The notes under the pieces: generated by a model
Database searches by the model: none
Told to the model about the DNA's origin: nothing
Seen by the model: only the letters and a program-made list of their open reading frames with translations
Translations under genes and position numbers: made by a program
Sequence record: PZ544513.1
Reading direction: 5' to 3' (one strand)
DNA length: 39,595 nucleotides
Source of the DNA: a phage
Shown: piece by piece, positions 1 through 39,595 of the stretch
How the letters are laid out: each line of letters begins with the position of its first letter
Numbering within the stretch: the first letter of the stretch is position 1

Positions 1-1731
1 ATGACTGCACGTATGAAGTCAGACTTCGTGTTCTTCCTGTTCGTCCTGTGGAAAGCTCTGTCGCTCCCAGTCCCGACTCGCTGTCAGATTGACATGGCGA
101 AGAAACTATCGGCTGGGGACAACAGGCGCTTCATCCTACAGGCGTTCCGTGGTATAGGGAAGTCCTTCATTACGTGTGCCTTCGTTGTCTGGAAGCTATG
201 GAACAACCCAGACTTGAAGTTCATGATTGTGTCGGCCTCAAAGGAGCGAGCCGATGCTAACTCCATCTTCATCAAGCGAATCATCGACCTCATGCCTCAG
301 CTTCAGGAACTCAAACCTAAGCAGGGACAGCGAGATGCGGTTATTAGCTTCGACGTGGGACCTGCCAAGCCAGACCACTCACCTTCGGTTAAGTCCGTTG
401 GTATCACTGGTCAGTTGACTGGTAGTCGTGCTGACATCCTGATTGCCGATGACGTGGAGGTTCCGAACAACTCAGCGACTCAGGCTGCACGAGACCGTCT
501 ATCAGAGCTTGTGAAAGAGTTCGACGCTATCCTGAAGCCGGGAGGTACGATCATCTATCTGGGTACTCCTCAGAACGAGATGACCCTGTACCGTGAGCTG
601 GAAGGTCGTGGGTACACCACTACTATCTGGCCCGCTCGTTATCCACGCGACAGGAAGGACTGGCAGTCTTACGGCGACCGTCTGGCTCCTATGCTTCAGG
701 CAGAGCTGGAAGAGGACCCTGAGTCCTTCTACTGGCGTCCGACTGATGAAGTACGCTTCGATGATACGGACCTGAAGGAACGTGAGCTGTCCTACGGTAA
801 AGCTGGCTTCGCTCTACAGTTCATGCTTAACCCGAACCTGAGTGATGCCGAGAAGTACCCTCTTAAGCTCCGTGACCTTATCGTAGCCGACTTGGACCCA
901 GCGTCCAGCCCAATGGTCTACCAATGGTTGCCGAACCCTCAGAACAAGCGTGAGGACGTTCCTAACGTTGGACTCATGGGTGACTCGTACCACACGTATC
1001 AGACTGTAGGTTCTGCCTTCAGCTCATACACCCAGAAGATTCTGGTCATTGACCCTAGTGGTCGTGGTAAGGATGAAACTGGATATGCGGTACTGTACCA
1101 GCTCAACGGCTACATCTTCGCTATGGAAGTTGGTGGTATGCGTGGTGGTTATGAAGACTCTACGCTGGAAGCCTTGGCTAAGATTGGTCGTAAGTGGAGG
1201 GTAAACGAATACGTCATTGAGGGTAACTTCGGTGATGGTATGTACCTTGAGCTATTCAAGCCTGTATCGGCCCGTATCCATCCTGCGGCTGTAACTGAAG
1301 TGAAGAGTAAGGGTCAGAAAGAACTACGCATCTGTGACGTTCTGGAGCCTATCATGGGGTCTCACAGACTTATCGTTAACGCTGCTGCTATCGTCCAAGA
1401 CTACCAGACAGCCTCTGACAAGGATGGTGTTCGTAACCCTATCTACTCTCTATTCTATCAGATGACACGTATCTCTCGTGAGCGTGGAGCCTTGGCACAC
1501 GATGACCGACTTGATGCGCTGGCTATCGGTGTACAGTTCTTCGTTGAGTCGATGGCTAAGGATGCCAACAAAGGCGAACGTGAAGTCACTGAGGAATGGC
1601 TGGAGGAACAGATGGAGAACCCACGGAAAGGCTTCGAGTCCATCCACACTGAGTTCTGGGACAATGGGGTCCGGGTAACTCACGATACGGACGACGAGCT
1701 TGGACTAGGGTCATACGTTACGTTCCACTAG
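1..1731 (+). CDS. 19: Large terminase subunit (T7 gp19-like), 5-prime truncated by the window edge; the start lies at 39563..39595
   Basis: 576-aa ORF colinear with recalled T7 gp19 ([30 protein letters not shown] Walker A-like, [26 protein letters not shown]); reading frame is open to window position 1 and continuous with the ORF starting at 39563. Confidence 0.93.
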
Positions 1732-1825
1732 CTGAATGAATAACTATAGGTGAAAGCTGCATGAATAAGCAGTTAGTAACCTATAGTTACTACCAGTCTA
1801 ACATACTGTTTTACAAGGAGTTTGG

Positions 1826-1848
1826 ACTTAACTATCACTATAGGGAAG
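1826..1848 (+). promoter_or_regulatory. Phage RNAP promoter (phi-OR-like) cTTAACTATCACTATAGGGAAG, +1 near 1843
   Basis: Matches the 11-member promoter family of this genome and the T7 promoter core CACTATAGGGAGA; lies downstream of gene 19 near the right genome end, as phi-OR does in T7. Confidence 0.7.
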
Positions 1849-2028
1849 ACCCCCGGTTACTTATAGTATTACTGTAGTGAATATACATATGCAGACTTTA
1901 TGCAAGACCTTAGGAGGCAGACTCCGAGTTCTTACCTAAGGCTTGCACAGATGGAAGGAGGGTGATATTAATCATAATCCCTCCAATACAGATAGTCACC
2001 GACCATAGATACAGGAGGTATGTAGCAT

Positions 2029-2187
2029 ATGGCAAAGACCAAAGCTGTACTTAAAGCTCTGGCGACCAATCGAGCTACATACAGGTTTCTTGCTGCTGTT
2101 CTACTTGCTGCTGGCGTTACTGCTGGAAGTCAGTGGGTCGGGTGGGTCGAGACTCTCGTATGTTCTCTGGTGTCTGAGTGTCGTTAA
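2029..2187 (+). CDS. Small hydrophobic protein (52 aa), gene 19.5-like by position
   Basis: ATG at 2029 preceded by AGGAGG (2013-2018); 52 codons, stop TAA 2185-2187; hydrophobic core LAAVLLAAGVTAG; lies between gene 19 and the terminal repeat; not in the ORF track because under 60 aa. Confidence 0.4.
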   Translation: MAKTKAVLKALATNRATYRFLAAVLLAAGVTAGSQWVGWVETLVCSLVSECR

Positions 2188-2437
2188 CGCCGTAATGGTA
2201 ACAATCAACGAAAGTAAGACCTAAGGTCAGTTCATAGCTGACGCTACTCTACTGACCTTAGCTACTGTAGTCAAGGACTTTAGGTAACACCTTAAAAGAA
2301 GCTCACTTAGGGTCATCCTACTTATTGGTCTATCCTAGTGTCGCCTGACCTACGGTCCTTGACCTACAGTAGCTGGTTCCTAAGGAGGGACGATGAGTTT
2401 TTGACCAAAAGTTTGAGACCACATCTCACAGTTCAAG

Positions 2438-2586
2438 AACATCAAGTCTCCCCCATAGGCCTCTTTCAGTCCAGACCAAAGGCCCTACCCCAGTCTATCA
2501 TAAGGTTGGACCGATGGTCAAGACTTCAGGTCAACGATAGGTTGTGGCTATGGCTTAGGGAAGGACGATAGGTTGGGACTATGGGT
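2438..2586. repeat. Direct terminal repeat, copy 1 (right genome end), 149 bp
   Basis: 2438-2586 is identical to 2588-2736 by direct reading (period 150 bp, one spacer base at 2587); T7-like genomes carry direct terminal repeats of about 150-230 bp. Confidence 0.8.
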
Positions 2587-2587
2587 A

Positions 2588-2736
2588 AACATCAAGTCTC
2601 CCCCATAGGCCTCTTTCAGTCCAGACCAAAGGCCCTACCCCAGTCTATCATAAGGTTGGACCGATGGTCAAGACTTCAGGTCAACGATAGGTTGTGGCTA
2701 TGGCTTAGGGAAGGACGATAGGTTGGGACTATGGGT
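2588..2736. repeat. Direct terminal repeat, copy 2 (left genome end), 149 bp
   Basis: Exact tandem copy of 2438-2586; followed by short-repeat array and host-type promoters as at the T7 left end. Confidence 0.8.
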
Positions 2737-2959
2737 CTGTCTTTGAGTCTCTATCTGTATCAGACCTTGAGTCACTACCTACAGTCTAACTACCTACAGT
2801 CATCGACCATCGGTAATGCCGCTACCTACAGTCATCGACCTACGGTTAATAGACACAAGGATATAGACTTAAGGTCTAATACATGTTAGTCAAAGACTAT
2901 ATCCTCTTAGTCACTATGGGGCCGACGATAGCTTAATCAATATTATTTAAGATTACCTA

Positions 2960-2989
2960 TTGACTACAGGTCCAGACTATGGCTTAATA
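2960..2989 (+). promoter_or_regulatory. Putative host sigma70 early promoter (TTGACT, 17 nt spacer, CTTAAT), weak -10
   Basis: -35 TTGACT at 2960-2965 with an AT-rich upstream tract; located between the terminal repeat and the first early gene, like T7 A1-A3. Confidence 0.25.
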
Positions 2990-3100
2990 GCTTCCGTCAA
3001 CACGACACGGCAACAACCGGATAGTGAAGACGCCGGGTCATCCCGGTTAAGTAGACAGCCTGATAAGTCATACGAACAACAGGCAGATGACAGAAAGTAG

Positions 3101-3130
3101 TTGACAAGATGTACCGACTTAAAGTAGTAT
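3101..3130 (+). promoter_or_regulatory. Putative host sigma70 early promoter (TTGACA, 18 nt spacer, TAGTAT)
   Basis: TTGACA 3101-3106, TAGTAT 3125-3130 followed by GTACCACAT, reminiscent of T7 A2/A3 early promoters; correct position and orientation for early transcription. Confidence 0.45.
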
Positions 3131-3243
3131 GTACCACATCAACACGAAACAACGGTGACGACCAACACTGAAACGGTCTACCTGAAGTCCTCTGACTGAA
3201 GGGAATGCTCTTTAACAATCTGGATAAACTCTTAATGTGCGCC

Positions 3244-3310
3244 GACAGTGATTAACTACAGGGTCTTTGAGTCTACATCTGAAGGCCCTGACTGATAGTC
3301 ACTAGCAACC
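3244..3310 (+). other. Putative RNase III processing hairpin, early-region repeat copy A
   Basis: About 66-nt element CGACAGTGATTAACTACAGGGTC...GGCCCTGACTGATAGTCACTA with imperfect inverted symmetry (AGTGA/TCACT and CAGGG/CCCTG stems with internal loop); three copies, each immediately upstream of an early gene. Confidence 0.5.
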
Positions 3311-3324
3311 TAAGAGGATTCATT

Positions 3325-3603
3325 ATGAGACTGAACAAAGCTACAGCAGAAGCCTTTCGCAAGGAGCTTGAATCAAGATTATTGTGTGGAGTGGCGGAAG
3401 GAGCCGCTCGATATAAAGAGAATGGTCTAACGTTCAAGCGCTTTATGTGGGATTGCTATCACGGAGTGGGCCATAAAAAGTCGCAGGAAATAATCACCAG
3501 CAACAATGCGGAAGTGCAAGTGATAGGAGGATACATGGCTAACGTGAAGGATTCACACATAGAGACAATGCTTAAGAATGCACTTAAAGATGTAGCCTAC
3601 TAG
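3325..3603 (+). CDS. Hypothetical early protein (92 aa), first gene behind the host promoters
   Basis: ORF with RBS AAGAGGA 8 nt upstream of ATG; preceded by repeat copy A; no recognisable motif. Confidence 0.6.
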   Translation: MRLNKATAEAFRKELESRLLCGVAEGAARYKENGLTFKRFMWDCYHGVGHKKSQEIITSNNAEVQVIGGYMANVKDSHIETMLKNALKDVAY

Positions 3604-3658
3604 TGATTAACTACAGGTCGTTAGACTGATAGCGGCCTGACTGATAGTCACTAACACA
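3601..3658 (+). other. Putative RNase III processing hairpin, early-region repeat copy B (diverged)
   Basis: TAGTGATTAACTACAGG...CCTGACTGATAGTCACTAACA shares both flanks with copies A and C; immediately upstream of the ocr homolog. Confidence 0.45.
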
Positions 3659-3683
3659 TAATTAACTTTGAGAGGATATAACT

Positions 3684-4190
3684 ATGGAACGTAATGCTAA
3701 CGCATACTATGAGCTGCTGGCTGCAACCGTTGAGGCATTTATCGAGCGTATTCAGTACGACCACCTGACTCAAGATGATGACTACAGCGATGCGCTGCAT
3801 GAGGTCGTAGACGGTCAGGTTCCACACTATTACCACGAGATTTTTACGGTGATGGCTGCTGATGGTATAGACCACGAGTTCGAAGACTCTGGGCTGATGC
3901 CTGAAACCAAGGACGTAACGCGTATCCTACAAGCTCGCATCTATGAGGCGCTTTATAACGATGTGTCTAATAGCTTGGATGTAGTCTGGTTTGAGGATGA
4001 AGAGGCAGAAGAAGAGGATGAATATTGGGTAGTTGACGCTAAAACAGACGCAATAATTGTGCAAGCTGTAGCTCTTGAGGTCGCTACTGCATGTACCAAG
4101 GTTAACTATGCGGCAGGTCGCCACCTGAAGGTGGAAGACATCAATGATAACGTAGTGTTCGACCCTGCGGCTGAGGACTGCGAGCGATGA
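3684..4190 (+). CDS. ocr: Ocr-like DNA-mimic anti-restriction protein (T7 gp0.3 homolog) with a C-terminal extension of about 50 aa
   Basis: Core [43 protein letters not shown] is near-identical to recalled T7 Ocr ([43 protein letters not shown]); acidic; 168 aa versus 117 aa in T7. Confidence 0.88.
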
Positions 4191-4357
4191 TAACTTACGG
4201 TTTATGCCAGCACCACGTCACCAACGCCCGACTTATGGTCAAGACCGGGCGGTTAACCCATGATGAGACTATGCGTCTCCTGAAGGTGGTCTACAAGCGC
4301 CGCAAGCGCATACACGACAGTTTGCACGCTGAGGATAACCAACAATGCTCCAGATAA
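4187..4357 (+). CDS. Hypothetical small basic early protein (56 aa)
   Basis: ATG at 4187 overlaps the ocr stop (ATGA); 56 codons to TAA 4355-4357; under the ORF-track size cutoff. Confidence 0.25.
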
Positions 4358-4422
4358 CTTATAGCAGCGAACAAGCGTTCTACGACGGGTGCTACGAGAT
4401 GATGAAGCGCGATACTTGCTAG

Positions 4423-4488
4423 CGACAGTGATTAACTACAGGGTCTTTGAGTCTACATCTGAAGGCCCTGACTGATAGCCACTAACAA
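4423..4488 (+). other. Putative RNase III processing hairpin, early-region repeat copy C
   Basis: Identical to copy A except 2 positions over 66 nt; immediately upstream of the ORF at 4503. Confidence 0.5.
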
Positions 4489-4502
4489 CTGAGAGGACAG
4501 AT

Positions 4503-4730
4503 ATGAACACAATCACTGGTGCCATAGCCAAAGGTTTTCGAGCAATTTTCAGTGAATCGCAAGAAGTATGCACCAATCATAAATTCGTACTTTCTTGCGT
4601 AGTAGGGGACGAGTTTGACGGATTCGATAAACTGGTGGTTTGCGACCATTGTGGACAAGAGGCTATCCAACGCTCAAACGGTAAATTTGAATTAATAGAC
4701 GATAGCCTTACAGAAGGAGACGGCGAGTAA
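4503..4730 (+). CDS. Hypothetical early protein (75 aa), possible Cys-rich zinc-binding motif
   Basis: ORF with RBS GAGAGGA; contains C-x8-C ... CDHC cysteine pairs; no homolog recognised. Confidence 0.6.
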   Translation: MNTITGAIAKGFRAIFSESQEVCTNHKFVLSCVVGDEFDGFDKLVVCDHCGQEAIQRSNGKFELIDDSLTEGDGE

Positions 4731-4862
4731 CCTAGATAAACAGGAGAGAACCAAATCGTAGCTTGACCATAACGCTGACAGGTGGATACTGAGTGATAGA
4801 CGAGAGGCCGTCGAATGATAGGTGGCCTCAAAGATTATCACTTGAATTAATAGGAGTTAACT

Positions 4863-4952
4863 ATGAGTGTGGGATATTGGGTCTGCCTAGCGCCAGTTAT
4901 CTGGATGATAGGCTATGGGTTATACGACTGTATTAAACGGAAATCACTATGA
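4863..4952 (+). CDS. Hypothetical small membrane peptide (29 aa)
   Basis: ATG 4863 preceded by TAGGAG; hydrophobic WVCLAPVIWMIGYGLY; stop overlaps the next ATG (ATGA at 4949-4952). Confidence 0.3.
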   Translation: MSVGYWVCLAPVIWMIGYGLYDCIKRKSL

Positions 4953-5146
4953 GTATTGCACTATTGATAGCCATAGGCTATGGACTTATCGCATACGTGC
5001 TGGTGAGAGACATCAACAAGGCACGTAAAGTCTATAAATTCAACTATGTACGTATGGTCCGCTGGACTGTACGTCAACCTAACGGACGATTCCTGCGCAA
5101 TTTAGCGAACGTCTGGGATATAGCAACTCTTGGGAGCAAACTGTAA
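4949..5146 (+). CDS. Hypothetical early membrane protein (65 aa)
   Basis: N-terminal hydrophobic segment IALLIAIGYGLIAYVLV followed by basic tail; translationally coupled to neighbours. Confidence 0.55.
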   Translation: MSIALLIAIGYGLIAYVLVRDINKARKVYKFNYVRMVRWTVRQPNGRFLRNLANVWDIATLGSKL

Positions 5147-5472
5147 TGAACAAGTCATACGGGATTAATCTGGTACACTCTATGGACGCAGAAATGAACA
5201 TGTTAAGCCTACTGGCTACCGGGTATCGTCACGGAACGTCAAGTCACACCGCACGTCAACAGCAGGAGAGGGACCGTGTACTACAGGCGCGACTCCGGGC
5301 AGAGGGCCATAAGTCCGAACTGATGTGTCTGGCGTATGGCGGACGACCGATCACTGACGATGGTAAACTTCTGGTATCAGGCTGGAAGGCGATAGACCAA
5401 CGGTCAACCATCAAGCACACGACTCACGGTGACTTCAGCCATCTCCACGCTAACCCACTGATATGCAAGTGA
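5146..5472 (+). CDS. Hypothetical early protein (108 aa); sits where T7 has gene 0.7 but has no kinase motifs
   Basis: ORF starts at TAATG overlap with the previous gene; no recognisable domain. Confidence 0.55.
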   Translation: MNKSYGINLVHSMDAEMNMLSLLATGYRHGTSSHTARQQQERDRVLQARLRAEGHKSELMCLAYGGRPITDDGKLLVSGWKAIDQRSTIKHTTHGDFSHLHANPLICK

Positions 5473-5477
5473 TTATG

Positions 5478-5500
5478 ACTTAACTATCACTATAGGACTC
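5478..5500 (+). promoter_or_regulatory. Phage RNAP promoter-like sequence upstream of the RNA polymerase gene (ACTTAACTATCACTATAGGACTC)
   Basis: Full match to the promoter family core except GGAC instead of GGGA at +1..+4; about 70 bp upstream of gene 1. Confidence 0.5.
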
Positions 5501-5569
5501 AAGGTCTAAGACTCCAAGTGAAAGACCAAAGAGACTTTAAGTGAAAGACTAATAACAAGGACTTTAAGT

Positions 5570-8251
5570 ATGAGCGTCATCTCTATTGACAAACACGACT
5601 TCTCTGATGTGTCGAACGCCATTGAGCCGTTTAACCTGCTGGCTGACCACTACGGGCAAGACCTTGCAGTCAAACAGCTTCAGCTTGAGCATGAGGCCTA
5701 CACTGAAGGTGAGCGACGTTTCATCAAGAACCTTGAGCGTCAGACCGAGCGAGGGGAACTGGCAGACAATCAGGTCGCCAAGCCTTTGATGCAGACTCTG
5801 GTTCCTAAGATTGCGCAAGCCGTCAAGGAGTGGCACGAAGGTCCAGACGGGAAGCTGTCAACCTCACGTCCGAGCGTAGCGTTCACCATGTTAAGCACTG
5901 AAGAGAAGGCCGTCAAGGACCGCTCTCTTCGCATCTCCTGCGAGTCTGCTGCGGTTATCATACTGAAGGTCATCCTCTCCAAGCTGGTCAAGCCTGAAGG
6001 TATACCGATTACACCGATGGCCTCCGCGATAGGTCGCACACTTGAGGATGAAATCCGATTCGGTCGCATTCGTGACAAGGAGAAGGAGCACTTCAAGAAG
6101 GCGATAGCTGATAACCTGAACAAGAGAGCCGGGGCATCATACAAGAAAGCCTACATGCAAGCGGTCGAGACATCCATGCTGGAGCAAGGCCAACTAGAAG
6201 ATGCGTGGGGAACTTGGAGTCCGACCGAGGCTGTCCACGTTGGAATCAAGATGCTGGAGATTGTCATACAGTCAACACAACTGGTCGAGCTTAAGCGTTA
6301 CGGTGCTGGCAATGCAGCGGCTGACGTTGAGATGGTCCACCTGTCAGACTTCTGGGTCAAGAAGATGGCACAACGAGGATTCAGCCTTGCGGGTATCGCC
6401 CCAGTCTACCAGCCTTGCGTCGTTCCGCCTAAGCCGTGGACTGGTGTCGTAGGCGGTGGGTATTGGGCCAAAGGTCGAAGACCATTGCCACTGATTCGCT
6501 TAGGGTCTAAGTCTGCGGTAGCACGTTATGAAGACGTATACATGCCTGAAGTCTATGAAGCTGTGAATATCATCCAGAATACACCTTGGAAAGTGAACAA
6601 GAAGGTATTGGACGTGGTGAACAGGGTCGAGAAGCTGAACAACACGCCTATTAATGACATCCCTCAGATGGAACCGCTGAAGCCTGAGGACTATGCTGGT
6701 GAAACCGAGGAGGAACTCAAGGCATGGAAGAAGGCTGCTGCTGGTATCTATCGCCGCGAGAAGGCCAGACAGTCACGCAGATTATCACTGAGCTTTATCG
6801 TTAACCAAGCAAACAAGTTCTCTCAGTTCAAGGCCATCTGGTTCCCGTACAACATGGATTGGCGAGGTCGTGTCTACGCTGTCCCGATGTTCAACCCTCA
6901 GGGTAACGACATGCAGAAGGGGCTCCTGACTCTGGCAGTCGGCAAGCCTATTGGTGCTGACGGTTTCAAATGGCTGAAGGTCCACGGTGCAAACTGTGCG
7001 GGTGTCGATAAAGTCACCTTCGATGAGCGCATCAAGTGGGTGGAAGACAACCACGAAAACATCATGGCTGCTGCTAAGGCACCGATGGATAGCATTGAGT
7101 GGTGGGGCAAGTTAGACTCTCCGTTCTGCTTCCTAGCGTTCTGCTTCGAGTATGCTGGCGTAATGCACCACGGCTTGTCTTACTCCTGCTCGCTGCCGAT
7201 AGCGTTCGATGGGTCCTGCTCTGGGATTCAGCACTTCAGCGCTATGCTTCGCGACCACATCGGTGGACATGCAGTAAACCTGACGCCATCCGGTAAGGTC
7301 CAAGACATCTACCGCATCGTGTCTGACCGCATTGAGGAGGAGCTTAAAGTCCTACTGGTTAACGGTACGGACAACGAGATGGTAACTCACGAGGACAAGA
7401 AAACTGGTGAGATTACCGAGCGTCTCAAGCTGGGGACACGAGAGCTTGCCCGTCAGTGGCTGACCTACGGTATGTCACGAAAGGTCACTAAGCGTTCGGT
7501 CATGACTCTGGCCTACGGGTCGAAAGAGTACGGCTTCGCAGACCAAGTTTACGAGGACATCGTGATGCCAGCGATTGACTCAGGGTCTGGCGCTATGTTC
7601 ACTGAACCAAGCCAAGCATCTCGCTTCATGGCTAAGATGATTTGGGAAGCTGTGAGTGTGACCGTAGTTGCTGCGGTTGACGCGATGAAATGGCTTCAGG
7701 GTGCTGCCAAGCTGCTTGCTGCTGAAGTGAAGGACAAGAAGACTGGAGAAATCCTGAAGCCTTGTCTTCCGGTACACTGGGTCACACCTGATGGTTTCCC
7801 TGTCTGGCAGGAATACCGAAAGAAGGACACCACTCGTCTGAACCTGATGTTCTTAGGGTCATTCAACCTTCAGCCTACCGTCAACAAAGGCACGAAGAAA
7901 GAGCTGGACAAGCACAAGCAGGAGTCAGGCATTAGCCCGAACTTCGTCCACTCACAAGATGGTAGCCACCTCCGCAAGACTGTAGTCCACACGCACCGCA
8001 AATATGGCGTGATGTCATTCGCAGTGATTCACGATAGCTTCGGGACCATCCCGGCTGACGCTGAGTATCTGTTCCGTGGAGTCCGTGAGACGATGGTCGA
8101 GACCTACCGCGACAACGATGTGCTGCTTGACTTCTACGAGCAGTTTGAATACCAGCTTCACGAGAGCCAGAGAGACAAGTTGCCTGAGCTTCCTAAGAAA
8201 GGTAAACTGAATATCGAAGACATCTTGTCTTCAGACTTTGCATTCGCTTAA
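5570..8251 (+). CDS. 1: Single-subunit DNA-directed RNA polymerase (T7 gp1 family)
   Basis: 893 aa; colinear with T7/T3 RNAP throughout (PMFQPCVVPPKPWTG, FPYNMDWRGRVYAVPMFNPQGNDM, AFCFEYAGV.HHGLSY, DGSCSGIQHFSAMLRD, NFVHSQDGSHLRKTVV, IHDSFGTIPADA, C-terminal DFAFA). Confidence 0.98.
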   Translation: MSVISIDKHDFSDVSNAIEPFNLLADHYGQDLAVKQLQLEHEAYTEGERRFIKNLERQTERGELADNQVAKPLMQTLVPKIAQAVKEWHEGPDGKLSTSRPSVAFTMLSTEEKAVKDRSLRISCESAAVIILKVILSKLVKPEGIPITPMASAIGRTLEDEIRFGRIRDKEKEHFKKAIADNLNKRAGASYKKAYMQAVETSMLEQGQLEDAWGTWSPTEAVHVGIKMLEIVIQSTQLVELKRYGAGNAAADVEMVHLSDFWVKKMAQRGFSLAGIAPVYQPCVVPPKPWTGVVGGGYWAKGRRPLPLIRLGSKSAVARYEDVYMPEVYEAVNIIQNTPWKVNKKVLDVVNRVEKLNNTPINDIPQMEPLKPEDYAGETEEELKAWKKAAAGIYRREKARQSRRLSLSFIVNQANKFSQFKAIWFPYNMDWRGRVYAVPMFNPQGNDMQKGLLTLAVGKPIGADGFKWLKVHGANCAGVDKVTFDERIKWVEDNHENIMAAAKAPMDSIEWWGKLDSPFCFLAFCFEYAGVMHHGLSYSCSLPIAFDGSCSGIQHFSAMLRDHIGGHAVNLTPSGKVQDIYRIVSDRIEEELKVLLVNGTDNEMVTHEDKKTGEITERLKLGTRELARQWLTYGMSRKVTKRSVMTLAYGSKEYGFADQVYEDIVMPAIDSGSGAMFTEPSQASRFMAKMIWEAVSVTVVAAVDAMKWLQGAAKLLAAEVKDKKTGEILKPCLPVHWVTPDGFPVWQEYRKKDTTRLNLMFLGSFNLQPTVNKGTKKELDKHKQESGISPNFVHSQDGSHLRKTVVHTHRKYGVMSFAVIHDSFGTIPADAEYLFRGVRETMVETYRDNDVLLDFYEQFEYQLHESQRDKLPELPKKGKLNIEDILSSDFAFA

Positions 8252-8266
8252 CAACAGGAGAAGTAT

Positions 8267-8497
8267 ATGTCAATGAAACTTGTAGCACACAACAGGGTAT
8301 TCAACGATGGGTCGGGACGTTGCCATGTAGAGCTGACTTATAAGGATTTAATCATTCTCCGAGACAGATTACAGTCGGGTGTGACTGGGTGGATTCAACC
8401 TAACGAGTACAACCTTATAGCTTCGATTGATGAAGTTCTTAACGCGTGGATGGAAGACGAGCGCATTCAGTATCCGTCATTCCCTCTAATTAGATAA
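8267..8497 (+). CDS. Hypothetical protein (76 aa)
   Basis: ORF with RBS GGAGAAG directly after gene 1; no T7 counterpart recognised. Confidence 0.5.
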   Translation: MSMKLVAHNRVFNDGSGRCHVELTYKDLIILRDRLQSGVTGWIQPNEYNLIASIDEVLNAWMEDERIQYPSFPLIR

Positions 8498-8507
8498 GGA
8501 GAGAGTT

Positions 8508-8723
8508 ATGAAATTTGCACACAAGCATACTGGCGTTAATGGTGGGACTCAAATCGTGACCGTAACAGAACACAACGGCAAGGGTCTGGTGAAGACCACG
8601 GTCATCCCTACCGAGATGTCCAAGCAGCTTAACATCCCGTTCAAGACTCTTGTATATCTGGTCGAGTCCAGCCACGAGAAGTACCTGAAGGACGCAGTGT
8701 CCAAGCTGGAGCAGGCCAAATGA
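8508..8723 (+). CDS. Hypothetical protein (71 aa)
   Basis: ORF with RBS AAGGAGAGAG; no T7 counterpart recognised. Confidence 0.5.
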   Translation: MKFAHKHTGVNGGTQIVTVTEHNGKGLVKTTVIPTEMSKQLNIPFKTLVYLVESSHEKYLKDAVSKLEQAK

Positions 8724-8798
8724 CAGACATACAGTTACTGGCCCTGTGGCTGGGAGCACTCGCAGTATTCACTTTAATCCAACGCAGAAGAGGTTAAC

Positions 8799-8821
8799 CC
8801 TAAACTATCACTATAGGCTTA
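8799..8821 (+). promoter_or_regulatory. Phage RNAP promoter (phi1.1-like) CTAAACTATCACTATAGGCTT
   Basis: Member of the conserved promoter family; +1 near 8816. Confidence 0.7.
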
Positions 8822-8860
8822 GACTCAAGGTCATGACTCAAAGTCGTGGCCTTCATGATT
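8821..8860 (+). other. Conserved leader hairpin AGACTCAAGGTCA-loop-TGGCCTT (putative RNase III site, R1.1-like position)
   Basis: 7-bp stem AAGGTCA/TGGCCTT (one G-U pair) with conserved flanks; one of 3 copies at 8821, 16046 and 39024. Confidence 0.45.
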
Positions 8861-8894
8861 AACCCTAAATAAACACTACTGGAGATTTAACCGT

Positions 8895-9074
8895 ATGTAT
8901 CAGAACACTATCAACTTCGAGCGCATCCGTGAACGTCAGCAGACTGAAGGTTACATCCCTAAGGGCCGCAAGCTGAACAAGACTAAACGTGGCGGTGGTA
9001 TCAAAGGCGCTTTCAGAAACGCTGAAGGTAAAGACTCTCTGGTCAACCAAGAGAAATACTTCGTAGGAGCATAA
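8895..9074 (+). CDS. 1.1: gp1.1-like small basic protein (59 aa)
   Basis: ATG 8895 with RBS GGAGA; contains KGRKLNKTKR matching recalled T7 gp1.1; under the ORF-track size cutoff. Confidence 0.55.
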   Translation: MYQNTINFERIRERQQTEGYIPKGRKLNKTKRGGGIKGAFRNAEGKDSLVNQEKYFVGA

Positions 9075-9078
9075 CTCT

Positions 9079-9342
9079 ATGGGCCGACTTTATAGTGGCA
9101 ACATCAACGCTTTCAGAGCAGCGTGTAACAGGCTTTATCAGTTAGACTTCTGCGTGATACAGCAGGACTGGTACGACGCGCATCTTCGGAAAGAGTGCAT
9201 GAGACTTCAAGTCGAGGACCGAGCTGGTAACATCTTCGCGCTTGAGACCTTCGCACACTACGATGAAGACGTGCTGTATAATACCGCAACCGACTACCTC
9301 AACGGTCTCGCTGACCATCTCGACACATGGAGCAAAGAATAA
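9079..9342 (+). CDS. 1.2: Inhibitor of host dGTP triphosphohydrolase (T7 gp1.2 homolog)
   Basis: MGRLYSGNINAFRAA..LYQLDF.VI..DWYDAH.RKEC.RL..EDR.GN ... YDEDVLYN..TDYLN closely tracks recalled T7 gp1.2 (MGRLYSGNLAAFKAA...). Confidence 0.85.
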   Translation: MGRLYSGNINAFRAACNRLYQLDFCVIQQDWYDAHLRKECMRLQVEDRAGNIFALETFAHYDEDVLYNTATDYLNGLADHLDTWSKE

Positions 9343-10430
9343 TGACAACTATCAAAACTAACCCTCACCGCGCTGTAGATTACTCTGAGTCTGGAATTAA
9401 GAAGGCACTGGAAGCAGCCGGGTCTCTGGAAGCTGAAGTGAAGTACGATGGTGTGCGCCTGAACCTCCTGGTACTGCGTGAAGGTGAGACCTACTGGCTT
9501 AGCCGCGAGTCGAAACCTCTACCAGCCTTGGAGTGGATGAACTCTGAGTTAGGTAATGCGTGGACCCAAGCTGACTGGCGATGGTTCCTGCGTCAATCCG
9601 GCTACGAAGGTGTGGGCATGATGATTGATGGCGAGGTCATGGTCAAAGGTGTAGACTTCAACACCTCCTCAGGTCTCATCCGAACGAAGTGGCTCAAGCC
9701 TAACAACGAGGAGTTCGCTGAATACTATTCGCCGGCGACTGGTGGAAAGAAGCTCCCGTTCTGGGGATCCCGGTCACGACTTCAGGTTGTGGTATATGGC
9801 GTTGTCGATATGACAACCATAGCAGACCCGAAAGCAGAAGGTCCTATCCATAGCGTAACCCGCCTGAAGGCTGAAGCTATCGTCCCTCTCCTCCAGAAAT
9901 ACTTCCCGGAAATCGACTGGGTTCTGTCTGAGTCACACACGGTCTATGACCTTGAGTCGCTCAACTCCCTGTACGAACAGAAGCGTCTGGAAGGACATGA
10001 GGGTCTGGTAGTCAAGGACCCACTGGGTAAGTACAAGCGTGGCAAGAAGTCTGGCATGTGGAAAATGAAGCCTGAGGAGACCATCGACGGGACCGTGTGT
10101 GGCCTCGTGTGGGGGACTCCTGGTAAGGCTAACGAAGGTAAGGTCATCGGCTTTGAGGTTCTACTGGAGGATGGCATGGTGGTCAACGCCTGTGGTCTGA
10201 CTGAAGAACAGAAGGACGAGTTTACGGCTAAGGTCAAGGAGGACACGCTTGCTGCGGTTGGCATCTTTGCGCCGTACGGCATTGGTGGTAACGAACCTTG
10301 CTTCGATAACCCATACGAAGGCTGGCAGTGTGAAGTCCTCTTCATGGAGAGGTTCCCTGATGGCTCCCTTCGTCACCCCAGCTTCAAGTGCTGGCGTGGA
10401 ACCGAAGACAACCCAACGGTGAAGTCATGA
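9342..10430 (+). CDS. 1.3: ATP-dependent DNA ligase (T7 gp1.3 homolog)
   Basis: Start MTTIKTNPH aligns with T7 ligase MMNIKTNPF; adenylation motif KYDGVR; EGHEGLVVKDP, KRGKKSGMWKMKPE, SLRHPSF; ATG overlaps the gp1.2 stop (TAATG). Confidence 0.95.
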   Translation: MTTIKTNPHRAVDYSESGIKKALEAAGSLEAEVKYDGVRLNLLVLREGETYWLSRESKPLPALEWMNSELGNAWTQADWRWFLRQSGYEGVGMMIDGEVMVKGVDFNTSSGLIRTKWLKPNNEEFAEYYSPATGGKKLPFWGSRSRLQVVVYGVVDMTTIADPKAEGPIHSVTRLKAEAIVPLLQKYFPEIDWVLSESHTVYDLESLNSLYEQKRLEGHEGLVVKDPLGKYKRGKKSGMWKMKPEETIDGTVCGLVWGTPGKANEGKVIGFEVLLEDGMVVNACGLTEEQKDEFTAKVKEDTLAAVGIFAPYGIGGNEPCFDNPYEGWQCEVLFMERFPDGSLRHPSFKCWRGTEDNPTVKS

Positions 10431-10606
10431 GTACACAACTTTATATCAACATAGCAAGTGGTCAACTCTACGCTGTGGTAAATGGCGAGCTGTGGTATCG
10501 TAAACTCAAGAAGTGGGCCAAGTCCTACTACGATGAAGAGACAATATCAACCATGAGTAATCGCTACCGTAAGGCTGCTAAGGTGAACAACTTTAAGATG
10601 CGTTAA
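10427..10606 (+). CDS. Hypothetical protein (59 aa), gene 1.4-1.6-like position
   Basis: ATG 10427 overlaps the ligase stop (ATGA); the ORF-track start at 10388 is in the same frame but inside the ligase gene. Confidence 0.45.
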   Translation: MSTQLYINIASGQLYAVVNGELWYRKLKKWAKSYYDEETISTMSNRYRKAAKVNNFKMR

Positions 10607-10609
10607 CGT

Positions 10610-10650
10610 CAACCCAGTGGTCTTAGGACTGCTGGGTTTCTTTGCTTCTG
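10610..10650 (+). terminator. Putative early terminator (TE-like) hairpin AACCCAGTGGTC..GACTGCTGGGTT followed by a U-rich tract
   Basis: Stem of about 11 bp followed by TCTTTGCTTCT; position matches the T7 TE terminator after gene 1.3. Confidence 0.4.
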
Positions 10651-10665
10651 GGCCACCAGCTAGAC

Positions 10666-10688
10666 CCTAAGCTATCACTATAGGACAA
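10666..10688 (+). promoter_or_regulatory. Phage RNAP promoter CCTAAGCTATCACTATAGGACAA
   Basis: Promoter family member with one upstream substitution (AAGCT for AAACT). Confidence 0.65.
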
Positions 10689-10714
10689 CCCTAACCGACC
10701 AAAGGAGAAACCTT

Positions 10715-10969
10715 ATGTCTAAAAACTTAATGTTCAACCGATCTACTCGAAGCTTCCACCTGTCGCATAGCCCATTCAGCTTCCATAAAGCTAATCAACC
10801 ATTACCCCGCTTTGGTAAGACAGTGGCTCTGTCTCCAGCAGTTCATGCGCTAGTCACCCGCAAGTCTATGCTGAAGGCTATGGATAAAGAACAAGTTGAT
10901 GTGCCTGTGGTCATTACAAAATGGCCTCGCATTAAGCTGGCACTTCTGGTAATTAAGGAGGCGCTCTGA
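10715..10969 (+). CDS. Hypothetical protein (84 aa)
   Basis: ORF with RBS AAAGGAGA; function unknown. Confidence 0.55.
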   Translation: MSKNLMFNRSTRSFHLSHSPFSFHKANQPLPRFGKTVALSPAVHALVTRKSMLKAMDKEQVDVPVVITKWPRIKLALLVIKEAL

Positions 10970-11301
10970 TGACATACTGTGATAGCACCACATACTGTGA
11001 AGCGTGTAATGGTGACGACCGCTTCCCGCACGTTGGTAAACTTGTAGGTAACAAACTACAAGAAATTGATGACGTCCGCAAGCCGTCCCACTATCAGGTC
11101 TTTGATAGCGTGGAATCCATTGAGATTATCGCACGGTCAATGACTGTGAGTGAGTTCCGTGGGTTCTGCATGGGTAACGTCCTGAAGTATCGACTCCGGG
11201 CTGGTAAGAAGTCCGAACTGGCTACTATGGAGAAGGACCTGAACAAAGCATCCTTCTATCAGAAGCTGTTCGACTTGCATAAAGGTAAGTGCTATGCTTA
11301 A
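10969..11301 (+). CDS. Hypothetical protein, possibly gp1.7-related (DUF3310-like, KPSHYQ motif)
   Basis: 110 aa with KPSHYQV...IEIIA...GNVLKYRLRAGKK pattern recalled from the DUF3310 / T7 gene 1.7 family; ATG overlaps the upstream stop (ATGA). Confidence 0.5.
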   Translation: MTYCDSTTYCEACNGDDRFPHVGKLVGNKLQEIDDVRKPSHYQVFDSVESIEIIARSMTVSEFRGFCMGNVLKYRLRAGKKSELATMEKDLNKASFYQKLFDLHKGKCYA

Positions 11302-11381
11302 TGATATTGTGTATTACTGTGTAGTATGCGCCGGAGTTGGAGCACTAATCCTTTTAATATATTGGGCCATAGAGGTGTAAT

Positions 11382-11480
11382 ATGGAAAAGCCGAGTGAGT
11401 GGTGCGAGCGTAAATTTGAGGAGACAGGTAACGTCGATTACCTTCAGCTCTACAACTTATGGAAGGAGCGTGGTCTATGA
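11382..11480 (+). CDS. Hypothetical small protein (32 aa), gene 1.8-like position
   Basis: ATG 11382 after AGAGGTG; stop overlaps the gp2 start (ATGA). Confidence 0.3.
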
Positions 11481-11635
11481 CTGACGTAGAGAAGAAGTAC
11501 ATCGTGGAGCTTGAGGGTCGCATTCAGTCCTTCGAGGTTCCGGTGTACGCAAAGTCTCTTGAAGAGGCTACCCTGAAGTCCCAAGAGTATGAGGACGCTG
11601 GGTTTGTGGTCGGACGGATTCGCCCTGAGACCTAA
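11477..11635 (+). CDS. 2: Inhibitor of host RNA polymerase (T7 gp2 homolog)
   Basis: 52 aa; [14 protein letters not shown]...[11 protein letters not shown] matches recalled T7 gp2 (SFEVPIYAETLDEA...AGFEVTRVRP); RBS GGAAGGAG. Confidence 0.75.
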
Positions 11636-11653
11636 ACTATCACTGTAGGACAG
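11631..11653 (+). promoter_or_regulatory. Phage RNAP promoter (phi2.5-like) CCTAAACTATCACTGTAGGACAG
   Basis: Promoter family member with A to G at -3 (CACTGTAGG). Confidence 0.6.
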
Positions 11654-11692
11654 ACGTCCAGTTCGTAACTTTAAATTAGGAGATTTACACCA

Positions 11693-12391
11693 ATGGCTAA
11701 AGAGCAACTGAAGACTTTCACCACTCCGGTAGCTGGTATCGTTGAGCCTTACGCATGGCTGAACAAAGCAGACACCAAGTTTAATGAACGTGGTGAGCAT
11801 AAGGTTAACCTGACATTCGACCTGAGCAACCCGAAGGTCCGTAAGATGATTGATGTCTTACAGAAGATTCACGACGATGCGTATGCGAAAGCACTCGCAG
11901 ACCACGAGAAGAACCCACCTCAGGTTCAGCGTGGCAAGAAGCCTATTGAACCACGAGAGGGCGACATGCCGTGGATTGAGAATGGTGACGGTACTGTTAC
12001 CCTGAAGTTTAAATGCTTCGCGTCTTACCTGAAGGATGGTAAGTCAGAGCCTATCGTATTACGGTTCTACGACACCGATGCTAAGTTAATCCGTGACGTC
12101 CCGAATATTGGCGCTGGCTCCAAACTGAAGGTCAAGTTCAAAGTCCTGCCGTTCAAGTGGAACGCTGCGACTGGTGCAAGCGTTAAGCTCCAGCTTGAGT
12201 CCTGCCTTCTGGTAGAACTGAAGGAGTGGAAAGGTGATGGTACTGGTGGCGATGGCGGCTGGGGTGATGATGAAGACCTCGGTACTGGCTACAAAGCATC
12301 AACCGATGGTGACTTCGGGTCTGATGACTTCGGTGACGATGGTTACGAAGGTGGTGACGACTCCAACTCTGGTGGCGATTACGACTTCTAA
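11693..12391 (+). CDS. 2.5: Single-stranded DNA-binding protein (T7 gp2.5 homolog)
   Basis: 232 aa with OB-fold-like N-terminal half and Gly/Asp-rich acidic tail ending in the aromatic residue F (..GGDYDF), the hallmark of gp2.5. Confidence 0.92.
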   Translation: MAKEQLKTFTTPVAGIVEPYAWLNKADTKFNERGEHKVNLTFDLSNPKVRKMIDVLQKIHDDAYAKALADHEKNPPQVQRGKKPIEPREGDMPWIENGDGTVTLKFKCFASYLKDGKSEPIVLRFYDTDAKLIRDVPNIGAGSKLKVKFKVLPFKWNAATGASVKLQLESCLLVELKEWKGDGTGGDGGWGDDEDLGTGYKASTDGDFGSDDFGDDGYEGGDDSNSGGDYDF

Positions 12392-12843
12392 TGGCCCAAT
12401 GGTCTGCAAAACGGGGGCACTCTGTGGGTGCCTACCGCTCTGGACTTGAAGCCAAGAACCAGCAGTGGCTGGAACAGAACGGCGTCAAAGCGGAGTACGA
12501 AAGCCATTATATCAACTATGTGATTCCGGCTTCCGACCACAAGTACACACCAGATTTTATCCTTCCCAACGGTATCATCGTGGAGACCAAAGGTATCTTC
12601 GATAGTGATGACCGTAAGAAGCACCTTCTGGTACGAGAACAGCACCCAGAGTTAGACATCCGGTTCGTGTTCTCAAGTTCCCGCTCCAAGCTATACAAAG
12701 GGTCTCCGACCACGTATGGCGCATGGTGCGAAAAGAACGGCTATAAGTATGCCGATAAGTTCATCCCGGTTGAGTGGCTCCGAGAGGCGACTGTACGTCT
12801 GCCTTCAGGTATACTCATCCCCAAGAAGAAAGGAGTTAAGTGA
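12391..12843 (+). CDS. 3: Endonuclease I, Holliday junction resolvase (T7 gp3 homolog)
   Basis: VIPASDHKYTPDFILPNGIIVETKGIFDSDDRKKHLLVREQHPELDIRFVFSSSRSKLYKGSPTTYG matches recalled T7 gp3 almost residue for residue. Confidence 0.96.
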   Translation: MAQWSAKRGHSVGAYRSGLEAKNQQWLEQNGVKAEYESHYINYVIPASDHKYTPDFILPNGIIVETKGIFDSDDRKKHLLVREQHPELDIRFVFSSSRSKLYKGSPTTYGAWCEKNGYKYADKFIPVEWLREATVRLPSGILIPKKKGVK

Positions 12844-13334
12844 TGAGCAAGAAGTTTAAACTGTTAGTAGATGCGCATGGCTGGCCTAGTGGGACTATAG
12901 TTACCAAGTGTGAGAATGACCCCGTACCAGATTCAAGAATGACCCTAGTTGAGTGCCAGACTCCAGGCGCATACAAACATGGGTCTAACGGCTGCAATAC
13001 TCAGCCTGAGGGTATGTGGGGAGCATGGGTCCTTAATTGGAAACTTGAGGAAATCAAGCCGGAAGAGAAACTCACTGGTGTCCAAACCACTCAAGTCCTG
13101 CCAGCTTCGAGCGTACCGCCTGTGACTTTGAAGCGTGAAGTCCTGACCATCGACAAGATTGGTGTAGGCCAGACGTTCATCGTCCATGGAAAGCCTGAAG
13201 AAGTTTACGTGAAGATTAGCAACTCACACGTCTTCAACCATAAGCATCTCCAGATGCACACCACGGACGCACAACGCTTCACCCAGCACCTGAATCTGGT
13301 TGTCGTAGAATTGGTGGTGTACAATGGTAAGTAA
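12843..13334 (+). CDS. Hypothetical accessory protein (163 aa) inserted between endonuclease I and lysozyme
   Basis: ORF with RBS AAAGGAG, start overlapping the gp3 stop and end overlapping the lysozyme start; T7 has no gene at this junction. Confidence 0.6.
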   Translation: MSKKFKLLVDAHGWPSGTIVTKCENDPVPDSRMTLVECQTPGAYKHGSNGCNTQPEGMWGAWVLNWKLEEIKPEEKLTGVQTTQVLPASSVPPVTLKREVLTIDKIGVGQTFIVHGKPEEVYVKISNSHVFNHKHLQMHTTDAQRFTQHLNLVVVELVVYNGK

Positions 13335-13782
13335 GGTACAGTTCAATCCACGGTCCCGGACCGACGCTATCTTCATTCACTGTTCGGCTACCAAGCCAGA
13401 GATGGACATCGGGGTAGAGACCATCCGTATGTGGCACAAGCAGCAAGGCTGGCTGGACGTAGGCTACCACTTTATCATCAAGCGCGATGGTACTGTGGAA
13501 GAGGGACGCCCTGTCAATGTCGTAGGGTCACACGTTAAGGACTGGAACTCACGGTCTGTAGGCGTCTGCCTTGTAGGTGGAATTGACGCTAAGGGCAAGT
13601 TTGAAGCTAACTTCACTCCAGCCCAGATGAACTCCCTGCGCAACAAGCTGGCTGACCTGAAGGACTTGTATCCTCAGGCAGAAATCAAGGCTCACCACGA
13701 TGTAGCACCAAAGGCTTGCCCAAGTTTCGACTTGCAGCGCTGGCTTAACACTAACGAACTGGTCACTTCCGACCGAGGCTAA
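13324..13782 (+). CDS. 3.5: N-acetylmuramoyl-L-alanine amidase / T7 lysozyme (gp3.5 homolog)
   Basis: FIHCSATKP, WLDVGYHFIIKRDGTVEEGR, GVCLVGGIDAKGKFEANFTPAQM, HHDVAPKACPSFDL, C-terminal ELVTSDRG, all colinear with T7 gp3.5. Confidence 0.97.
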   Translation: MVSKVQFNPRSRTDAIFIHCSATKPEMDIGVETIRMWHKQQGWLDVGYHFIIKRDGTVEEGRPVNVVGSHVKDWNSRSVGVCLVGGIDAKGKFEANFTPAQMNSLRNKLADLKDLYPQAEIKAHHDVAPKACPSFDLQRWLNTNELVTSDRG

Positions 13783-13796
13783 TAAGGAGAATTAAC

Positions 13797-14009
13797 ATGA
13801 TTAAACTTATTGAATTTCTGGGTCGTCTGGTTGTGCGTGGCTATTCTCGTGCTGCGAGTGTGGAACGAAAAGTCGCATCTGCTGCGGCTAAAGGTGCGGA
13901 AGCGGCTGCTGCGGAAGCGGATAGTCTGCGCATCAAGTCTCTGGACGCTGGCCTACGTGCCAAAGGTCTTGACAAGAAAGCCGAGCAACTGAAAGGCTTC
14001 TTCAGCTAA
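13797..14009 (+). CDS. Hypothetical protein (70 aa), Ala/Lys-rich with hydrophobic N-terminus
   Basis: ORF with RBS AAGGAGA 7 nt upstream. Confidence 0.5.
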   Translation: MIKLIEFLGRLVVRGYSRAASVERKVASAAAKGAEAAAAEADSLRIKSLDAGLRAKGLDKKAEQLKGFFS

Positions 14010-14027
14010 ACTATCACCTTAGGGATG
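14005..14027 (+). promoter_or_regulatory. Phage RNAP promoter variant GCTAAACTATCACCTTAGGGATG
   Basis: Promoter family member with two substitutions in the -4/-2 region (CACCTTAGGGA). Confidence 0.5.
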
Positions 14028-14072
14028 AGACCACGGGTCTTGTCCCTTTGTTCGCATTTGAGATTAAGAAAT

Positions 14073-14152
14073 GTCTCCATAGCTCAAACGGTAGAGCGGC
14101 GGGTCGTGATGGCCTATTGCGATTAGGGTTCGAATCCCCCGTGGAGACGCCA
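14073..14152 (+). ncRNA. tRNA-like element (canonical D-arm, T-loop and 7-bp acceptor stem but non-canonical anticodon arm)
   Basis: GTCTCCA..TGGAGAC acceptor stem, D-arm TAGCTCAAACGGTAGAGC, T-loop GGTTCGAATCC, 3-prime GCCA; anticodon stem pairs poorly in every register I tried. Confidence 0.4.
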
Positions 14153-14163
14153 CTAAGGAGTGA

Positions 14164-16043
<1,880 letters not shown>

Positions 16044-16045
16044 GT

Positions 16046-16090
16046 CTAGACTCAAGGTCATTCATAGCGAGTGGCCTTTATGATTAGACT
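16046..16090 (+). other. Conserved leader hairpin AGACTCAAGGTCA-loop-TGGCCTT (putative RNase III site, R4.7-like position)
   Basis: Second copy of the hairpin family; immediately upstream of the DNA polymerase gene. Confidence 0.45.
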
Positions 16091-16107
16091 AAAGCGGAGG
16101 ATTAACC

Positions 16108-18279
16108 ATGTTTGACCTTAAGAGTATCTGGGGTTCTGACATCGAGACCAACGGTCTCCTTGATACAGTCTCCCAGTTTCACTGTGGGGTCCTGATTAAC
16201 GCCGAGTCGAATGAGACCCTTAAGTATGGGGTAGCTCCGATGGTCGGTATCGTCGGCGGCTTCAAAGAGTATGTTCATAAAGTGGAAGAGATTGCCGCAT
16301 CACCTGATGGTATGCTGGTATTCCATAACGGTATCAACTATGACGTCCCGGCTATAGACAAGCTGAAGCGTTTGTACTTTGGGAAACGCTTTAACTTCCC
16401 GAAACATAAGATGATTGATACCTTGGTGCTGGGACGCTTGATGTATCCAAACATTAAGTTCTCAGACATGGGCGCGGTGAAAGCTGGTCGTCTGCCACCT
16501 AAGATGATGGGACGCCAGTCTCTTGAGGCTTGGGGCTATCGTCTCGGTGAGATGAAAGGTGAGTACAAACACGATTACGTTGCCAAGTGCAAGGCTGAAG
16601 GTATCGAATATAAGGCTGGGGACGAATGGTTGTTCCCGTCTCAGGAGATGCTGGACTATAACGTTCAAGACGTTGTGGTCACACTGGCGTTGTTCAAGAA
16701 GTTCCTGACTGACAAGTATTACTTCCAGTCTGAACAGTTCGCTTTCGACCAGATTTATGCGTTGCGTCTGGAACATGATGCTGCGTGGACCTGTGCGAAG
16801 ATGGAGCGTAATGGCTATCCGATGAACACCGAGATGGTCGAAGGCTTATATCGTGAACTCACTGTCAAACGAGCAGAGTTGCTGGACAAGCTGCGTTCGA
16901 CTTTCGGTAGCTGGTACGCACCAAAGGGAGGCAAGGAGTTCTTCAGGCATCCACGGACAGGTAAGGACCTTCCGAAGTATCCGAGGGTCGTGTATCCTAA
17001 GGTCGGTGGCATCTTTAAGAAGCCGAAGAACAAAGCTCAACGCTTAGGTCTTGAACCTTGTGAACGCGATACGCGAGACACGATGGAAGGAGCACCATTC
17101 ACGCCAATCACTTACGTTGAGTTTAATCCGGGAAGCGGAGACCACTTAGCGAAAGTCCTGATGGAGCGTGGCTGGGAGCCTGTTGACTTCACTGACACCG
17201 GGAAACCTGTAGTCGATGACGAGACGTTGGAACACGTTAAGTTACCAGACGCAGAGGCTCAGGCTTGCGTAGAGCTGGTCCGTGAGTATCTGGTAGTCCA
17301 GAAGCGCATCGGTCAGGCGGCTGAAGGTAAGAACGCATGGTTGAAACTTGTAGGTCCAGACGGACGTATGCACGGCTCAATAAACCCATGCGGGGCAGTA
17401 ACCGGACGTGCGACCCATAGTTCACCAAACATGGCTCAGGTCCCGGCTAACGGTGCTCCATATGGTGAGACTTGCCGTGGTGCTTTCGGTGCAGCGTGGA
17501 ACAAGAAGGACGGTAAGCCAGACCCTTGGATTCAAGTTGGTGTGGATGCCTCAGGTCTTGAGCTTCGTTGTCTTGGGAACAGAGCGGCTCCGTTTGATGG
17601 TGGTGCATATGCGAAGACTGTGGTAGAAGGTGACATCCACTGGGCCAACGCAGTAAACGCTGGGTTAGCACCTAACGTCCAACGCGATAAGTCTAACCAC
17701 GACCATGAGGCTTTCCGTAACAACGCTAAGACGTTCATCTACGCGTTCCTGTATGGTGCAGGGGCCGCTAAGATTGGACTGATAGTAGGCGGTGGTAAGA
17801 AGGAAGGTTCAGCGCTCATGAAGAAATTCATTGAGGGTACACCAGCTATCAAGGACCTCAGGGAAGCTGTAAGTAATACGTTAATCTCAGACTCTAAGTG
17901 GGTGGACGGAGAGAACATCGTTAAATGGAAACGCCGTTGGTTGCGTGGACTCGATGGTCGCCGTATACACATACGGTCTCCACACTCAGCACTGAACGCA
18001 TTACTTCAAGGTGATGGTGCGGTAGTATGTAAGCACTGGATTGTTGAGACTGAACGTATGCTCGAAGAGGCCGGGTATGTCCACGGCTGGGAAGGAGACT
18101 TTGCGTACATGGCATGGGTCCACGACGAATTGCAGATTGCAGCTCGGAACATGGAGATTGCCGAAGATATTCGCAGGATTGCTCAACTTGCTATGCGTAA
18201 GGTGGGTGAGTTCTATAACTTTAAATGTGTCCTTGATACTGAAGGTAAGCTTGGACCAACTTGGAAGGAGTGTCACTAA
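16108..18279 (+). CDS. 5: DNA polymerase (T7 gp5 homolog, family A)
   Basis: 723 aa; N-terminal 3-prime to 5-prime exonuclease motif (DIETNGL), polymerase motifs (KTFIYAFLYGAG, VHDEL), colinear with T7 gp5. Confidence 0.97.
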   Translation: MFDLKSIWGSDIETNGLLDTVSQFHCGVLINAESNETLKYGVAPMVGIVGGFKEYVHKVEEIAASPDGMLVFHNGINYDVPAIDKLKRLYFGKRFNFPKHKMIDTLVLGRLMYPNIKFSDMGAVKAGRLPPKMMGRQSLEAWGYRLGEMKGEYKHDYVAKCKAEGIEYKAGDEWLFPSQEMLDYNVQDVVVTLALFKKFLTDKYYFQSEQFAFDQIYALRLEHDAAWTCAKMERNGYPMNTEMVEGLYRELTVKRAELLDKLRSTFGSWYAPKGGKEFFRHPRTGKDLPKYPRVVYPKVGGIFKKPKNKAQRLGLEPCERDTRDTMEGAPFTPITYVEFNPGSGDHLAKVLMERGWEPVDFTDTGKPVVDDETLEHVKLPDAEAQACVELVREYLVVQKRIGQAAEGKNAWLKLVGPDGRMHGSINPCGAVTGRATHSSPNMAQVPANGAPYGETCRGAFGAAWNKKDGKPDPWIQVGVDASGLELRCLGNRAAPFDGGAYAKTVVEGDIHWANAVNAGLAPNVQRDKSNHDHEAFRNNAKTFIYAFLYGAGAAKIGLIVGGGKKEGSALMKKFIEGTPAIKDLREAVSNTLISDSKWVDGENIVKWKRRWLRGLDGRRIHIRSPHSALNALLQGDGAVVCKHWIVETERMLEEAGYVHGWEGDFAYMAWVHDELQIAARNMEIAEDIRRIAQLAMRKVGEFYNFKCVLDTEGKLGPTWKECH

Positions 18280-18563
18280 TGGCTATTACTAAACGTATTC
18301 GTGTGAGTTTTGATCTGAAGATGGTTGCTAACTCAAAGGAAGAAGATACCATGTGTCGCCAACTGGCTGATATGACTAAAGCCTACGCTGAGGGTGAGAA
18401 GCTGGATGGTCTTCAGTTGGCTCTGGTCAAAACCGCAATCGAGTCAGGCCCTGAGTCTGCCCTTGAAATTGCCCTCAAGAAGACCATCAAGGAGAAGCTG
18501 GTAGACGACTTTGGTTATGGCCAGTTCGGAGTATCTAACCTGCGATTCGAGGTCAAGCAATGA
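18279..18563 (+). CDS. 5.5: gp5.5-like protein (H-NS-binding protein homolog)
   Basis: MAITKRIRVSFDL aligns with recalled T7 gp5.5 MAMTKKFKVSFDV; ATG overlaps the polymerase stop (TAATG). Confidence 0.65.
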   Translation: MAITKRIRVSFDLKMVANSKEEDTMCRQLADMTKAYAEGEKLDGLQLALVKTAIESGPESALEIALKKTIKEKLVDDFGYGQFGVSNLRFEVKQ

Positions 18564-18769
18564 GTGAATACTTACGGGTCCTAGCGGCCCTTAAGTCCTG
18601 CCCGAAGACCTTCCAGTCCAACTATGTGCGCAACAACGCTGCACTTGTGGCTGAGGCTGCGAGTCGTGGACATCTAAGCTGCCTGTCTATGGATGGGCGT
18701 AACAACGGTGCGTGGGAGATTACCGCTGCTGGCACCAAGTTCCTGAACCAACACGGAGGATGCCTGTGA
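18560..18769 (+). CDS. 5.7: gp5.7 homolog
   Basis: MSEYLRVLAALKSCPKTFQSNYVRNNAALVAEAASRGHLSCLSMDGRNNGAWEITAAGTKFL is near-identical to recalled T7 gp5.7. Confidence 0.85.
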   Translation: MSEYLRVLAALKSCPKTFQSNYVRNNAALVAEAASRGHLSCLSMDGRNNGAWEITAAGTKFLNQHGGCL

Positions 18770-19632
18770 GCGAAAAGAAAATAGCTCTGGTGCTAGACGG
18801 TGACTACTTAGTGTTCTCTTCTATGGCTGCTGCCGAGGACGAGACAGACTGGGGTGATGGCATATGGACCCTTATCTGCGACCATGAGAAGGCTCGTCGT
18901 ATCCTTGAGAACACCATCGCTGAAATCGTTAAGAAGCGTAAGGCGTGGAAAGACGCTAAGATTGTGATGTGCTTTACTGACGATAACAACTGGCGTAAGG
19001 ACGTGCTACCTACCTATAAGGCCAATCGTAAAGGTTCCCGCAAGCCTGTAGGTTACAAGAAGTTCGTAGCCGAAGTGATGGCTGACCCACGGTTCAACAG
19101 CTTCCTGCGTCCTACGCTTGAAGGTGATGACTGTATGGGCATCATCGGGACCAGACCTCAGATTGTCGGCTGTGACCATGCGGTTCTGGTATCCTGCGAT
19201 AAGGACTTCAAGACCATCCCGAACTGTGAGTTCTTCTGGTTAACCACTGGTGAAATCCTGAGTCATACGACTGCTGAGGCAGACTACTGGCACATGGAGC
19301 AAACCATCAAGGGTGACACTACAGATGGATACGGTGGCATTCCGGGGATGGGTGAGGACACCACTCGTGCGTTCCTTGACGAGCCGTACTACTTCGTGCA
19401 GGAGAGCCGTGAGCTTAAGACTGGTAAGAACAAAGGCCAGATTAAGACTGAGTGGAAGAAGTATCCAAAGCGTGAAGACATGACGCTGTGGGACTGCATG
19501 GTGACTCTGGCTGCTAAAGCGGGGATGACCGAGGAGGAACTTCTGGTCCAAGCTCAGGTAGCTCGTATTTGTCGAGCCTCTGACTACGACCCTAAGTCAA
19601 AGGAGGTAATCCTGTGGACACCATCCATGTAA
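18760..19632 (+). CDS. 6: 5-prime to 3-prime exonuclease (T7 gp6 homolog)
   Basis: LVLDGDYLVF, CFTDDNNWRKDVLPTYKANRK, PVGY, LEGDDCMGIIG, VSCDKDFKTIPNC, TIKGDTTDGYGGIPGMG colinear with T7 gp6; start ambiguous (ATG 18760, or GTG 18766 with better-spaced RBS; ORF-track start 18712 lies deep in gene 5.7). Confidence 0.93.
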   Translation: MPVSEKKIALVLDGDYLVFSSMAAAEDETDWGDGIWTLICDHEKARRILENTIAEIVKKRKAWKDAKIVMCFTDDNNWRKDVLPTYKANRKGSRKPVGYKKFVAEVMADPRFNSFLRPTLEGDDCMGIIGTRPQIVGCDHAVLVSCDKDFKTIPNCEFFWLTTGEILSHTTAEADYWHMEQTIKGDTTDGYGGIPGMGEDTTRAFLDEPYYFVQESRELKTGKNKGQIKTEWKKYPKREDMTLWDCMVTLAAKAGMTEEELLVQAQVARICRASDYDPKSKEVILWTPSM

Positions 19633-19758
19633 TTTACTGGGCCGGACTTCTGGCCCTTTACTGCATGTACAAGTGGTTCGGGTCGAACAACCGCCCTAAA
19701 CACTGAGTCTAACCGATAGTCATATCCTATCAATCCAACAGTCATCCATAGGTGAAAT

Positions 19759-19781
19759 ACTAAACTATCACTATAGGGACT
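19759..19781 (+). promoter_or_regulatory. Phage RNAP promoter (phi6.5-like) CTAAACTATCACTATAGGGACT
   Basis: Consensus-class promoter. Confidence 0.75.
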
Positions 19782-19842
19782 TTAGGACCTAAGATATGAC
19801 TATAAGATAGACTTTAGTCTTAACTTAAAGAGGAGATTCAAG

Positions 19843-20115
19843 ATGGCGATTAATGCTATTGAAAACGTTGTTAAGCAGTTACAGGAAGAAAGACTTGATG
19901 TCCCTAACATCTCCCAGTCTGCCATCCAGTTCCTGCACGTACTGTTCAACGCAAGCTACGCTGAGAAGATGGGAGCTATCAGTCTCCTCAAGCAGCAGGG
20001 CTACAGCGATGCGTTCATTGCTGGGTTCATCAAGGGTCTCCAGTATTGTTCTGACACTCTCGACTCTGCGATTGCTATGCGTCGTGAGCTGAAAGATACC
20101 GTTCAGTTCGATTAA
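19843..20115 (+). CDS. Hypothetical protein, gene 6.5-like position
   Basis: 90 aa ORF with RBS AAAGAGGAGA. Confidence 0.6.
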   Translation: MAINAIENVVKQLQEERLDVPNISQSAIQFLHVLFNASYAEKMGAISLLKQQGYSDAFIAGFIKGLQYCSDTLDSAIAMRRELKDTVQFD

Positions 20116-20129
20116 CTGTAGGAGGGACT

Positions 20130-20354
20130 ATGTGTTTCAGTCCAAAGATTAGCACTCCGAAGCCTTCGGTCCAAGCACCTGAACCAGCACCTCTGAGTGA
20201 GGAAGTTGCGTCAGTTGACATCGGGGCTGAATCGGATGTGGACACCAACGAGACCAAAGGTATCAAAGACCTGAAGGTCAAGAAGGAGTCTGCACCTAAA
20301 GATAAATCGTCAGTGAGTCGCGCCATGCGAGCCTCTGGCGTAAACATGGGGTAA
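20130..20354 (+). CDS. 6.7: gp6.7 homolog (small virion-associated protein)
   Basis: MCFSPKISTPKP...PEPAPL matches the recalled T7 gp6.7 N-terminus MCFSPKIKTPK...VEPAPL. Confidence 0.75.
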   Translation: MCFSPKISTPKPSVQAPEPAPLSEEVASVDIGAESDVDTNETKGIKDLKVKKESAPKDKSSVSRAMRASGVNMG

Positions 20355-20358
20355 GACA

Positions 20359-20763
20359 ATGCTACCATATCTCAACTCACGCGAAGGTCGCCACATGTGC
20401 GCCTGTCGCCTCTGGGAAGACGGGCAGTATAACTTCAAGTCATTCGAGGACTTCAAGGCTCATACTTACCGTATGGCTGACGAGTTCGAAGGTGAAGAGT
20501 ACACAATCTACGATGTCTCAGGTCAACCAGTAGCGTATCTCTACATGCTGGCTACCGCATCTTGGCACCGACCGACTCCCGGTCTTGACCTTTCAATCGT
20601 CGCTATTCGTAGTGACTCTCAGTCCTCCCGCAAGGTTCTTGAGACTGTCAGGCACATCATAAACGAAGAATGCAAGCGTTGGGGTCTTGGCTGGTATTCT
20701 CGTGTCAAGCATGTTTCCGGGTCGGTAGACATCGTAACAACTAAGGAGATTAACCGTGGGTAA
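20359..20763 (+). CDS. gp7-like protein (gene 7 position)
   Basis: 134 aa ORF at the gene 7 position; identity not verified by motif. Confidence 0.6.
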   Translation: MLPYLNSREGRHMCACRLWEDGQYNFKSFEDFKAHTYRMADEFEGEEYTIYDVSGQPVAYLYMLATASWHRPTPGLDLSIVAIRSDSQSSRKVLETVRHIINEECKRWGLGWYSRVKHVSGSVDIVTTKEINRG

Positions 20764-21004
20764 ATCAATCAGTAAGGCTTTCAAGAAAGTGGTGAACAAT
20801 GCGTTGGGGACCGTTGGTCTAGGTAAGGACGATGCGCCTAAGGTTGTTGAGGCTCAGACCCCAGCAGCACCAGTGGAAGTACCGAACGACAAAGTGGAGG
20901 ATGTGGATACTGAAACAACCGCATCTGACGAGAAGAAAGTGAAGCGTTCCGGTAAGCGTAGCCTTCAGGTCTCTCGTACCTCTGGTGGCGGTATTTCTAT
21001 TTAA
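20756..21004 (+). CDS. 7.3: gp7.3 homolog (tail-associated protein)
   Basis: Lys-rich N-terminus and C-terminal ...SGKRSLQVSRTSGGGISI matching recalled T7 gp7.3 ...SLSVARSSGGGINI. Confidence 0.75.
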   Translation: MGKSISKAFKKVVNNALGTVGLGKDDAPKVVEAQTPAAPVEVPNDKVEDVDTETTASDEKKVKRSGKRSLQVSRTSGGGISI

Positions 21005-21015
21005 GGAGGTGACGA

Positions 21016-22584
21016 ATGGCTGAACGTGAAGGGTTCGCTGCTGAAGGAGCCAAAGCGGTCTATGACCGACTGAAGAACGGTAGACAGCCATATGAGACAC
21101 GCGCTCAGAACTGTGCTGCTGTCACTATCCCGTCACTGTTTCCTAAGGAGTCCGACAACTCGTCTACTGAGTACACCACTCCGTGGCAAGCTGTGGGTGC
21201 TCGCTGCTTGAACAACTTGGCTGCGAAGCTGATGTTGGCATTATTCCCTCAGTCACCGTGGATGCGACTTACAGTCTCCGAATATGAGGCAAAGACCTTG
21301 AGTCAGGACTCAGAGGCGGCTGCTCGTGTTGATGAAGGGCTGGCTATGGTCGAGCGTGTGTTGATGGCTTACATGGAGACTAACAGTTTCCGTGTCCCAT
21401 TATTCGAGGCGCTGAAGCAGCTTATCGTCTCAGGTAACTGCCTGCTCTACATCCCTCCTCCAGAACAAGGAACCTACAGCCCTATGCGAATGTACCGCTT
21501 AGTGTCCTACGTTGTTCAACGTGATGCTTTCGGTAACATCTTACAGATTGTGACTCTCGACAAGGTAGCGTTTAGTGCTCTACCGGAAGACGTGAAGTCT
21601 CAACTCAACGCAGACGACTATGAGCCTGACACCGAGCTTGAAGTGTATACGCACATCTACCGTCAGGACGACGAGTATCTGCGCTACGAGGAAGTGGAAG
21701 GCATTGAGGTGACAGGTACCGATGGTTCCTACCCGCTGACTGCATGTCCATACATCCCGGTACGAATGGTTCGACTGGATGGTGAAGACTACGGTCGTTC
21801 TTACTGCGAGGAGTATCTGGGTGACCTCAACTCGCTGGAGACGATTACAGAAGCTATCACAAAAATGGCTAAGGTAGCCTCCAAGGTGGTGGGCCTCGTT
21901 AACCCGAACGGTATCACGCAACCTAGACGTCTGAACAAGGCGGCTACAGGTGAGTTCGTGGCTGGTCGAGTTGAGGACATCAACTTCCTGCAACTGACGA
22001 AAGGTCAGGACTTTACGATTGCTAAGTCGGTGGCTGACGCTATCGAGCAACGTTTAGGCTGGGCCTTCCTTCTTAATAGTGCTGTTCAGCGTAATGCCGA
22101 GCGTGTCACTGCTGAAGAGATTCGTTATGTTGCTGGCGAACTGGAGGCGACCTTAGGTGGCGTGTACTCAGTACAGTCACAAGAGCTTCAGTTGCCTATC
22201 GTCCGTGTGCTGATGAACCAACTTCAGTCTGCTGGCATGATTCCAGACCTTCCGAAAGAAGCGGTAGAGCCTACGGTCTCCACTGGTCTGGAAGCGTTAG
22301 GTCGTGGTCAGGACTTAGAGAAGCTGACTCAGGCAGTCAACATGATGACCGGGCTACAGCCTCTACAACAGGACCCAGACATTAACTTGCCTACACTGAA
22401 GCTGCGACTGCTGAATGCCTTAGGCATTGACACCGCTGGTCTGCTACTGACTCAGGACGAGAAGTTGCAACGCATGGCTGAACAATCCGCTCAAGGAGCT
22501 GTGGTCAATGGTGCGTCTGCTGCTGGTGCTAACATGGGTGCCGCTGTGGGTCAGGGAGCTGGTGAGGACATGGCTCAAGCCTAA
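21016..22584 (+). CDS. 8: Head-to-tail connector / portal protein (T7 gp8 homolog)
   Basis: 522 aa, colinear with T7 gp8 (YETRAQNCA, PWQAVGARCLNNLAAKLMLALFP, YRLVSYVVQRDAFGN, RMVRLDGEDYGRSY, TAEEIRYVAGELE). Confidence 0.97.
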   Translation: MAEREGFAAEGAKAVYDRLKNGRQPYETRAQNCAAVTIPSLFPKESDNSSTEYTTPWQAVGARCLNNLAAKLMLALFPQSPWMRLTVSEYEAKTLSQDSEAAARVDEGLAMVERVLMAYMETNSFRVPLFEALKQLIVSGNCLLYIPPPEQGTYSPMRMYRLVSYVVQRDAFGNILQIVTLDKVAFSALPEDVKSQLNADDYEPDTELEVYTHIYRQDDEYLRYEEVEGIEVTGTDGSYPLTACPYIPVRMVRLDGEDYGRSYCEEYLGDLNSLETITEAITKMAKVASKVVGLVNPNGITQPRRLNKAATGEFVAGRVEDINFLQLTKGQDFTIAKSVADAIEQRLGWAFLLNSAVQRNAERVTAEEIRYVAGELEATLGGVYSVQSQELQLPIVRVLMNQLQSAGMIPDLPKEAVEPTVSTGLEALGRGQDLEKLTQAVNMMTGLQPLQQDPDINLPTLKLRLLNALGIDTAGLLLTQDEKLQRMAEQSAQGAVVNGASAAGANMGAAVGQGAGEDMAQA

Positions 22585-22602
22585 ACTATCACTATAGGAA
22601 CA
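22580..22602 (+). promoter_or_regulatory. Phage RNAP promoter (phi9-like) CTAAACTATCACTATAGGAACA followed by a leader stem-loop
   Basis: Promoter family member overlapping the gene 8 stop; transcript starts with GGAACAAC...GTTGTTCC inverted repeat. Confidence 0.7.
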
Positions 22603-22673
22603 ACGTCTGGTCTACAATTTGTAGGTTTCTAGTCCAGTTGTTCCTACCATTTCAATCAAAGGAGAATGACTCA

Positions 22674-23558
22674 ATGTCTCAATCAGTTTATGCCGAGTTC
22701 GGCGTTAGCTCTAATGCAATCACTGGTTCCGTTGAGGACCTGAACGAACACCAGAAGTCTATGCTTGAACAGGACGTAGCTGTTCGTGATGGCGATGACG
22801 CTATTACCTTCAAGCAACTGGAAGCCGAAAACGAAGAGGCGACCGAAGAAGACGAGAACGTCGAAGAGACGGAGGGTGCTGAAGACAACGAGTCCGATGA
22901 CGAAGAGTCTGAGACCGATGGTGAGCAGCCTGAGTTCATTGAACTGGGTGATGCACCGAAAGAGCTGACCGAAAGTGTCACCGCTCTGGATGAAAACGAA
23001 GCTGCATTTGACGACATGGTGTCTTCCGCTGTAGAAGCTGGCAAGGTCACTGCTGATGAAATTACCGCTATCAAGGCTGAATACGCCAAGGACGGTAAGC
23101 TGTCTGACGCATCCTACGCTAAGTTGCAGGAAGCAGGTTACACCAAGCGTTTCGTAGATTCGTTTGTCCGTGGTCAGGAAGCTCTGGCTGAACAGTATGC
23201 TGCTGGAGTGGTTCGCTACGCTGGTGGAGCTGAACAGTTTAACCGCATTCTGTCTCACCTTGAGTCAACCGACCCGTCAACTCGTGAGGCACTGGAAGCT
23301 GCTATCGTTCGTAAGGACATTTCGACTACCAAAGCTCTGCTGAATCTGGCTGGCAAGACTCTGGGTAAAGCTGTTGGTGTTAAACCTCAGCGTACCATCA
23401 CCACTCAGGCTAAACCTGTGGTCGCACCTAAGGCTCCTCAGACCGAAGCATTCAGCTCCAAGGCTGACATGATTAAGGCTATGAGTGACCCGCGATACCT
23501 TCGTGACGCTAAGTACACGATGGAAGTACGCGCTAAGGTAGCTGCCTCAAGCCTGTAG
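22674..23558 (+). CDS. 9: Capsid assembly (scaffolding) protein (T7 gp9 homolog)
   Basis: Start MSQSVYAEFGV aligns with T7 gp9 (..VYASFGV); acidic Glu/Asp-rich middle; C-terminal IKAMSDPRY conserved; RBS AAAGGAGA; ORF-track start 22638 is an upstream in-frame ATG. Confidence 0.93.
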   Translation: MSQSVYAEFGVSSNAITGSVEDLNEHQKSMLEQDVAVRDGDDAITFKQLEAENEEATEEDENVEETEGAEDNESDDEESETDGEQPEFIELGDAPKELTESVTALDENEAAFDDMVSSAVEAGKVTADEITAIKAEYAKDGKLSDASYAKLQEAGYTKRFVDSFVRGQEALAEQYAAGVVRYAGGAEQFNRILSHLESTDPSTREALEAAIVRKDISTTKALLNLAGKTLGKAVGVKPQRTITTQAKPVVAPKAPQTEAFSSKADMIKAMSDPRYLRDAKYTMEVRAKVAASSL

Positions 23559-23559
23559 G

Positions 23560-23582
23560 ACTAAACTATCACTATAGGGAGA
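23560..23582 (+). promoter_or_regulatory. Phage RNAP promoter (phi10-like, full consensus) CTAAACTATCACTATAGGGAGACC with leader stem-loop
   Basis: Only copy matching GGGAGA at +1..+6; transcript begins GGGAGACC...GGTTTCCC hairpin, as in the T7 gene 10 leader. Confidence 0.85.
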
Positions 23583-23684
23583 CCAAGAGACAGACTCAAG
23601 GTTTCCCTATTACTTCAGTCCATACGGATTGGGCGTACAGTAAGTAATAAACTTTATCTTTCAATTGAATAGGAGAATTATCAT

Positions 23685-24734
23685 ATGGCAAACGTTCCGG
23701 GTCAGAAAGTTGGTACAGACCAAGGTAAAGGCAAATCTGGTTCCGACGCTCTGGCGTTGTTCCTGAAGGTCTTTGCTGGTGAAGTCCTGACCGCATTCAC
23801 TCGCCGCTCTGTAACTGCTGACAAGCATATTGTCCGTACCATTCAGAACGGTAAGTCTGCTCAGTTCCCGGTCATGGGACGCACCTCTGGGGTGTATCTG
23901 GCTCCGGGTGAGCGACTGTCCGATAAGCGTAAAGGTATCAAACATACCGAGAAAGTGATTACCATTGATGGTCTGCTGACTGCCGATGTGATGATTTTCG
24001 ACATTGAAGACGCGATGAACCACTATGACGTGGCTGGCGAGTACTCCAACCAGTTGGGCGAAGCTCTGGCTATCGCTGCCGATGGTGCGGTACTGGCTGA
24101 GATGGCTATTCTGTGTAACCTACCGGCTGCATCTGATGAAAACATCGCTGGTCTTGGCAAAGCGTCTGTGCTGGAAGTTGGTACTAAAGCAGGCCTGAAC
24201 ACTCCGGCTAAGCTGGGTGAAGCAATCATCGGTCAACTGACCATTGCTCGTGCGAAGCTGACATCCAACTACGTTCCTGCTGGCGACCGTTACTTCTACA
24301 CCACGCCGGACAACTACTCTGCAATCCTCGCGGCTCTGATGCCGAACGCTGCTAACTATGCTGCGCTGATTGACCCAGAGACTGGTAACATCCGTAACGT
24401 AATGGGCTTCGTGGTTGTTGAAGTTCCACACTTGACTCAGGGTGGTGCTGGGGAAACTCGTGGTGCCGATGGTATCACTATTGCGACTGGTCAGAAGCAC
24501 GCCTTCCCAGCTACTGCTACTGGTGATGTTAAAGTTGCTCTGGACAACGTTGTGGGCCTGTTCTCTCACCGTTCTGCTGTAGGTACTGTTAAGCTGCGTG
24601 ACTTGGCGCTGGAACGTGACCGTGACGTCGATGCTCAGGGCGACCTGATTGTTGGTAAGTACGCTATGGGTCACGGTGGTCTGCGTCCAGAAGCAGCAGG
24701 CGCACTGGTTTTCACAGCGGCGTCAGCGGGTTAA
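23685..24734 (+). CDS. 10A: Major capsid protein 10A (T7 gp10A homolog)
   Basis: 349 aa, colinear with T7 gp10A (LALFLKVF.GEVLTAF, KSAQFPV, EKVITIDGLLTADV, AILAALMPNAANYAALIDPE, VGTVKLRDLALER, KYAMGHGGLRPEAAGA). Confidence 0.98.
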   Translation: MANVPGQKVGTDQGKGKSGSDALALFLKVFAGEVLTAFTRRSVTADKHIVRTIQNGKSAQFPVMGRTSGVYLAPGERLSDKRKGIKHTEKVITIDGLLTADVMIFDIEDAMNHYDVAGEYSNQLGEALAIAADGAVLAEMAILCNLPAASDENIAGLGKASVLEVGTKAGLNTPAKLGEAIIGQLTIARAKLTSNYVPAGDRYFYTTPDNYSAILAALMPNAANYAALIDPETGNIRNVMGFVVVEVPHLTQGGAGETRGADGITIATGQKHAFPATATGDVKVALDNVVGLFSHRSAVGTVKLRDLALERDRDVDAQGDLIVGKYAMGHGGLRPEAAGALVFTAASAG

Positions 24735-24997
24735 CGACCTTTAAGGCCCTCTCTACAGAGGGTCCTACCTTAGAGACGTATAGTTCTACGGTGGGAACCA
24801 GCCTGAAGGTTGACTTCCCTGAGCTTTCAGATGTGACCGATTGGTCGCTGCTTGAGGTGACTACGCCTGATGGTGTTAGCTACTCCCGTAGAACCAACAG
24901 TCTCTACTTCAAGGCCACCTCTGGCGTGGAAGGTCTGGTGATTGTTGGGTATGACGGTACGCCTGTGCGTTCCTTCAACGTATCTTTCACAAACTAA
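23685..24997 (+). CDS. 10B: Minor capsid protein 10B, predicted product of a programmed -1 ribosomal frameshift at GGTTTTC (24707-24713)
   Basis: The -1 frame is open from upstream of the slip site to TAA at 24995-24997 (94 extra codons); the heptamer G GTT TTC has the same shape as the T7 gene 10 slip site. Confidence 0.6.
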
Positions 24998-25001
24998 TTG
25001 A

Positions 25002-25043
25002 AACCCCTTGGGTGCCTTCGGGTGCTTGAGGGGTTTTTTTTGC
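25002..25043 (+). terminator. T-phi-like intrinsic terminator for phage RNAP
   Basis: AACCCCTTGGGTGCCTTCGGGTGCTTGAGGGGTTTTTTTTG: G/C-rich hairpin plus U-run, closely resembling T7 T-phi (AACCCCTTGGGGCCTCTAAACGGGTCTTGAGGGGTTTTTTG) at the same position after the capsid gene. Confidence 0.9.
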
Positions 25044-25056
25044 TTAAGGAGGGACT

Positions 25057-25146
25057 ATGTTCCTTATTTACACAGGGTTAGCACTATTCGTCTTATTCTG
25101 GGCGTACCTGCTGCCCAGCTCACCGTCTAGCCCCTATGACCGCTAA
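25057..25146 (+). CDS. Hypothetical small membrane peptide (29 aa) between T-phi and gene 11
   Basis: ATG 25057 with RBS AAGGAGG (25046-25052); hydrophobic FLIYTGLALFVLFWAYLL; under the ORF-track size cutoff. Confidence 0.3.
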   Translation: MFLIYTGLALFVLFWAYLLPSSPSSPYDR

Positions 25147-25157
25147 GGAGTAAACCT

Positions 25158-25724
25158 ATGTCTCAATACATTCCACTTAATGCTAACGATGACTTAGATG
25201 CCATCAACGATATGTTAGCTGCTATTGGTGAACCAGCAGTCCTACAGCTTGACGAAGGTAACGCTGACGTCTCGAACGCTCAACGTATCCTGCATCGTGT
25301 TAATCGTCAGGTCCAAGCTAAAGGCTGGAACTTTAACATCAACGAAGCTGCTGTCCTGACGCCTGATGTCCAAGACAACAGGATTCGATTCCTGCCGTCT
25401 TACCTTCGGGTCATGACTGCTGGGGCCACCAGCTACTACAGCAACATGGGTGGATACCTATACGACCTGTCCACTCAGTCAACCACTTTCACCGACCCTA
25501 TAACGGTAGAGCTTGTTGAGATGAAACCGTTCTCGGAGATGCCTGTGGTATTCAGGGACTACATCGTTACCAAGGCCAGCCGTGAGTTCAACGCTAAGTT
25601 CTTCGGTAGCCCAGAGTCTGAACTGTACCTTCGTGAGCAGGAATCAGAACTCTATCAGCAGGTCATGGAATACGAGATGGACACTGGTCGCTACAACATG
25701 ATGTCCGACATCGGGAGGGACTAA
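25158..25724 (+). CDS. 11: Tail tubular protein A (T7 gp11 homolog)
   Basis: 188 aa; A..DL.AIND.LA.IGEP, RIL.R.NRQ.Q..GW.FNI, YIVTKASREFN..FFG.PE, YEMD.G.YNM colinear with T7 gp11. Confidence 0.95.
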   Translation: MSQYIPLNANDDLDAINDMLAAIGEPAVLQLDEGNADVSNAQRILHRVNRQVQAKGWNFNINEAAVLTPDVQDNRIRFLPSYLRVMTAGATSYYSNMGGYLYDLSTQSTTFTDPITVELVEMKPFSEMPVVFRDYIVTKASREFNAKFFGSPESELYLREQESELYQQVMEYEMDTGRYNMMSDIGRD

Positions 25725-25951
25725 TGGCTAGTCACAACCTGAAGATTCACCGCCAGCACTTTGGTCCGGTACAACTAGGTCTAAAGACAGCAGAGCTGAG
25801 ACTTAACGACCGGGACTTTAAGGTTGGCGACTGGCTTATCCTGAATGAGTGGGACAACGGGTATACTGGACAACAGGTAGCACGTAAGGTTGTCCACATT
25901 GCTGACGTTGGTGACATCGCTGAGGGATACGTCCTAATGAGTATGATTTAA
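25724..25951 (+). CDS. Small ASCH/DUF3850-like protein (75 aa) inserted between tail tubular genes A and B
   Basis: LKIHRQHFGPVQLGLKTAELRLNDRDFKVGDWLILNEW...YTGQQVARKVVHIADV...GYVLMSM resembles the recalled DUF3850 pattern; ATG overlaps the gp11 stop (TAATG); T7 has no gene here. Confidence 0.6.
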   Translation: MASHNLKIHRQHFGPVQLGLKTAELRLNDRDFKVGDWLILNEWDNGYTGQQVARKVVHIADVGDIAEGYVLMSMI

Positions 25952-25960
25952 GGAGGGCCT

Positions 25961-28318
25961 ATGCCACTAATTACTCAATCAATCAAGAACCTTAAAGGTG
26001 GCATTAGCCAGCAGCCAGACATCCTGAGGTTCTCGGACCAAGGCGAGGAACAGGTAAACTGCTGGTCATCAGAGAGTGATGGCCTACAGAAGCGTCCACC
26101 TACAGTCTTCAAGAGACGTCTTAACATCGACGTTGGGAGCAACCCTAAGTTCCACCTGATTAACCGTGACGAGCATGAGCAGTATTACATCGTGTTCAAC
26201 GGGTCAAACATTCAGGTAGTTGACTTGAGTGGTAATCAATACTCAGTTTCCGGTGCGGTAGATTACGTTAAGTCGTCCAACCCGCGAGATGACATCCGTG
26301 TCGTTACTGTTGCAGACTATACGTTCGTCGTTAACCGTAAGGTTGTCGTTAAAGGTGGAAGCGATAAGTCACACTCTGGTTATAATCGTAAAGCACGCGC
26401 TTTAATTAACCTGCGCGGTGGACAGTATGGTCGCACCCTTAAGGTCGGAATCAACGGTGGAGTTAAGGTCTCGCATAAGCTGCCAGCAGGTAATGATGCC
26501 GAGAATGACCCACCTAAGGTGGACGCTCAAGCCATTGGTGCAGCTCTGAGAGACCTTCTTGTTGCTGCCTATCCTACCTTCACGTTCGACCTTGGGTCTG
26601 GCTTCCTGCTAATCACAGCTCCTTCAGGGACCGACATTAACTCAGTGGAGACTGAGGATGGATACGCTAACCAGCTAATCAGCCCAGTCCTCGACACGGT
26701 GCAAACAATCTCTAAGTTGCCTCTTGCGGCTCCAAATGGGTACATCATTAAGATTCAAGGTGAGACCAACAGTAGCGCCGATGAATATTACGTGATGTAC
26801 GACTCCAACACTAAGACGTGGAAGGAGACAGTAGAGCCGGGAGTGGTCACTGGGTTCGATAACACCACAATGCCACATGCTCTGGTGAGACAATCTGACG
26901 GCTCCTTTGAGTTCAAGACTCTGGACTGGTCCAAGCGTGGTGCTGGTAATGATGACACAAACCCTATGCCTAGCTTCGTGGATGCCACGATTAACGATGT
27001 GTTCTTCTACAGGAACAGGCTGGGGTTCTTGTCAGGTGAGAACGTAATCATGAGCCGTTCAGCCAGCTACTTTGCGTTCTTCCCTAAGAGTGTGGCGACA
27101 CTGAGTGATGATGACCCTATTGATGTAGCTGTAAGTCACCCTAGAATCTCAATACTTAAGTATGCCGTTCCGTTTAGCGAGCAGCTACTACTTTGGTCTG
27201 ATGAGGTTCAGTTTGTGATGACAAGCTCTGGGGTCCTTACCTCGAAGTCTATCCAGCTTGATGTAGGCTCAGAGTTTGCCTTAGGTGACAATGCCAGACC
27301 GTTCGCTGTAGGACGCTCAGTCTTCTTCTCAGCTCCTCGTGGGTCATTCACCAGCATTAAGAGATACTTCGCTGTAGCTGATGTGTCTGATGTGAAGGAT
27401 GCCGATGATACAACTGGTCACGTACTGTCCTACATCCCTAACGGGGTGTTTGATATTCAAGGTACAGGGACTGAGAACTACATCTGCGTCAACTCTACAG
27501 GTGCATACAACCGTATCTACATCTACAAGTTCTTGTTTAAGGATGGCGTACAGCTTCAAGCCTCTTGGTCACACTGGGAGTTCCCTAAAGCTGATAAGAT
27601 TCTGGCATCTGCTTCCATTGGCTCTACCATGTTCATTGTTCGTCAGCACCAAGGCGGCGTGGACCTTGAGCACCTTAAGTTCATCAAGGAGGCAACTGAC
27701 TTTCCGTCAGAGCCGTATAGACTCCACGTTGACTCCAAGGTGTCTATGGTCATCCCAATTGGCTCGTTTAATGCTGACACATATAAGACTACGGTTGACA
27801 TTGGTGCTGCTTATGGTGGTAATGCCCCTTCTCCCGGTCGGTACTATCTGATTGACAGTCAGGGTGCTTATTTGGACCTTGGGGACTTGACCAGTATCTC
27901 TACTGTGATTACCCTCAACGGCGATTGGTCAGGACGTACAGTGTTCATCGGGAGGCCCTATCTGATGTCCTACAAGTTCTCACGGTTCCTGATTAAGATT
28001 GAAGATGATAGTGGCACCCAGTCTGAAGACACTGGTCGTCTACAGCTTCGTCGGGCTTGGGTCAACTACAAGGACACTGGCGCTCTGAGACTCATTGTCA
28101 GAAACGGTGAGCGAGAGTTCGTTAACACCTTTAATGGGTACACCCTTGGTCAGCAGACCATAGGGACTACTAACATTGGTGACGGGCAGTATCGCTTCGC
28201 TATGAATGGTAACGCATTGACCACGAGTCTAACCTTAGAGTCCGACTATCCTACCCCAGTGTCAATCGTTGGGTGTGGCTGGGAGGCGTCATACGCTAAG
28301 AAAGCTCGTTCCGTTTAA
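25961..28318 (+). CDS. 12: Tail tubular protein B (T7 gp12 homolog)
   Basis: 785 aa ORF at the conserved position and of the expected size, RBS AAGGAGGG. Confidence 0.92.
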   Translation: MPLITQSIKNLKGGISQQPDILRFSDQGEEQVNCWSSESDGLQKRPPTVFKRRLNIDVGSNPKFHLINRDEHEQYYIVFNGSNIQVVDLSGNQYSVSGAVDYVKSSNPRDDIRVVTVADYTFVVNRKVVVKGGSDKSHSGYNRKARALINLRGGQYGRTLKVGINGGVKVSHKLPAGNDAENDPPKVDAQAIGAALRDLLVAAYPTFTFDLGSGFLLITAPSGTDINSVETEDGYANQLISPVLDTVQTISKLPLAAPNGYIIKIQGETNSSADEYYVMYDSNTKTWKETVEPGVVTGFDNTTMPHALVRQSDGSFEFKTLDWSKRGAGNDDTNPMPSFVDATINDVFFYRNRLGFLSGENVIMSRSASYFAFFPKSVATLSDDDPIDVAVSHPRISILKYAVPFSEQLLLWSDEVQFVMTSSGVLTSKSIQLDVGSEFALGDNARPFAVGRSVFFSAPRGSFTSIKRYFAVADVSDVKDADDTTGHVLSYIPNGVFDIQGTGTENYICVNSTGAYNRIYIYKFLFKDGVQLQASWSHWEFPKADKILASASIGSTMFIVRQHQGGVDLEHLKFIKEATDFPSEPYRLHVDSKVSMVIPIGSFNADTYKTTVDIGAAYGGNAPSPGRYYLIDSQGAYLDLGDLTSISTVITLNGDWSGRTVFIGRPYLMSYKFSRFLIKIEDDSGTQSEDTGRLQLRRAWVNYKDTGALRLIVRNGEREFVNTFNGYTLGQQTIGTTNIGDGQYRFAMNGNALTTSLTLESDYPTPVSIVGCGWEASYAKKARSV

Positions 28319-28342
28319 CTTATTGAAGGGCCTATAGATTTA

Positions 28343-28365
28343 CCTTAACTATCACTATAGGGACT
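28343..28365 (+). promoter_or_regulatory. Phage RNAP promoter (phi13-like) CCTTAACTATCACTATAGGGACT embedded in a 12-bp perfect inverted repeat
   Basis: Promoter family member; flanked by AAGGGCCTATAG (28326-28337) and CTATAGGCCCTT (28364-28375). Confidence 0.7.
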
Positions 28366-28404
28366 ATAGGCCCTTTAAGTTATAATACTTTAATAGGAGA
28401 CTTT

Positions 28405-28875
28405 ATGTATATTCGTAAAGCTACTGAACCCGATGTCCACCACTTTCTATGGAATCTTTCGGCAGATGATGTTAATGAGTGCAAAGCAAACTACGGGTCA
28501 ACCGTGGGTCTCTCTGAAAGACTGCTTAAGCACCTATCTCCGTCATCTGTGGTTTTAACGAACGGTGTAGGCGAAGTGTTTGCCTATGGTGGAAACCAAG
28601 GGGATAACGTATGGTTCTTGACTTCCGGTCTTGTCTATAAGCTGAGACCTAAAGAGAAGCGAGAGTTCATGAAGCGTATCTCTGAGTACAGGGACTTAAT
28701 GTTAGACCAATACGGGACCATCTGGAACTACGTGTGGTCAGGCAATAAGTCTCACATTAAATTCTTGAAGTTGCTTGGGGCTAAATTCCATGATGATTGG
28801 ACTGTCAGCCCGGTAACTGGTGAGCGTTTTCAATTATTCACTATCTCTAAGGAGGACGTATGTGTGAACCCGTAA
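28405..28875 (+). CDS. Internal virion protein (gene 13 position)
   Basis: 156 aa ORF with RBS TAGGAGA, immediately after the phi13-like promoter. Confidence 0.75.
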   Translation: MYIRKATEPDVHHFLWNLSADDVNECKANYGSTVGLSERLLKHLSPSSVVLTNGVGEVFAYGGNQGDNVWFLTSGLVYKLRPKEKREFMKRISEYRDLMLDQYGTIWNYVWSGNKSHIKFLKLLGAKFHDDWTVSPVTGERFQLFTISKEDVCVNP

Positions 28876-29447
28876 GTATCGGCATGGGTATCATGGCTGT
28901 AGCCGGGGCCACTATGTCCGCATCCCAGCAGGCCAAGGCCGAAGGTGCAGCAATTGACGCTCAGAACCGACAGGCTCAGGAAATGGTTAAGCAGATGAAC
29001 TACTCTGACGCCAACCTGAGGATGCAGGAGCGAGACCTGAAGGAGCAGCAGATGGCTGAACTGACAGAGACCACGCTCAACGGTATCCGAAATCAGGGTA
29101 TGGTACGAGCTGCGGTGGCTGAGTCCGGTCTGGAAGGTAACTCTATGGACAGGATTGAACGTCAAGTCGAAGGGGATACAGTCAAGGAGCGAGCAGGGAT
29201 TACAGAAAGTTACAACCGCGACTATGCGGCTATCTTCGGGAACCGTATCGCCAACATTGAGAACACCAAGTCTGCTATCCGTGGTCAGGGTAAAATTATC
29301 AAGACCAGCCCACTGGCTCATGCACTTAATGTTGCAAGCGCCGGGATGCAGGGGTACGCTGCTGGTAAGTCAATCTCTGGGGCATCAAGCTCTGGTGGTG
29401 CTGCACAGATTAGTGCTGCTAAAGGCACACCTACAGGTCATAGCTAA
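28860..29447 (+). CDS. 14: Internal virion protein B (T7 gp14 homolog)
   Basis: 195 aa, begins MC like T7 gp14, Ala/Gln-rich, ..EGNSMDRIERQ..E..RD similar to T7 gp14 (..EGSSMDRIKRV). Confidence 0.88.
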   Translation: MCEPVSIGMGIMAVAGATMSASQQAKAEGAAIDAQNRQAQEMVKQMNYSDANLRMQERDLKEQQMAELTETTLNGIRNQGMVRAAVAESGLEGNSMDRIERQVEGDTVKERAGITESYNRDYAAIFGNRIANIENTKSAIRGQGKIIKTSPLAHALNVASAGMQGYAAGKSISGASSSGGAAQISAAKGTPTGHS

Positions 29448-29458
29448 GAGGAGGACTA

Positions 29459-31741
29459 ATGGCTAGTAATATTGAATCAGCTCTGGCTAATCGGACTATG
29501 GGTCGCGGCAGAGCGCCGGGTAAAACTATCGCCGTAAACTATCAAGCAGCCAACGTTCAGGCTCCGACTGGGGACTCCGGGCTGGCTCGTGCATTGACTA
29601 ACTTCGTTGAGTCTGGGACAGGATTGTACAAGCAGTTCAAGGACGATGAGAAGACCAGAGCTGACGAGCGGTCTAACGAGATTATCCGTAAGTTGACACC
29701 TCAGCAGAGACGTGAGGCTATCCAGAACGGCACATTGCTGTATCAGGATGACCCTTACGCTATGGAAGCACTTCGAGTCAAGACTGGTCGTAATGCTGCC
29801 TTTGCCGTAGACGACGAGATTAACGTTAAGATTCAGAATGGTGAGTTCCGCACACGTCAGGAAATGGAAGAATATCGACACCAGCGACTTCAGGATGCCG
29901 CTAAGTCATATGCCGAAGAGGCGGGTATTAACCCTACCGACGAGTTCTTCCAGCGTGGATTCAACGATAACATCACGGACCGAAACATCGCTATCTATGG
30001 GTCTTTCAATAAGTATTTCAGCAAGCAGTCTGAAGAGACAGCAATGTTGAACACTCGTATTGAGATGAACTCATTCCTGAACGATGGGGACCTGATGCGT
30101 TCGCCTGAGTCTGGAAAGACCTTCATGGCCTACCTTCGGGATGGACTAACGACTGCAGCTATCCCTTCGGACCAGCGAGCACGAGAGGTCATTACCCAGA
30201 CGGTACGTGACGCAATCCAGAAGTCTGGAGGCTCAAACTTCCTACAGCAAGTTCGAGGCGAGCGAATCACCCTTAACGGTGTGGATGCTACAGTCGAAGA
30301 GATTGTAGGACCTGATGTCTTCAACGCTGCTATTGTTGAGGCACAGGGCACTGAGTACAAGCTGGTGGCTAAGTATCAGGAAGACTTGGCTTTAGGCGTT
30401 CAGTCTGCGATTCTTCAGGATGACCCGACCATCGGTCTGGCCCAGATTCAGAAACTCAAGGAGCAGAACAACCTGCTTCAACCGGGTGAAGAACTCACGC
30501 CTCAGCGTCAGATGCTTATTAATGCCGAAGCCAGCTTGCTTGAAGCGGTCAAGCGTAAGTCTGCTGAACAGGCGAAGGAGAACACTAAGTTAATCCAGAC
30601 CCAGAACAAGCAACTGGTCATTGACCAAGTGTATCAGCGACGTCTGGCTGGGGACAACGTGTCCACCAACTATGAGGACCTTCCTGTCTCTGACGCTACA
30701 GGTGAGTTCAAGCGTTCAGATATGAACAACTACGCGTCTGCCAAGCTACAGCAGATTGACCAGATGGACATCCCTGAGGCTGCTAAGGACGCTCAGAAGG
30801 TGGCATTGTTAAGAGCTGACACTAACAACGGTCCATTCCGTAATGCCTTCCAGACGCTGACTCAGGACGCTGCTGGTGAGTGGCAAGCTGCGGTCATCCG
30901 TGGACAGTACGACCCAGACAAGATGAAACGCTTCGAGTCTCTTCGTCGTGCCTACACTCAGGACCCTTCAAGTTTCGCTGCTCTGTATCCTGACCAAGCT
31001 CAGTTGTTCTCTACGTTCGACCAGATGGACAAGATGGGTCTGGACCCTCAGACGATGATTGAAGCCGATAAGCAAGCTGCAAGTCAAAGCCGTGAGATGC
31101 GCATGGAGTCAGACAAGGCGTGGCAGGAGTTGAAGAACGACTCTCGGAATAAGGACCTTTCGCGTCTTCCTACGTCTCTGGACGCAAGTGCTCGTAAGGT
31201 CTGGGACTCATGGTACTACCGTACAGGTAACGCTGATGCTGCAACTCAGCAGACTCAACGATGGCTGAATGAAAATACCGTAACGTTCCAGTCTGAAGGT
31301 TCTGACGGTAAGTCCATCGGCATGGTGTCAAAGCACCAGCTTATGGTCGGGGATAACCCAGAGTCGTGGCAGGTTGGTCGAGACATTATCGACACCGCTC
31401 GTAAGCAGCTCATTAAGGCCAACCCTTGGGTAGTGAACTCTCAGTTGTCCGTTGTTGAACAGAACGGCTCTATCTTCCTCCAAGACGCTACAGGGACTAT
31501 TCGTATTCGCTACGATAAAGAACTTGTAGGTAAACTCTACCGCGAACAACAGCAGAAGGCACAAGATGCCGCATACGCTCAGGCAGAACGTGACGCTAAC
31601 AAGCGCGCGCGTATCGTCGGGACTAAAGCTGCTGGTGACAAACGTCGAGCTGACCGAGAGGCCAACATCGAGAAGCGCGGAGGGATGTACAATGACGTCT
31701 CATTGGAGGGTATCGCAAACGTACTAATCGGTAAGGAGTAA
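29459..31741 (+). CDS. 15: Internal virion protein C (T7 gp15 homolog)
   Basis: 760 aa, largely alpha-helical Gln/Ala-rich protein at the conserved position (T7 gp15 is 747 aa). Confidence 0.9.
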   Translation: MASNIESALANRTMGRGRAPGKTIAVNYQAANVQAPTGDSGLARALTNFVESGTGLYKQFKDDEKTRADERSNEIIRKLTPQQRREAIQNGTLLYQDDPYAMEALRVKTGRNAAFAVDDEINVKIQNGEFRTRQEMEEYRHQRLQDAAKSYAEEAGINPTDEFFQRGFNDNITDRNIAIYGSFNKYFSKQSEETAMLNTRIEMNSFLNDGDLMRSPESGKTFMAYLRDGLTTAAIPSDQRAREVITQTVRDAIQKSGGSNFLQQVRGERITLNGVDATVEEIVGPDVFNAAIVEAQGTEYKLVAKYQEDLALGVQSAILQDDPTIGLAQIQKLKEQNNLLQPGEELTPQRQMLINAEASLLEAVKRKSAEQAKENTKLIQTQNKQLVIDQVYQRRLAGDNVSTNYEDLPVSDATGEFKRSDMNNYASAKLQQIDQMDIPEAAKDAQKVALLRADTNNGPFRNAFQTLTQDAAGEWQAAVIRGQYDPDKMKRFESLRRAYTQDPSSFAALYPDQAQLFSTFDQMDKMGLDPQTMIEADKQAASQSREMRMESDKAWQELKNDSRNKDLSRLPTSLDASARKVWDSWYYRTGNADAATQQTQRWLNENTVTFQSEGSDGKSIGMVSKHQLMVGDNPESWQVGRDIIDTARKQLIKANPWVVNSQLSVVEQNGSIFLQDATGTIRIRYDKELVGKLYREQQQKAQDAAYAQAERDANKRARIVGTKAAGDKRRADREANIEKRGGMYNDVSLEGIANVLIGKE

Positions 31742-31745
31742 CATA

Positions 31746-34700
31746 ATGGCGACTCGTGGTATTCGCAATAACAATCCGGGTAACATCCGGGTAAGTAAGG
31801 ACCAATGGGAAGGAATGACTGGAGATGATGGCGCATTCGTCACCTTCGATAGTCCAGAGTCTGGCGTCCGAGCTTTAGGTAAAAACCTGCTGTCCTACGG
31901 TCGCCAAGGTTATGATTCCATCGAGAAGATTATCAACAGATGGGCACCTCCTAACGAGAACGACACTAAGGCTTATATTGACTCAGTGGTGGCTGCAACT
32001 GGTATTCCAGCTACACAGAGTCTCGACCTATCGGACCCTGACACCCTGTCTTCTCTGGCACAAGCTATCAGCTTCCATGAGACAGGCTCACGGTACGACC
32101 CTGAAGTCTATCAGAAGGGAGTCGCACGGGCACTCAACGGCATTAGCCCAAAGACTCCACCAGTAAGCGCTAACGTATTTGACGCACTCACGGAAGGACT
32201 CAAGGCTAAACCTAAAGTAGCTCTGGGTGAGAACCTTCCGACCGCTGCTGGTCTGAACATTGAGGGTCAAGCACCTGAATCTCCCAACGAATCGTTCGGT
32301 GAGATGTTCTATAAGGCTACTGGAGAGACCATGCAGGAGCAAGAGGACCGCTCTACGTGGTTCGGTTTCGGTGCGGCTACAGAAGCTGAAGTGAAGAACT
32401 CTATGGTCGGCGTGGCTATACGAGCTGGTCAGACTGAGGACTCACTGGATGTCATTGGCGATGTGTTCAACCCAACCAGATGGAACAACCATAAGTGGTC
32501 TCGTGAGGAGCTAGACCAGATTCGTAACGCTGGGGTTTTGCCTCAGTATTACGGAGTCATTACTGGTGGCTCTCCTCAGAACCTGACCGAGCTTATTAAC
32601 TTGGCGCTTGAGAACCAGAAGTTGGACCAAGAGAAGGCCAAGGCTGGGACTGGTGCTCAACTGGCGGCTGGTGTGATTGGTGCTGGCGTGGACCCTCTGA
32701 CCTACGTTCCTATTGCTGGGCAGGTAGGTAAAGGTGGTAAGCTAGTCAACAAGATGTTCACTGTGGCTGCTCAGTCTGGTGCTCTGGCTGGGGCATCCGA
32801 GATTGCTCGAACCTCAGTTGCTGGTGGGGACGCTCATGTTGCTGAAGCTATCCTTGGTGGCGCTCTCTTCGGTGGTGGCATGACTGCTATCGCTGATGGA
32901 CTAGGCAGAGCCTTAGGTCGCAACACTAATGAGTTTGCTGGTCCAGCTACACGTTTGGAAGCTCGTGAGACAGCTCGTAACGTTGATGGTCAGGACCTGT
33001 CCCGTCTCCCTATTCAGGAAGGTGAGCAGACCTTTAGTCATCAAGGCGTTAAGTTCGCTGACGTTCCGAATGAGCCGGGAAGTGTACGATTAGAAGACGG
33101 TTCAATCCTGATTGGTGAGAACCCTCTGAACCCTAAGACACGTCAAGTCTTTGACGAAGTGATTGAGCCGGAACGTGCCGCTGCTGGTGTGAACCTTGGT
33201 GGACTTACCGAGATTGGCCTGAAGCTGCTTCGGTCTGAGAACCCTGAGATTCGTGGAGTAGCTGCTGACTTAGTGCGTTCACCTACTGGTATGCAGTCTG
33301 GGGCCTCAGGTAAAATCGGGACAACTGCGTCAGACGTGTTCGAGAGACTTCGTTCTGTGGACCATCGGTTCTACAACGACATCGACGATGCGGTTACTGA
33401 GGCACTAAAGGACCCGTACTTCCAGACTGCATTCTGGCGAGACTCTGGCGCATTCCGTCAGGACATCTACCAGCGTGTGTCTATGGCTATCGAAGATGGT
33501 AGCGGAAACCTGAAGGCTGAACTGACTCCGGGAGAACTGAAAGTCTATGACCTACTGAAGAACCAGTTCGACGCCAAGCGTGAGATGATGGAGAACCCAG
33601 CGATGTTTGGTCGTCCAGACGCTCAGTCTATCTTTCCGGGTAGCCGCTTCAAGGGAACCTACGTCCCTCATGTGTATAGCAAACAGATGAAGGAGCTGTA
33701 CATCAAGGAGCTTGGGAGTCCAGAGGCGTTGCAGGAGGCCATCAAGAAGTCATGGTTGACCAGCTATGCGTCTCGACCTGAAGTCAAGAAACGCGTGGAC
33801 GAGGCACTTTTAGAGGCTGACCCTACGTTGACTCCAGAAGGACTTGCGGCTGCGGTCGATAAGTACGCCAACGATAAGGCTTATGGTATCTCTCACACCG
33901 AGCAGTTCGAGCGTTCATCCGTAATGGAGGAGAACATCAACGGGCTGGTGGGTCTGGAGAACAACAGCTTCCTTGAGGCTCGTAACCTGTTCGATAGCGA
34001 TATGTCAATCGTTCTTCCTAACGGTCAGACCTTCAGTGTCAACAACCTGCGTGAGTGGGACATGGACAAGATTGTCCCGGCCTACAACCGTCGAGTTAAT
34101 GGTGATATTGCTATCATGGCTGGTACAGGCAAGACCACGAAGGAAATGAAGGACTTAGTTGAGACCATGATGAACAAGGCTGGCGATGACGGAAAGTTGA
34201 AAGGTGAAGTATCTACCTTACGTGACACCCTGAAGATTCTCACTGGTCGTGCTCGACGTGATGGTGCTGATGATGCGGCCTTCGCTACCGTGATGCGCAT
34301 GATGACAGACCTATCGTTCTTCGCTAAGAATGCCTACATGGGTGTTCAGAACTTAACGGAGATTGGTGGTATGCTGGCTCGTGGTAACGTTCGTGCACTG
34401 CTACACGGAGTACCGATGTTCCGTGACCTAGCCTTCCGTAACAAGAAGGTCGGGGCCTCGGAGATTAAGGACCTGCATAATGTTATCTTCGGTAAAGAAT
34501 TAGACGACTCAATCCGTCCGTCTAAACAGGATGTTATCGACCGTCTGCGATCTTACAGTGACCTTAGTCGTGGTACAGCTACAGCTCTGGGGACTGCTAA
34601 GTATTACACTGGTGAACTTGTAGTACGCTCTCCGTTCACTAAAGTCCTCAACGGTACGACCAACTACCTGTTAGATGCTGGACGTCAAGGCTTCCTGTCT

Positions 34701-35633
34701 GACATAGTGGAGCATAGCCTGACTGGTAGTAAGCGTAAGTTCGATGACCGCTGGCTGAAGACCGCTGGTATATCTGACGAGCAGTGGAGTGGAATTAAGT
34801 CCCTAATCCGTGAGTCAGTGACTCGTGGGCCAGACGGGAAGTACACCATCAAGGATAAGAAGGCGTTCAGTCAGGACCCAAGGGCTATGGACCTGTGGCG
34901 TATGGGTGACACCATCGCTGACGAGACGTTACTCCGGCCTCATAAGCTGTCAAACATGGACGCCAAGGCTTATGGTCCTCTCGCTAAGACTGTCCTTCAG
35001 TTTAAGAACTTCGTCATCAAGTCTATCAATGGGAGAACCATGCGAACCTTCTATAACGCCACGAAGAACAACAGAGCGATTGACGCTGCACTGTCGACCG
35101 TGATGTCTATGGGTCTGGCTGGTATCTACTACATGGCTCAGGCGCATGTCAAGGCTTATGCTATGCAGGATGGTCGAGACCGTGACTACCTTAAGCAAGC
35201 TCTGGACCCAACGATGATTGGCTATGCGGCCCTGTCCCGTAGTTCACATCTTGGTGGCCCACTTGGGGTAGCTAACATTCTGGGAGGCATCGCTGGATAT
35301 GAGGACACTAAGATGCTCCGTTCGTCTATCCTACCTCGTTCTCCTACAGAGAAGCCTGAGCGTGCCATCGCGTATGGTGCAGCTACAAGTGACCCTGTGA
35401 TGAATGTTGTTGGTAACTTCTTGGAGCAGGTTCCAGCTTTCGGATATGCTGCTAACGTTGGCGCTTCGGCTTACAACTTGGCTGGCTACCTCAAGGCTGA
35501 TACTCGTGTCAACGAGCGTGACTACATGACCGGGATGTATAATACGTTCCGTGAACTGGTTCCGAACGACCCCATTACCCAGAAGCTGCTGCTTGGAACG
35601 TTTGAGGAGCAAGGCATCCACATCAAGGACTAA
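31746..35633 (+). CDS. 16: Internal virion protein D (T7 gp16 homolog), ejection/cell-wall-penetrating protein
   Basis: 1295 aa; long stretches colinear with T7 gp16 (DLVRSPTGMQSGASGK, ENPAMFG, GTYVPHVY, DKAYGISHTEQF, NNSFLEARNLFDSD, RRVNGDIAIMAGTGKTTKE, TNYLLDAGRQG, FSQDPRAMDLWR, NNRAIDAALS). Confidence 0.96.
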   Translation: MATRGIRNNNPGNIRVSKDQWEGMTGDDGAFVTFDSPESGVRALGKNLLSYGRQGYDSIEKIINRWAPPNENDTKAYIDSVVAATGIPATQSLDLSDPDTLSSLAQAISFHETGSRYDPEVYQKGVARALNGISPKTPPVSANVFDALTEGLKAKPKVALGENLPTAAGLNIEGQAPESPNESFGEMFYKATGETMQEQEDRSTWFGFGAATEAEVKNSMVGVAIRAGQTEDSLDVIGDVFNPTRWNNHKWSREELDQIRNAGVLPQYYGVITGGSPQNLTELINLALENQKLDQEKAKAGTGAQLAAGVIGAGVDPLTYVPIAGQVGKGGKLVNKMFTVAAQSGALAGASEIARTSVAGGDAHVAEAILGGALFGGGMTAIADGLGRALGRNTNEFAGPATRLEARETARNVDGQDLSRLPIQEGEQTFSHQGVKFADVPNEPGSVRLEDGSILIGENPLNPKTRQVFDEVIEPERAAAGVNLGGLTEIGLKLLRSENPEIRGVAADLVRSPTGMQSGASGKIGTTASDVFERLRSVDHRFYNDIDDAVTEALKDPYFQTAFWRDSGAFRQDIYQRVSMAIEDGSGNLKAELTPGELKVYDLLKNQFDAKREMMENPAMFGRPDAQSIFPGSRFKGTYVPHVYSKQMKELYIKELGSPEALQEAIKKSWLTSYASRPEVKKRVDEALLEADPTLTPEGLAAAVDKYANDKAYGISHTEQFERSSVMEENINGLVGLENNSFLEARNLFDSDMSIVLPNGQTFSVNNLREWDMDKIVPAYNRRVNGDIAIMAGTGKTTKEMKDLVETMMNKAGDDGKLKGEVSTLRDTLKILTGRARRDGADDAAFATVMRMMTDLSFFAKNAYMGVQNLTEIGGMLARGNVRALLHGVPMFRDLAFRNKKVGASEIKDLHNVIFGKELDDSIRPSKQDVIDRLRSYSDLSRGTATALGTAKYYTGELVVRSPFTKVLNGTTNYLLDAGRQGFLSDIVEHSLTGSKRKFDDRWLKTAGISDEQWSGIKSLIRESVTRGPDGKYTIKDKKAFSQDPRAMDLWRMGDTIADETLLRPHKLSNMDAKAYGPLAKTVLQFKNFVIKSINGRTMRTFYNATKNNRAIDAALSTVMSMGLAGIYYMAQAHVKAYAMQDGRDRDYLKQALDPTMIGYAALSRSSHLGGPLGVANILGGIAGYEDTKMLRSSILPRSPTEKPERAIAYGAATSDPVMNVVGNFLEQVPAFGYAANVGASAYNLAGYLKADTRVNERDYMTGMYNTFRELVPNDPITQKLLLGTFEEQGIHIKD

Positions 35634-35651
35634 ACTATCACTATAGGAAAC
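35629..35651 (+). promoter_or_regulatory. Phage RNAP promoter (phi17-like) CTAAACTATCACTATAGGAAACT
   Basis: Promoter family member overlapping the gene 16 stop. Confidence 0.7.
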
Positions 35652-35697
35652 TGGAGGCGCTACCATAGGTCTCCATTTAAATCACAAAGGAGGCATA

Positions 35698-38229
35698 ATG
35701 TCCACGATTACACAATTCCCTTCAGGAAACACTCAGTACAGGATTGAGTTCGACTACCTAGCCAGAACGTTTGTTGTTGTTACGCTGGTGAATAGCTCTA
35801 ACCCTACCCTGAACCGTGTACTGGAAGTTGGTCGAGATTACCGATTCCTTAATCCAACGATGATTGAGATGTTGGTTGACCAATCAGGTTTCGACATAGT
35901 TCGTATTCACCGTCAGACTGGAACTGACTTAGTGGTAGATTTCAGGAATGGCTCAGTGTTGACAGCTAGTGACCTGACCAATTCAGAGCTTCAGGCTATC
36001 CATATTGCAGAAGAAGGTCGAGACCAAACGGTTGACTTAGCGAAGGAATATGCCGATGCTGCTGGTAGCTCTGCTGGCAACGCTAAGGATAGCGAGGACG
36101 AAGCACGCCGAATCGCTGCGAGTATCAGGGAAGCTGGTCTAATTGGCTATATTACCCGTCGCTCCTTCGAGAAAGGCTACAACGTTACAACATGGAGCGA
36201 GGTCCTGCTATGGGAAGAGGATGGTGATTATTACCGCTGGGATGGTACGCTTCCAAAGAACGTTCCTGCTGGTTCAACTCCTGAAACTTCCGGTGGGATT
36301 GGATTAGGTGCGTGGGTTAGTGTTGGTGATGCTGCTTTAAGAAGTCAGATTTCAAACCCGGAAGGGGCAATACTCTACCCGGAATTGCAGATGGCAAGAT
36401 GGCGTGATGAGGGTGATGTTCGAGGCTGGGGTGCTAAAGGGGATGGTGTAACAGATAGTACGGAGAATATAGCTGCTTCACTAAATTCTCAAAAAGCTGT
36501 CGTAGCATCAGAAGGTGTATTCTCTAGTTCTGGTATTAATAGTAATTACTGTAACTTAGACGGTAGAGGTAGTGGCGTGCTAAGTCACCGTTCCAGTACA
36601 GGTAACTACTTAGTATTTAACAATCCACGTACAGGTCGCTTAAGTAATATTACGGTAGAAAGTAATAAGGCGACTGATACAACTCAGGGACATCAGGTAT
36701 CTCTTGCCGGTGGAAGTGATGTTACTGTAAGTGACGTTAACTTCTCAAACGTTAAAGGTACTGGTTTAAGTTTAATCGCATACCCTAATGATGCGCCACC
36801 TGATGGACTTATGATTAAAGGCATTCGAGGTAGCTATTCCGGATATGCTACTAATAAGGTAGCAGGATGCGTACTTGCTGACTCATCAGTTAACTCCCTC
36901 ATAGATAACGTCATTGCTAAGAACTACCCTCAGTTCGGAGCAGTAGAGTTGAAAGGTACAGCCAGTTACAACATAGTAAGTAATGTTATAGGGGCAGATT
37001 GCCAGCATGTAACTTACAACGGCACTGAAGGGCCAATAGCTCCTTCTAATAACCTTATCAAGGGGGTGATGGCTAATAACCCTAAGTATGCAGCGGTTGT
37101 TGCAGGCAAAGGAAGTACGAACTTAATCTCAGACGTGCTCGTAGATTACTCAACTTCTGATGCTAGGCAGGCTCATGGTGTTACCGTAGAAGGGTCTGAT
37201 AACGTCATAAATAATGTGCTTATGTCAGGATGTGATGGTACTAACTCTTTAGGACAAGGGCAGGCTGCTACAATTGCACGCTTTATAGGTACAGCTAATA
37301 ACAACTATGCGTCTGTATTTCCTAGCTACAGTGCTACAGGTGTTATTACTTTCGAATCCGGCTCTACCCGTAACTTCGTAGAGGTAAAGCACCCTGGAAG
37401 GAGGAACGACCTTCTCAGTTCTGCTAGTACTATTGACGGTGCAGCTACTATTGACGGCACTAATAATAGTAACGTAGTGCACGCACCCGCCTTAGGGCAG
37501 TACATAGGTAGTATGTCAGGTAGGTTCGAATGGAGGATTAAGTCCATGTCACTCCCTTCAGGCGTTCTTACTTCTGCTGATAAGTACAGAATGCTTGGTG
37601 ATGGTGCTGTATCATTAGCTTTAGGTGGGGGTACTTCTTCTCAAGTTCGCCTATTTACTTCTGATGGTACTTCTCGGACAGTGTCCCTAACCAACGGTAA
37701 CGTGCGTCTTTCTACCAGTAGCACAGGCTATTTGCAGTTAGGTGCTGATGCAATGACCCCAGATAGTACTGGTACATACTCATTAGGTTCCGCCAGTCGA
37801 GCATGGTCTGGCGGTTTTACTCAAGCAGCATTCACTGTTACCTCAGATGCTCGGTGTAAAACAGAACCTCTTACTATCTCAGATGCCTTACTGGATGCTT
37901 GGTCTGAAGTTGACTTTGTGCAGTTTCAGTATTTGGATCGTGTTGAGGAGAAGGGTGCAGACTCAGCTAGATGGCACTTTGGCATCATAGCTCAGCGAGC
38001 TAAGGAGGCTTTCGAACGTCACGGTATAGATGCACATCGCTATGGCTTCTTATGCTTCGACAGTTGGGATGATGTATACGAGGAAGATGCCAATGGCTCT
38101 CGTAGACTGATTACACCAGCAGGTTCCCGCTACGGTATTCGTTACGAGGAAGTACTGATATTAGAGGCTGCGTTGATGCGGCGGACTATTAAGCGTATGC
38201 AGGAAGCATTAGCTGTTATGTCTAAGTGA
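35698..38229 (+). CDS. 17: Tail fiber / tailspike: T7 gp17-like N-terminal adaptor, central putative beta-helix enzymatic domain, C-terminal S74-type intramolecular chaperone
   Basis: N-terminal 150 aa colinear with T7 gp17 (F.YLAR.FVVVTL, DYRF, LRAYDL / LTASDL, IHIAEE.RD); C-terminus SDARCKTEP...WHFGIIAQRAKEAF resembles recalled chaperone-of-endosialidase autoproteolytic domains; AT-rich middle. Confidence 0.9.
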   Translation: MSTITQFPSGNTQYRIEFDYLARTFVVVTLVNSSNPTLNRVLEVGRDYRFLNPTMIEMLVDQSGFDIVRIHRQTGTDLVVDFRNGSVLTASDLTNSELQAIHIAEEGRDQTVDLAKEYADAAGSSAGNAKDSEDEARRIAASIREAGLIGYITRRSFEKGYNVTTWSEVLLWEEDGDYYRWDGTLPKNVPAGSTPETSGGIGLGAWVSVGDAALRSQISNPEGAILYPELQMARWRDEGDVRGWGAKGDGVTDSTENIAASLNSQKAVVASEGVFSSSGINSNYCNLDGRGSGVLSHRSSTGNYLVFNNPRTGRLSNITVESNKATDTTQGHQVSLAGGSDVTVSDVNFSNVKGTGLSLIAYPNDAPPDGLMIKGIRGSYSGYATNKVAGCVLADSSVNSLIDNVIAKNYPQFGAVELKGTASYNIVSNVIGADCQHVTYNGTEGPIAPSNNLIKGVMANNPKYAAVVAGKGSTNLISDVLVDYSTSDARQAHGVTVEGSDNVINNVLMSGCDGTNSLGQGQAATIARFIGTANNNYASVFPSYSATGVITFESGSTRNFVEVKHPGRRNDLLSSASTIDGAATIDGTNNSNVVHAPALGQYIGSMSGRFEWRIKSMSLPSGVLTSADKYRMLGDGAVSLALGGGTSSQVRLFTSDGTSRTVSLTNGNVRLSTSSTGYLQLGADAMTPDSTGTYSLGSASRAWSGGFTQAAFTVTSDARCKTEPLTISDALLDAWSEVDFVQFQYLDRVEEKGADSARWHFGIIAQRAKEAFERHGIDAHRYGFLCFDSWDDVYEEDANGSRRLITPAGSRYGIRYEEVLILEAALMRRTIKRMQEALAVMSK

Positions 38230-38444
38230 GTAATACTGGTACGGTATTTTCGCACAATGAAATCGTTGAACACACTGACGAGGAGGGTAATGTCACTACT
38301 ACGGAAGAACCTGTATACACCGAGGTGGTTATTCACGAAGAGGGTGAGGAGTGGGGGGTGTTCGGCCTGACGGAATTTTCTTTGCTGAAGCCGCTTATCA
38401 GAGAAGAAACTGGAAAGAATCGAAGCCAGACTTTCTGCTCTTGA
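38226..38444 (+). CDS. Hypothetical acidic protein (72 aa, GTG start); doubtful
   Basis: GTG overlaps the gene 17 stop (GTGA); Glu-rich; no RBS; overlaps another candidate ORF (38351..38569). Confidence 0.25.
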   Translation: MSNTGTVFSHNEIVEHTDEEGNVTTTEEPVYTEVVIHEEGEEWGVFGLTEFSLLKPLIREETGKNRSQTFCS

Positions 38445-38565
38445 ACAGAAGTAATAAACAAAATCACTTTGCCATTAGGTTGGTGGGGGTAGAGACTAAC
38501 TACACGCTAACCAACGTATGTAACAACTTTGGGTCACGGACGACCCGCTTTAAACTGGAGGTTTT

Positions 38566-38760
38566 ATGATTGAGTTAGACTTCAAGAATGAGGTCCTTAA
38601 AGCCTCTCCTATCGTCGGGACCGCTGCGGCTGATGGTGCCAGTCGGTTCTTCTTCGGACTTACACTGAACGAATGGTTCTACGTTGCAGCTATCGCGTAC
38701 ACCGTTGTCCAGATTGGTGTGCTAGTCTACAAAACGATTAAAGGAGGTGGTAAAACATGA
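38566..38760 (+). CDS. 17.5: Type II holin (T7 gp17.5 homolog)
   Basis: ASPIVGTAAADGASRFFFGLTLNEWFYVAAIAYTVVQIG is near-identical to recalled T7 gp17.5; RBS CTGGAGG. Confidence 0.93.
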   Translation: MIELDFKNEVLKASPIVGTAAADGASRFFFGLTLNEWFYVAAIAYTVVQIGVLVYKTIKGGGKT

Positions 38761-39020
38761 CGCAGATGGACTTAGAGAAGTTCCTCTTGATGCTTGATAC
38801 TGAACGTGCTAGACTCATGCTGCAAGACCTGCGGGATGACTCTAAGCGTTCACCTCAGCTTTACAACGCCATTGAGAAGCTACTGGCTCGTCACAACTTC
38901 GTGCTAAGTAAGGTGTCTGTGGACGAGAAGACGCTGGCTGATATGGAGGCCCTGAACGCAGAGTACGATAAGGTGCTTTCAGCGACTGAGGATAATGACA
39001 CCGGGTATGGCGTTCAATAA
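38757..39020 (+). CDS. 18: Small terminase subunit (T7 gp18 homolog)
   Basis: 87 aa; LLMLDTERARLMLQDLRDDSKRSPQLYNAIEKLLARHNF aligns with recalled T7 gp18 (FLEMLDTAMAQRMLADLSDHERRSPQLYNAIDKLLDRHKF). Confidence 0.93.
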   Translation: MTQMDLEKFLLMLDTERARLMLQDLRDDSKRSPQLYNAIEKLLARHNFVLSKVSVDEKTLADMEALNAEYDKVLSATEDNDTGYGVQ

Positions 39021-39023
39021 GTG

Positions 39024-39066
39024 TTAGACTCAAGGTCATCGTCAGGTGGCCTTTATGGTTAACACT
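39024..39066 (+). other. Conserved leader hairpin AGACTCAAGGTCA-loop-TGGCCTT (putative RNase III site, R18.5-like position)
   Basis: Third copy of the hairpin family, between gene 18 and the spanin gene. Confidence 0.45.
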
Positions 39067-39116
39067 AACTAGTGGAGGAGGCTCTACGTGAAATCTGATA
39101 AACCGGGAGGGCAACT

Positions 39117-39566
39117 ATGCTCGAATTTTTAAAGAGAGCGGCTCCGTGGGTACTTGCAGCAGTGATGTTTGCTGGTGGCTACCACACCGCTAACAATAAG
39201 TGGGAGGCTAAGGTCAATGAAGAATACACCTCGAATCTTAAGGCATCGGAAGATACAAGGCTTGCTGTCCAAGCTGAAGTCAACAAAGTGTCCAAACGGT
39301 TTCAGGACGAAATGTCCTCGCTGGAAGGCAGCACTGATAGGATTATTGCTGACCTTCAGTCTGACAATAAGCGGTTGCGCATCCGAGTCAAACCAACGAG
39401 TGGAACCACGCAAAGTGACGGTCGATGCTTCATTGATGGTTACGCCGAACTTGACGAACGAGATGCTAAACGTCTTATCGCCATCGGAGTGAAAGGAGAC
39501 AAGTGGATTAAGGCCCTTCAAGACACTGTGAGAGCCTTACAGCAAGAGAAGGAGGTGACGCATTGA
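39117..39566 (+). CDS. 18.5: i-spanin Rz (T7 gp18.5 homolog)
   Basis: 149 aa; N-terminal transmembrane segment AAPWVLAAVMFAGGY followed by charged coiled-coil-like periplasmic domain; RBS GGGAGGG. Confidence 0.88.
   Translation: MLEFLKRAAPWVLAAVMFAGGYHTANNKWEAKVNEEYTSNLKASEDTRLAVQAEVNKVSKRFQDEMSSLEGSTDRIIADLQSDNKRLRIRVKPTSGTTQSDGRCFIDGYAELDERDAKRLIAIGVKGDKWIKALQDTVRALQQEKEVTH
39214..39492 (+). CDS. Putative o-spanin Rz1 (gp18.7-like) embedded in the +1 frame of Rz; start codon uncertain
   Basis: Embedded frame encodes ...RWKAALIGLLLTFSLTISGC with a lipobox (ISGC) and Cys at about 39376; no canonical start immediately upstream of the signal peptide, so the N-terminus is unresolved. Confidence 0.3.
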   Translation, partial: SMKNTPRILRHRKIQGLLSKLKSTKCPNGFRTKCPRWKAALIGLLLTFSLTISGCASESNQRVEPRKVTVDASLMVTPNLTNEMLNVLSPSE

Positions 39567-39595
39567 GTAAAGACTTAGTGGCGCGTCAGGCGCTA
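39563..39595 (+). CDS. 19: Large terminase subunit (gp19) 5-prime end; continues at window position 1
   Basis: TTG at 39563 preceded by GAAGGAGG (39548-39555); frame continues without stop to the window end and joins the frame of the ORF at 1..1731, giving [21 protein letters not shown]... which aligns with the recalled T7 gp19 N-terminus. Confidence 0.6.
   Translation, partial: MSKDLVARQAL

Follow-up and report, generated by a model that had tools for sequence, protein, structure and literature searches.

Terminal repeats of K1F-like phages

T7-like phages carry a direct terminal repeat (DTR) that lets replicated genomes form concatemers, with one DTR at each junction. Their terminase (gp18/gp19) cuts at conserved ends, and packaging duplicates the repeat, which leaves a copy at both ends of the virion DNA. 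The terminal repeats of the K1F-like phages K1F and EcoDS1 are homologous to the 160-bp terminal repeat of T7. In EcoDS1, the repeat is annotated at positions 1-178 and 39075-39252 of the record.

The locus described here resembles these systems in most respects. Its repeat occupies the same place, after gene 19.5 and before the early host promoters, starts with TCTCACAGTTCAAGAAC... and ends with ...TTTGAGTCTC(T), and shows approximately 93-95% identity to the K1F and EcoDS1 repeats across its length. The difference lies in copy arrangement. Whereas the K1F and EcoDS1 linear records hold one 178-nt copy per end, the present sequence contains an internal 149 nt plus a single A, twice in tandem. 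Most likely, this tandem is a sequence-handling artefact and not a biological structure, and the sections below set out the evidence for this reading together with the alternatives.

Genome identity and organization

The window, that is, the whole stretch of 39,595 nt that was analyzed, is a complete Kayfunavirus genome of a coliphage (K1F-like, a relative of T7; Autographiviridae, Studiervirinae). BLAST matched positions 1700-3700 to 386 phage records, the closest of which were vB_EcoP-PM129 and the 101120B1-2 series at 99% identity or more. Gene order follows that of T7, from the RNA polymerase (5570-8251) through to the tail fibre (35698-38229). The sequence-only reading had described the window as a rotated complete T7-like genome in which gene 19 straddles the boundary, and both statements are borne out. 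When the end of the window is joined to its start, the reading frame of gene 19 (terminase large subunit) runs unbroken through ...LSKDLVARQAL/MTARMKSDF.... Position 1 is an in-frame ATG preceded by 11 codons of the gene, which sit at the end of the window. Both window ends are also adjacent in the relative PP766721 (record positions 20602/20603). The record thus opens at a terL start codon with a seamless end-to-start join.

Around the repeat, the layout is identical to that of EcoDS1: gene 19.5, the repeat region (2424-2752), then the early non-coding region and ocr. Short repeats of the CCTACAG type flank the DTR on both sides (2349-2363 and 2778-2839). Host-promoter-like sites occur within the early non-coding region, for example TTGACA at 3101-3130, and EcoDS1 carries three annotated host RNA polymerase promoters in the equivalent region. 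A scan of positions 1700-3700 for promoters and terminators returned counts close to shuffle expectation. Elsewhere, a promoter-like repeat family with the consensus TAAACTATCACTATAGG(G/A) is present in at least 11 copies, all on the plus strand, as expected for a K1F-type phage. Feature coordinates are collected in Table 1.

Table 1. Features at and around the terminal-repeat locus, and sites of the promoter-like family, in window coordinates
Feature	Position	Strand	Remarks
Gene 19, 3' part (576 codons)	1-1731	+	First 11 codons at about 39563-39595; annotated as terminase large subunit in relatives
Phage-RNA-polymerase promoter CTTAACTATCACTATAGGGAAGA, phiOR counterpart 3' of gene 19	1827-1849	+	Member of the repeat family; corresponds in position to the annotated phiOR of EcoDS1
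Gene 19.5 homologue (52 aa), last gene before the right terminal repeat	2029-2187	+	EcoDS1 19.5 has the same length (159 nt) and position
TCTCACAGTTCAAG, first 14 nt of the canonical terminal repeat (conserved T7-type left terminus)	2424-2437	+	Only ahead of copy 1
Copy 1 of the 149-nt unit (terminal-repeat interior)	2438-2586	+	Best read as part of the right-end copy
Untemplated A between the copies	2587	+	Probable join of the record's two ends; missing in single-copy relatives
Copy 2 of the 149-nt unit	2588-2736	+	Best read as the left-end copy without its first 14 nt
CTGTCTTTGAGTCTCT, last 15-16 nt of the canonical terminal repeat	2737-2752	+	Only behind copy 2
Left-end non-coding early region	2753-3324	+	CCTACAG-type short repeats at 2778, 2793, 2825 and 2839
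Promoter-like sites (approximate starts)	1827, 5479, 8800, 10667, 11632, 14006	+	
Promoter-like sites (approximate starts, continued)	19760, 22581, 23561, 28344, 35630	+	

Structure of the tandem

Tandem Repeats Finder detected only one tandem array in the 39,595 nt, at 2438-2736, with a period of 150, 2.0 copies and 100% matches. The two 149-nt copies had been noted from the letters as identical, and a repeat search and direct string comparison confirmed 100% identity. An exact repeat of this length cannot be a chance match. A2587 is the sole base between the copies, so that the architecture is 149 + A + 149 and not a clean 150-nt tandem. This base differs from G2437, which precedes copy 1, as well as from C2737, which follows copy 2. 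The junction reads GGGT-A-AACATC (...TATGGGTAAACATCAAG... across the join), and the junction 27-mer, GGGACTATGGGTAAACATCAAGTCTCC, served as its signature in collection searches. At the boundaries of the duplication, CAAG/AACA and GGGT/CTGT, no bases are shared, i.e., microhomology is absent. The untemplated A and the missing microhomology together point to abutted sequence ends and argue against replication slippage or unequal recombination.

Boundaries of the canonical terminal repeat

The window was aligned to both ends of K1F (NC_007456) and EcoDS1 (NC_011042). The left ends of both records begin exactly at TCTCACAG, which corresponds to window position 2424, 14 nt upstream of the repeated unit. 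The canonical repeat ends with ...TTTGAGTCTC(T) or ...CTGTCTTTGAGTCTC(T) at window 2751/2752, 15-16 nt downstream of the unit; at their right ends, K1F stops at ...GAGTCTC and EcoDS1 at ...GAGTCTCT. Record starts were compared across Vec13, Peacock and Penshu1 (the latter two PhageTerm-predicted), EcoDS1, two independent K1F sequences, LS2, ECG4, IMEP24, PR_Kaz2018 and KM02. At least 10 independent linear records of Kayfunavirus have the counterpart of window 2588 at record position 15 or 16, and linear records extend 14-17 nt past the equivalent of window 2586. The 149-nt unit therefore lies wholly inside the canonical DTR, 14 nt short of its left end and 15-16 nt short of its right end.

These alignments do not support the earlier proposal that the 149-bp unit is the terminal repeat itself, with physical ends near 2588 and 2586: the proposed ends are 14-16 nt away from those used by the relatives, which fall at 2424 and 2751/2752. 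A literal 149-bp DTR with its left end exactly at 2588 and its right end exactly at 2586 is accordingly very improbable. The two copies do abut as full DTRs would after circular rotation, and the extra A could represent an A-tailing remnant at a true 3' end. However, the window itself retains the conserved termini TCTCACAG and GAGTCTC(T), both outside the unit, and these terminus positions are used by all relatives whose ends were determined or predicted with PhageTerm.

The unit lacks the conserved termini, which delimit the segment 2424-2752 once the 150-nt insertion is removed. This correction gives a 179-nt DTR, a computed circle of 39,445 nt and a predicted virion DNA of 39,624 bp. In the K1F and EcoDS1 records, the repeat is found at both ends; by homology, the virion DNA of this phage would be expected to carry its own repeat at both ends too.

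The original suggestion that the tandem marks joined genome ends fares better than the placement of those ends. The tandem does sit at the terminal-repeat locus, and a right-end and a left-end copy are most likely joined at 2587. A junction of two complete DTRs, which would read ...GAGTCTCT/TCTCACAG..., is nevertheless not present in the window; the abutting copies comprise 149 of the 179 nt and are parted by one A. For a rotation to yield such truncated copies, the extreme ends must already have been missing from the original linear contig, as they are from the linear record PP856269 described below.

Copy number in related genomes

The nearest relatives, 99-100% identical in this region, carry one copy of the repeat. 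Window segments 2400-2586 and 2588-2860 both map to the same single locus in MZ234044 and MZ234022 (10098-10284 for the first segment and 10136-10408 for the second), the second segment with 100% identity in both genomes. Since both segments correspond to one single-copy locus, the window equals its nearest relatives plus a 150-nt insertion. A tandem identical to that of the window occurs in 0 of 229 related records and in no INPHARED record; related records show a single copy at the locus, apart from different tandems in a few. The junction 27-mer likewise gave 0 matches in IMG/VR, JGI metagenome contigs and GTDB genomes.

This distribution bears on the possibility that the duplication is genuine, in which case 150 bp would be duplicated inside the DTR of this phage and each virion end would carry a DTR of approximately 329 bp. 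Such a structure is contained in the sequence as given, and T7-like phages differ in the length of their DTR. The flanks TCTCACAG... and ...GAGTCTCT are moreover intact, as they would be for an internally duplicated DTR collapsed to one copy. Despite these points, a genuine duplication appears distinctly unlikely. It is missing from all 229 related records, including those 99-100% identical in the region, and its junction was not recovered from the three collections searched with the 27-mer. Boundaries without microhomology and with an untemplated junction base are unusual for phage tandem duplications, and recombination-active repeats should not stably maintain a perfect 150-bp tandem. Neither homology at the boundaries nor recurrence in independent isolates was found.

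Tandem repeats in other Kayfunavirus records

Several other records of this genus hold tandems at or near the terminal repeat. OR594182 (SHAK7854) is identical to the window over positions 1-1000 of both sequences (100%) and hence begins at the same base. At 2424-2789 of this record, the entire DTR and 5 further nt are present twice in exact tandem, with a period of 183. OR594184 (SHAK9454; 39,471 bp) shows an equivalent two-copy tandem at 2424-2809, with a period of 193. Both records were deposited as circular and flagged UNVERIFIED, and their DTR starts within 1 nt of the window's coordinate. They resemble the window in being opened at the same terL ATG and in carrying an exact two-copy tandem at the DTR locus from 2424. 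They differ in that the whole DTR and 5 flanking nt are repeated without a foreign base, whereas the window repeats a DTR trimmed by 14 nt and 15-16 nt and includes an extra A.

The annotation of OR594182 is offset from its sequence by 2571 nt, which indicates that the record was rotated after annotation. The annotation origin lies 35 nt upstream of copy 2, not at a DTR boundary. The SHAK genomes derive from MinION rapid-kit reads (NanoFilt headcrop 30) and a Flye assembly; Racon, Medaka and Pilon were used for polishing and Pharokka for annotation (bioRxiv 10.1101/2024.01.12.575291). As a precedent for a tandem created by rotation of a truncated linear contig, these records are inexact: their unit is the full DTR plus 5 nt and is not truncated, and the SHAK tandems may themselves have arisen in another way.

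Another parallel is provided by PP856269 (phage UFJF_EcSW4), a linear record in which both DTR copies are approximately 11 nt short at their outer ends. These outer-truncated copies make it the linear counterpart of the window re-opened at 2587. In contrast to the window, PP856269 is not rotated, and an extra exact 127-nt tandem lies within each of its DTR copies (735-988 and 23-276). Because its size equals the maximum k-mer of SPAdes, this 127-nt tandem probably arose as an artefact of assembly that was then copied to both ends. In PP328844 (phage 216Ecol046PP), an exact 141-nt tandem spans 759-1040, approximately 80 nt downstream of a DTR copy. The maximum k of MEGAHIT is 141, just as that of SPAdes is 127.

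Positions 1-1401 of PP328844 further contain duplicated blocks exactly 500 and 1000 nt apart (1-179/501-679 and 180-401/1180-1401), a pattern that looks like an artefact of terminus-completion software. OM256482 (Providencia phage EPr2) shows a match at nearly identical coordinates to PP328844.

Origin of the duplication

Rotation of a contig with an untrimmed terminal k-mer overlap produces an exact tandem duplication, and the tandems of 127 nt and 141 nt in relatives are of the kind left by circular de Bruijn contigs with such overlaps (SPAdes 127, MEGAHIT 141). These cases raise the possibility that an assembler or polishing step generated the tandem within a collapsed single DTR, so that 2587 would not be a join of the two genome ends. 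The extra 150 nt could then stem from the assembler, from terminal overlap left untrimmed in a 'circular' contig or from local re-assembly by a polisher, in a repeat affected by double read depth, read pile-ups and soft-clipped reads at the physical termini. The match of the other exact tandems to assembler k-mer maxima (PP856269 and PP328844) and the single copy in relatives are consistent with this explanation. In addition, the period coincides exactly with a common Illumina read length (150 nt); it could point to an artefact internal to the assembler and counts against a join of contig ends. We nevertheless regard an origin inside the assembly or polishing as possible but on the unlikely side. 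A k-mer overlap leaves an odd period, equal to k, and a seamless junction, whereas the window has an even period of 150 composed of 149 identical nt and one foreign base; as an exact fit, an untrimmed k-mer overlap is ruled out by these two features. Nor does this explanation predict the near-symmetric placement of the unit within the DTR (14 versus 15-16 nt).

The explanation that we favour, with a probability of roughly 0.6, is that a linear assembly contained both of its end copies in incomplete form, and that its reorientation as a circle brought the two side by side as a tandem. In the virion, a DTR of approximately 179 bp would occur once at each end of the linear DNA and, during replication, once per concatemer junction. 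The source sequence would have been a linear contig that began AACATCAAG..., ended ...TATGGGTA and carried one DTR copy per end. At their outer ends, the left copy may have lost approximately 14 nt and the right copy 15-16 nt, and one spurious terminal base may have been added. For A2587, a terminal consensus error or an A-tail remnant may be conjectured. If this contig was then handled as a circle and opened anew at an ATG within the terminase gene, rotation would bring the right-end copy (2424-2586 and the base A2587) next to the left-end copy (2588-2752), placing the join at 2587.

Near-symmetric losses of 14 and 15-16 nt are what would be expected from loss at two physical ends. Transposase-based libraries and nanopore read ends do not recover sequence right up to the physical end of the DNA, and the truncation may well reflect such end loss in sequencing, or in terminus calling. 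Rotating PP856269 would yield exactly this kind of truncated tandem.

Consequences for the record

The feature is in itself already known, namely an ordinary T7-type DTR seen through a probable sequence-handling artefact. As given, the record nonetheless does not portray the genome correctly. With the extra 150 nt, the circular unit exceeds its proper size of 39,445 bp, the true DTR of approximately 179 nt is masked, and terminus or packaging-type calls would be misled. Spurious small open reading frames also result, for example at 2338-2571 and 2581-2721. Together with OR594182, OR594184, PP856269 and PP328844, which appear to carry artefactual duplications at or beside the DTR locus, the present case is relevant to the mining of phage databases for terminal repeats. 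New biology would arise only if the duplication proved real. A DTR of approximately 329 bp with two perfect 149-bp units would then represent a recent length variant of the T7-type repeat, and would provide a system for studying the influence of repeat length and internal redundancy on concatemer formation and on processing by terminase.

Additional observations

Three small open reading frames traverse the terminal-repeat region (2338-2571, 2581-2721 and 2731-2889) and are almost certainly spurious gene calls. The 46-aa frame at 2581-2721 owes its existence solely to the duplication. Equivalent 'hypothetical proteins' are annotated over the DTR of relatives, for example PM129_012/013.

Immediately 3' of the repeated unit, CTGTCT (2737-2742) coincides with the first six bases of the Nextera transposase adapter CTGTCTCTTATACACATCT. 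The agreement is probably a coincidence, and it could bias read trimming exactly at the unit boundary. As a cause of the tandem, Nextera trimming was rejected: it shortens only reads that end within those 6 nt and cannot alone break an assembly.

Downstream of the DTR, a 67-nt direct repeat with 97% identity occurs at 3243-3309 and 4423-4489, with a third copy of 21 nt at 3636-3656. The 67-nt repeat brackets an open reading frame of 92 aa (3325-3603) and the ocr gene (3684-4190). The 92-aa frame is present in MZ234044 and missing in the close relative MZ234022, which suggests that early-gene modules are gained or lost by recombination at the 67-nt and 21-nt repeats.

Follow-up and report, generated by a model that had tools for sequence, protein, structure and literature searches.

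The class I (early) region of T7 consists of genes 0.3, 0.4, 0.5, 0.6, 0.7 and 1, and its RNase III sites are R0.3, R0.5 and R1. To our knowledge, no function has been established for gp0.6 of T3. In the hyperplastic regions of T4-type phages, small accessory ORFs each follow a repeated regulatory stem-loop and appear to have been shuffled among related phages through recombination at these repeats (promoter-early stem-loop, or PeSL, mini-cassettes). T7 Gp0.4 inhibits FtsZ polymerisation (Kiro et al. 2013, as cited in PMC9372555); its residues W28 and L35 contact FtsZ, and W28 is needed for binding (PMC13423816). The T7 kinase is a broad anti-defence factor (PMC13645617). Infection by K1F leads to filamentation with multiple Z-rings, the inhibitor being reported as unknown (PMC9372555).

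Here, we analysed the early block of the phage sequence PZ544513.1 (39,595 nt in all; the window). The window carries the genome of a Kayfunavirus (K1F-like) phage in circularly permuted form; deposited phages match it at 99% identity, and its early region is 99.2% identical to those of Escherichia phage vB_EcoP-PM129 and relatives. Deposited close relatives annotate the counterparts of the ORFs described below as hypothetical proteins (GenBank). The K1F left end aligns at window position 2424/2588, the physical left end is at ~2588, and a 149-nt tandem repeat corresponds to the two terminal repeats in joined form. With the left end so mapped, the expectation that this block enters the cell first was borne out. 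The interval is very probably the left-end class I operon of a K1F-like phage genome, swappable accessory cassettes included. As such, the early block is ordinary for a K1F-like, T7-family coliphage.

Comparison with the K1F and T7 early regions

K1F (DQ111067, Kayfunavirus) has the same gene order: an extended ocr, a coupled ORF of 49-56 aa ('Gp0.35'), a small membrane ORF, '0.6' and a homologue of ORF108, followed by a phage promoter and gene 1, with no kinase. It differs in lacking ORF92, ORF75 and ORF29, in filling the slot ahead of ocr with an 81-aa ORF (phrog_10124), and in having a different 55-aa membrane ORF ahead of '0.6'. With T7, the block shares its place at the left end, host promoters (here candidates) ~500 nt in, ocr with a coupled gene behind it (putatively of the gp0.4 family), a basic protein coupled to a small hydrophobic peptide encoded before it, and RNase III hairpins (here RNase III-type by architecture) that separate the units. 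Unlike T7, it lacks homologues of gp0.5, gp0.6 and gp0.7, begins with an additional gene, ORF92, carries ORF75 as a further addition, and has a phage promoter directly before gene 1; a fold scan found no R1-type hairpin at that position. The features are collected in Table 1.

Table 1. Features of the early block and its flanks in PZ544513.1
Feature	Position	Strand	Remarks
Candidate sigma-70 promoter	2960..2988	+	TTGACT, 17 nt, CTTAAT; ~370 nt from physical left end
Candidate promoter, best sigma-70-type match	3101..3130	+	TTGACA, 18 nt, TAGTAT; 10/12; ~514 nt from left end
Hairpin Ra, RNase III-type	3247..3303	+	Lower stem, asymmetric internal loop, upper stem; fold ~-23 kcal/mol
ORF92	3325..3603	+	First gene into cell; basic (pI 9.0), mostly helical; variable cassette
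Hairpin Rb, RNase III-type	3601..3653	+	-24.5 kcal/mol, z -5.15; architecture matches T3 R0.5
ocr (gene 0.3)	3684..4190	+	168 aa; DNA-mimic domain and C-terminal extension of ~55 aa
ORF56 (K1F 'Gp0.35')	4187..4357	+	Divergent, putative gp0.4-family protein; candidate FtsZ/cell-division inhibitor
ORF25	4345..4422	+	5' stump of 41-aa gene (phrog_33188 family); truncated by ORF75 cassette insertion
Hairpin Rc, RNase III-type	4427..4483	+	Second 67-nt repeat copy, one stem mismatch; 5' end of ORF75 cassette
ORF75	4503..4730	+	Acidic (pI 4.5) CxxH...C...CxxC mini-protein; phrog_32657; mobile cassette
3' remnant of split 41-aa gene	4760..4792	+	Reads SLTITLTGGY*; aligned to CHX131 and TH20
Hairpin Rd, RNase III-type	4793..4841	+	-16.6 to -20.4 kcal/mol, z -3.2
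ORF29	4863..4952	+	Single-pass small membrane peptide; variable; coupled to ORF65; position as T7 gp0.5
ORF65	4949..5146	+	T3 gene 0.6-family by similarity; N-terminal membrane helix, basic tail (pI 11); genus core
ORF108	5146..5472	+	His-rich basic protein; conserved core residues 25-108; phrog_7066 at 3e-46
Phage RNA-polymerase promoter	5480..5496	+	Perfect copy of scan motif; directly upstream of gene 1
Gene 1, T7-type RNA polymerase	5570..8251	+	63% identity to T7 gp1, full length; right boundary

Promoters and RNase III-type hairpins

The leftmost candidate promoter block is kept in all 12 Kayfunavirus early regions compared; it was read from the sequence, and its -10 element is weak, below the criteria of the promoter scan. 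The second candidate, whose distance from the end compares with the T7 A1 promoter at 498, is identical in five of the relatives, variant in four and not found in three (K1F, TH20 and AN24P4). A sigma-70 scan of the sequence gave no enrichment over shuffles (8 found, 7.0 expected). The phage promoter motif, TTAACTATCACTATAGG, was matched 11 times in the genome (0.06 expected). The copy before gene 1, which together with its leader is nearly invariant in 12 phages, is the first rightward of the mapped left end, the motif scan giving none between that end and 5480; the copy with the lowest coordinate (1828) follows gene 19 and is close to the physical right end.

Four T3/T7-type RNase III hairpins split the early block into four units. 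Ra and Rc are the first and second copies of a 67-nt repeat, D4 (3243-3309 and 4423-4489, 97% identical), and the dot-bracket architecture of Ra is the same as that of the annotated T3 sites R0.3, R0.5 and R1. Rb overlaps the stop codon of ORF92, while Rd is present in 8 of the 12 early regions compared. The start coordinate of the original prediction, 3244, coincides with the opening base of the first hairpin repeat; the four hairpins, the 25-aa ORF at 4345-4422 and the phage promoter at 5480-5496 are additional to the features listed there.

Core genes and variable cassettes

Four early genes form the genus core: ocr with its C-terminal extension, ORF56 (a divergent, putative gp0.4 homologue), ORF65 and ORF108. 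The ocr product matches the Pfam ocr family (4.3e-30) and phrog_2568 (4.4e-54) and is 51% identical to T7 gp0.3 over residues 8-113; K1F also has the extension, which AN24P4 lacks. ORF65 is the K1F gene labelled '0.6'. By blastp it matches T3 gp0.6 (E 3e-8) and its counterpart in Mera (4e-11), and phrog_2385 includes both the T3 protein and ORF65. Like T3 gp0.6 (NP_523298), it is a 65-aa protein with a hydrophobic helix at the N-terminus, an RDxxK segment and a (P)NGRF motif, and is encoded just ahead of the last gene before gene 1; identity is ~38%. On sequence similarity, ORF65, one of the two small membrane proteins of the original prediction, is thus clearly assigned to the T3 gene 0.6 family. 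Kinship with T7 gp0.6A/B was rejected, the proteins being unrelated on comparison. The ORF108 core is found in Kayfunavirus and neighbouring phages (144 clusters, 224 phage records).

The variable units, each a hairpin, ribosome-binding site and small ORF, are those of ORF92, ORF75 and ORF29; ORF25 belongs with them as the stump left where the ORF75 cassette interrupted another gene. As had been proposed, ORF92 is an extra gene upstream of ocr: T7, K1F and most sampled Kayfunavirus relatives lack it there, and across relatives the slot holds ORF92, an 81-84-aa ORF, both or nothing. ORF29, which like ORF65 has one N-terminal hydrophobic helix, is kept in six relatives (62-100% identity); 1RS has a partial match of 19 residues. 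It was rejected as a homologue of T7 gp0.5, hhalign against gp0.5 giving nothing.

The gene of which ORF25 is the stump is found in its full 41-aa form in CHX131, 1RS, TH20 and PDP351P3; a sigma-70-like scan match at 4763-4790 falls within its 3' remnant. The inserted ORF75 has five invariant residues (C23, H26, C32, C47 and C50) and gave five clusters at 90% identity, and one at 50%, among 1.84 billion (1.84e9) representatives. It also occurs in unrelated Kagunavirus siphophages (87% nt and 93% aa identity, pN/pS 0.07), where it sits in the replication module, and has another location in 1RS and AN24P4. Between the window and PM129, exactly one 323-bp unit of hairpin plus ORF differs, with both breakpoints inside the repeat.

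From this and a presence/absence matrix of the cassettes in 11 relatives, it is partly shown that cassettes have been gained, lost and moved, presumably by recombination; in at least one case the breakpoints fall within the repeated hairpin sequence. The 323-bp indel is the one case in which exchange at the hairpin repeat is shown; the ORF75 insertion does not have both of its junctions in hairpins, and Rc differs from the hairpin preceding ORF75 in PSK1. The units resemble the T4-type PeSL cassettes in that a repeated stem-loop stands ahead of each small accessory ORF and in their apparent shuffling, but the repeat here is an RNase III-type processing hairpin rather than a promoter plus stem-loop.

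The missing kinase and a possible anti-defence role

The claim that homologues of gp0.7, gp4.5 and gp5.9 are missing was confirmed by tblastn, PHROG profiles and a kinase HMM. When 56 T7 proteins were compared with the window by tblastn, gp0.4, gp0.5, gp0.6A, gp0.7, gp4.5 and gp5.9 gave nothing better than E 0.05, whereas T7 0.3, 1, 1.2, 1.3 and others matched strongly. The kinases of T7, T3, AP10, Mera and KpV289, and an HMM built from them, found nothing in the six-frame translation, and no window ORF falls in the PHROGs of gp4.5 (2254) or gp5.9 (9014). The kinase is absent from K1F and from all 11 related early regions examined; in none of the 11 is the space from ocr to gene 1 large enough for it. 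The missing gp0.7, gp4.5 and gp5.9 are common to every Kayfunavirus early region examined and are not special to PZ544513.1.

Since the T7 kinase is broadly anti-defence (PMC13645617), phages that lack it have to rely on something else. The early ORFs left unassigned, ORF75 and the small membrane proteins in particular, might be new anti-defence or host-takeover effectors that offset the missing kinase, gp4.5 and gp5.9. They are the first genes into the cell; ORF92, ORF75 and ORF29 are cassettes of patchy distribution; the protein families are narrow and phage-restricted; and ORF75, under strong purifying selection, has passed between unrelated groups of phages with glycan-dependent wild E. 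coli hosts in common. However, profile searches gave no similarity to a characterised anti-defence protein or domain, and ORF65 and ORF108 are genus core rather than accessories. ORF65 is also present in T3, AP10, Mera and KpV289, which encode the kinase, and is therefore no substitute for it; AP10 and Mera also carry ORF92 alongside the kinase. We regard compensation by new effectors as possible, though a tentative proposal. It overlaps with the class I operon reading, from which it departs only by assigning the ORFs a specific role in counter-defence. Under the operon reading, the remaining small proteins would be host-takeover or counter-defence accessories, and position and patchy distribution make an anti-defence role for them plausible.

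ORF56 and the gp0.4 family

ORF56 matches phrog_5058 at 4.4e-25, T7 gp0.4 matches the same family at 9e-5, and both align to the same part of phrog_25044. In hhalign, ORF56 and gp0.4 align over 41 columns (P 2e-5 to 6e-5; probability 65-76%). In a decoy test with 51 targets, the two best were gp0.4 of T7 and of AP10 (P 2e-5 and 2e-4), followed by Mera_5, itself a phrog_5058 member (0.003), with all others at 0.017 or above. Both proteins are of ~50 aa, and each is encoded directly after gene 0.3, overlapping it and translationally coupled. Identity is 32%, with conservation of the YGL motif, M21/V22, G25, M32, L35, K36 and Y39.

These profile matches point to ORF56 being a remote homologue of gp0.4, the T7 FtsZ inhibitor. 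Alternatively, the likeness may be fortuitous or functionless, and another early product (candidates being the membrane-anchored ORF65/ORF29 pair, or ORF108) may bring about the K1F type of division inhibition. W28 of Gp0.4, needed to bind FtsZ (PMC13423816), is replaced by His in ORF56; ORF56 is strongly basic (pI 10); BLAST and tblastn gave no similarity to T7 gp0.4; and short helical proteins are prone to chance alignment. Against this stand the reciprocal PHROG cross-hits, the rank of the two gp0.4 proteins among the decoys, identical synteny and coupling at similar length, and the presence of the family in every K1F-type early region (11 of 11 relatives). We therefore consider a fortuitous or functionless likeness the less likely reading and retain remote homology.

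Coding status of the early ORFs

The ORFs originally listed at 3325 (92 aa), 4503 (75 aa), 4949 (65 aa) and 5146 (108 aa) are all present, as are the smaller ones at 4187 (56 aa) and 4863 (29 aa). Their coupling is real: start and stop codons overlap at ocr/ORF56 (ATGA), ORF29/ORF65 (ATGA) and ORF65/ORF108 (TAATG). The description as orphan genes does not hold in the strict sense, an existing PHROG being matched by about seven of the eight early ORFs (about six of seven apart from ocr) and ORF29 having its homologues in related early regions; the PHROG search of window ORFs gave no match for ORF29 and ORF25. The statement that none could be assigned, for which sensitive homology searches had been proposed as the check, fails for ORF56 and ORF65 and stands for ORF92, ORF75, ORF29 and ORF108, to which Pfam, NCBIfam, PHROG annotation and PDB profiles gave no assignment. 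A fold search with ORF92 also gave none, and structure models of ORF92 and ORF108 were poor (AF2 pLDDT of 58 for ORF108).

It is highly improbable that some or all of these ORFs, short as they are (25-108 aa), are chance open frames in a leader: all eight early ORFs are under purifying selection against divergent homologues in related phages (pN/pS about 0.07-0.5; 0-0.49 for ORF108, 0.3-0.5 for ORF29, the values for ORF25 and ORF29 resting on small counts), ribosome-binding sites and start/stop coupling are in place, ORF92 and ORF65 are kept across genera and ORF75 across phage families, and ORF25 is the only demonstrable truncated remnant. That ORF108 is a degraded remnant of the gp0.7 kinase or its host shut-off domain, as its position immediately upstream of gene 1 might suggest, is effectively refuted by hhalign of its family against four gp0.7 proteins (a single column, probability 0.3%), by hmmsearch (E above 0.6), by the empty kinase HMM search and by its membership of a separate, well-conserved family that is under purifying selection.

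Predicted early expression and host takeover

On the model of T7 and T3, host RNA polymerase would start at the candidate sigma-70 promoters ~370-510 nt from the first-entering DNA end and would read through the whole block into gene 1, and RNase III would cut the polycistronic RNA at the four hairpins into four messages: ORF92; ocr, ORF56 and ORF25; ORF75; and ORF29, ORF65 and ORF108. Ocr would block type I restriction and related DNA-sensing defences. ORF56, if it acts like T7 Gp0.4, would bind FtsZ and stop cell division. As a by-product of the analysis, ORF56 thus emerges as a candidate for the FtsZ inhibitor of K1F, whose published division block it would account for if it does bind FtsZ.

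Genome identity and position of the early region

A megablast search with window positions 1700–5700 matched 411 phage records. The closest were Escherichia phages vB_EcoP-PM129, PM131, PM137 and PM139 (99.2% identity at full coverage), followed in the ranking by other Kayfunavirus, that is, K1F-like Studiervirinae. With 56 T7 proteins as tblastn queries, the T7 gene order was recovered from gene 19 (window 1–1731) round to gene 18.5, so that the window is a T7-like genome in circularly permuted form. Positions 2438–2586 and 2588–2736 hold the two identical copies of a 149-nt tandem direct repeat; PM129 has a single one, and K1F aligns with its left end at 2424–2586 and again from 2588 onward. 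This arrangement points to the terminal repeats of a linear genome having been joined head to tail. As judged from the repeat and the K1F alignment, the window is a rotated linear genome whose predicted physical ends are at about 2587/2588, with the left end at ~2588. The interval 3244–5570 is the first coding DNA to the right of this mapped left end, as expected from the original prediction that the block enters the cell first. Further non-T7 ORFs lie elsewhere in the genome (table).

The interval represents an ordinary early operon of Kayfunavirus that is already in the databases. The initial observation was confirmed as a whole: every ORF was recovered where it had been placed (ORFs are named here by their length in amino acids), as were the couplings of ocr to ORF56 (ATGA), ORF29 to ORF65 (ATGA) and ORF65 to ORF108 (TAATG). 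The 25-aa ORF25, the RNA hairpins and the phage promoter had not been listed. We compared the ORFs at the codon level across 11 Kayfunavirus early regions (the relatives, K1F included), three other Studiervirinae and one Kagunavirus locus. Wherever substitutions sufficed, pN/pS was 0.07–0.5 for every ORF, the counts being small for the 29-aa and 25-aa frames. The GenBank counterparts of all the ORFs are 'hypothetical protein'; the ORF56 homologue in K1F is 'Gp0.35' in UniProt. Scans of all ORFs against Pfam, NCBIfam and PHROG returned only unannotated PHROGs, ocr excepted, and PDB profile searches with the ORF75, ORF92, ORF108 and ORF56 families gave nothing meaningful. No transcriptome or proteome of K1F-type phages was found in the literature searched.

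Features of the early region, with related loci in the window and in other phages
Feature	Position	Strand	Remark
Sigma-70-like block	2960–2988		TTGACT, 17 nt, CTTAAT
Best sigma-70 match	3101–3130		TTGACA, 18 nt, TAGTAT
Hairpin Ra	3247–3303		
ORF92	3325–3603		phrog_9817
Hairpin Rb	3601–3653		
ocr	3684–4190		
ORF56	4187–4357		
ORF25	4345–4422		
Hairpin Rc	4427–4483		
ORF75	4503–4730		
3' remnant of 41-aa gene	4760–4792		
Hairpin Rd	4793–4841		
ORF29	4863–4952		
ORF65	4949–5146		phrog_2385
ORF108	5146–5472		phrog_7066
Phage-polymerase promoter, perfect copy of motif TTAACTATCACTATAGG	5480–5496	+	directly upstream of gene 1
Gene 1 (RNA polymerase)	from 5570		
Other phage promoters	1828, 8801, 10668, 11633, 14007, 19761, 22582, 23562, 28345, 35631	+	
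Non-T7 ORF	8267–8497		after gene 1; phrog_28104
Non-T7 ORF	8508–8723		after gene 1; phrog_8082
Non-T7 ORF, 164 aa	12840–13334		between genes 3 and 3.5; phrog_16385
Non-T7 ORF, 54–65 aa	15846–16043		between genes 4 and 5; phrog_13039
Kagunavirus ORF75 copy	vB_EcoS-22664BS2 locus 2973–3245		between helicase-primase and exonuclease genes
phrog_10124 cassette with own RNase III-type hairpin	PM129 locus 1894–2286; K1F ~770–1030; PSK1 1711–1956		
Slot upstream of ocr: ORF92			window, AN24P4
Slot upstream of ocr: 81–84-aa ORF, phrog_10124			K1F, PSK1, R1, LM33P1, 1RS
Slot upstream of ocr: ORF92 + 81–84-aa ORF			PM129
Slot upstream of ocr: empty			IME177, CHX131, PDP351P3, TH20

Promoters and predicted transcript units

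Counted from the left end, the top sigma-70 match lies at ~514 nt, compared with 498 for the T7 A1 promoter, and the sigma-70-like block to its left is kept in 12 of 12 early regions. Because the sigma-70 scan as a whole was not enriched over shuffles, the use of these candidates as promoters is presumed.

In each of the four intergenic hairpins, a lower and an upper stem are separated by an asymmetric internal loop. In dot-bracket form the four look essentially like R0.3, R0.5 and R1, the annotated RNase III sites of T3, with which they also have arm sequence in common. Ra and Rc, the first and third, represent one 67-nt repeat whose two copies are 97% identical. An Rfam search of 1700–5700 gave no matches, and no model fitted the hairpins. 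By architecture, all four would belong with the RNase III-type sites of T7/T3 early mRNA; predicted cuts at these positions would give the units ORF92, ocr+ORF56+ORF25, ORF75, and ORF29+ORF65+ORF108.

Eleven phage promoters resembling the polymerase motif occur in the genome, all on the same strand. Reading rightward from the mapped left end, the copy before gene 1 is the first of these, and hence the ORFs to its left would be host-transcribed class I genes. Whereas T7 gene 1 is without a phage promoter, gene 1 in the window has its own, which implies self-amplifying expression of the polymerase gene. Across 12 Kayfunaviruses, this promoter and its 73-nt leader hardly vary.

Absence of the gene 0.7 kinase

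That the genome encodes no homologue of the T7 gene 0.7 protein kinase, as originally proposed, was borne out in six-frame translation: tblastn with five kinases (T7, T3, AP10, Mera and KpV289) gave E >1, and an HMM built from the same proteins gave E ≥3. In tblastn searches of the window, T7 gp0.4, 0.5, 0.6A, 0.7, 4.5 and 5.9 had no match at E <0.05. The accompanying claim that gp4.5 and gp5.9 (in T7, the Lon and RecBCD inhibitors, respectively) are missing also held; their best matches (E 0.28 and 0.054) were both non-syntenic, and no ORF in the syntenic slots matched phrog_2254 (gp4.5) or phrog_9014 (gp5.9). Two small ORFs were checked in the stretch from gene 3.5 to gene 5 and belong to phrog_1950 and phrog_13039, and gene 5.7 abuts gene 6 directly.

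The kinase is likewise absent from all 11 relatives, in which ocr and gene 1 are 1.0–1.5 kb apart. 'Kayfunavirus' is not one of the ten commonest organism names in the 913 phage records that match gp0.7, although at least 17 records bear the name. Taken together, these two observations make kinase absence look like a genus trait. The T7 kinase was recently found to be a broad anti-defence factor (PMC13645617). ORF65 and ORF92 are present in kinase-encoding phages too and so are not simple kinase substitutes, and the possibility that ORF108 is a fragment or remnant of gp0.7 was rejected, the comparison showing no relation. Depletion of Ser/Thr/Tyr from early proteins was considered as a kinase signature; the difference (T7 early 0.126 versus late 0.151; window early 0.140 versus late 0.155) is too small to interpret.

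By domain match and identity, the ocr assignment is unambiguous: residues 8–95 match Pfam PF08684 with 104.6 bits against a cutoff of 25 (E 4.3e-30), and the protein is 51% identical to T7 gp0.3. A C-terminal extension of ~55 aa (residues ~113–168, window 4020–4187), which has no family match of its own, is common to K1F and most relatives. It is absent from the Ocr of Kayfunavirus AN24P4 and therefore behaves as a separable module. The 'protein kinase' label of IME177 QYC97317 (IME177 locus 2026–2529) was rejected, as this is a mis-annotated Ocr; the same mislabel, which could falsely suggest gp0.7, occurs in the Vec13 and ZH4 records.

ORF56 as a putative divergent gp0.4-family member

The original reading is supported in part: the region is a kinase-less early host-takeover block with an extra first gene, and none of the present tests pointed to an anti-defence role. 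Two of the six 'unassignable' ORFs, ORF56 and ORF65, can be placed in known T7/T3 early families; ORF92, ORF75, ORF29 and ORF108 remain without assignment.

ORF56 matches phrog_5058 (4e-25), phrog_25044 (0.002) and phrog_7202 (0.14), and T7 gp0.4 matches the same PHROGs in reverse order (phrog_7202, 5e-33; phrog_25044, 9e-7; phrog_5058, 9e-5), both proteins aligning to one stretch of phrog_25044. When an 11–12-member ORF56 alignment was compared by hhalign with gp0.4 of T7 and AP10, the match spanned 41 columns at 32% identity, with P of 3.5e-5 to 6e-5. In a decoy test with 51 small Studiervirinae proteins, the top match was gp0.4 of T7 (2.3e-5), then that of AP10 (2e-4); third was Mera_5 (0.003), itself a phrog_5058 member, and the remainder scored ≥0.017. 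The similarity is invisible to BLAST. Position agrees: ORF56 follows ocr and overlaps its stop codon (4187–4190), T7 0.4 starting on the last base of 0.3, and its length is close to ~50 aa. The PHROG cross-matches, hhalign scores, decoy ranking and synteny together lead us to file ORF56, and with it K1F Gp0.35, as a putative divergent member of the gp0.4 family, at the profile level only. Two FtsZ-contact residues of Gp0.4, W28 and L35, are needed for binding (PMC13423816); L35 aligns with the invariant L32 of the ORF56 family and W28 with the nearly invariant H25.

The assignment matters since K1F blocks division without a known gene. Dhanoa et al. described filamentous, multi-ring cells upon K1F infection, an FtsZ-inhibition phenotype, and reported that K1F 'lacks the 0.4 genes', that BLAST gave no similarity to kil or gp0.4, and that the inhibitor was unknown (PMC9372555). 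We found no later identification of it in the literature searched. The question is now directly testable, as the profile comparison points to the 49–56-aa gene right after ocr.

Genes of phrog_5058 (gp0.4-like) were also seen in Klebsiella Przondoviruses, at KpV289 locus 1495–1844 and Mera locus 1571–1753. In KpV289, whose genome also encodes the kinase, a pair of neighbouring paralogues follows a SAM hydrolase gene instead of ocr.

ORF65, ORF29 and the split 41-aa gene

ORF65 is, on sequence grounds, a clear homologue of T3 gene 0.6: blastp gives E 3e-8, both proteins are 65 aa with an N-terminal hydrophobic helix, and both match phrog_2385 (3e-31 and 9e-30, respectively). A by-eye resemblance of ORF65 to T7 gp0.6B (PNG..AN) was unsupported, hhalign of the ORF65 family giving a probability of <1%, and ORF29 as T7 gp0.5 fared no better (P 0.31, probability <1%). 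For T7 gp0.5 and gp0.6A/B, tblastn of the window gave E >0.1, and the PHROGs differ.

ORF29, a single-pass peptide, is clearly matched by homologues in six of the relatives and partially in a seventh; in K1F its slot is filled by a 55-aa membrane ORF unrelated to it. Over 26 nt around their starts (4843–4868 and 4929–4954), ORF29 and ORF65 are 77% identical, and the membrane helix of each contains IGYGL (ORF29 residues 15–20, ORF65 residues 8–13). Profile comparison did not support ORF29 as a duplicate of the ORF65 N-terminus (P 0.036, not significant). The similarity at the starts could be an old partial duplication.

CHX131, 1RS, TH20 and PDP351P3 carry an intact 41-aa gene of the phrog_33188 family. 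ORF25 corresponds to its first 25 codons, and the last 10 (SLTITLTGGY, then stop) are still legible downstream. The two parts are ~337 bp apart, a stretch taken up by hairpin Rc, ORF75 with a ribosome-binding site, and 29 nt, and so the ORF75 cassette inserted into this gene and split it. A sigma-70-like match at 4763–4790 falls inside the 3' remnant.

ORF75 and its siphophage copies

ORF75 forms only five 90%-identity clusters among 5.8 billion proteins and, by HMM search, a single 50% cluster among 1.84 billion representatives. Invariant in the family are C23-x2-H26, C32 and C47-x2-C50, and the C-terminal tail is acidic. Two conserved CxxC/CxxH knuckles, putatively metal-binding, make the protein zinc-ribbon-like; there is a weak match to the ADK lid zinc knuckle (E 0.034). 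The gene is common to about 30 Kagunavirus siphophages (K1ind1, Golestan, Bas70, Bas73 and others), with 87% nucleotide identity, 93% amino acid identity and pN/pS of 0.07. Homology between the window and Kagunavirus is limited to the ribosome-binding site, ORF75 and ~15 nt past its stop, and within Kayfunavirus the gene occupies two different positions. The phages of both genera infect wild E. coli in a glycan-dependent manner (PMC11990801), and these common hosts would explain the opportunity for exchange. It is conceivable, though we consider it rather unlikely, that ORF75 is a new counter-defence or host-takeover effector tuned to capsulated/O-antigen E. coli hosts and carried on a ~270-bp cassette swapped between podophages and siphophages, with ORF92 and ORF108 perhaps similar, helping the kinase-less Kayfunaviruses against host immunity.

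Turnover of early cassettes

All 11 relatives have ocr, ORF56, ORF65 and ORF108, while ORF92, the 41-aa gene, ORF75 and ORF29 vary. ORF108, found in 224 phage records, has a conserved core (25–108) and a variable N-terminus; its structure model was unusable (pLDDT 58). ORF92 was found in 62 phage records (31 protein clusters), all of them T7-like phages or ~40-kb contigs. Its place in the early region differs: the window and AN24P4 have it as the first gene, Yersinia phage AP10 has it behind 0.3/0.4, and in Klebsiella Przondoviruses it precedes the SAM hydrolase gene. Pfam scans of each member of the ORF92 and ORF108 alignments gave only scattered sub-threshold matches.

The slot between the two hairpins upstream of ocr has four states among the window and its relatives (table); the 81–84-aa ORF found there is unannotated in K1F. 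The window and PM129 show one clean difference, a 323-bp unit of hairpin plus 84-aa ORF that is absent from the window. The 61 nt at 3244–3304 match both of the hairpins that flank the unit in PM129, which places the breakpoints inside the repeat. A single event of hairpin-mediated gain or loss is thus directly documented, and from it we infer hairpin-mediated exchange as a general mechanism.

As a genomic feature the interval is of limited importance, being a standard early operon of a well-sampled genus with all its ORFs deposited as hypothetical. Of most use are the placing of ORF56/K1F Gp0.35 in the gp0.4 family, the mobile cassettes led by ORF75, and the hairpin-plus-ORF units. The Kayfunaviruses provide a natural kinase-less comparison group, for which ORF92, ORF75, ORF29 and the relatives' 81–84-aa ORF make a short list for counter-defence screens, and the units of RNase III hairpin plus small ORF suggest how T7-like phages shuffle their early accessory genes.

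What the first reader, a model, noticed from the sequence alone, without database searches (positions are those of the whole stretch)
3244..4488. Three copies of a 66-nt early-region repeat consistent with RNase III processing sites
The nearly identical elements at 3244-3310 and 4423-4488 (2 mismatches) and a diverged copy at 3601-3658 each lie immediately upstream of an early gene. Each folds into an imperfect hairpin with an internal loop (AGTGA..CAGGG / CCCTG..TCACT), the architecture of T7 early RNase III sites that cut the polycistronic early transcript. A further long imperfect hairpin at about 4791-4840 may be a fourth site.
Basis: partly seen in the sequence, partly recalled or inferred. 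Interest (0 to 1): 0.45.

Follow-up and report, generated by a model that had tools for sequence, protein, structure and literature searches.

The report
T7-type RNase III sites, K1F-like phage
The repeated 60-70-nt hairpins between the early genes of this K1F-like coliphage are very probably the same kind of host RNase III cutting signals long known in phage T7. This is an ordinary, expected feature, although comparison with sister phages shows the repeats also act as break-and-join points where small early genes are gained or lost.

Summary
3243-3309 and 4423-4489 are 65/67 identical. 3596-3658 shares both arms with them, and 4786-4848 is a fourth hairpin of the same design.

The window is a complete, rotated Kayfunavirus (K1F-like, T7 family) genome. 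I built a covariance model from seven T7 RNase III sites only. It finds exactly seven sense-strand matches in the window at E<=0.004: the four flagged elements plus 8809-8872, 16036-16097 and 39014-39072. The next hit has E=0.19. In T7 itself the model gives no false hit below E 0.1.

In 80 related phage loci all 224 hits lie on the transcribed strand. Across 85 Kayfunavirus sites, 94% of cells pair (21-45% in shifted controls) and 13 of 19 pairs show compensatory changes. Each element lies 26-60 nt upstream of a start codon preceded by a purine-rich, Shine-Dalgarno-like stretch. The four early ones follow a sigma-70 promoter with no terminator between.

Predicted single cuts fall after 3293, 3642, 4473 and 4832. 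Cleavage itself is untested.

The near-identity of the copies reflects recent recombination. Sister phages differ by 317- and 349-nt cassette indels bounded exactly by these hairpins.

Verdict: unannotated members of a textbook class, of low interest.

The parts
3101..3130 (+). Sigma-70-type early promoter (TTGACA-18-TAGTAT) that would drive the polycistronic early transcript carrying the sites
   Evidence: 10/12 match to consensus. No terminator-like site on the + strand between here and 5700.
3241..3309 (+). Early RNase III-type hairpin, copy 1 (long upper stem). Predicted single cut between 3293 and 3294. Lies upstream of the 92-aa ORF 3325-3603.
   Evidence: D4; -23.7 kcal/mol, z -2.9; 26.9 bits, E 0.001 with the T7-only model.
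3596..3658 (+). Early RNase III-type hairpin, copy 2. It overlaps the stop codon of ORF 3325-3603. Predicted cut between 3642 and 3643. Lies upstream of the ocr-like gene 3684-4190.
   Evidence: -24.5 kcal/mol, z -5.2; 45.0 bits, E 4e-8, all 19 pairs formed.
4421..4489 (+). Early RNase III-type hairpin, copy 3 (65/67 identical to copy 1, with an A.C mismatch in the lower stem from C4479). Predicted cut between 4473 and 4474. Lies upstream of the 75-aa ORF 4503-4730.
   Evidence: D4; -18.3 kcal/mol, z -1.5; 24.6 bits, E 0.004; in LM33_P1 the same gene is preceded by a different variant of the site.
4786..4848 (+). Fourth early RNase III-type hairpin. Closest T7 site is R0.5 (both share GAGUGAUAGAC...GAUUAUCACUU). 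Predicted cut between 4832 and 4833. Lies upstream of ORF 4863-4952.
   Evidence: -22.9 kcal/mol, z -3.6; 37.4 bits, E 3e-6; 46 identical positions with T7 R0.5.
8809..8872 (+). RNase III-type hairpin starting at the +1 of a phage promoter (CACTATAGG). Counterpart of T7 R1.1/R1.3. Predicted cut after 8856. Lies upstream of ORF 8895-9074.
   Evidence: 45.4 bits; (z -4.7).
16036..16097 (+). RNase III-type hairpin between the 566-aa ORF 14167-15867 and the 723-aa ORF 16108-18279 (T7 gene 4 and gene 5 counterparts by size and gene order, not tested). Counterpart of T7 R4.7. Predicted cut after 16081.
   Evidence: 48.3 bits.
39014..39072 (+). RNase III-type hairpin between the 87-aa ORF 38757-39020 and the 149-aa ORF 39117-39566 (T7 gene 18 and 18.5 counterparts by position, not tested). 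Counterpart of T7 R18.5. Predicted cut after 39056.
   Evidence: 58.8 bits, best hit.
3325..3603 (+). 92-aa early ORF ('gene B'), a cassette bounded by copies 1 and 2. Absent from sister phage 101120B1-2.
4503..4730 (+). 75-aa Cys-rich early ORF bounded by copy 3 and the fourth site.

Best explanation
The repeats are T7-type RNase III processing signals in the early mRNA of a K1F-like (Kayfunavirus) phage.

Proposed mechanism:
- Host RNA polymerase starts at the promoter at 3101-3130 and transcribes the early genes as one precursor.
- Each intergenic element folds into a lower stem of 8-9 bp, an asymmetric 4-nt/5-nt internal loop, and an upper stem of 10 bp or more.
- Host RNase III makes one cut on the 3' side of the internal loop, 3 nt past the upper stem. 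The predicted cuts are 3293|3294, 3642|3643, 4473|4474 and 4832|4833.
- The upstream message keeps a protective 3' hairpin. The downstream message gets a short 5' leader of 29-41 nt ahead of its ribosome-binding site.

Three further sites (8809-8872, 16036-16097, 39014-39072) would do the same in phage-polymerase transcripts.

What is shown: the repeat, the fold, similarity to T7 sites in sequence and structure, sense-strand restriction, covariation, and intergenic placement inside a predicted transcript. What is inferred: cleavage by RNase III, the exact cut positions, and the effects on stability and translation.

The near-identity of the copies is explained by recent homologous recombination between sites. 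These same sites bound cassette indels among sister phages.
For: 1. Model test. A covariance model was built only from seven T7 sites. With filters off it finds seven + strand hits in the 39.6-kb window at E 2e-11 to 4e-3, including all four flagged elements. The next hit is at E 0.19.

2. Control in T7. The model recovers its seven training sites plus the held-out R6.5 (E 1e-5). Nothing else scores below E 0.1.

3. T7 reference sites. The ten recalled T7 cut coordinates all fall on hairpins. In the seven canonical sites used for the model the cut lies 3 nt 3' of the upper stem. R3.8, R6.5 and R13 fold differently.

4. Strand bias. In 80 RNAP-anchored relatives, 224 of 224 hits at E<=0.01 lie on the gene strand.

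5. Covariation, model-fitted alignment. Over 85 Kayfunavirus hits, 94.3% of cells pair against 21-45% when partners are slid. 13 of 19 pairs change on both sides. The covariation score is 0.595 against 0.22 in shuffles, with 0 of 500 shuffles reaching it.

6. Covariation, unguided alignment. RNAalifold on a plain MAFFT alignment of 22 sites predicts the same two helices and the 4/5 loop. 12 of 19 pairs are compensatory.

7. RNA-level signal. The stems use G-U pairs, and the minus strand folds no better than shuffles.

8. Placement. A sigma-70 promoter lies upstream and there is no terminator to 5700. Predicted cuts lie 26-60 nt before start codons preceded by purine-rich, Shine-Dalgarno-like stretches. 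By my arithmetic on the recalled cut coordinates and the T7 gene starts, T7 R0.3, R0.5, R1 and R1.3 lie about 27-35 nt before theirs.

9. Conserved core. Orthologues of site 1 in other phages carry a 23-nt Y-shaped apical insertion on an unchanged basal module, so the conserved part is the base.

10. Background literature. [quoted passage not shown] A single cut that leaves a 3' hairpin stabilises the mRNA (PMC6993053).
Against: - No experimental data exist for this phage or genus. I found no record or paper that annotates these sites.
- Copies 1 and 3 score only 25-27 bits because of their long upper stem.
- Copy 3 has an A.C mismatch in the lower stem, and its fold is not clearly better than shuffles (z -1.5).
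- Rfam holds no family for such sites, so there is no curated threshold.
- The T7 training coordinates come from my memory of Dunn and Studier 1983. The T7 record as held does not list RNase III sites, so the coordinates were checked only by their folds.
- The early region has no ORF of the size of the T7 gene 0.7 kinase that stimulates RNase III. Processing efficiency may therefore differ from T7.
Confidence: 0.88

Rival explanations
1. The hairpins are RNA structures that act without RNase III. They could be passive 3'-exonuclease barriers, insulators between cistrons, or binding sites for a phage or host protein or for another nuclease.
For: The structure is clearly conserved, but nothing here measures cleavage. 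Stable intergenic hairpins can stabilise mRNA on their own.
Against: The conserved features go beyond a generic hairpin. The 4/5 asymmetric internal loop, its sequence (ACUN / NNUGA) and the first upper-stem pairs match those of mapped T7 sites. The T7-only model separates these elements cleanly from everything else in the genome.
Confidence: 0.06
2. The repeats matter mainly as DNA. They would be homology boxes or scars of cassette recombination, or palindromes sensed by or decoying host systems such as Lamassu/DdmABC, with no RNA role.
For: Sister genomes differ by indels bounded exactly by the repeats. T7 RNase III-site palindromes trigger DdmABC at the DNA level in either orientation (PMC11707656).
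Against: All 224 hits are on the sense strand. The stems use G-U pairs that become A.C on the other strand, and the minus strand folds no better than shuffles. Compensatory changes preserve pairing. Recombination and defence sensing are better seen as side effects of an RNA element.
Confidence: 0.04
3. They are transcription terminators or attenuators of the early operon.
For: They are G+C-containing hairpins between genes.
Against: No U-tract follows any copy. The terminator scan finds none on the + strand between 3130 and 5700. The RNA polymerase gene downstream (5570-8251) must be reached by host polymerase.
Confidence: 0.01

Closest known systems
Bacteriophage T7 early RNase III sites R0.3, R0.5 and R1 (Dunn and Studier; Teseptimavirus)
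   Same: - Same two-helix design with a 4x5 internal loop, on the transcribed strand.
- Sits about 30-40 nt before the next start codon.
- 40-46 of about 61 positions are identical.
- The fourth site shares GAGUGAUAGAC...GAUUAUCACUU with R0.5.
- Copies 1-3 share the CAGG/CCUG base of the upper stem with R1.
   Different: - There are four early sites, in front of different, mostly non-homologous small genes.
- There is no site in front of gene 1, where this phage has a phage-polymerase promoter instead (5479-5496).
- Copies 1 and 3 have a longer, bulged upper stem.
- There is no gene 0.7-size kinase ORF to stimulate RNase III.
- Cleavage has never been mapped.
T7 middle and late sites R1.1/R1.3, R4.7 and R18.5
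   Same: Window sites 8809-8872, 16036-16097 and 39014-39072 occupy the corresponding places in the gene order and score 45-59 bits.
   Different: No counterparts of T7 R3.8, R6.5 or R13 were detected. The model also misses R3.8 and R13 in T7 itself.
RNase III-like palindromes of T7-like vibriophage VIB04 (PMC11707656)
   Same: Homologous hairpins dispersed through a T7-like genome.
   Different: Those were studied as DNA triggers of DdmABC/Lamassu. Nothing here tests such a role.

Membership tests
T7-type RNase III processing signal | Hairpin of about 20 bp interrupted by an asymmetric internal loop, with the cleaved bond on the 3' side of the loop | tested here: met
   a lower stem of 8-9 bp, a 4-nt/5-nt loop and an upper stem of 10 bp or more in all four elements. 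The cleaved bond itself is only predicted.
T7-type RNase III processing signal | Similarity in sequence and structure to experimentally mapped sites | tested here: met
   A model built from seven T7 sites only gives 45.0, 37.4, 26.9 and 24.6 bits (E 4e-8 to 4e-3). The next hit in the genome is at E 0.19. Specificity control in T7 is.
T7-type RNase III processing signal | Located on the transcribed strand, between cistrons of a polycistronic transcript | tested here: met
   In relatives, 224 of 224 hits are on the gene strand.
T7-type RNase III processing signal | Base pairing maintained in evolution (covariation) | tested here: met
   (94.3% paired, 13 of 19 pairs with double changes, slid controls 21-45%). 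(unguided alignment, 12 of 19 pairs).
T7-type RNase III processing signal | No antideterminant base pairs in the proximal and distal boxes of the upper stem | not tested
   I did not have the published rules at hand. The only relevant observation is that the first four upper-stem pairs of copies 1-3 (CAGG/CCUG) equal those of T7 R1.
T7-type RNase III processing signal | RNase III-dependent cleavage in vivo or in vitro | not testable with these tools
   Needs end mapping in rnc+ versus rnc- hosts, or an enzyme assay.
Intrinsic (rho-independent) terminator | G+C-rich hairpin followed by a U-tract | tested here: not met
   no terminator-like site at or between the elements. The sequences after the hairpins are ACTAGCAACC, ACTAACACAT, ACTAACAACT and CTTGAATTAA.

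The most novel reading that the evidence does not exclude
The hairpins may have a second role as portable homology boxes at which small early (largely anti-defence) genes are gained, lost and swapped among Kayfunaviruses. Each early gene would then travel as a unit of processing site, ribosome-binding site and ORF.

The evidence here is two independent indels (317 and 349 nt) among phages that are 99% identical, each bounded exactly by these sites. In addition, the site in front of the 75-aa gene has been replaced by a copy of site 1. As palindromic DNA the elements could also be seen by Lamassu-type defences.
Probability: 0.4. Interest if true: 0.4.

Novelty: new member of a known kind. Interest (0 to 1): 0.2.

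Why it matters
The main value is for annotation. K1F-like phages are used as therapeutic and engineering chassis against K1 and ExPEC E. coli, yet the records I inspected (K1F, LM33_P1, PM137, 101120B1-2) list no RNA processing sites.

Knowing the seven sites and their predicted cut positions defines the mature mRNAs. It also marks safe and unsafe places for genome engineering.

The cassette indels bounded by the sites give a concrete local mechanism for the mosaic early regions of these phages. None of this changes what is known about RNase III or T7-family gene expression.

Tried and rejected
- Rfam scan of 1-8000 at E<=5 found nothing, and no family exists for these sites.
- The K1F genome paper (the PMC id I recalled for it) is not held. 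Searches for RNase III with K1F, Kayfunavirus or Autographiviridae returned nothing that describes such sites in this genus.
- The T7 record as held lists promoters and terminators but not RNase III sites. I therefore used cut coordinates recalled from Dunn and Studier 1983 and checked that each falls on a hairpin; in the seven canonical sites used for the model the cut lies at the same place, 3 nt past the upper stem.
- Minus-strand folding of copies 1 and 3 is no better than shuffles, so I rejected a strand-neutral DNA palindrome as the primary reading.
- The terminator reading is rejected.
- A promoter-like reading was considered because ATTAACTACAGG faintly resembles the phage promoter CTTAACTATCACTATAGG (D7). 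I dropped it because the similarity is short and the hairpin model explains the whole element.
- A mobile-element (MITE-like) reading was not pursued. The copies sit at the same intergenic positions across the genus and in T7. The copy-number differences are explained by crossovers inside shared arms.

Full report
**What the window is.** The early region matches Kayfunavirus (K1F-like, Autographiviridae/Studiervirinae) phages. The best hit is Escherichia phage vB_EcoP-22664UKE3-2 at 99%. The window looks like a whole genome that has been rotated:
- the 576-aa ORF 1-1731, which I read as the T7 gene 19 (terminase) counterpart by position and size (not tested)
- the terminal-repeat region near 2424-2736
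- a sigma-70-type promoter at 3101-3130
- small early genes at 3325-5472
- a phage promoter at 5479-5496
- the RNA polymerase gene at 5570-8251.

**The observation.** The repeat finder confirms 3243-3309 and 4423-4489 as a 67-nt pair with 65 identical positions. The differences are T3299/C4479 and G3305/A4485 (D4). A third element shares the 5' arm AGTGATTAACTACAGG and the 3' arm CCTGACTGATAGTCACTA around a different upper stem (3596-3658, D7 and D8).

All copies, and the hairpin at 4786-4848, fold as a lower stem, a 4-nt/5-nt internal loop and an upper stem:

| Element | Energy (kcal/mol) | z versus shuffles |
|---|---|---|
| copy 1 | -23.7 | -2.9 |
| copy 2 | -24.5 | -5.2 |
| fourth hairpin | -22.9 | -3.6 |
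| copy 3 | -18.3 | -1.5 |

Copy 3 is weaker because C4479 creates an A.C mismatch in the lower stem. The reverse strands of copies 1 and 3 fold no better than shuffles.

**Comparison with T7.**
- The T7 record as held does not list RNase III sites. I used the cut coordinates I recall from Dunn and Studier 1983: 890, 1468, 3138, 5887, 6448, 11203, 13892, 18563, 27281 and 36856.
- Each lies on a hairpin. In the seven canonical sites the cut falls 3 nt 3' of the upper stem. This supports the recalled numbers.
- The T7 hairpins have the same architecture as the window elements, and the sequences are visibly related. T7 R0.5 (GAGUGAUAGAC...GAUUAUCACUU) resembles the fourth site. T7 R1 (ACAGGUC...GGCCUGA) resembles copies 1-3. 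Between 40 and 46 of about 61 positions are identical.

**Model test.**
- I aligned seven canonical T7 sites and built a covariance model from them alone.
- Run without filters over both strands of the window, it gives seven hits at E<=0.004, all on the + strand: 39014-39072 (58.8 bits), 16036-16097 (48.3), 8809-8872 (45.4), 3596-3658 (45.0), 4786-4848 (37.4), 3241-3309 (26.9) and 4421-4489 (24.6). The next hit has E 0.19.
- In T7 the model returns its seven training sites, the held-out R6.5 (E 1e-5), and nothing else below E 0.1. It misses the atypical R3.8 and R13.
Three further sites appear at positions that correspond, by gene order, to T7 R1.1/R1.3, R4.7 and R18.5.

**Comparative evidence for an RNA structure.**
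- Eighty loci anchored on the RNA polymerase gene, at 58-99% protein identity, give 224 hits at E<=0.01. All are on the gene strand.
- Among 85 hits in Kayfunavirus loci, 94.3% of cells form standard pairs, against 21-45% when partners are slid by 1-3 columns. 13 of 19 pairs show changes on both sides. The covariation score is 0.595 against 0.22 in shuffles, and 0 of 500 shuffles reach it.
- That alignment is fitted to the model, so I also ran RNAalifold on an unguided MAFFT alignment of 22 distinct sites. It predicts the same two helices and the same 4/5 loop, with 12 of 19 pairs compensatory.
- In several relatives the orthologue of site 1 carries a roughly 23-nt insertion that forms a Y-shaped tip on an unchanged basal module. 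The conserved part is therefore the base of the hairpin.

**Placement and predicted mechanism.**
- The four early sites lie downstream of a 10/12 sigma-70 promoter, with no terminator-like site up to 5700.
- By analogy with T7, each would be cut once, 3 nt past the upper stem: after 3293, 3642, 4473 and 4832, and after 8856, 16081 and 39056 for the other three. These cuts lie 26-60 nt before start codons preceded by purine-rich, Shine-Dalgarno-like stretches.
- In T7 the early precursor is cut by host RNase III at five sites, and R1.1 is cut at a single phosphodiester (PMC4858673). A single cut leaves a stabilising 3' hairpin on the upstream mRNA (PMC6993053).
- I infer the same mechanism here. 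Cleavage, cut positions and effects on expression were not tested.

**Why the copies are nearly identical.** Three sister phages at about 99% identity differ only by cassettes bounded by these sites:

| Phage | Order of elements |
|---|---|
| PM137 | site 1 - gene A (84 aa) - site 2a - gene B (92 aa) - site 2b - ocr |
| this window | site 1 - gene B - site 2 - ocr |
| 101120B1-2 | site 1 - gene A - site 2 - ocr |

- The 317-nt difference between the window and PM137 equals the spacing of the shared 3' arms in PM137 (positions 688 and 1005). In the window the junction has site 1 sequence on its left and the site 2a flank on its right.
- The 349-nt difference in 101120B1-2 equals the spacing of sites 2a and 2b.
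- In LM33_P1 the 75-aa gene is preceded by a different variant of the site. In the window lineage that variant has been replaced by a copy of site 1, next to a remnant of another early gene.
- The repeats are therefore substrates of homologous recombination. This explains their near-identity better than unusually strong constraint does.

**Rivals.**
- A terminator role is excluded by the lack of U-tracts.
- A purely DNA-level role does not fit the strict strand bias, the G-U pairs or the covariation. T7-type RNase III palindromes can, however, trigger DdmABC/Lamassu as DNA (PMC11707656), so a side effect of that kind is possible.
- A structured RNA that acts without RNase III cannot be excluded by computation. 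It is unparsimonious given the specific match to mapped T7 sites.

**Novelty.** RNase III sites are a textbook feature of T7 and its close relatives. The K1F, LM33_P1, PM137 and 101120B1-2 records list none, and I found no paper describing them for this genus. The original K1F paper could not be read. I therefore file the finding as new, unannotated members of a known kind, with low interest. The cassette indels at the sites are a modest addition.

Noticed in passing
window 2438-2586 and 2588-2736 (region from about 2424): A perfect 149-nt tandem duplication. The left genome end of K1F aligns from about window 2424. The window therefore seems to be a whole rotated genome with the terminal-repeat region present twice in tandem, either a concatemer junction or an assembly artefact.
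   Followed up: partly
window 5479-5496 (also 1827-1846): A phage-polymerase promoter (CTTAACTATCACTATAGG) sits directly upstream of the RNA polymerase gene itself, where T7 has RNase III site R1. No R1-type hairpin was found upstream of gene 1 in the window or in other Kayfunavirus loci. Two 21-nt direct repeats (5509-5529 and 5532-5552) lie between this promoter and the gene.
   Followed up: partly
window 1741-1789: A strong hairpin just after ORF 1-1731 (the presumed gene 19 counterpart) (-23.9 kcal/mol, z -5.1). The RNase III model does not match it, and its function is unknown.
   Followed up: no
window 4503-4730: This 75-aa Cys-rich early ORF is also found at 88-93% amino-acid identity in roughly 45-kb phages whose names mark them as siphoviruses (VB_EcoS-Golestan, vB_EcoS-*), with K1ind1 at 74%. 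This suggests recent gene transfer between unrelated phages that infect similar E. coli.
   Followed up: partly
L024 711-802; L014, L015, L019, L021, L022, L043 (site 1 orthologues): Site 1 carries a roughly 23-nt apical insertion that folds into a Y-shaped tip on the same lower stem, internal loop and upper-stem base.
   Followed up: partly
window 3325-5472: The early region has no ORF of the size of the T7 gene 0.7 protein kinase (largest early ORF 168 aa). The kinase stimulation of RNase III known for T7 would therefore be absent (PMC4858673).
   Followed up: no
window 4345-4422: This 25-aa ORF is the remnant 3' end of an early gene that other Kayfunavirus records (such as Vec13) annotate as part of a hypothetical protein. 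It is a scar of the rearrangement that placed copy 3 here.
   Followed up: partly
window 3684-4190: The ocr-like gene encodes 168 aa, with a C-terminal extension beyond the Glu/Asp-rich tail. T7 gene 0.3 spans 925-1278 (117 aa) in the T7 record.
   Followed up: no

Follow-up and report, generated by a model that had tools for sequence, protein, structure and literature searches.

A probable promoter for the phage RNA polymerase directly upstream of the polymerase gene in a K1F-like coliphage

Phage promoters located before the gene of their own RNA polymerase (RNAP) are already known as an arrangement from the phages LUZ100, phiA318 and CR8. In the Pseudomonas phage LUZ100, ONT-cappable-seq mapped a phage-specific start, phi1, immediately before the RNAP gene; the model proposed there is one of positive feedback, bootstrapped by host-RNAP read-through (PMC10134795). 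LUZ100 is a distant, temperate-like phage for whose loop gating by a MarR-type repressor has been proposed, and its start was mapped experimentally, whereas the phage described here has no lysogeny module and its start is predicted from the sequence. In the Vibrio phage phiA318, autoregulation was proposed from the predicted promoter phi-A8 (PMC4099482), which differs from the present case in preceding a kinase gene as well as the RNAP gene, in being a prediction only and in belonging to a distant lineage. The Citrobacter phage CR8 (Caroctavirus) presents a depositor-annotated predicted promoter at 3356-3378 (GenBank HG818824), in the homologous position and with an exact match to the CR8 consensus, although its specificity sequence is another one (AAGGAAGGTACACTATAGG), 87 nt separate its +1 from the annotated gene 1 ATG, versus 75 nt here, and its leader contains different hairpins. 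Within the genus Kayfunavirus, a 2026 paper gives eight CTWAACTATCACTATAGG repeats as promoters, one of which stands at the 3' end of SPD_007; to judge from the locus tags, this should be the gene just before SPD_008, which encodes the RNAP (PMC13298934). The GenBank and RefSeq records of the type phage K1F, whose site is identical to the one described here, carry no annotated promoter features, and a literature search found no transcriptome, 5'-end or in vitro transcription data for Kayfunavirus or K1F.

The arrangement also has an engineered counterpart. In the T7 autogene, reportedly described by Dubendorff and Studier in 1991, gene 1 is placed under a T7 promoter, and in engineered T7 systems such a construct is said to be highly toxic when unchecked. 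Its polymerase transcribes its own gene from the cognate promoter, as is predicted here, but it is synthetic and tolerated only with lac repression or lysozyme, whereas the circuit considered here would be natural and would operate within a lytic cycle of a few minutes. The engineered concept has been used in PMC6395690. In T7 itself the first strong phage promoters come after gene 1, and the place directly before it is occupied by the E. coli promoter C and by R1, with no phage promoter there. The preliminary description of this locus had contrasted it with T7, where gene 1 would be transcribed only by host RNAP and followed by the first phage promoter. It is right that no phage promoter directly precedes T7 gene 1, but the contrast was slightly overstated, as phiOL (NC_001604), at nt 405, precedes the whole early region; it too is upstream of gene 1, but at the genome end, about 2.8 kb away. 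Another likeness in T7 is the phi1.1A/R1.1 cassette (NC_001604), in which a class II-type promoter is followed by a ACTCAAGGTC-type leader.

The stretch of DNA analysed here, called the window (record PZ544513.1, 39,595 nucleotides), is a complete K1F-like coliphage genome of 39.6 kb (Kayfunavirus, Studiervirinae), of which positions 4900-8300 match several Escherichia phage records at 99.9-100% identity and LM33_P1 at 96%. The sequence is rotated, with its opening letters inside the large terminase gene (1-1731). Two tandem 149-nt copies, 100% identical and spaced 150 nt (2438-2586 and 2588-2736), most likely represent the two direct terminal repeats, left and right, in a head-to-tail junction, which would make the window a rotated or concatemer-style version of the linear genome. 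Across the concatemer junction, the phiOR-like promoter would also read toward the early region. The latter includes an ocr homologue (3684-4190) and several small ORFs, and the 0.7 kinase is absent from it. The RNAP encoded by gene 1 is 99.2% identical to K1F gp1 and 63.9% identical to T7 RNAP, and its specificity loop, TRLNLMFLGSFNLQP, is of the K1F type. The features of the locus are collected in Table 1.

Table 1. Features of the window that bear on the transcription of gene 1
Feature	Coordinates	Strand	Details
phiOR-like phage promoter	1826-1848	+	3' of the terminase gene; +1 at 1843; family member
Candidate host sigma-70 early promoter	3101-3130	+	TTGACA-18-TAGTAT; 10/12 consensus match only
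Upstream early ORF	5146-5472	+	108 aa; phrog_7066, function unknown; stop codon 6 nt before promoter -17
Predicted phage-RNAP promoter (-17 to +6)	5478-5500	+	predicted start G5495; sequence ACTTAACTATCACTATAGGACTC
Candidate interrupted hairpin	5484-5547	+	about 21 bp; -17.4 kcal/mol, z -2.56; forms only in RNA read through from upstream
Predicted leader of phage-initiated gene 1 mRNA	5495-5569	+	75 nt
Direct repeat AAGTGAAAGAC, copy 1	5516-5526	+	supplies the 3' side of the upper stem of the candidate hairpin
Direct repeat GACTTTAAGT, copy 1	5533-5542	+	
Direct repeat AAGTGAAAGAC, copy 2	5539-5549	+	its AGTGA pairs with promoter TCACT in read-through RNA
Direct repeat GACTTTAAGT, copy 2	5560-5569	+	from the GA ending the Shine-Dalgarno AAGGA (5557-5561) to the base before ATG
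Gene 1, single-subunit RNA polymerase	5570-8251	+	893 aa; phrog_414, E = 0
Next phage promoter, after gene 1	8799-8821	+	+1 at 8816; equivalent to T7 phi1.1A
Hairpin after the promoter that follows gene 1	8823-8866	+	homologous to the T7 R1.1 RNase III site; z -3.1
TE-like intrinsic terminator	10611-10638	+	12-bp stem and T-rich tail; -24.3 kcal/mol, z -2.7
gp2-like inhibitor of host RNA polymerase	11459-11635	+	phrog_1307, E 5e-24
gp3.5-like amidase/lysozyme	13324-13782	+	phrog_822, E 2e-80

The site before gene 1 belongs to a family of ten phage promoters, all on the + strand and co-oriented at gene boundaries of a genome that encodes the cognate RNAP. Their consensus is (A/C)CT(A/T)AACTATCACTATAGG or, with the start included, (A/C)CT(A/T)AACTATCACTATA followed by GG. 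Alignment with the T7 convention of -17 to +6 sets +1 at G5495, so that the site reads ACTTAACTATCACTATA up to the start and GGACTC from it. It contains the exact core TCACTATAGG, for which 13 occurrences with at most one mismatch were counted in the window, against 2.4 expected from shuffles. When scored with a weight matrix built from the other nine sites (leave-one-out), it reaches 31.4 bits, while family members range from 31 to 38 bits in one count and from 27 to 36 bits in another, and the best non-member scores 20.6 bits. This confirms the full promoter-family sequence announced in the preliminary description, as well as its location directly upstream of gene 1, given there as about 70 bp and found to be 75 nt from +1 to the ATG. 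The GGAC start that had been pointed out, in place of GGGA, is present but is no special feature, because two further promoters of this genome, starting at 10683 and 11648, have it too. Since the initially transcribed sequence GGACTC is non-consensus, the promoter is class II-like. The same departure from the optimal GGGAGA start could be taken to mean that the sequence is silent or arose by chance and has no function. This is extremely improbable, as zero chance matches are expected for the 23-mer, other promoters of the genome likewise begin with GGAC, and the site is both perfectly conserved and co-varying across lineages of different polymerase specificity.

Regarding conservation, the 23-mer is identical, and at the same place, in K1F and LM33_P1, as well as in 15 loci from IMG/VR, and phage GW1 also has a promoter at the gene 1 position. 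When IMG/VR was scanned with the RNAP, 80 loci were retrieved. The promoter was present in all those with an RNAP identity of at least 79% and an intact upstream region (21/21), with its +1 falling 75-102 nt before the start of the RNAP match. Among the T7-, T3- and K11/KP32-like loci, with RNAP identities of 58-64%, none of 58 had it within 400 nt of gene 1, and a de novo repeat check with each phage's own motif, carried out in 12 of those 58, likewise revealed no promoter there. In the alignment of the K1F-type group the 23-mer is invariant, and scattered substitutions are seen in the preceding coding sequence.

The site also changes when the polymerase does. In Kayfunavirus members of the L018/L042/GW1-like type (RNAP 88% identical for L018 and L042), all promoters carry AAACCCTCACTATAGG, and the gene 1 site of the GW1-like phages reads ATTAAACCCTCACTATA followed by GGACTC (AACCCTCACTATAGG), with flanks otherwise as in K1F. 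Their specificity loop, TRLDLMFLGTFRLQP, presents the T3-like change N748D, matching the T3-like ACCC at -12 to -9. In CR8, with 79% RNAP identity, the lineage-specific sequence appears at every promoter, the gene 1 site included, and the loop reads TRIKLMFMG-VQYRP. From -12 to -8, ACTAT thus goes with N748/N756 in the K1F type, ACCCT with D748/R756 in the GW1 type and AGGTA with a different loop in CR8, and in all three the gene 1 site follows the specificity of its own lineage. A site that is rewritten whenever the specificity of the polymerase changes is presumably read by that polymerase, which argues for the use of 5478-5500 by the phage enzyme. We thus consider it probable that the single-subunit RNAP of the phage initiates transcription from this promoter, which would make gene 1 a natural autogene. 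The invariance in K1F-type relatives and the change in step with the specificity loop argue for activity, and in this way lend support to the earlier proposal that the promoter, if active, would create positive autoregulation.

To place the arrangement in the family, six more distant Autographiviridae were sampled from GenBank and the promoter motif of each was found de novo. In five of the six, a full cognate promoter lies about 90-155 nt upstream of the RNAP gene: Aeromonas phage PZL-Ah152, the Ghunavirus phages PCMW57 and MR2, Pifdecavirus IPa-1 and the Ralstonia Serkorvirus 10RS305A, which has two. The sixth, an Erwinia Ningirsuvirus, has no such promoter before its RNAP gene. In all, 2,688 phage records contain a homologue of the RNAP. 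The T7 layout, with gene 1 transcribed by host RNAP only, would then be a trait of the T7/T3/K11 clade and not of the family, which corrects a T7-centred assumption. The presence of a promoter before gene 1 is less remarkable than the preliminary description implied, because it is common in the family outside that clade.

The most likely mechanism would be positive feedback on gene 1 after bootstrapping by host RNAP, and the parts of such a circuit are present in the genome: a candidate host promoter, a TE-like terminator, gp2 and gp3.5. After DNA entry, host RNAP would start at early sigma-70 promoters, among which the candidate of Table 1, which precedes the first early ORF by about 195 bp, is the presumed route to the first gene 1 mRNA. 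It would then transcribe the early genes, through gene 1, up to the TE-like terminator, which follows the ligase gene, in the same position as T7 TE, and is a candidate for the end of the host-RNAP early unit, gene 1 included. No terminator-like site was found on the + strand in 2400-9400, hence none between the early region and gene 1. With a sigma-70 consensus match upstream, and with the ligase gene passed before any TE-like terminator is reached, host RNAP could make the first gene 1 mRNA. The first polymerase molecules would recognise 5478-5500 and initiate at G5495, producing an mRNA composed of the 75-nt leader and gene 1. Polymerase synthesis would in this way self-amplify, and it would be independent of host RNAP once the gp2-like protein inhibits the host enzyme and shuts off the host route to gene 1 mRNA.

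A point against such a loop is the high toxicity of unchecked autogenes in T7 expression constructs, so that it must be limited by some further factor. In T7, gp3.5 is an inhibitor that binds the phage RNAP and acts preferentially at class II promoters. By analogy, the gp3.5-like amidase/lysozyme of this phage is the likely brake, and since the non-consensus start GGACTC marks a class II-type promoter, it would probably damp the loop later in infection, as T7 gp3.5 does with the class II promoters of T7.

Feedback on the polymerase may not be what the promoter is selected for, however, because a functional promoter at this place also drives genes 1.1 onward. The promoter could be active and yet be selected as the first entry point for phage RNAP, providing fast transcription and transcription-coupled internalisation of the genome from gene 1, and maybe replication priming like that of T7 phi1.1A/B, with extra polymerase as a by-product. 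Since there is no phage-type terminator before 25000-25037, transcripts from 5495 would run into genes 1.1-1.3 and beyond. Moreover, T7 has two tandem promoters after gene 1, where this phage has one after and one before, and the leader of gene 1 is, in its 5' part, paralogous to the phi1.1/R1.1-type cassette. All this would fit an entry point, but the promoter just after gene 1 would already serve the downstream genes, so what the one before it adds to the phage-RNAP regulon is gene 1 alone, and the position beside gene 1 is kept in very different genera. We therefore regard this alternative as unlikely, and positive feedback as the preferred reading.

The predicted leader contains two direct repeats, present as the preliminary description claimed. 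They are rarer than expected by chance: when the 75-nt leader is shuffled, 0.24% of the shuffles contain an 11-nt repeat and 0.08% contain two repeats of at least 10 nt. Comparable repeats occur in only a handful of places elsewhere in the genome. Two other leaders of the genome provide matches: positions +3 to +25 (ACTCAAGGTCTAAGACTCCAAGT) are identical at 20 of 23 positions to the start of the leader of the promoter after gene 1 (z 6.0), and the 3' half is similar to the leader behind the promoter whose +1 is at 28360 (z 4.4). Because of these matches, the repeats can be described as assembled from stock motifs of the phage-promoter leaders of this genome. According to the leader alignment, neither the L012 subgroup of Kayfunavirus nor CR8 keeps them as repeats. 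What is invariant, in all Kayfunavirus loci aligned, is AAGGACTTTAAGTATG, which comprises the Shine-Dalgarno sequence, an 8-nt spacer and the ATG. The reading of GGACTTTAAGTATG as the T7 gene 1 ribosome-binding site turned out to be wrong, as T7 reads ...GGAAGAGGCACTAAATG. Folded from +1, the leader is no more stable than its shuffles (z -0.28 and 0.12), and a search of Rfam gave no family match, with only a sub-threshold chance match to a snoRNA. The sequence ACTCAAGGTC also occurs on the + strand at 16050 and 39028.

RNA that is read through from upstream can be predicted to fold differently. In it, promoter positions -11 to +3 form the lower 5' arm of the candidate hairpin at 5484-5547, which may be an analogue of the T7 RNase III site R1, a site that lies at the equivalent place in T7. 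The hairpin is kept in three Kayfunavirus lineages and has no match in Rfam. In the L012 subgroup, a T>A change at -2 together with a 1-nt change in the 3' arm turns the lower stem into a perfect 10-bp helix (AUCACUAAAG/CUUUAGUGAU). That subgroup consists of L012 (site at 2400-2422), L013, L014, L020 and L021, with RNAPs 93-94% identical; the -2 change (CACTAAAGG) affects the gene 1 promoter only, and the leader is remodelled to 81 nt. The change may reflect an attenuated promoter or relaxed constraint, a strengthened RNA helix, or both.

As the promoter also forms the 5' arm of this hairpin, the conservation of -11 to +3 is possibly due to RNA structure. The sequence might even be conserved mainly as RNA, as the 5' arm of an R1-like RNase III hairpin in host-made early transcripts, its likeness to a promoter being secondary. 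The folding score, the retention of the hairpin in three lineages, the perfect helix of the L012 subgroup and the R1 site of T7, whose hairpin was folded as well, would agree with this, but positions -17 to -12 lie outside the hairpin and are nonetheless conserved and switch with RNAP specificity. In addition, the promoter is retained in CR8 but takes no part in a hairpin there, and RNAalifold, run on 10 distinct sequences, found zero double compensatory pairs in a set of too low diversity and with the 3' arm of the L012 type out of register. This makes a mainly RNA-level role very unlikely. The R1 sequence conserved among the T7, T3 and K11 groups is absent from the window, and the likeness of the hairpin region to R1.1 is limited to the ACTCAAGGTC arm; the hairpin at 8823-8866 is the one with sequence homology to T7 R1.1 (ACTCAAGGTCA...GTGGCCTTCATGATTAACC).

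A promoter role and an RNA-hairpin role are compatible and not mutually exclusive. The retention of the hairpin in three lineages and the 10-bp helix of the L012 subgroup suggest an R1-like processing site overlapping the promoter. According to this tentative and rather doubtful model, the promoter would double as the 5' arm of the processing hairpin: host-made read-through RNA would be processed, and phage RNA starting at 5495, which lacks the lower stem, would escape. Early and middle gene 1 mRNAs would then differ in processing or stability, and the -2 T>A change would reflect selection for the RNA helix against promoter strength. A related idea of differential translation, in which the phage-initiated leader hides the ribosome-binding site and read-through RNA exposes it, was rejected, as ensemble unpaired probabilities in 10 relatives gave no consistent difference and the direction was reversed in L018 and L042.

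With positive feedback on gene 1 as the preferred reading, the polymerase supply of Kayfunavirus is predicted to be independent of host RNAP after the first minutes of infection. This bears on the effect that gp2-type shut-off, and host defences acting on early transcription, would have on phages that are candidates for therapy. K1F-type RNAP/promoter pairs serve as orthogonal parts in synthetic biology, so a natural and tolerated autogene, together with its leader, could be a template for self-amplifying expression modules. The co-variation between promoter and RNAP specificity represents a cheap and strong type of evidence for promoter function, and it can be applied throughout the family.

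Several other promoter-like sequences and repeats were observed. About 30 nt upstream of gene 1 in the T7-like loci L030, L039 and L040 lies ATACGATTTACTA, which is nearly the same in T7 (L003, 3141-3153) and departs from the T7 promoter segment ATACGACTCACTA at two positions; a decayed promoter relic or a chance match (rough expectation about 0.01) could account for it. In the window, a degenerate promoter-like sequence at 2903-2925 (TCCTCTTAGTCACTATGGGGCCG) is found between the terminal repeat and the early sigma-70 candidates, in the position equivalent to T7 phiOL. It was rejected as the phiOL equivalent, with mismatches at all of -12 to -9 and a score far below those of the family members. 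A sub-threshold promoter-like site, GCTAAACTATCACCTTAGGGATG, with a score of 20.6 bits, is found at 14005-14027, upstream of the primase/helicase gene. At the equivalent place relatives have CTTAAACACTCACTAAAGGGATG (L013, about 14543-14565; L018, about 14220-14242; L042, about 14170-14192), which is kept whatever the RNAP specificity class, so that, unlike the other sites, this one shows no co-variation. Between the terminase stop codon and the phiOR-like promoter there is a strong hairpin at 1741-1789 (RNA fold -21.8 kcal/mol, z -4.5), whose 11-bp arms, TAACTATAGG and CCTATAGTTA, are similar to the promoter core. Finally, short repeat families near the genome end, at 2790-2846 and 2534-2738 (CTACCTACAGTCATCGACC, at least twice, and ACGATAGGTTGTGGCTATGG, four times), are similar to the end-proximal repeat arrays annotated in CR8.

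Follow-up and report, generated by a model that had tools for sequence, protein, structure and literature searches.

A Conserved 25-Codon Gene for a Predicted Membrane Peptide Among Three Small Genes Behind the RNA Polymerase Gene of a K1F-Like Phage

Gene Organization Behind the RNA Polymerase Gene

The stretch of DNA analysed here (39,595 nt, sequence record PZ544513.1; "the window" in the following) belongs to a Kayfunavirus, i.e., a K1F-like, T7-type coliphage. In a GenBank comparison, the region of interest is 100% identical to Kayfunavirus records of the LM33_P1 type, and the window as a whole is approximately 100% identical. Three short open reading frames (ORFs), referred to as ORF1, ORF2 and the peptide gene, lie between the gene for the phage RNA polymerase (gene 1) and the homologue of T7 gene 1.1:

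5570-8251, + strand: gene 1, single-subunit phage RNA polymerase, 893 aa (ORF list; identical GenBank records annotate RNA polymerase)
8267-8497, + strand: ORF1, 76 aa, acidic (pI 5.5), accessory early protein of family phrog_28104 (ATG start; ORF list)
8508-8723, + strand: ORF2, 71 aa, basic (pI 9.5), the counterpart of K1F gp1.1 and CR44b "1.05", family phrog_8082 (ATG start; ORF list)
8720-8797 including the stop codon, + strand: peptide gene, 25 codons, MTDIQLLALWLGALAVFTLIQRRRG, a hydrophobic microprotein (ATG start; ORF list)
8895-9074, + strand: next gene downstream, homologue of T7 gene 1.1 (K1F "gp1.15"; PF08200 Phage_1_1, E 6e-11; phrog_4383)

The stop codon of gene 1 is read directly from the sequence as TAA (8249-8251). 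ORF1 and ORF2 exist as an earlier, sequence-only reading of this DNA had described them, with ATG starts, and the good ribosome-binding sites claimed for them correspond to the Shine-Dalgarno motifs AGGAG (8256-8260) and AAGGAG (8496-8501), respectively, each located 6 nt before the ATG. The third frame had been described as a 24-codon ORF at 8720-8794; its coding span is correct, but the number of codons is 25 including the initial Met, followed by TAA at 8795-8797. Its own Shine-Dalgarno motif, GGAG, is found at 8708-8711, 8 nt before the ATG, and the ATGA overlap that had been noted is real: the ATG of the peptide gene (8720-8722) overlaps the TGA of ORF2 (8721-8723). Coding capacity was assessed by pooled pN/pS, comparing the annotated frame with the two other frames. 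For ORF1, pN/pS is 0.36 in frame versus 1.19 and 1.31, and for ORF2 it is 0.33 versus 1.55 and 1.68, i.e., both are under purifying selection in their own frame. The three tightly packed ORFs are genuine coding genes and form the 3' tail of the gene 1 message.

Transcription and RNA Processing

The signals that surround these genes are the following:

5479-5496, + strand: phage RNA polymerase promoter-like site, CTTAACTATCACTATAGG, which differs from the K1F-type consensus by one mismatch and is located 74 nt upstream of the start codon of gene 1
8799-8821, + strand: phage RNA polymerase promoter of the phi1.1 type, CTAAACTATCACTATAGG at 8800-8817, an exact match to the K1F-type consensus
8816-8864, + strand: R1.1-type RNase III processing hairpin, upper stem 8827-8837/8843-8853
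8865-8882, + strand: second promoter-like sequence, CTAAATAAACACTACTGG, a match to the loose pattern
10611-10648, + strand: intrinsic terminator of the TE type, downstream of the ligase gene, where the early unit ends; a 12-bp stem with a T-rich tail

The phage promoter pattern has 12 matches in the window, while 0.08 would be expected by chance. At the site at 8800, a promoter is also annotated in ASO2B and CR44b, and by analogy to T7 transcription from it would start at G8816. The neighboring sequence at 8865-8882 varies among relatives, merges into the Shine-Dalgarno motif of gene 1.1, and is probably degenerate. The promoter at 8800 had been taken for the first one that the phage polymerase would use; this view has to be abandoned, as phage-type sites already occur at 5479-5496 and at 1827 (the variant present at 5479 recurs at 1827 and 28344).

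A sigma-70-like promoter (10 of 12 matches) is located at 3101-3130, and no terminator-like site was detected between it and the terminator at 10611 in the + strand regions scanned (1500-5600 and 8000-11200). Judged from these signals, the three ORFs are part of the T7-group class I (early) unit, and the phage promoter at 5479 is predicted to feed them as well. The proposal that they are expressed early, as an extension of the host RNA polymerase transcript, thus holds with respect to their position, but not with respect to host transcription as the sole route, because the promoter-like site at 5479 makes all three genes transcribable by the phage polymerase, too. We envisage that host RNA polymerase would transcribe the three genes early, and that the phage polymerase would also do so from 5479.

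The hairpin at 8816-8864 (MFE -17.7 kcal/mol, z = -3.6) is homologous in sequence to the annotated R1.1 stem-loop of T3, and its consensus comprises two stems in which 14 of 14 pairs are kept, with compensatory changes at 2 pairs. RNase III may cut the mRNA of gene 1, ORF1, ORF2 and the peptide gene at this structure just downstream of the latter, and the 3' end of this mRNA would then be set by the hairpin. A reading of 8827-8853 as a "terminator", which is the label given in ASO2B, was rejected, since no T-run follows and the terminator scan did not pick this element. Between the promoter at 5479 and gene 1, a search for an RNase III-like structure gave a fold no better than that of shuffled sequence (z = -0.1), and the interval 8000-9200 contains no match to an Rfam family.

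ORF1 and ORF2 Belong to Families of Early Phage Proteins

The sequence-only reading regarded ORF1 and ORF2 as orphans unlike any T7 gene. The dissimilarity to T7 genes is borne out; orphans they are not, as ORF1 falls into phrog_28104 and ORF2 into phrog_8082. ORF1 matches its family profile over the full length (positions 1-76 of 76, E 2.1e-56), and the same profile is matched by 7 of 7 family members tested, including those with 36-37% identity. It is present in 40 phage records at 84-100% identity, among them the "Phage protein" of LM33_P1 (100% identical) and the "unknown product" of EcoDS1 (93% identical, same family). The family is very narrow: in a set of 1.84 billion proteins, it has five representatives at the 50% identity level. 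ORF1 occurs in 7 of the 31 loci compared, is missing from K1F, and looks like a cassette that was cleanly inserted or lost in the interval from the gene 1 stop to the Shine-Dalgarno motif of ORF2; every relative found occupies this slot directly behind gene 1.

ORF2 likewise matches its profile over the full length (positions 1-66 of 66, E 4.7e-42), as do 11 of 11 diverse family members. The family is genus-wide (220 phage records, 157 protein clusters) and includes K1F gp1.1 (YP_424917.1), which is 98.6% identical to ORF2 and located at the same place after gene 1, and Dev2 gp1.1. This position is kept in all Kayfunavirus loci checked, and the C-terminus varies, giving lengths of 66, 71 or 81 aa among relatives. 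In the locus of Caroctavirus CR8, an unrelated 45-aa ORF is found where ORF2 would be. Cassette turnover directly behind the polymerase gene is thus seen here in compact form: ORF1 and a T3 1.05-like gene each occur in some loci only, and CR8 has another ORF instead of ORF2.

Membership of ORF1 and/or ORF2 in the T3 gene 1.05 family, as diverged members, was considered on account of their shared position between gene 1 and gene 1.1 and of the label "1.05" that CR44b gives to its ORF2 homologue. This label is positional only. BLASTP against T3 gp1.05 yields no alignment at E <= 100 for either protein, and neither matches PF25755 (Phage_T3_1_05) or any other Pfam family at E <= 0.1, whereas the 156-aa ORF of L011, serving as a positive control, matches PF25755 at E 8e-26. 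Moreover, the true PF25755 homologue is a separate gene of 156-164 aa, which is absent from the window but stands alongside ORF2 and the peptide gene in 15 of the 31 loci. The T3 gene 1.05 assignment is therefore refuted, and we give it practically no chance; the outcome that the sequence-only reading had named as a refutation, a place in gene 1.05-type families, did not materialize. The N-termini of ORF1 and ORF2 look alike by eye (K-L/F-V/A-A-H ... N-D/G-G). A common origin as diverged tandem paralogues was discarded at hhalign probabilities of 0.1-0.9% for two pairs of alignments.

Structure prediction gives different pictures for the two proteins. The AlphaFold2 model of ORF1 is mediocre (pLDDT 67.6, with the N-terminus below 50) and shows a beta hairpin and two helices. 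Its top Foldseek matches in the PDB are entries of Tad1 from a Clostridium botulinum prophage (8kbf_A, 7uav_A; 26% identity over 50-53 columns, probability 0.47-0.57), which raises the idea that ORF1 might sequester immune signalling nucleotides as a small Tad1-like sponge, i.e., an anti-Thoeris protein; counter-defence would suit an early accessory gene whose slot is variable. However, these matches are non-significant (E = 1.2-1.5, query-normalised TM 0.45), ORF1 has only about 60% of the length of Tad1, and a PDB-sequence profile search with ORF1 retrieves no Tad1, nor do Pfam and PADLOC give a match, so that a Tad1-like sponge appears very improbable. In contrast, the fold of ORF2 is confidently predicted (pLDDT 93.2; three strands and two helices in the topology b1-b2-b3-a1-a2) and, in the searches of the model, has no characterised relative: there is no significant match in the PDB, and the matches in BFVD are uncharacterised phage proteins only. 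One of the latter is a candidate match in ECBP5; the protein taken for it by length and pattern, ECBP5_0016, follows the helicase gene rather than the polymerase gene, and hence there is no positional conservation with ORF2. A double-stranded RNA-binding domain was dismissed for ORF2, even though seven such entries are among the top 50 PDB matches, as all seven have E 0.5-1.3 and query-normalised TM <= 0.51 and as the N-terminal helix of the alpha-beta-beta-beta-alpha fold is missing. Together with XLF-head and integrase-core matches, these hits all have E > 0.25 and poor TM or rmsd, and at the level of the models the likenesses are those of a generic three-strand-plus-helix motif.

Searches of Pfam, NCBIfam, PADLOC and PDB sequences and profiles with all three ORFs gave no match to a characterised family, and Foldseek provided no such link for the ORF1 or ORF2 models. 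The homology and structure searches that had been proposed for these ORFs have thus led to PHROG families, but not to a significant characterised structural relative. Literature searches on early genes of K1F and Kayfunavirus, on the sequence of the peptide and on small membrane proteins of phages returned no functional data on the three genes. ORF1 might act as an accessory factor in host range or counter-defence, and ORF2 might bind, as a soluble protein, to a conserved macromolecule of the host; together with the role of the peptide proposed below, these are the least certain part of our proposal.

A Conserved and Almost Never Annotated 25-Codon Gene

An intact peptide ORF of 25-26 codons is present in 31 of 31 loci checked, as well as in CR8 and LET1; its carriers include the divergent Kc166A and one Logan metagenome contig. 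By blastn with an 85-nt segment, the corresponding DNA is found in 222 phage records, in 152 of which it is at least 95% identical. A tblastn search of the phage collection with the 25-aa peptide gave no match, probably due to low-complexity masking. The only annotated copy among GenBank records that we found is gp10 of Escherichia phage GA2A (YP_009324944.1, 25 aa, "hypothetical protein", MTDLKWLALWLAFLAVYTLIQRRRG), which belongs to the same family, takes the same position and is 76% identical to the peptide of the window. Elsewhere, gene callers probably pass over it or pick an overlapping 38-aa ORF, which some records annotate in its place and which is likely spurious.

The variation among copies points to selection on the encoded protein. 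In frame, pN/pS is 0.30, versus 1.11 and 0.94 in the other frames. Synonymous changes account for 32 of the 64 variant alleles, as compared to an expectation of 27% (binomial p = 1e-4; p = 4e-6 without the most divergent sequence), while the other two frames show no such excess (p = 0.39 and 0.84). Divergent copies carry many silent changes, e.g., CGC-CGT-AGA instead of CGC-AGA-AGA in the arginine codons, and the start codon is ATG or GTG across relatives. A GGAG or GAGG motif is located 6-12 nt before the start in every locus compared, despite differing C-termini of ORF2. Judged by this substitution pattern, the peptide gene is a genuine protein-coding gene under purifying selection.

Part of the conservation, however, has to be sought at the nucleic-acid level, since codons at the 3' end double as a Shine-Dalgarno motif: in about half of the relatives, the final AGA AGA GGT provides it for the gene that follows. 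Where gp1.06 is present, AGAAGAGG at the 3' end of the peptide gene lies 4-8 nt before the next ATG, and in MII_004 it directly precedes gene 1.1. The ORF might therefore be kept for cis-acting reasons, with a functionless peptide. The tandem rare AGA codons are almost invariant (AGA makes up 8.7% of the arginine codons of the phage), silent-site divergence is lower in the peptide gene (0.30) than in ORF2 (0.48), and the high identity of the 85-nt segment extends to records in which the ORF2 protein is only about 45% identical. Cis roles that can be proposed are a ribosome relay, a Shine-Dalgarno carrier for gp1.06 or gene 1.1, a sequence upstream of the phage promoter, and a conserved linker for recombination between modules. 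Yet the whole ORF is kept where no gene begins within about 100 nt downstream, as in the window and about half of the relatives; variation in the core is mostly silent or exchanges one hydrophobic residue for another; and the copies of Kc166A, CR8 and L031 differ at many nucleotides while length, hydrophobicity and the QRRRG or QQRRG tail persist. A purely cis-acting element is accordingly improbable in view of these patterns, and a selected peptide remains our preferred reading.

The close association with ORF2 suggests another possibility, namely that ORF2 and the peptide form an obligatory two-part unit, either as a membrane-tethering complex or as a tail-anchored fusion generated by frameshifting. 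Both genes co-occur almost one to one (220 and 222 phage records), and in every relative examined the start of the peptide gene overlaps the stop upstream, an arrangement that is conserved in all Kayfunavirus loci with ORF2 lengths of 66, 71 and 81 aa alike. In CR8, however, the peptide gene is retained behind the unrelated 45-aa ORF that replaces ORF2, and peptide variants (LLALWLGALAVF versus WLALWLAFLAVY) do not track ORF2 variants. In Kc166A, where the overlap reads ATGTCTGA, the relative frame of ORF2 and the peptide gene differs from that in other loci. This difference, the lack of a slippery heptamer, and the conserved start and Shine-Dalgarno motif favour separate initiation, and the frameshift fusion was rejected on these grounds. 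We consider an obligatory unit to be a poor prospect; by comparison of these loci, the peptide gene is independent of the gene upstream and conserved across Kayfunavirus and in Caroctavirus CR8. Its translation could rely on its own initiation and/or on termination-reinitiation at the AUGA.

A Putative Inner-Membrane Peptide

Residue composition is consistent with a membrane location. The best 15-residue Kyte-Doolittle mean amounts to 2.1-2.9, and between D3 and R22 about 17 residues (I4-Q21) carry no charge. The N-terminus (MTD) is acidic and the tail reads RRRG; the C-terminal QRRRG is nearly invariant, with QQRRG or QSRRG in a few relatives, and replacements within the core are hydrophobic for hydrophobic. 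At 15-18 residues, the hydrophobic core would make a short membrane span. The peptide is predicted to be a single-pass protein with an N-out/C-in orientation, in agreement with the sequence-only reading, which had suggested a single-pass membrane peptide; with its conservation and hydrophobicity, it is a candidate for a single span.

How might such a peptide act? TisB, Fst and Ibs are small hydrophobic toxins in which a single hydrophobic helix stands between a short N-terminus and a charged tail. By analogy to this architecture, the peptide might perturb the membrane in the manner of a type I toxin or a holin; it would then depolarise or permeabilise the inner membrane and thereby contribute to host shut-off or lysis timing without a specific partner, and tiny hydrophobic ORFs do recur in the T7 group (e.g., the 25-aa protein of T3 gene 1.5). 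On the other hand, expression of the peptide is expected to be early and to continue from phage promoters, and T7-type phages need an energised membrane for genome entry and replication. Furthermore, neither an antisense RNA nor another restraint is evident near the gene, in line with the negative Rfam result for 8000-9200. We regard a membrane-perturbing toxin as unlikely.

We favour a more specific, host-directed action. The peptide would enter the inner membrane and cross it once, its short N-terminus outside and its RRRG tail inside, and could there bind a conserved enterobacterial inner-membrane component, serving host take-over, exclusion or counter-defence. For the joint explanation, which combines three genuine genes, early transcription, a membrane peptide and host-directed roles, we estimate a probability of roughly 60%. 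A bolder version is that the peptide is the founding member of a family, not described before, of transmembrane effectors that phages produce early and that act on a conserved enterobacterial inner-membrane machine; this we put forward tentatively, at distinctly less than even odds. Under such a reading, the target might, for example, be a machine of envelope synthesis or of division, a transporter, or a defence effector anchored in the membrane.

Significance

ORF1 and ORF2 turn out to be ordinary: both are members of families already on record, which consist of hypothetical early proteins from K1F-like phages. What is of use is the micro-gene, i.e., a 25-codon gene for a predicted membrane peptide that is under clear purifying selection and almost never annotated; the sequenced coliphages of the therapeutic type and Salmonella phages that contain its DNA number about 220. 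Should the peptide target a conserved component of the host membrane, it would represent an additional early factor of host take-over or counter-defence and would point to interference of a small peptide with an enterobacterial membrane process. The phage group that carries the gene is widely used for therapy and engineering.

Comparison With Known Systems

The arrangement of the locus can be compared to that in T7 and T3, where R1.1 and phi1.1 occur in the same order as here, i.e., promoter, hairpin and gene 1.1. In T7 and T3, a promoter follows gene 1 almost directly (phi1.05 in T3), whereas up to three extra genes are interposed in the phages considered here, in which the R1.1-type processing site is a predicted one. 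The TE terminator of T3 also lies after gene 1.3, which matches the position of the TE-like terminator at 10611-10648. T3 gene 1.05 and Dev2 gp1.06 resemble the ORFs described here as small early or middle genes between gene 1 and the phi1.1/R1.1 signals, but they are not homologous to ORF1, ORF2 or the peptide gene.

For the peptide itself, the protein of T3 gene 1.5 (25 aa, MWLILFAIVATLGLMVADDNIWPDC) offers a parallel as a tiny hydrophobic ORF product of the early/middle region. It differs in its location after TE and phi1.5 and in its acidic C-terminus as opposed to RRRG, and no sequence likeness to the peptide is evident by eye. T3 gene 1.5 illustrates that micro-genes do get annotated in the T7 group. 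A functional counterpart may be seen in Gp11 of the Staphylococcus aureus phage PhiNM1, an early small phage membrane protein with a target in the host envelope (PMC11237401). Gp11 differs from the peptide in its Gram-positive host and larger size, and the two are not homologous; by analogy, however, it shares with the role proposed here that an early, small, membrane-located phage protein acts on a host membrane process (PMC11237401).

Three Small Genes Behind the RNA Polymerase Gene

Over the 701 bases around the three ORFs, identity reaches 100% with several Escherichia phages assigned to the species Kayfunavirus LM33P1, and it is 99.7% with LM33_P1 itself; 215 phage records match this region, nearly all of them K1F-like podophages (Escherichia, Salmonella, Enterobacter, Citrobacter). 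The window is circularly permuted against the LM33_P1 record (window position 8200 corresponds to LM33_P1 5555), so that its first 2.6 kb or so (approximately 1-2645) probably represents the right genome end. The region is organized as follows, with a ligase gene also downstream of the three ORFs.

Genes in the region
5570..8251: gene 1, single-subunit RNA polymerase, from the ORF list
8267..8497, + strand: ORF1, 76 aa, Shine-Dalgarno (SD) motif 6 nt before the ATG
8508..8723, + strand: ORF2, 71 aa, SD motif 6 nt before the ATG
8720..8797, + strand: peptide gene, 25 codons plus stop, SD motif 8 nt before the ATG
8895..9074: T7 gene 1.1 homologue (Pfam PF08200)
9079..9342: gene 1.2 homologue (PF10922)

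All three ORFs were found where the sequence-only reading had placed them, each behind an SD motif, and the overlap it noted is present, between the peptide ATG (8720-8722) and the ORF2 TGA (8721-8723); its count of 24 codons for the peptide is one too low. Coding capacity was assessed in 31 loci (GenBank phages and IMG/VR contigs), plus CR8, LET1 and one metagenome contig, by comparing pooled pN/pS (Nei-Gojobori) between the annotated frame and its two shifted counterparts. ORF1 gave 0.36 in frame and 1.19/1.31 out of frame, ORF2 0.33 and 1.55/1.68, and the peptide 0.30 and 1.11/0.94. Half of the peptide's variant alleles (32/64) are synonymous, against 27% expected (p = 1e-4; leaving out the most divergent sequence, 30/52 and p = 4e-6), and the other two frames of the peptide region show no such excess. 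All three ORFs are therefore under protein-level purifying selection; judged by these substitution patterns, three translated small genes are packed behind gene 1.

ORF1 and ORF2 Belong to Existing Families

The two larger ORFs had been taken for orphans, but both are members of existing families without assigned function, and in this sense ordinary. ORF2 is 98.6% identical to K1F “gp1.1”, corresponds to the CR44b gene labelled “1.05”, and matches the PHROG family phrog_8082. It is present in 220 phage records (lowest identity 44%) and in 157 protein clusters, many on contigs of ~40 kb. Family members of 66, 67, 71 or 81 aa share 45 strongly conserved N-terminal residues and differ in the C-terminal helix. 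The protein is basic (pI 9.5), and its confident AlphaFold model (pLDDT 93.2) consists of three antiparallel strands followed by two helices, one short and one long. Foldseek returned nothing significant from the PDB (best E 0.25) and only uncharacterised phage proteins from BFVD; sequence and profile searches of Pfam, NCBIfam, PADLOC and PDB gave no match. ORF2 is a genus-wide soluble protein.

ORF1 is a full-length match to phrog_28104 and is much rarer: tblastn found it in only 40 phage records (84-100% identity), a word-indexed search among 5.8 billion proteins in 9 clusters, a repeat with a variant of 47% identity as query in 4 further clusters, and exhaustive phmmer in 5 of 1.84 billion representatives. 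Every relative with readable context lies directly behind gene 1. ORF1 is carried by 7 of the 31 loci and is missing from K1F and most relatives, in which only 11-18 nt separate the gene 1 stop from the ORF2 ATG; where present, it forms a clean cassette with its own SD motif, flanked by the stop of gene 1 and the SD motif of ORF2. Its position is a variable slot. For ORF1, AlphaFold yields a model of mediocre confidence (pLDDT 67.6) in which two helices accompany a beta hairpin, and the model's best Foldseek matches in the PDB, prophage Tad1 proteins, are not significant (E 1.2) and unsupported by profile searches, so that a Tad1-like assignment was rejected.

Membership in the T3 gene 1.05 family, named by the sequence-only reading as counter-evidence, was found for neither ORF: neither aligns with T3 gp1.05 or matches Pfam PF25755. 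The true PF25755 match (E 8e-26) is the Dev2 “gp1.06” ORF of 156-164 aa. Of 31 relatives, 15 carry such a gene between peptide gene and promoter (at 2795-3265 in locus L011, and in 14 others); the window has none at this point (8797 to 8800), which looks like a precise loss.

Literature on these particular genes was not found; a study of Citrobacter phages tabulates homologues of ORF2 and gp1.06 without function, and the peptide is not among its entries (PMC4925675). In one homologous locus (OR594182.1, UNVERIFIED), misc_feature annotations are offset, e.g., “nucleotide kinase” falls on ORF1 and ORF2, and because of this displacement its feature table is unreliable.

A Conserved and Almost Unannotated Micro-Gene

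None of the loci examined has a disrupted peptide ORF, which is always 25 or 26 codons long. An ATG or GTG serves as start and overlaps the upstream stop regardless of the C-terminal length of ORF2, and GGAG or GAGG stands 6-12 nt 5' of it in all loci, though the ORF2 residues encoded there differ. Divergent copies carry many nucleotide changes and keep length, hydrophobic core and tail.

Divergent copies of the peptide
Kosakonia phage Kc166A: MSDSLWLVIWLALLVVYIIRQRRRG
Metagenome contig: VTDNQLWLTLWSAFLITFIVFQRRRG
Citrobacter phage CR8: MTYLQLFALWMGALAVFTLIQQRRG

MTD precedes the core (15-residue Kyte-Doolittle mean 2.1-2.9) and RRRG follows it; by the positive-inside rule, this layout predicts one membrane span, N-terminus outside and C-terminus inside.

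That ORF2 and the peptide might form an obligate unit is hardly likely, given the arrangement in CR8 (genus Caroctavirus). Here (L042 2864-3078), ORF2 is replaced by an unrelated 45-aa ORF (annotated “1.05”; no database matches), whose stop shares bases with the start codon of a 25-aa peptide-gene copy that is left unannotated; the peptide is therefore independent of ORF2. Its coding DNA occurs in 222 phage records, compared to 220 for ORF2, and an IMG/VR pattern scan found it only on 39-40 kb contigs of this phage type. The hydrophobic micro-gene, coupled to an upstream stop, is kept still more widely than ORF2.

A collection that comprises 15 billion proteins contains a single peptide variant (GA2A gp10, a 25-aa hypothetical protein) and lacks the two commonest ones. 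Several GenBank records (e.g., MZ234009 22664BS1_023; also Providencia phage EPr2) instead annotate a 38-aa GTG ORF (8746..8862) in peptide frame +2 (pN/pS ~1), which spans the promoter and the hairpin and is probably a spurious mis-annotation hiding the real 25-codon gene. The peptide gene is real, conserved and almost nowhere annotated, and micro-genes of this general kind are known. Elsewhere in the window, a second tiny hydrophobic ORF (11294-11380, 28 aa, MLNDIVYYCVVCAGVGALILLIYWAIEV), whose ATG overlaps the end of a 110-aa ORF (10969..11301), may be another unannotated membrane micro-gene.

Silent-site divergence is lower in the peptide (0.30) than in ORF2 (0.48), and in 152 of 222 records the segment shows an identity of 95% or more. 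At the end of the gene, the codons CGC AGA AGA GGT (window 8783-8794) are near-invariant across relatives, including the tandem rare AGA-AGA (AGA makes up 8.7% of the phage's Arg codons). In carriers of the gp1.06-type gene, AGAGG within these codons serves as SD motif for the gene that starts 4-8 nt further on, and likewise in MII_004, where gene 1.1 comes immediately next; this use in other genomes accounts only in part for the AGA-AGA invariance. Conservation is therefore partly at the nucleic-acid level, and the doubling of end codons as an SD motif would fit a segment that is purely cis-acting. We consider this quite improbable, however, as it leaves the silent and hydrophobic-for-hydrophobic changes in the core unexplained.

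Transcription and Proposed RNA Processing

Signals around the three genes
1827-1844: phage-RNAP promoter variant CTTAACTATCACTATAGG
3101-3130, + strand: sigma-70-like promoter
5479-5496: CTTAACTATCACTATAGG, 74 nt before gene 1
8800-8817: phage promoter CTAAACTATCACTATAGG, 3' of the peptide gene
8816-8864: two-stem RNA hairpin, directly after the promoter (-17.7 kcal/mol, z = -3.6)
8865-8882: second promoter-like sequence (phi1.1B-like position)
10611-10648, + strand: TE-like terminator after the ligase gene, as in T3
28344-28361: CTTAACTATCACTATAGG

The sigma-70-like promoter and the TE-like terminator place the ORFs within the early unit, in keeping with the proposed early transcription by host RNA polymerase. 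This may not be the whole account: the phage promoter pattern has 12 matches in the window (0.08 expected by chance), and the promoter at 8800, previously taken as the first of them, is preceded by those at 5479-5496 and 1827, from which phage polymerase could transcribe gene 1 and the three ORFs too. Early and then continued expression of the three genes would result. A phage-type promoter stands just before gene 1, where T7 is not known to have one. Folding of the RNA from the 5479 promoter to gene 1 is unexceptional (z = -0.1).

In sequence, the hairpin is homologous to the R1.1 RNase III site annotated in T3; across 16 sequences its pairing is preserved, two pairs showing compensatory changes. 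Its label in ASO2B, “rho-independent terminator”, was rejected given this homology; no T-run follows, and a terminator scan did not pick it up. The core AAGGTC...GGCCTT is common to the hairpin and T3 R1.3. By analogy with T7 and T3, RNase III would cut here, so that a single processed mRNA would carry gene 1, the two ORFs and the peptide gene. The sequence at 8865-8882 varies among relatives, merges with the gene 1.1 ribosome-binding site and is probably not a working promoter.

Proposed Role of the Peptide

ORF1, ORF2 and the peptide might all act on host components. The peptide would insert into the membrane, and our favoured reading, to which we assign a probability of roughly one in three, is that it binds a conserved inner-membrane component of the host. 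Action as a generic toxin that perturbs membranes seems unlikely. For binding of a host component there is a precedent by kind of protein: Gp11 of PhiNM1 is an early small membrane protein of a phage with a target in the host envelope (PMC11237401), which is the kind of mechanism proposed here for the peptide.

What the first reader, a model, noticed from the sequence alone, without database searches (positions are those of the whole stretch)
8821..39066. Second conserved hairpin family (AGACTCAAGGTCA-loop-TGGCCTT) at three intergenic positions
Copies at 8821-8860, 16046-16090 and 39024-39066 share a conserved 5-prime flank, a 7-bp stem with one G-U pair, and a conserved 3-prime flank (atgattaac-like). 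Their positions before gene 1.1, before gene 5 and after gene 18 correspond to T7 RNase III sites R1.1, R4.7 and R18.5. The 11-mer AGACTCAAGGT also recurs just downstream of the promoters at 5495 and 23577.
Basis: partly seen in the sequence, partly recalled or inferred. Interest (0 to 1): 0.4.

Follow-up and report, generated by a model that had tools for sequence, protein, structure and literature searches.

The report
T7-type RNase III processing sites
The three conserved hairpins are this K1F-like (T7-family) phage's versions of the long-known signals at which the host enzyme RNase III cuts long phage transcripts into separate messages, so the finding is correct but ordinary.

Summary
The window is a Kayfunavirus (K1F-like, T7-family) genome, rotated to start at gene 19. 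The three copies are real. CTCAAGGTC-N-TGGCCTT occurs exactly three times, against 0 in shuffles.

Each copy folds as a 7-8 bp lower stem, a 4/5-nt internal loop (ACUC / yAUGr) and a 9-12 bp upper stem (the 12th pair of site 1 is marginal). This is the architecture of phage T7 R1.1, and the motif matches the T7 site consensus CUCAAGGUC..GUGGCCUUUAU^GAU.

A covariance model built only from T7 and T3 sites ranks the three copies as the top three hits in the window (61.5, 47.7 and 45.4 bits). They lie where T3 and T7 have R1.1, R4.7 and R18.5. Covariation across 109 distinct relatives supports both helices, and all matches up to E = 0.01 are on the transcribed strand.

Four more sites of the same class lie in the early region.

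The 11-mer claim is imprecise. The copy at 23592 sits in the 5' hairpin of the gene 10 leader. The 10/11 match at 5495 is the start of a leader before gene 1 that folds no better than shuffles.

Verdict: interpretation supported; already known kind; low interest.

The parts
8814..8867 (+). Site 1, the R1.1 equivalent. Lower stem 8814-8822 / 8859-8867, with a C8818/C8863 mismatch. Internal loop ACUC 8823-8826 / CAUGA 8854-8858. Upper stem 8827-8838 / 8842-8853, loop 8839-8841 (the innermost U8838-A8842 pair is marginal). Predicted single cut after U8856 (CUUCAU^GAUUAA).
   Evidence: z = -4.4; 47.7 bits with the T7+T3-only model. Cut position inferred by homology to T7 UUUAU^GAU (my recollection of the mapping literature).
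16043..16090 (+). Site 2, the R4.7 equivalent, placed as in T3 directly before gene 5. Lower stem GGUCUAG 16043-16049 / UUAGACU 16084-16090. Internal loop ACUC / UAUGA. Upper stem AAGGUCAUUC / GAGUGGCCUU (16054-16063 / 16069-16078) has the same sequence as the T7 R1.1 upper stem. Predicted cut after U16081, 26 nt before the gene 5 ATG at 16108.
   Evidence: 45.4 bits; T3 R4.7 annotation.
39020..39066 (+). Site 3, the R18.5 equivalent, between gene 18 (38757-39020) and gene 18.5 (39117-39566). Lower stem AGUGUUAG 39020-39027 / UUAACACU 39059-39066. Upper stem 39032-39040 / 39045-39053, loop GUCA. It shares UAUGG (G instead of A after the cut) with T7 and T3 R18.5. Predicted cut after U39056.
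   Evidence: z = -3.6; 61.5 bits; gene identities.
8804..8817 (+). Core of a phage RNA polymerase promoter (ACTATCACTATAGG), with the inferred start at G8816. Transcripts from it begin with the 5' strand of the lower stem of site 1. T7 has the same layout at phi1.1A/R1.1 and T3 at phi1.1/R1.1.
   Evidence: T3 annotation, where phi1.1 5984-6006 overlaps R1.1 6003-6053. The start point is inferred by analogy with T7-type promoters.
3244..3313 (+). Early-region site of the same class (variant ACUACAGG..CCUGACUGAU, like T7/T3 R1), before ORF 3325-3603.
   Evidence: 22 bits; 25.3 bits, E = 0.005.
3599..3661 (+). Early-region site of the same class, before the ocr-like gene 0.3 (3684-4190). This is the R0.3 position.
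   Evidence: 41.3 bits; 38.6 bits.
4424..4493 (+). Early-region site, a near-duplicate of 3244-3313, before ORF 4503-4730. This is the weakest member.
   Evidence: 18.3 bits, E = 0.08; 20 bits, E = 0.07.
4789..4852 (+). Early-region site of the same class (GAGAGGCC..GGCCUCAAAGAU), before ORF 4949-5146.
   Evidence: 32.1 bits; 27.5 bits.
23577..23607 (+). 5' hairpin of the gene 10 leader, GGGAGACC-loop-GGUUUCCC. Its loop and 3' arm contain the fourth exact copy of the 11-mer (23592-23602). It is not a member of this family (no model hit). The stem arms are the same as in the hairpin I recall at the 5' end of T7 phi10 transcripts, and as in the T7 R3.8 hairpin.
   Evidence: No match at E <= 10. 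T7 R3.8 sequence.
5495..5533 (+). Start of the transcript from a phage promoter before gene 1, GGACUCAAGGUCU.. (10/11 match). The fold is only a 5-bp plus 3-bp hairpin and is no better than shuffles. It is not a member of the family.
   Evidence: (z = -0.3). No model hit. Conserved in K1F.

Best explanation
The three elements are T7-type RNase III processing signals in the phage's polycistronic transcripts. They are the equivalents of R1.1, R4.7 and R18.5.

In the RNA, each forms about two helical turns of duplex: a 7-8 bp lower stem and a 9-12 bp upper stem. An asymmetric 4/5-nt internal loop interrupts the duplex.

Host RNase III binds this duplex. Because of the loop, it cuts only the 3' strand, at yAU^Gr. 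The predicted cuts are after U8856, U16081 and U39056.

The upstream message is left with a 3'-terminal hairpin that protects it from 3'-5' exonucleases. The downstream message (gene 1.1-1.3, gene 5 onward, gene 18.5-19) begins at pGAU/pGGU.

Shown here: the sequence, the fold, the covariation, the strand, the synteny and the match to T7/T3 sites. Inferred: that cleavage happens at all, its exact position, and its effect on mRNA stability.
For: 1. Motif. It occurs exactly three times, with 0 in shuffles.
2. Fold. The bipartite fold is the same as for T7 R1.1, R4.7 and R18.5, with z-scores of -2.7 to -4.4.
3. T7 sequence. The same consensus lies at the remembered T7 cleavage coordinates. The alignment with 7 T7 sites has 11 of 19 pairs with compensatory changes.
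4. Independent model. The T7+T3-only model R2 gives 61.5, 47.7 and 45.4 bits, the top three hits of the window.
5. Model specificity. Model R1 recovers 8 of the 10 annotated T3 'RNase III recognition site' stem-loops and nothing else in T3.
6. Covariation. In 109 distinct sequences from relatives, 93% of cells are paired, against 26-49% when partners are slid. Fourteen of 19 pairs change on both sides. The covariation score is 0.453, against 0.16 in shuffles.
7. RNA, not DNA. Two U-G pairs are conserved. The reverse strand scores 9 bits against 66. Every match listed up to E = 0.01 in the loci of relatives is on the + strand.
8. Position. The sites are intergenic, with the same neighbours as in T3 and T7.
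9. Literature.
   - R1.1 has an asymmetric 4 nt/5 nt internal loop and a primary site cleaved in vivo (PMC6121014).
   - Internal loops limit cleavage to one phosphodiester, and the resulting 3' hairpins protect the RNA (PMC1540722; PMC3867540).
   - T7 has ten RNase cleavage sites, and pairing a promoter with an RNase cleavage site is a common arrangement in its genome (PMC6938266).
Against: - There is no experimental end-mapping for this phage or, as far as the held literature shows, for any Kayfunavirus.
- The K1F records annotate no such sites.
- The top of the upper stem of site 1 (AUGAC/GUCGU) has no counterpart among the T7 and T3 sites, so its distal-box compatibility is untested.
- The phage lacks a homologue of the T7 gene 0.7 kinase, which stimulates RNase III. 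Processing efficiency could therefore differ from T7.
- T7 grows without RNase III (PMC6938266), so the fitness value of the sites is modest or conditional.
Confidence: 0.93

Rival explanations
1. The hairpins mainly act as stabilising or translation-controlling structures, without needing cleavage. One form would be 3'- or 5'-end protective hairpins. Another would be sequestration of the gene 5 ribosome-binding site by an outer helix (CUUCU 16037-16041 with GGAGG 16095-16099) until the structure is cut or opened.
For: RNAfold adds a 5-bp outer helix that pairs CUUCU with the gene 5 Shine-Dalgarno GGAGG at site 2. Site 1 lies at the very 5' end of transcripts from the promoter at 8804.
Against: - The outer helix has two G-U pairs.
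- Its 5' strand lies in the last codons of the upstream ORF.
- It is absent from the Kayfunavirus relatives in which a promoter replaces that ORF (L089-L102).
- Nothing comparable exists at sites 1 and 3.
- This reading does not explain the near-invariant internal-loop sequence shared with experimentally cleaved T7 sites.
Confidence: 0.04
2. They are transcription terminators or pause signals for the host or the phage RNA polymerase.
For: They are stable G+C-containing hairpins in intergenic regions on the transcribed strand.
Against: - The scans found no terminator-like site at any of the three. The only terminator-like match in the scanned regions is unrelated, at 39109-39122.
- The hairpins are followed by yAUGrUUA, not a U-run.
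- Genes downstream of each site need read-through, as in T7.
- The lower stem and internal loop covary or are conserved in a way a terminator does not require.
Confidence: 0.01
3. They are DNA-level repeats, such as recombination or replication-origin modules or cruciforms, travelling with promoter cassettes. On this reading the RNA fold is incidental.
For: Site 1 lies between a promoter and a decayed promoter-like sequence. From memory, this is the layout of the T7 primary origin region, phi1.1A-R1.1-phi1.1B. In some relatives the site before gene 5 is fused to a promoter in the same way as site 1.
Against: - The conserved U-G pairs would be A-C mismatches on the other strand or in a cruciform.
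- The models score the reverse strand at about 9 bits.
- All matches up to E = 0.01 are on the transcribed strand.
- Compensatory changes keep RNA pairing, including G-C to G-U steps.
Confidence: 0.02

Closest known systems
[quoted passage not shown]
   Same: - The architecture matches: lower stem, 4/5-nt internal loop and upper stem.
- It shares the sequence ACUCAAGGUCAU..GUGGCCUUyAUGAUU.
- Site 1 has the same position, after gene 1, directly after a phage promoter and before the gene 1.1-1.2-1.3 block.
- The 10-bp upper stem of site 2 has the same sequence as that of R1.1.
   Different: - The lower-stem sequences are different, though they still pair.
- The upper stem of site 1 is 1-2 bp longer, with a different top and loop.
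- Two small ORFs separate gene 1 from site 1 here.
- The sequence in the position of the downstream promoter (T7 phi1.1B) is degenerate here.
- No cleavage data exist for this phage.
Phage T3 'RNase III recognition site' R4.7 and R18.5 (stem_loop features in AJ318471), and T7 R4.7 and R18.5
   Same: - T3 R4.7 lies directly before gene 5, as site 2 does.
- T3 and T7 R18.5 lie between genes 18 and 18.5, as site 3 does.
- T7, T3 and site 3 share the R18.5-specific UAUGG.
   Different: - In T7, R4.7 precedes gene 4.7, which this phage lacks.
- The lower stems and apical loops differ.
- T3 and T7 each have 10 sites. This phage has 7 of the canonical class plus one R3.8-like hairpin.
- No canonical site was found at the R1, R1.3, R6.5 or R13 positions.
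E. coli RNase III sites in rRNA precursors and other fully paired substrates
   Same: They use the same enzyme and need about two turns of double-stranded RNA.
   Different: Those substrates are cut on both strands. The phage sites carry an internal loop that limits cutting to one strand and leaves a 3' hairpin (PMC1540722; PMC3867540).

Membership tests
T7-type (Studiervirinae) RNase III processing site | A hairpin of about two helical turns, split into a lower and an upper stem by an asymmetric internal loop (4 nt / 5 nt in R1.1). | tested here: met
   RNAfold centroids of sites 1 and 2 show a 7-8 bp lower stem, a 4/5-nt loop and a 10-12 bp upper stem, the same as T7 R1.1, R4.7 and R18.5 folded in the same call. 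In site 3 the upper stem has 9 bp, and ACU/GGU pairing shrinks the loop, as the shared UAUGG suggests for T7/T3 R18.5. The R1.1 description is in PMC6121014.
T7-type (Studiervirinae) RNase III processing site | Shares the sequence consensus of mapped T7 sites: CUCAAGGUC..GUGGCCUUUAU^GAU. | tested here: met
   The T7+T3-only covariance model gives 61.5, 47.7 and 45.4 bits, the top three hits in the window.
T7-type (Studiervirinae) RNase III processing site | Helices are maintained by compensatory changes among paralogues and orthologues. | tested here: met
   11 of 19 pairs change on both sides in a MAFFT alignment. On 109 distinct sequences, 14 of 19 pairs do so and 93% of cells are paired, against 26-49% for slid partners (that alignment was fitted to the model).
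T7-type (Studiervirinae) RNase III processing site | Lies on the transcribed strand, in an intergenic region, at positions syntenic with R1.1, R4.7 and R18.5. | tested here: met
   K1F has matches at the same three positions.
T7-type (Studiervirinae) RNase III processing site | No inhibitory base pairs in the proximal and distal boxes of the upper stem. | tested here: inconclusive
   - The first 8 bp of the upper stem, next to the loop, are the same in all three copies as in T7 R1.1.
- All 10 bp of site 2 have the R1.1 sequence.
- The top of site 3 (CAUC/GGUG) matches T7 R1; T7 R0.3 has the near-identical UAUC/GGUG.
- The top of site 1 (AUGAC/GUCGU) has no mapped counterpart.
- I did not have the exclusion table to score it.
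T7-type (Studiervirinae) RNase III processing site | Cut by host RNase III in vivo or in vitro at a single phosphodiester in the 3' side of the loop. | not testable with these tools
   Needs end mapping in rnc+ and rnc- hosts, or cleavage with purified enzyme.
Intrinsic (rho-independent) terminator | A G+C-rich hairpin followed directly by a U-run. | tested here: not met
   No terminator-like match at any of the three sites.
Any curated Rfam family | A match to an Rfam covariance model. | tested here: not met
   Nothing matched at the three sites at the gathering threshold or at E <= 1. No Rfam model matched this class of site.

The most novel reading that the evidence does not exclude
The unpaired nucleotides (ACUC / yAUGA) and the two U-G pairs are nearly invariant across genera. 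That is more conservation than RNase III is known to require. Promoter-plus-site units also recur at different positions: before gene 1.1 here, and before gene 5 in some relatives. One reading that the data do not exclude is that the element has a second role. It could be recognised by a phage-encoded factor, or it could act as a promoter-linked cassette that moves between intergenic positions by recombination.
Probability: 0.06. Interest if true: 0.4.

Novelty: already known. Interest (0 to 1): 0.08.

Why it matters
The main value is for annotation. Public records of K1F and its relatives list only coding genes here, so seven processing sites and their predicted cut positions can be added.

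This rests on my guess that the unseen first family is the early-region group of sites.

Knowing the transcript boundaries helps in engineering these therapeutic-candidate coliphages, for example when choosing insertion points that do not break a processing signal. It does not open a new biological question.

Tried and rejected
1. Rfam, at gathering and E <= 1 thresholds, found nothing at the sites.
2. The terminator reading is rejected. No terminator-like site was found at any of the three sites.
3. Ribosome-binding-site sequestration at gene 5: the outer helix is weak and is not conserved where a promoter replaces the upstream ORF. I kept it only as a 4% rival.
4. The 11-mer downstream of two promoters as extra family members is rejected. 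The sequence at 5495 folds no better than shuffles (z = -0.3). The copy at 23592 lies inside the gene 10 leader hairpin. Neither is hit by either model. K1F has AGACTCAATGT at the gene 10 position, so that copy is only semi-conserved.
5. Within-genome homogenisation of the copies is not supported. The window's copies are 67-69% identical to each other, T7's are 59-69%, and orthologous pairs are 56-65%.
6. Literature on RNase III sites in K1F or Kayfunavirus: nothing relevant is held. The K1F genome paper and Panayotatos and Truong 1985 could not be opened.
7. The T7 and K1F GenBank tables do not list RNase III features. The T3 record does, and I used it as the annotated reference.
Full report
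**What the window is.** A 12-kb stretch is 99.9% identical to Escherichia phage vB_EcoP-22664UKE3-2 and about 96% identical to LM33_P1 and other Kayfunavirus genomes. The window is therefore a K1F-like member of the T7 family (Studiervirinae). It is rotated so that it starts at the large terminase gene (gene 19, 1-1731). Landmarks are as follows:

| Feature | Coordinates |
|---|---|
| RNA polymerase (gene 1) | 5570-8251 |
| gene 1.2 homologue | 9079-9342 |
| ligase | 9327-10430 |
| primase/helicase | 14167-15867 |
| DNA polymerase (gene 5) | 16108-18279 |
| gene 18 | 38757-39020 |
| gene 18.5 | 39117-39566 |

The phage promoter core ACTATCACTATAGG occurs 8 times exactly and 3 times with 1-2 mismatches, all on the + strand.

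**The observation.** The pattern CTCAAGGTC-N(6-30)-TGGCCTT matches exactly three times, and none of 100 shuffles matches. The exact 11-mer AGACTCAAGGT occurs four times; the fourth is at 23592.

The "conserved flanks" are really a 4/5-nt internal loop (ACUC on the 5' side, CAUGA, UAUGA or UAUGG on the 3' side). Outside the loop is a lower stem of 7-8 bp, and its sequence differs in each copy:

| Site | Lower stem, 5' strand / 3' strand |
|---|---|
| 1 | UAGGCUUAG / UUAACCCUA (C/C mismatch) |
| 2 | GGUCUAG / UUAGACU |
| 3 | AGUGUUAG / UUAACACU |

RNAfold gives this bipartite fold for all three, with z-scores of -4.4, -2.7 and -3.6. It gives the same shape for T7 R1.1, R4.7 and R18.5.

**Comparison with T7 and T3.** I recalled the T7 cleavage coordinates from Dunn and Studier 1983 (890, 1468, 3138, 5887, 6448, 13892, 36856). 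At each one the T7 sequence reads ..CTCAAGGTC..GTGGCCTTTA-T^GAT.. or a close variant. The recalled coordinates therefore fall on the same motif.

The GenBank record of T3 (AJ318471) annotates ten stem-loops as "RNase III recognition site", R0.3 to R18.5. T3 R1.1 overlaps promoter phi1.1 and precedes gene 1.1. T3 R4.7 lies directly before gene 5. T3 R18.5 lies between genes 18 and 18.5. These are the arrangements of sites 1, 2 and 3.

A first model (R1: seven T7 sites plus the three window copies) found 8 of the 10 annotated T3 sites and nothing else in T3. It missed the short atypical R3.8 and R13. In K1F it found sites at the same three positions, plus three early ones.

A second model (R2) was built only from T7 and T3 sites, so it is independent of the window. 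It ranks the three copies first in the whole window, on both strands: 39017-39076 at 61.5 bits, 8812-8875 at 47.7 bits and 16039-16101 at 45.4 bits, with E-values from 8e-11 to 2e-7.

**More members in the window.** Both models also find four early-region sites: 3599-3661, 4789-4852, 3244-3313 and 4424-4493. The last is marginal (E about 0.07-0.08). They carry the variant ACUACAGG..CCUGACUGAU, which resembles T7 and T3 R1. They precede early ORFs, including the ocr-like gene 0.3.

If so, the two families are one class. No canonical site was found at the R1, R1.3, R6.5 or R13 positions. Gene 1.2 overlaps the ligase start, which leaves no room for an R1.3.

**Conservation and covariation.**

| Loci from viral contigs | Result |
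|---|---|
| 80 RNA polymerase loci | 72 have a match downstream of gene 1 |
| 75 DNA polymerase loci | 54 have a match upstream of gene 5 |
| 80 terminase loci | All 8 with at least 93% protein identity have a match upstream, plus 3 of those at about 70%; none of the 50-60% group |

All matches listed up to E = 0.01 are on the + strand: 217 in the RNA polymerase loci, 72 in the DNA polymerase loci and 17 in the terminase loci.

On 109 distinct sequences, 93% of cells are paired, against 26-49% when partners are slid by 1-3 columns. Fourteen of 19 pairs show changes on both sides. The covariation score is 0.453, against 0.161 for shuffles.

The lower stem changes wholesale between clades and stays paired. 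Examples are GGAUUAG/UUAACCC, AGAGUUAA/UUAACUUU, GAGGGACAA/UUGACCUUC and AGGAACAU/AUGUCCCU.

The loop nucleotides are nearly invariant. The conserved U-G pairs and the roughly 9-bit score of the reverse strand show that the constraint acts on the + strand RNA and not on the DNA.

**Mechanism.** The held literature says the following:
- R1.1 is a hairpin with an asymmetric 4 nt/5 nt internal loop and a primary site cleaved in vivo and in vitro (PMC6121014).
- Internal loops restrict RNase III to one phosphodiester, and the resulting 3' hairpin protects against 3'-5' exonucleases (PMC1540722; PMC3867540).
- T7 transcripts are polycistronic and are processed at ten sites, and pairing a promoter with an RNase cleavage site is a common arrangement in the T7 genome (PMC6938266).

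From memory, the early T7 messages end in ..CCUUUAU-OH and begin with pGAU. By homology the cuts here would fall after U8856, U16081 and U39056. That leaves leaders of 38, 26 and 60 nt before the next start codons.

Site 1 starts at the first transcribed base of the promoter at 8804. Promoter-initiated RNAs would therefore shed a hairpin of about 41 nt. Read-through RNAs from gene 1 would gain a 3' hairpin.

These steps are inferred, because no end-mapping exists for this phage group in the held literature.

**The 11-mer near two promoters.** At 5495 the sequence is GGACUCAAGGU, a 10/11 match. It is the start of the transcript from a promoter before gene 1. It forms only a weak hairpin (z = -0.3) and is not a model hit.

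At 23592 the 11-mer lies in the loop and 3' arm of the hairpin GGGAGACC..GGUUUCCC at the 5' end of the gene 10 leader. The arms of that hairpin are the same as in the T7 R3.8 hairpin. From memory, they are also the same as in the T7 phi10 leader. K1F has AGACTCAATGT there. Neither sequence is a further site of this family.

**Rivals.**
- Terminators are excluded, because no terminator-like site lies at any of the three positions.
- An outer helix that pairs with the gene 5 Shine-Dalgarno is weak and is not conserved in relatives.
- A DNA-level role is contradicted by the U-G pairs and the strand bias.

**Verdict.** The elements are orthologues of textbook T7 RNase III sites in a phage whose public relatives lack the annotation. 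Novelty: already known. Interest: low.

Noticed in passing
window 14073-14152 (+): A tRNA-like gene lies between the promoter at 14010 and the start of gene 4 (14167). ARAGORN calls it tRNA-Thr (CGT), 80 nt. Rfam tRNA scores 29.7 bits, just above the gathering score of 29. T7, T3 and K1F have none. The same stretch is in 35 phage records, mostly Kayfunavirus relatives, and a few of them annotate it as tRNA-Thr or tRNA-OTHER.
   Followed up: partly
window 14022-14058 (+): An R3.8-like element lies here. The transcript from the promoter at 14010 begins GGGAUGAGACCACGGGUCUUGUCCC-UUUGUUCGCAUU. This is an 11-bp 5' hairpin followed by the same UUUGUUCGCAUU that follows the T7 R3.8 hairpin (GGGAGACCACAGCGGUUUCCCUU-U^GUUCGCAUU). 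By homology the cut would fall after about 14049. The canonical-site models do not find it, just as they miss T3 R3.8.
   Followed up: partly
window 5483-5569 (+): A full-consensus phage promoter (ACTATCACTATAGG, start about 5495) sits directly upstream of the phage RNA polymerase gene, where T7 and T3 have RNase III site R1. It is conserved in K1F (2484). It would let the phage polymerase transcribe its own gene.
   Followed up: partly
window 8859-8884 (+): Right after site 1 lies TTAACCCTAAATAAACACTACTGG. It matches the promoter just upstream (TTAACCCTAAACTATCACTATAGG) at 19 of 24 positions, but TATA is changed to TACT. It looks like a decayed second promoter. From memory, this echoes T7 phi1.1A-R1.1-phi1.1B, the T7 primary origin region. 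Its first bases form the 3' strand of the lower stem of site 1.
   Followed up: no
L089-L102 (Kayfunavirus relatives), about 2420-2500: In these relatives the site before gene 5 is fused to a phage promoter (ACTATCACTGTAGG-ATAGACTCAAGG..), in the same way as site 1. In the window's clade a small ORF (15846-16043, phrog_13039) occupies that place. This suggests that promoter-plus-site units are gained or lost as modules.
   Followed up: partly
window 2430-2735 (+): A tandem duplication of about 150 bp lies in the non-coding region after gene 19..CATCAAGTCTCCCCCATAGGCCTCTTTCAGTCCAGACCAAAGGCC..GGGACTATGGGT, seen twice at about 2440-2590 and 2590-2735. It lies in the region that holds the genome ends in T7-like phages.
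   Followed up: no
whole window: There is no homologue of T7 gene 0.7, the protein kinase reported to raise RNase III activity during T7 infection (abstract of PMC4858673). The best tblastn E-value is 1.2. The early region between 3684 and 5570 has only ORFs of 168 aa or less.
   Followed up: yes
L113-L125 etc., about 6270-6400 (Teseptimavirus relatives): The models also recover R6.5-type sites, in which a whole phage promoter sits inside the apical loop (AAACTCAAGGTCCCTAAATTAATACGACTCACTATAGGGAGATAGGGGCCTTTATGATT). No such site lies at the promoter before gene 6.5 in the window (19764).
   Followed up: partly

Follow-up and report, generated by a model that had tools for sequence, protein, structure and literature searches.

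The DNA analyzed here, referred to below as the window, is a stretch of 39,595 nucleotides (PZ544513.1) that constitutes a Kayfunavirus genome, i.e., one of the K1F-like phages within the T7 subfamily Studiervirinae. Around gene 10 (region 23560-25160), it is 99.9% identical to Escherichia phage vB_EcoP-101120B1-2 and >98% identical to many other Kayfunavirus genomes. The product of gene 10A matches the Gp10A-like family of Pfam (PF21703, E=2.2e-104), and its counterpart in MZ234022 (99.9% identical) is annotated as the major capsid protein. A promoter core, TCACTATAGGGAGA, was found as an exact match at 23569-23582; when up to two mismatches were allowed, the window contained 5 matches vs 0.32 expected. 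By analogy with the T7 promoter, this promoter-like site was extended to 23 nt. At the other end of the locus, a Tphi-like intrinsic terminator begins 3 nt past the stop codon of the proposed 10B protein and contains the motif CCCC (25005-25008). Its sequence is identical in K1F, and a similar terminator in T7 is annotated as Tphi. The features of the locus are as follows:

23560-23582, + strand: promoter-like site for the phage RNA polymerase, putative phi10 equivalent, upstream of gene 10
23685-24734, + strand: gene 10A, major capsid protein, zero frame, from the ORF list (349 aa, 36.3 kDa)
24707-24713, + strand: slippery heptamer G GTT TTC at Val342-Phe343, the proposed −1 shift site
24713-24997, + strand: predicted −1 frame extension of gp10B, from translation (94 aa plus TAA)
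24746-24763, + strand: small hairpin, RNAfold minimum free energy structure (7 bp, 32 nt 3' of the heptamer)
24764-24795, + strand: second hairpin, adjoining the first (about −14 kcal/mol)
24791-24997, + strand: 68-aa ORF with a GTG start, from the ORF list, lying within the 10B extension
25000-25045, + strand: Tphi-like intrinsic terminator, from a terminator scan (17-bp stem, T8 run)

Near the end of gene 10A, the GTT and TTC of the heptamer form zero-frame codons 342 and 343 of 349, in the X XXY YYZ register seen in T7 and 7 codons ahead of the 10A stop (24732-24734). The −1 frame is free of stops from 24659, 48 nt ahead of the heptamer, until the TAA at 24995-24997. Read in this frame after Phe343, the extension is HSGVSGLTTFKALSTEGPTLETYSSTVGTSLKVDFPELSDVTDWSLLEVTTPDGVSYSRRTNSLYFKATSGVEGLVIVGYDGTPVRSFNVSFTN (94 aa, HSGVSGLTTFK...SFTN), and the predicted gp10B is a protein of 437 aa and 45.8 kDa that exceeds 10A by 88 aa. 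The first-pass annotation of this DNA, made from the letters alone, had placed the heptamer in the codon register of T7 gene 10, had described a −1 frame open from upstream of it to the TAA, and had predicted a 94-aa extension in which ALVF is followed by HSGVSGLTT; all of this agrees with the sequence and its translation, and the extension is likewise longer than the 53 aa of T7, as had been expected. The tryptic peptide predicted to span the shift junction of gp10B is YAMGHGGLRPEAAGALVFHSGVSGLTTFK, and the predicted tail peptides are ALSTEGPTLETYSSTVGTSLK and VDFPELSDVTDWSLLEVTTPDGVSYSR. As a bare string, GGTTTTC is not enriched in the window (2 copies vs 3.8 expected). Since the string alone is unremarkable, what gives it weight is where it lies, the register it occupies, and the fact that relatives keep it. 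Where a Shine-Dalgarno-like stimulator might lie, about 10 nt 5' of the heptamer, there are only short GG-containing strings (GCAGGCG and GCTGGTG; AGGAG in phage Peacock), at a distance of 5-8 nt and within conserved Ala-Gly-Ala codons.

Relatives of the tail are widespread, being present in 455 phage records by tblastn, including those of Kayfunavirus, Przondovirus (KP32, K11), Citrobacter phage CR8, and others. A comparison of the gene 10 ends of related phages, as proposed in the first-pass annotation, was made with 68 loci (sources) drawn from GenBank phages and IMG/VR, the window counted in. An in-register G GTT TTC followed by an open −1 frame of 91-97 codons was found in 64 of the 68 sources (61 unique tail sequences). 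C GTT TTC occurs in two sources (L063 and L068) and A GTT TTC in a divergent one (L027), in all three cases in register and with the −1 frame open. A close relative, L022, keeps the heptamer and has a deletion of 159 nt that takes out half of the tail domain and most of the terminator; the tail is therefore dispensable, at least in the L022 lineage. The extension protein shares only 40-50% identity overall among Kayfunavirus, Przondovirus, and Caroctavirus, and despite this divergence the motifs VTDWS and RRTNxLYFK are invariant.

A canonical stem-loop or pseudoknot of the dnaX/IS type, 5-9 nt 3' of the heptamer, is absent from the window, and the nearest stable hairpin begins at +32. In this small hairpin, RNAfold pairs 24746-24752 with 24757-24763, giving a CCCUCU/AGAGGG core, a G.U closing pair, and a CUAC loop. 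The same CCCTCT/AGAGGG arms had been singled out in the first-pass annotation; the hairpin they form is real and lies 32 nt downstream, but at such a spacing it is not a canonical stimulator. It is also weak, with a predicted stability of about −8 kcal/mol. Among the 13 members of the window's clade, 95.6% of cells are paired and every change is one-sided, with no covariation for this hairpin and a shuffling control that was not significant. The hairpin that adjoins it, at 24764-24795, ranks second in stability among the local stem-loops of the window's gene 10, and 92.9% of its cells are paired in the clade, with one compensatory cell. For the window's hairpins, covariation did not reach significance, as the sequences vary too little.

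At the homologous position of the linker in Przondovirus, there is a hairpin with a 12-bp stem, which RNAalifold lengthens to about 18 bp (about −20 kcal/mol) and in which 98.4% of cells are paired. Two of its pairs are compensatory, AU having become GC in 13 sequences and CG having become UA in 11, with GU intermediates, counts that may stem from only one or two evolutionary events. These compensatory pairs needed non-synonymous changes on both arms. The linker hairpin tops the stability ranking of the 1.3-kb gene in 4 of 5 clade representatives, the window being the exception; it is the most stable of the gene in Przondovirus, CR8-like, and EV136-like phages, and its sequence differs from clade to clade. 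In the sister clades, the hairpins start about +20 to +30 after the heptamer. Synonymous variation in the window-like clade is reduced between the slip site and about +17 codons, where it ranks among the lowest 5% of gene windows; in Przondovirus, the reduction spans +5 to +12 codons. The pairing and compensatory changes of the hairpins, taken together with the depressed synonymous variation, make an RNA-level constraint downstream of the slip site likely. An Rfam search of 24500-25200 returned only chance-level matches, to NsiR1 and a CRISPR repeat.

Such a constraint might be taken to mean that the small hairpin at 24746-24763 is a classical downstream stimulator of −1 frameshifting, comparable to the stem-loops of dnaX or IS911. 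The hairpin exists and is conserved in its clade, and the strong stem-loops at the equivalent place in other clades, the double changes in Przondovirus, and the reduced synonymous variation all speak for this reading. However, the spacer is 32 nt here and 20-28 nt elsewhere vs 5-9 nt in known stimulators, so that the slipping ribosome would be out of contact with the stem; the window's own hairpin is weak and lacks covariation; the Przondovirus counts are subject to the reservation given above; and the known 3' effect in T7 maps to the terminator, >200 nt away, according to a 2016 recoding review (PMC5009743). We therefore consider a classical stimulator unlikely. A related proposal, that the distal stem-loop is a selected RNA element that tunes gene 10 frameshifting at a distance, is put forward only tentatively and is, in our judgment, doubtful. 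The stem-loop might pause a leading or terminating ribosome, and the next ribosome would then dwell on the slip site. If true, this would be a long-spacer stimulator unlike the 5-9-nt type, and it might bear on the long-range 3' effect in T7. We considered whether simple geometry could account for the distance of the hairpin, with a terminating ribosome lying against it or with ribosomes spaced as in disomes, and rejected this, as the numbers fit poorly. The distance from the slip site to the 10A stop is 3-6 codons between clades, so the distance from stop to hairpin varies, and for this reason no mechanism is claimed for the hairpin. A T7-like pairing between GGGUU (24728-24732) and AACCC of the terminator was likewise set aside, as the Przondovirus sequences lack the G run.

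Gene finders report part of the extension as a 68-aa ORF. Its GTG at 24791 is not preceded by a Shine-Dalgarno-like sequence, and the −1 frame holds no ATG, GTG, or TTG between the heptamer and 24791. Homologues of this ORF are called at 49-87 aa with inconsistent starts, set by whichever start codon is present, which bears out the earlier description of the ORF as one without a credible start of its own. In most GenBank records, the tail ORF appears as a separate hypothetical protein, and in some as a "minor capsid protein" CDS. Similarly, the 68-aa fragment was found in a collection of 15 billion proteins, mostly as "hypothetical protein," and the exact 437-aa gp10B sequence had no match in that collection.

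Coding selection was measured as pN/pS (Nei-Gojobori) in 15 unique sequences of the window-like clade and 39 of Przondovirus. Over the 19 codons from the 10A stop to the first start codon, pN/pS in the window-like clade was 0.18 in the −1 frame, the remaining frames giving 1.59 and 2.21. For the domain in the same clade, the −1 frame value was 0.25, and the other two frames ranged from 1.2 to 2.2 over linker and domain. In Przondovirus, the −1 frame gave 0.32 for the linker and 0.22 for the domain. A stop codon in the −1 frame of closely related genomes had been named in the first-pass annotation as an observation that would refute its prediction; none occurs in the 54 unique sequences (15 + 39), whose other frames contain 14 to 302 per segment. 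The −1 frame is thus under coding selection from the slip site on. Considering this pattern together with the shifting ORF starts, the selected protein begins upstream of any start codon, and ribosomes entering from gene 10 through the conserved heptamer would explain selection at codons that precede every available start.

These results bear directly on the possibility that the 68-aa ORF (24791-24997) is an independent small gene expressed from its own GTG or, as a variant, by termination and reinitiation after the 10A stop. Many records do annotate it as a separate CDS, and nearly all of the folded domain (extension residues 21-94) is downstream of 24791. However, the GTG has no ribosome-binding signal of the Shine-Dalgarno type, start positions vary among homologues, and the 19 codons upstream are under equal purifying selection and never contain a stop. 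Since the −1 frame offers no start codon from the 10A stop to 24791, there is no place for reinitiation, and an independent gene would have no need for a conserved, in-register heptamer. An independent gene is therefore highly improbable, and the 68-aa ORF is an annotation artefact within the predicted 10B extension.

The structure of the tail was predicted with AlphaFold2 from a 40-sequence alignment. Residues 1-20 of the extension are disordered in the model, and residues 21-94 form a seven-strand beta domain (pLDDT about 90), i.e., the tail is predicted to consist of a flexible linker of roughly 20 aa and a 74-aa Ig-like beta-sandwich. In the PDB, Foldseek ranked highest the Ig-like domain at the C terminus of gpV, the lambda tail tube protein (TM 0.56), followed by filamin repeats, capsid entries of phages N4 and S6, and other Ig-like folds. 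Against BFVD, a homologue named "minor capsid protein" in Pectobacterium phage PP81 came first (TM 0.87), ahead of phage Ig-like/BIG2 proteins. The sole sequence-family match was PHROG 7473, annotated "unknown function" (E=7e-37). A Pfam search of the tail at E<=1 yielded no family, a sub-threshold match to Peptidase_M14 being rejected as spurious, and a profile search of PDB sequences gave nothing significant. When the window tail was aligned with the Big_2 tail of T3 by hhalign, the probability was 0.1%. By sequence, then, the window tail is not a member of the recognised Ig-like families Big_2, I-set, and FN3. HMMER searches against 1.84 billion cluster representatives recovered the tail family only as short stand-alone ORFs; weak matches fell on multi-repeat Ig-like adhesins (BACON, Big_1, Big_2, Big_13), which lend support to the Ig-like fold class and define no family for the tail. 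Since its structural matches are Ig-like, its homologues are short ORFs only, and no Pfam family contains it, the tail appears to be an Ig-like domain of a narrow, phage-specific kind, carried by a flexible linker and distinct from Big_2. A review notes that Ig-like domains have repeatedly been appended to phage structural proteins via frameshifting, T3 10B included.

The same −1 product could in principle arise during transcription, if the phage RNA polymerase slipped on the run of four Ts and one U were deleted in some mRNAs. The slip site does contain this short homopolymer (TTTT), and the resulting protein would be equal to that of a ribosomal shift. However, four Ts are a very short tract for polymerase slippage. 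The unit that is conserved is also more than a T run, comprising the full heptamer register (GTT TTC and the preceding G), and for the identical site in T7 the recoding review describes a ribosomal shift with tRNA re-pairing (PMC5009743). Transcriptional slippage is accordingly even harder to credit than an independent gene. Least credible of all is the view that the −1 ORF is a decaying remnant whose expression has been lost, the slip site surviving only as Val-Phe codons of gp10A: the truncated L022 relative and the dispensability of T7-type 10B are what such a view would predict, but strong purifying selection without a single stop in 54 unique sequences from three genera, tail motifs that stay invariant amid extensive divergence, and a confident domain model all argue against it.

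We conclude that a programmed −1 ribosomal frameshift at G GTT TTC very probably yields gp10B, a capsid protein carrying an Ig-like tail. A fraction of ribosomes would slip back 1 nt with tRNA-Val and tRNA-Phe on the GUU and UUC of G_GUU_UUC; the shifted ribosomes would then decode GGU UUU C.., miss the 10A stop (24732-24734), and run to the UAA at 24995-24997. That the shift is ribosomal is taken from the T7 precedent, and its efficiency may be near that of T7, in which about 10% of gene 10 translations are reported to shift. The resulting gp10B would be the same as the major capsid protein over residues 1-343 and then continue into the linker and beta-sandwich. By analogy with T7, T3, and K1F, it may co-assemble with gp10A as a minor subunit of the shell, with the domain placed on the capsid exterior. 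Weak binding to surface carbohydrates is a likely role for the Ig-like domain, which is likely to be accessory and not essential.

The programmed −1 frameshift producing a 10B variant, as proposed in the first-pass annotation, is thus supported by heptamer conservation, by pN/pS, and by the joined CDS annotated in phage Peacock. It is not, however, a new prediction: the feature is the known T7-type gene 10 frameshift, and the near-identical Peacock already carries it in its annotation. What is added here is quantitative comparative support, recognition of the tail as Ig-like and distinct from Big_2, and a conserved distal hairpin that may be considered a candidate non-canonical modulator of frameshifting. 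The result is of use for annotation, as most Kayfunavirus and Przondovirus records either give the tail as a separate "hypothetical protein" or wrongly apply the name 10B to 10A. Phages of these genera are widely proposed for therapy (E. coli K1, Klebsiella, Salmonella), and a displayed Ig-like domain would bear on adhesion to mucus or cells, on immunogenicity, and on the use of a natural display site, such as has been exploited in K1F and T7. For the biology of recoding, the interchangeable tails that follow a single conserved slip site in gene 10 make up a natural series.

Among the closest known systems, Peacock (MK903279) is 98.4% identical over the region; its joined 437-aa −1 CDS is annotated as a minor capsid protein, and it differs from the window in a few tail residues and not in kind. 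The Klebsiella phages of Przondovirus (KP32, K11) have the same heptamer and register, a homologous tail of 96 aa (42-51% identity), and a hairpin at the equivalent position of the linker. They differ in that the tail is annotated as a separate ORF ("minor capsid protein") or not at all, the 10A stop is closer to the slip site (3-5 codons), and the hairpin is much stronger, as described above (12-18 bp). Citrobacter phage CR8 also has the same heptamer, with "tttt" annotated as the slip site, and a homologous 10B tail at 50% identity. The CR8 record states that 10B has "matches in mass spectrometry," in a note that names no junction or tail peptides, and the CR8 genome paper is silent on mass spectrometry of 10B. 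For Kvp1, peptides detected by mass spectrometry showed that 10B arises through a −1 shift at TTTTCA; with T7 and K1F, this makes three phages in which the slip site found in the window has been shown to function.

Other members of the subfamily share the arrangement and differ in the sequence of the tail or of the slip site. In T3 and phiYeO3-12, gene 10 likewise ends in a −1 shift that appends a linker and one Ig-like domain (about 75-80 aa). T3, however, slips on C CCA AAG, at a lysine, whereas the window has G GTT TTC, and Pfam assigns the T3 tail to Big_2 (E=4e-10), whereas that of the window has no Pfam match. The T7 site is G_GU U_UUC (PMC5009743), and T7 resembles the window in its Gp10A-like capsid family, in the identical heptamer, placed in the same register and a few codons short of the 10A stop, and in a 10B stop just upstream of the Tphi terminator with its CCCC. 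According to the same review, this CCCC influences gene 10 frameshifting, an unexplained long-range 3' effect (PMC5009743). In contrast to the window, with its 88 additional residues and a 94-aa tail containing an Ig-like sandwich, T7 10B is 53 aa longer than 10A and its tail is not Ig-like as the review describes it; the downstream hairpin lies at +14 to +44 in T7 vs +33 to +50 in the window. K1F, the type species of the genus, is identical to the window in its slip context, GCACTGGTTTTCA, as well as in the terminator, and a g10b::gfp fusion at the end of its −1 frame gave fluorescent virions. Its tail, however, is an unrelated, low-complexity peptide of 48 aa that extends 44 triplets beyond 10A. 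Since K1F keeps the recoding site and carries an unrelated tail, the tail module has been exchanged within the genus. Three unrelated tail modules therefore stand behind gene 10 in this subfamily, and two of them, the K1F and window types, share one slip site within a single genus.

Natural variants at the first base of the heptamer (G GTT TTC) occur at three related gene 10 loci (L063:1496, L068:1496, and L027:1399), where the variant forms C GTT TTC and A GTT TTC were observed. Since the -1 tail stays open and conserved in all three, the invariant core of the heptamer is GTT TTC. These variants might also serve as natural tests of the importance of P-site re-pairing.

Stem-loops were found on both sides of the slip site:
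A3 columns 39-81 (e.g., L006:521-563): Przondovirus stem-loop of 12-18 bp, starting 20-28 nt 3' of the heptamer.
Window 24668-24701, + strand: upstream hairpin (-14.8 kcal/mol), ending 6 nt upstream of the heptamer.

Two pairs of the Przondovirus stem-loop carry compensatory double changes, and a stem-loop 3' of the heptamer ranked as the most stable gene 10 hairpin in four of five clade representatives. Just 5' of the Przondovirus structure, a 24-nt block, AGCGTAAATACCTTTAGTGCTCGG, is near-invariant in 37 sequences, synonymous sites included. The upstream hairpin exceeds every other local stem-loop of the window's gene 10 in stability, and EV136-like and CR8 phages carry it too.

In a close relative (94% identical), locus L022 carries a deletion in the 10B tail:
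L022:1481-1700 (IMG/VR UViG_2974604219), corresponding to window 24868-25026: 159-nt deletion.

Short repeats (CCTGA.GG / CTTGAGGG) flank the missing sequence, and the -1 frame then continues into a downstream small hydrophobic ORF. The Ig-like domain loses its C-terminal half through this deletion, and the Tphi-like terminator most of its stem, which suggests that the domain, and perhaps also the terminator, is dispensable.

A small ORF lies between the terminator and gene 11:
Window 25057-25146, + strand: 29-aa hydrophobic ORF (MFLIYTGLALFVLFWAYLLPSSPSSPYDR).

It is preceded by a strong Shine-Dalgarno sequence (AAGGAGG) and is listed as hypothetical in MZ234022, a 99.9% identical record; comparison with Peacock and K1F showed it to be absent from both.

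Comparison of GenBank records MT862763, MW748991, MH172261, and NC_011043 (loci L002, L010, L006, and L007, respectively) showed that they disagree in 10A/10B labelling. In the U8 and IME278 records, "minor capsid protein (10B)" is the label given to the ORF of 10A, the KP32 record places "minor capsid protein" on the downstream fragment only, and the tail is without annotation in the K11 record.

The 10B tail has been exchanged inside a single genus, as seen when K1F (L011:1659-1811) is compared with window 24707-24997. The K1F tail is a 48-aa, low-complexity sequence unrelated to that of the window, whereas the slip site preceding the tail and the terminator following it are identical in the two phages. 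In T3, a different heptamer, C CCA AAG, precedes a Big_2 tail.
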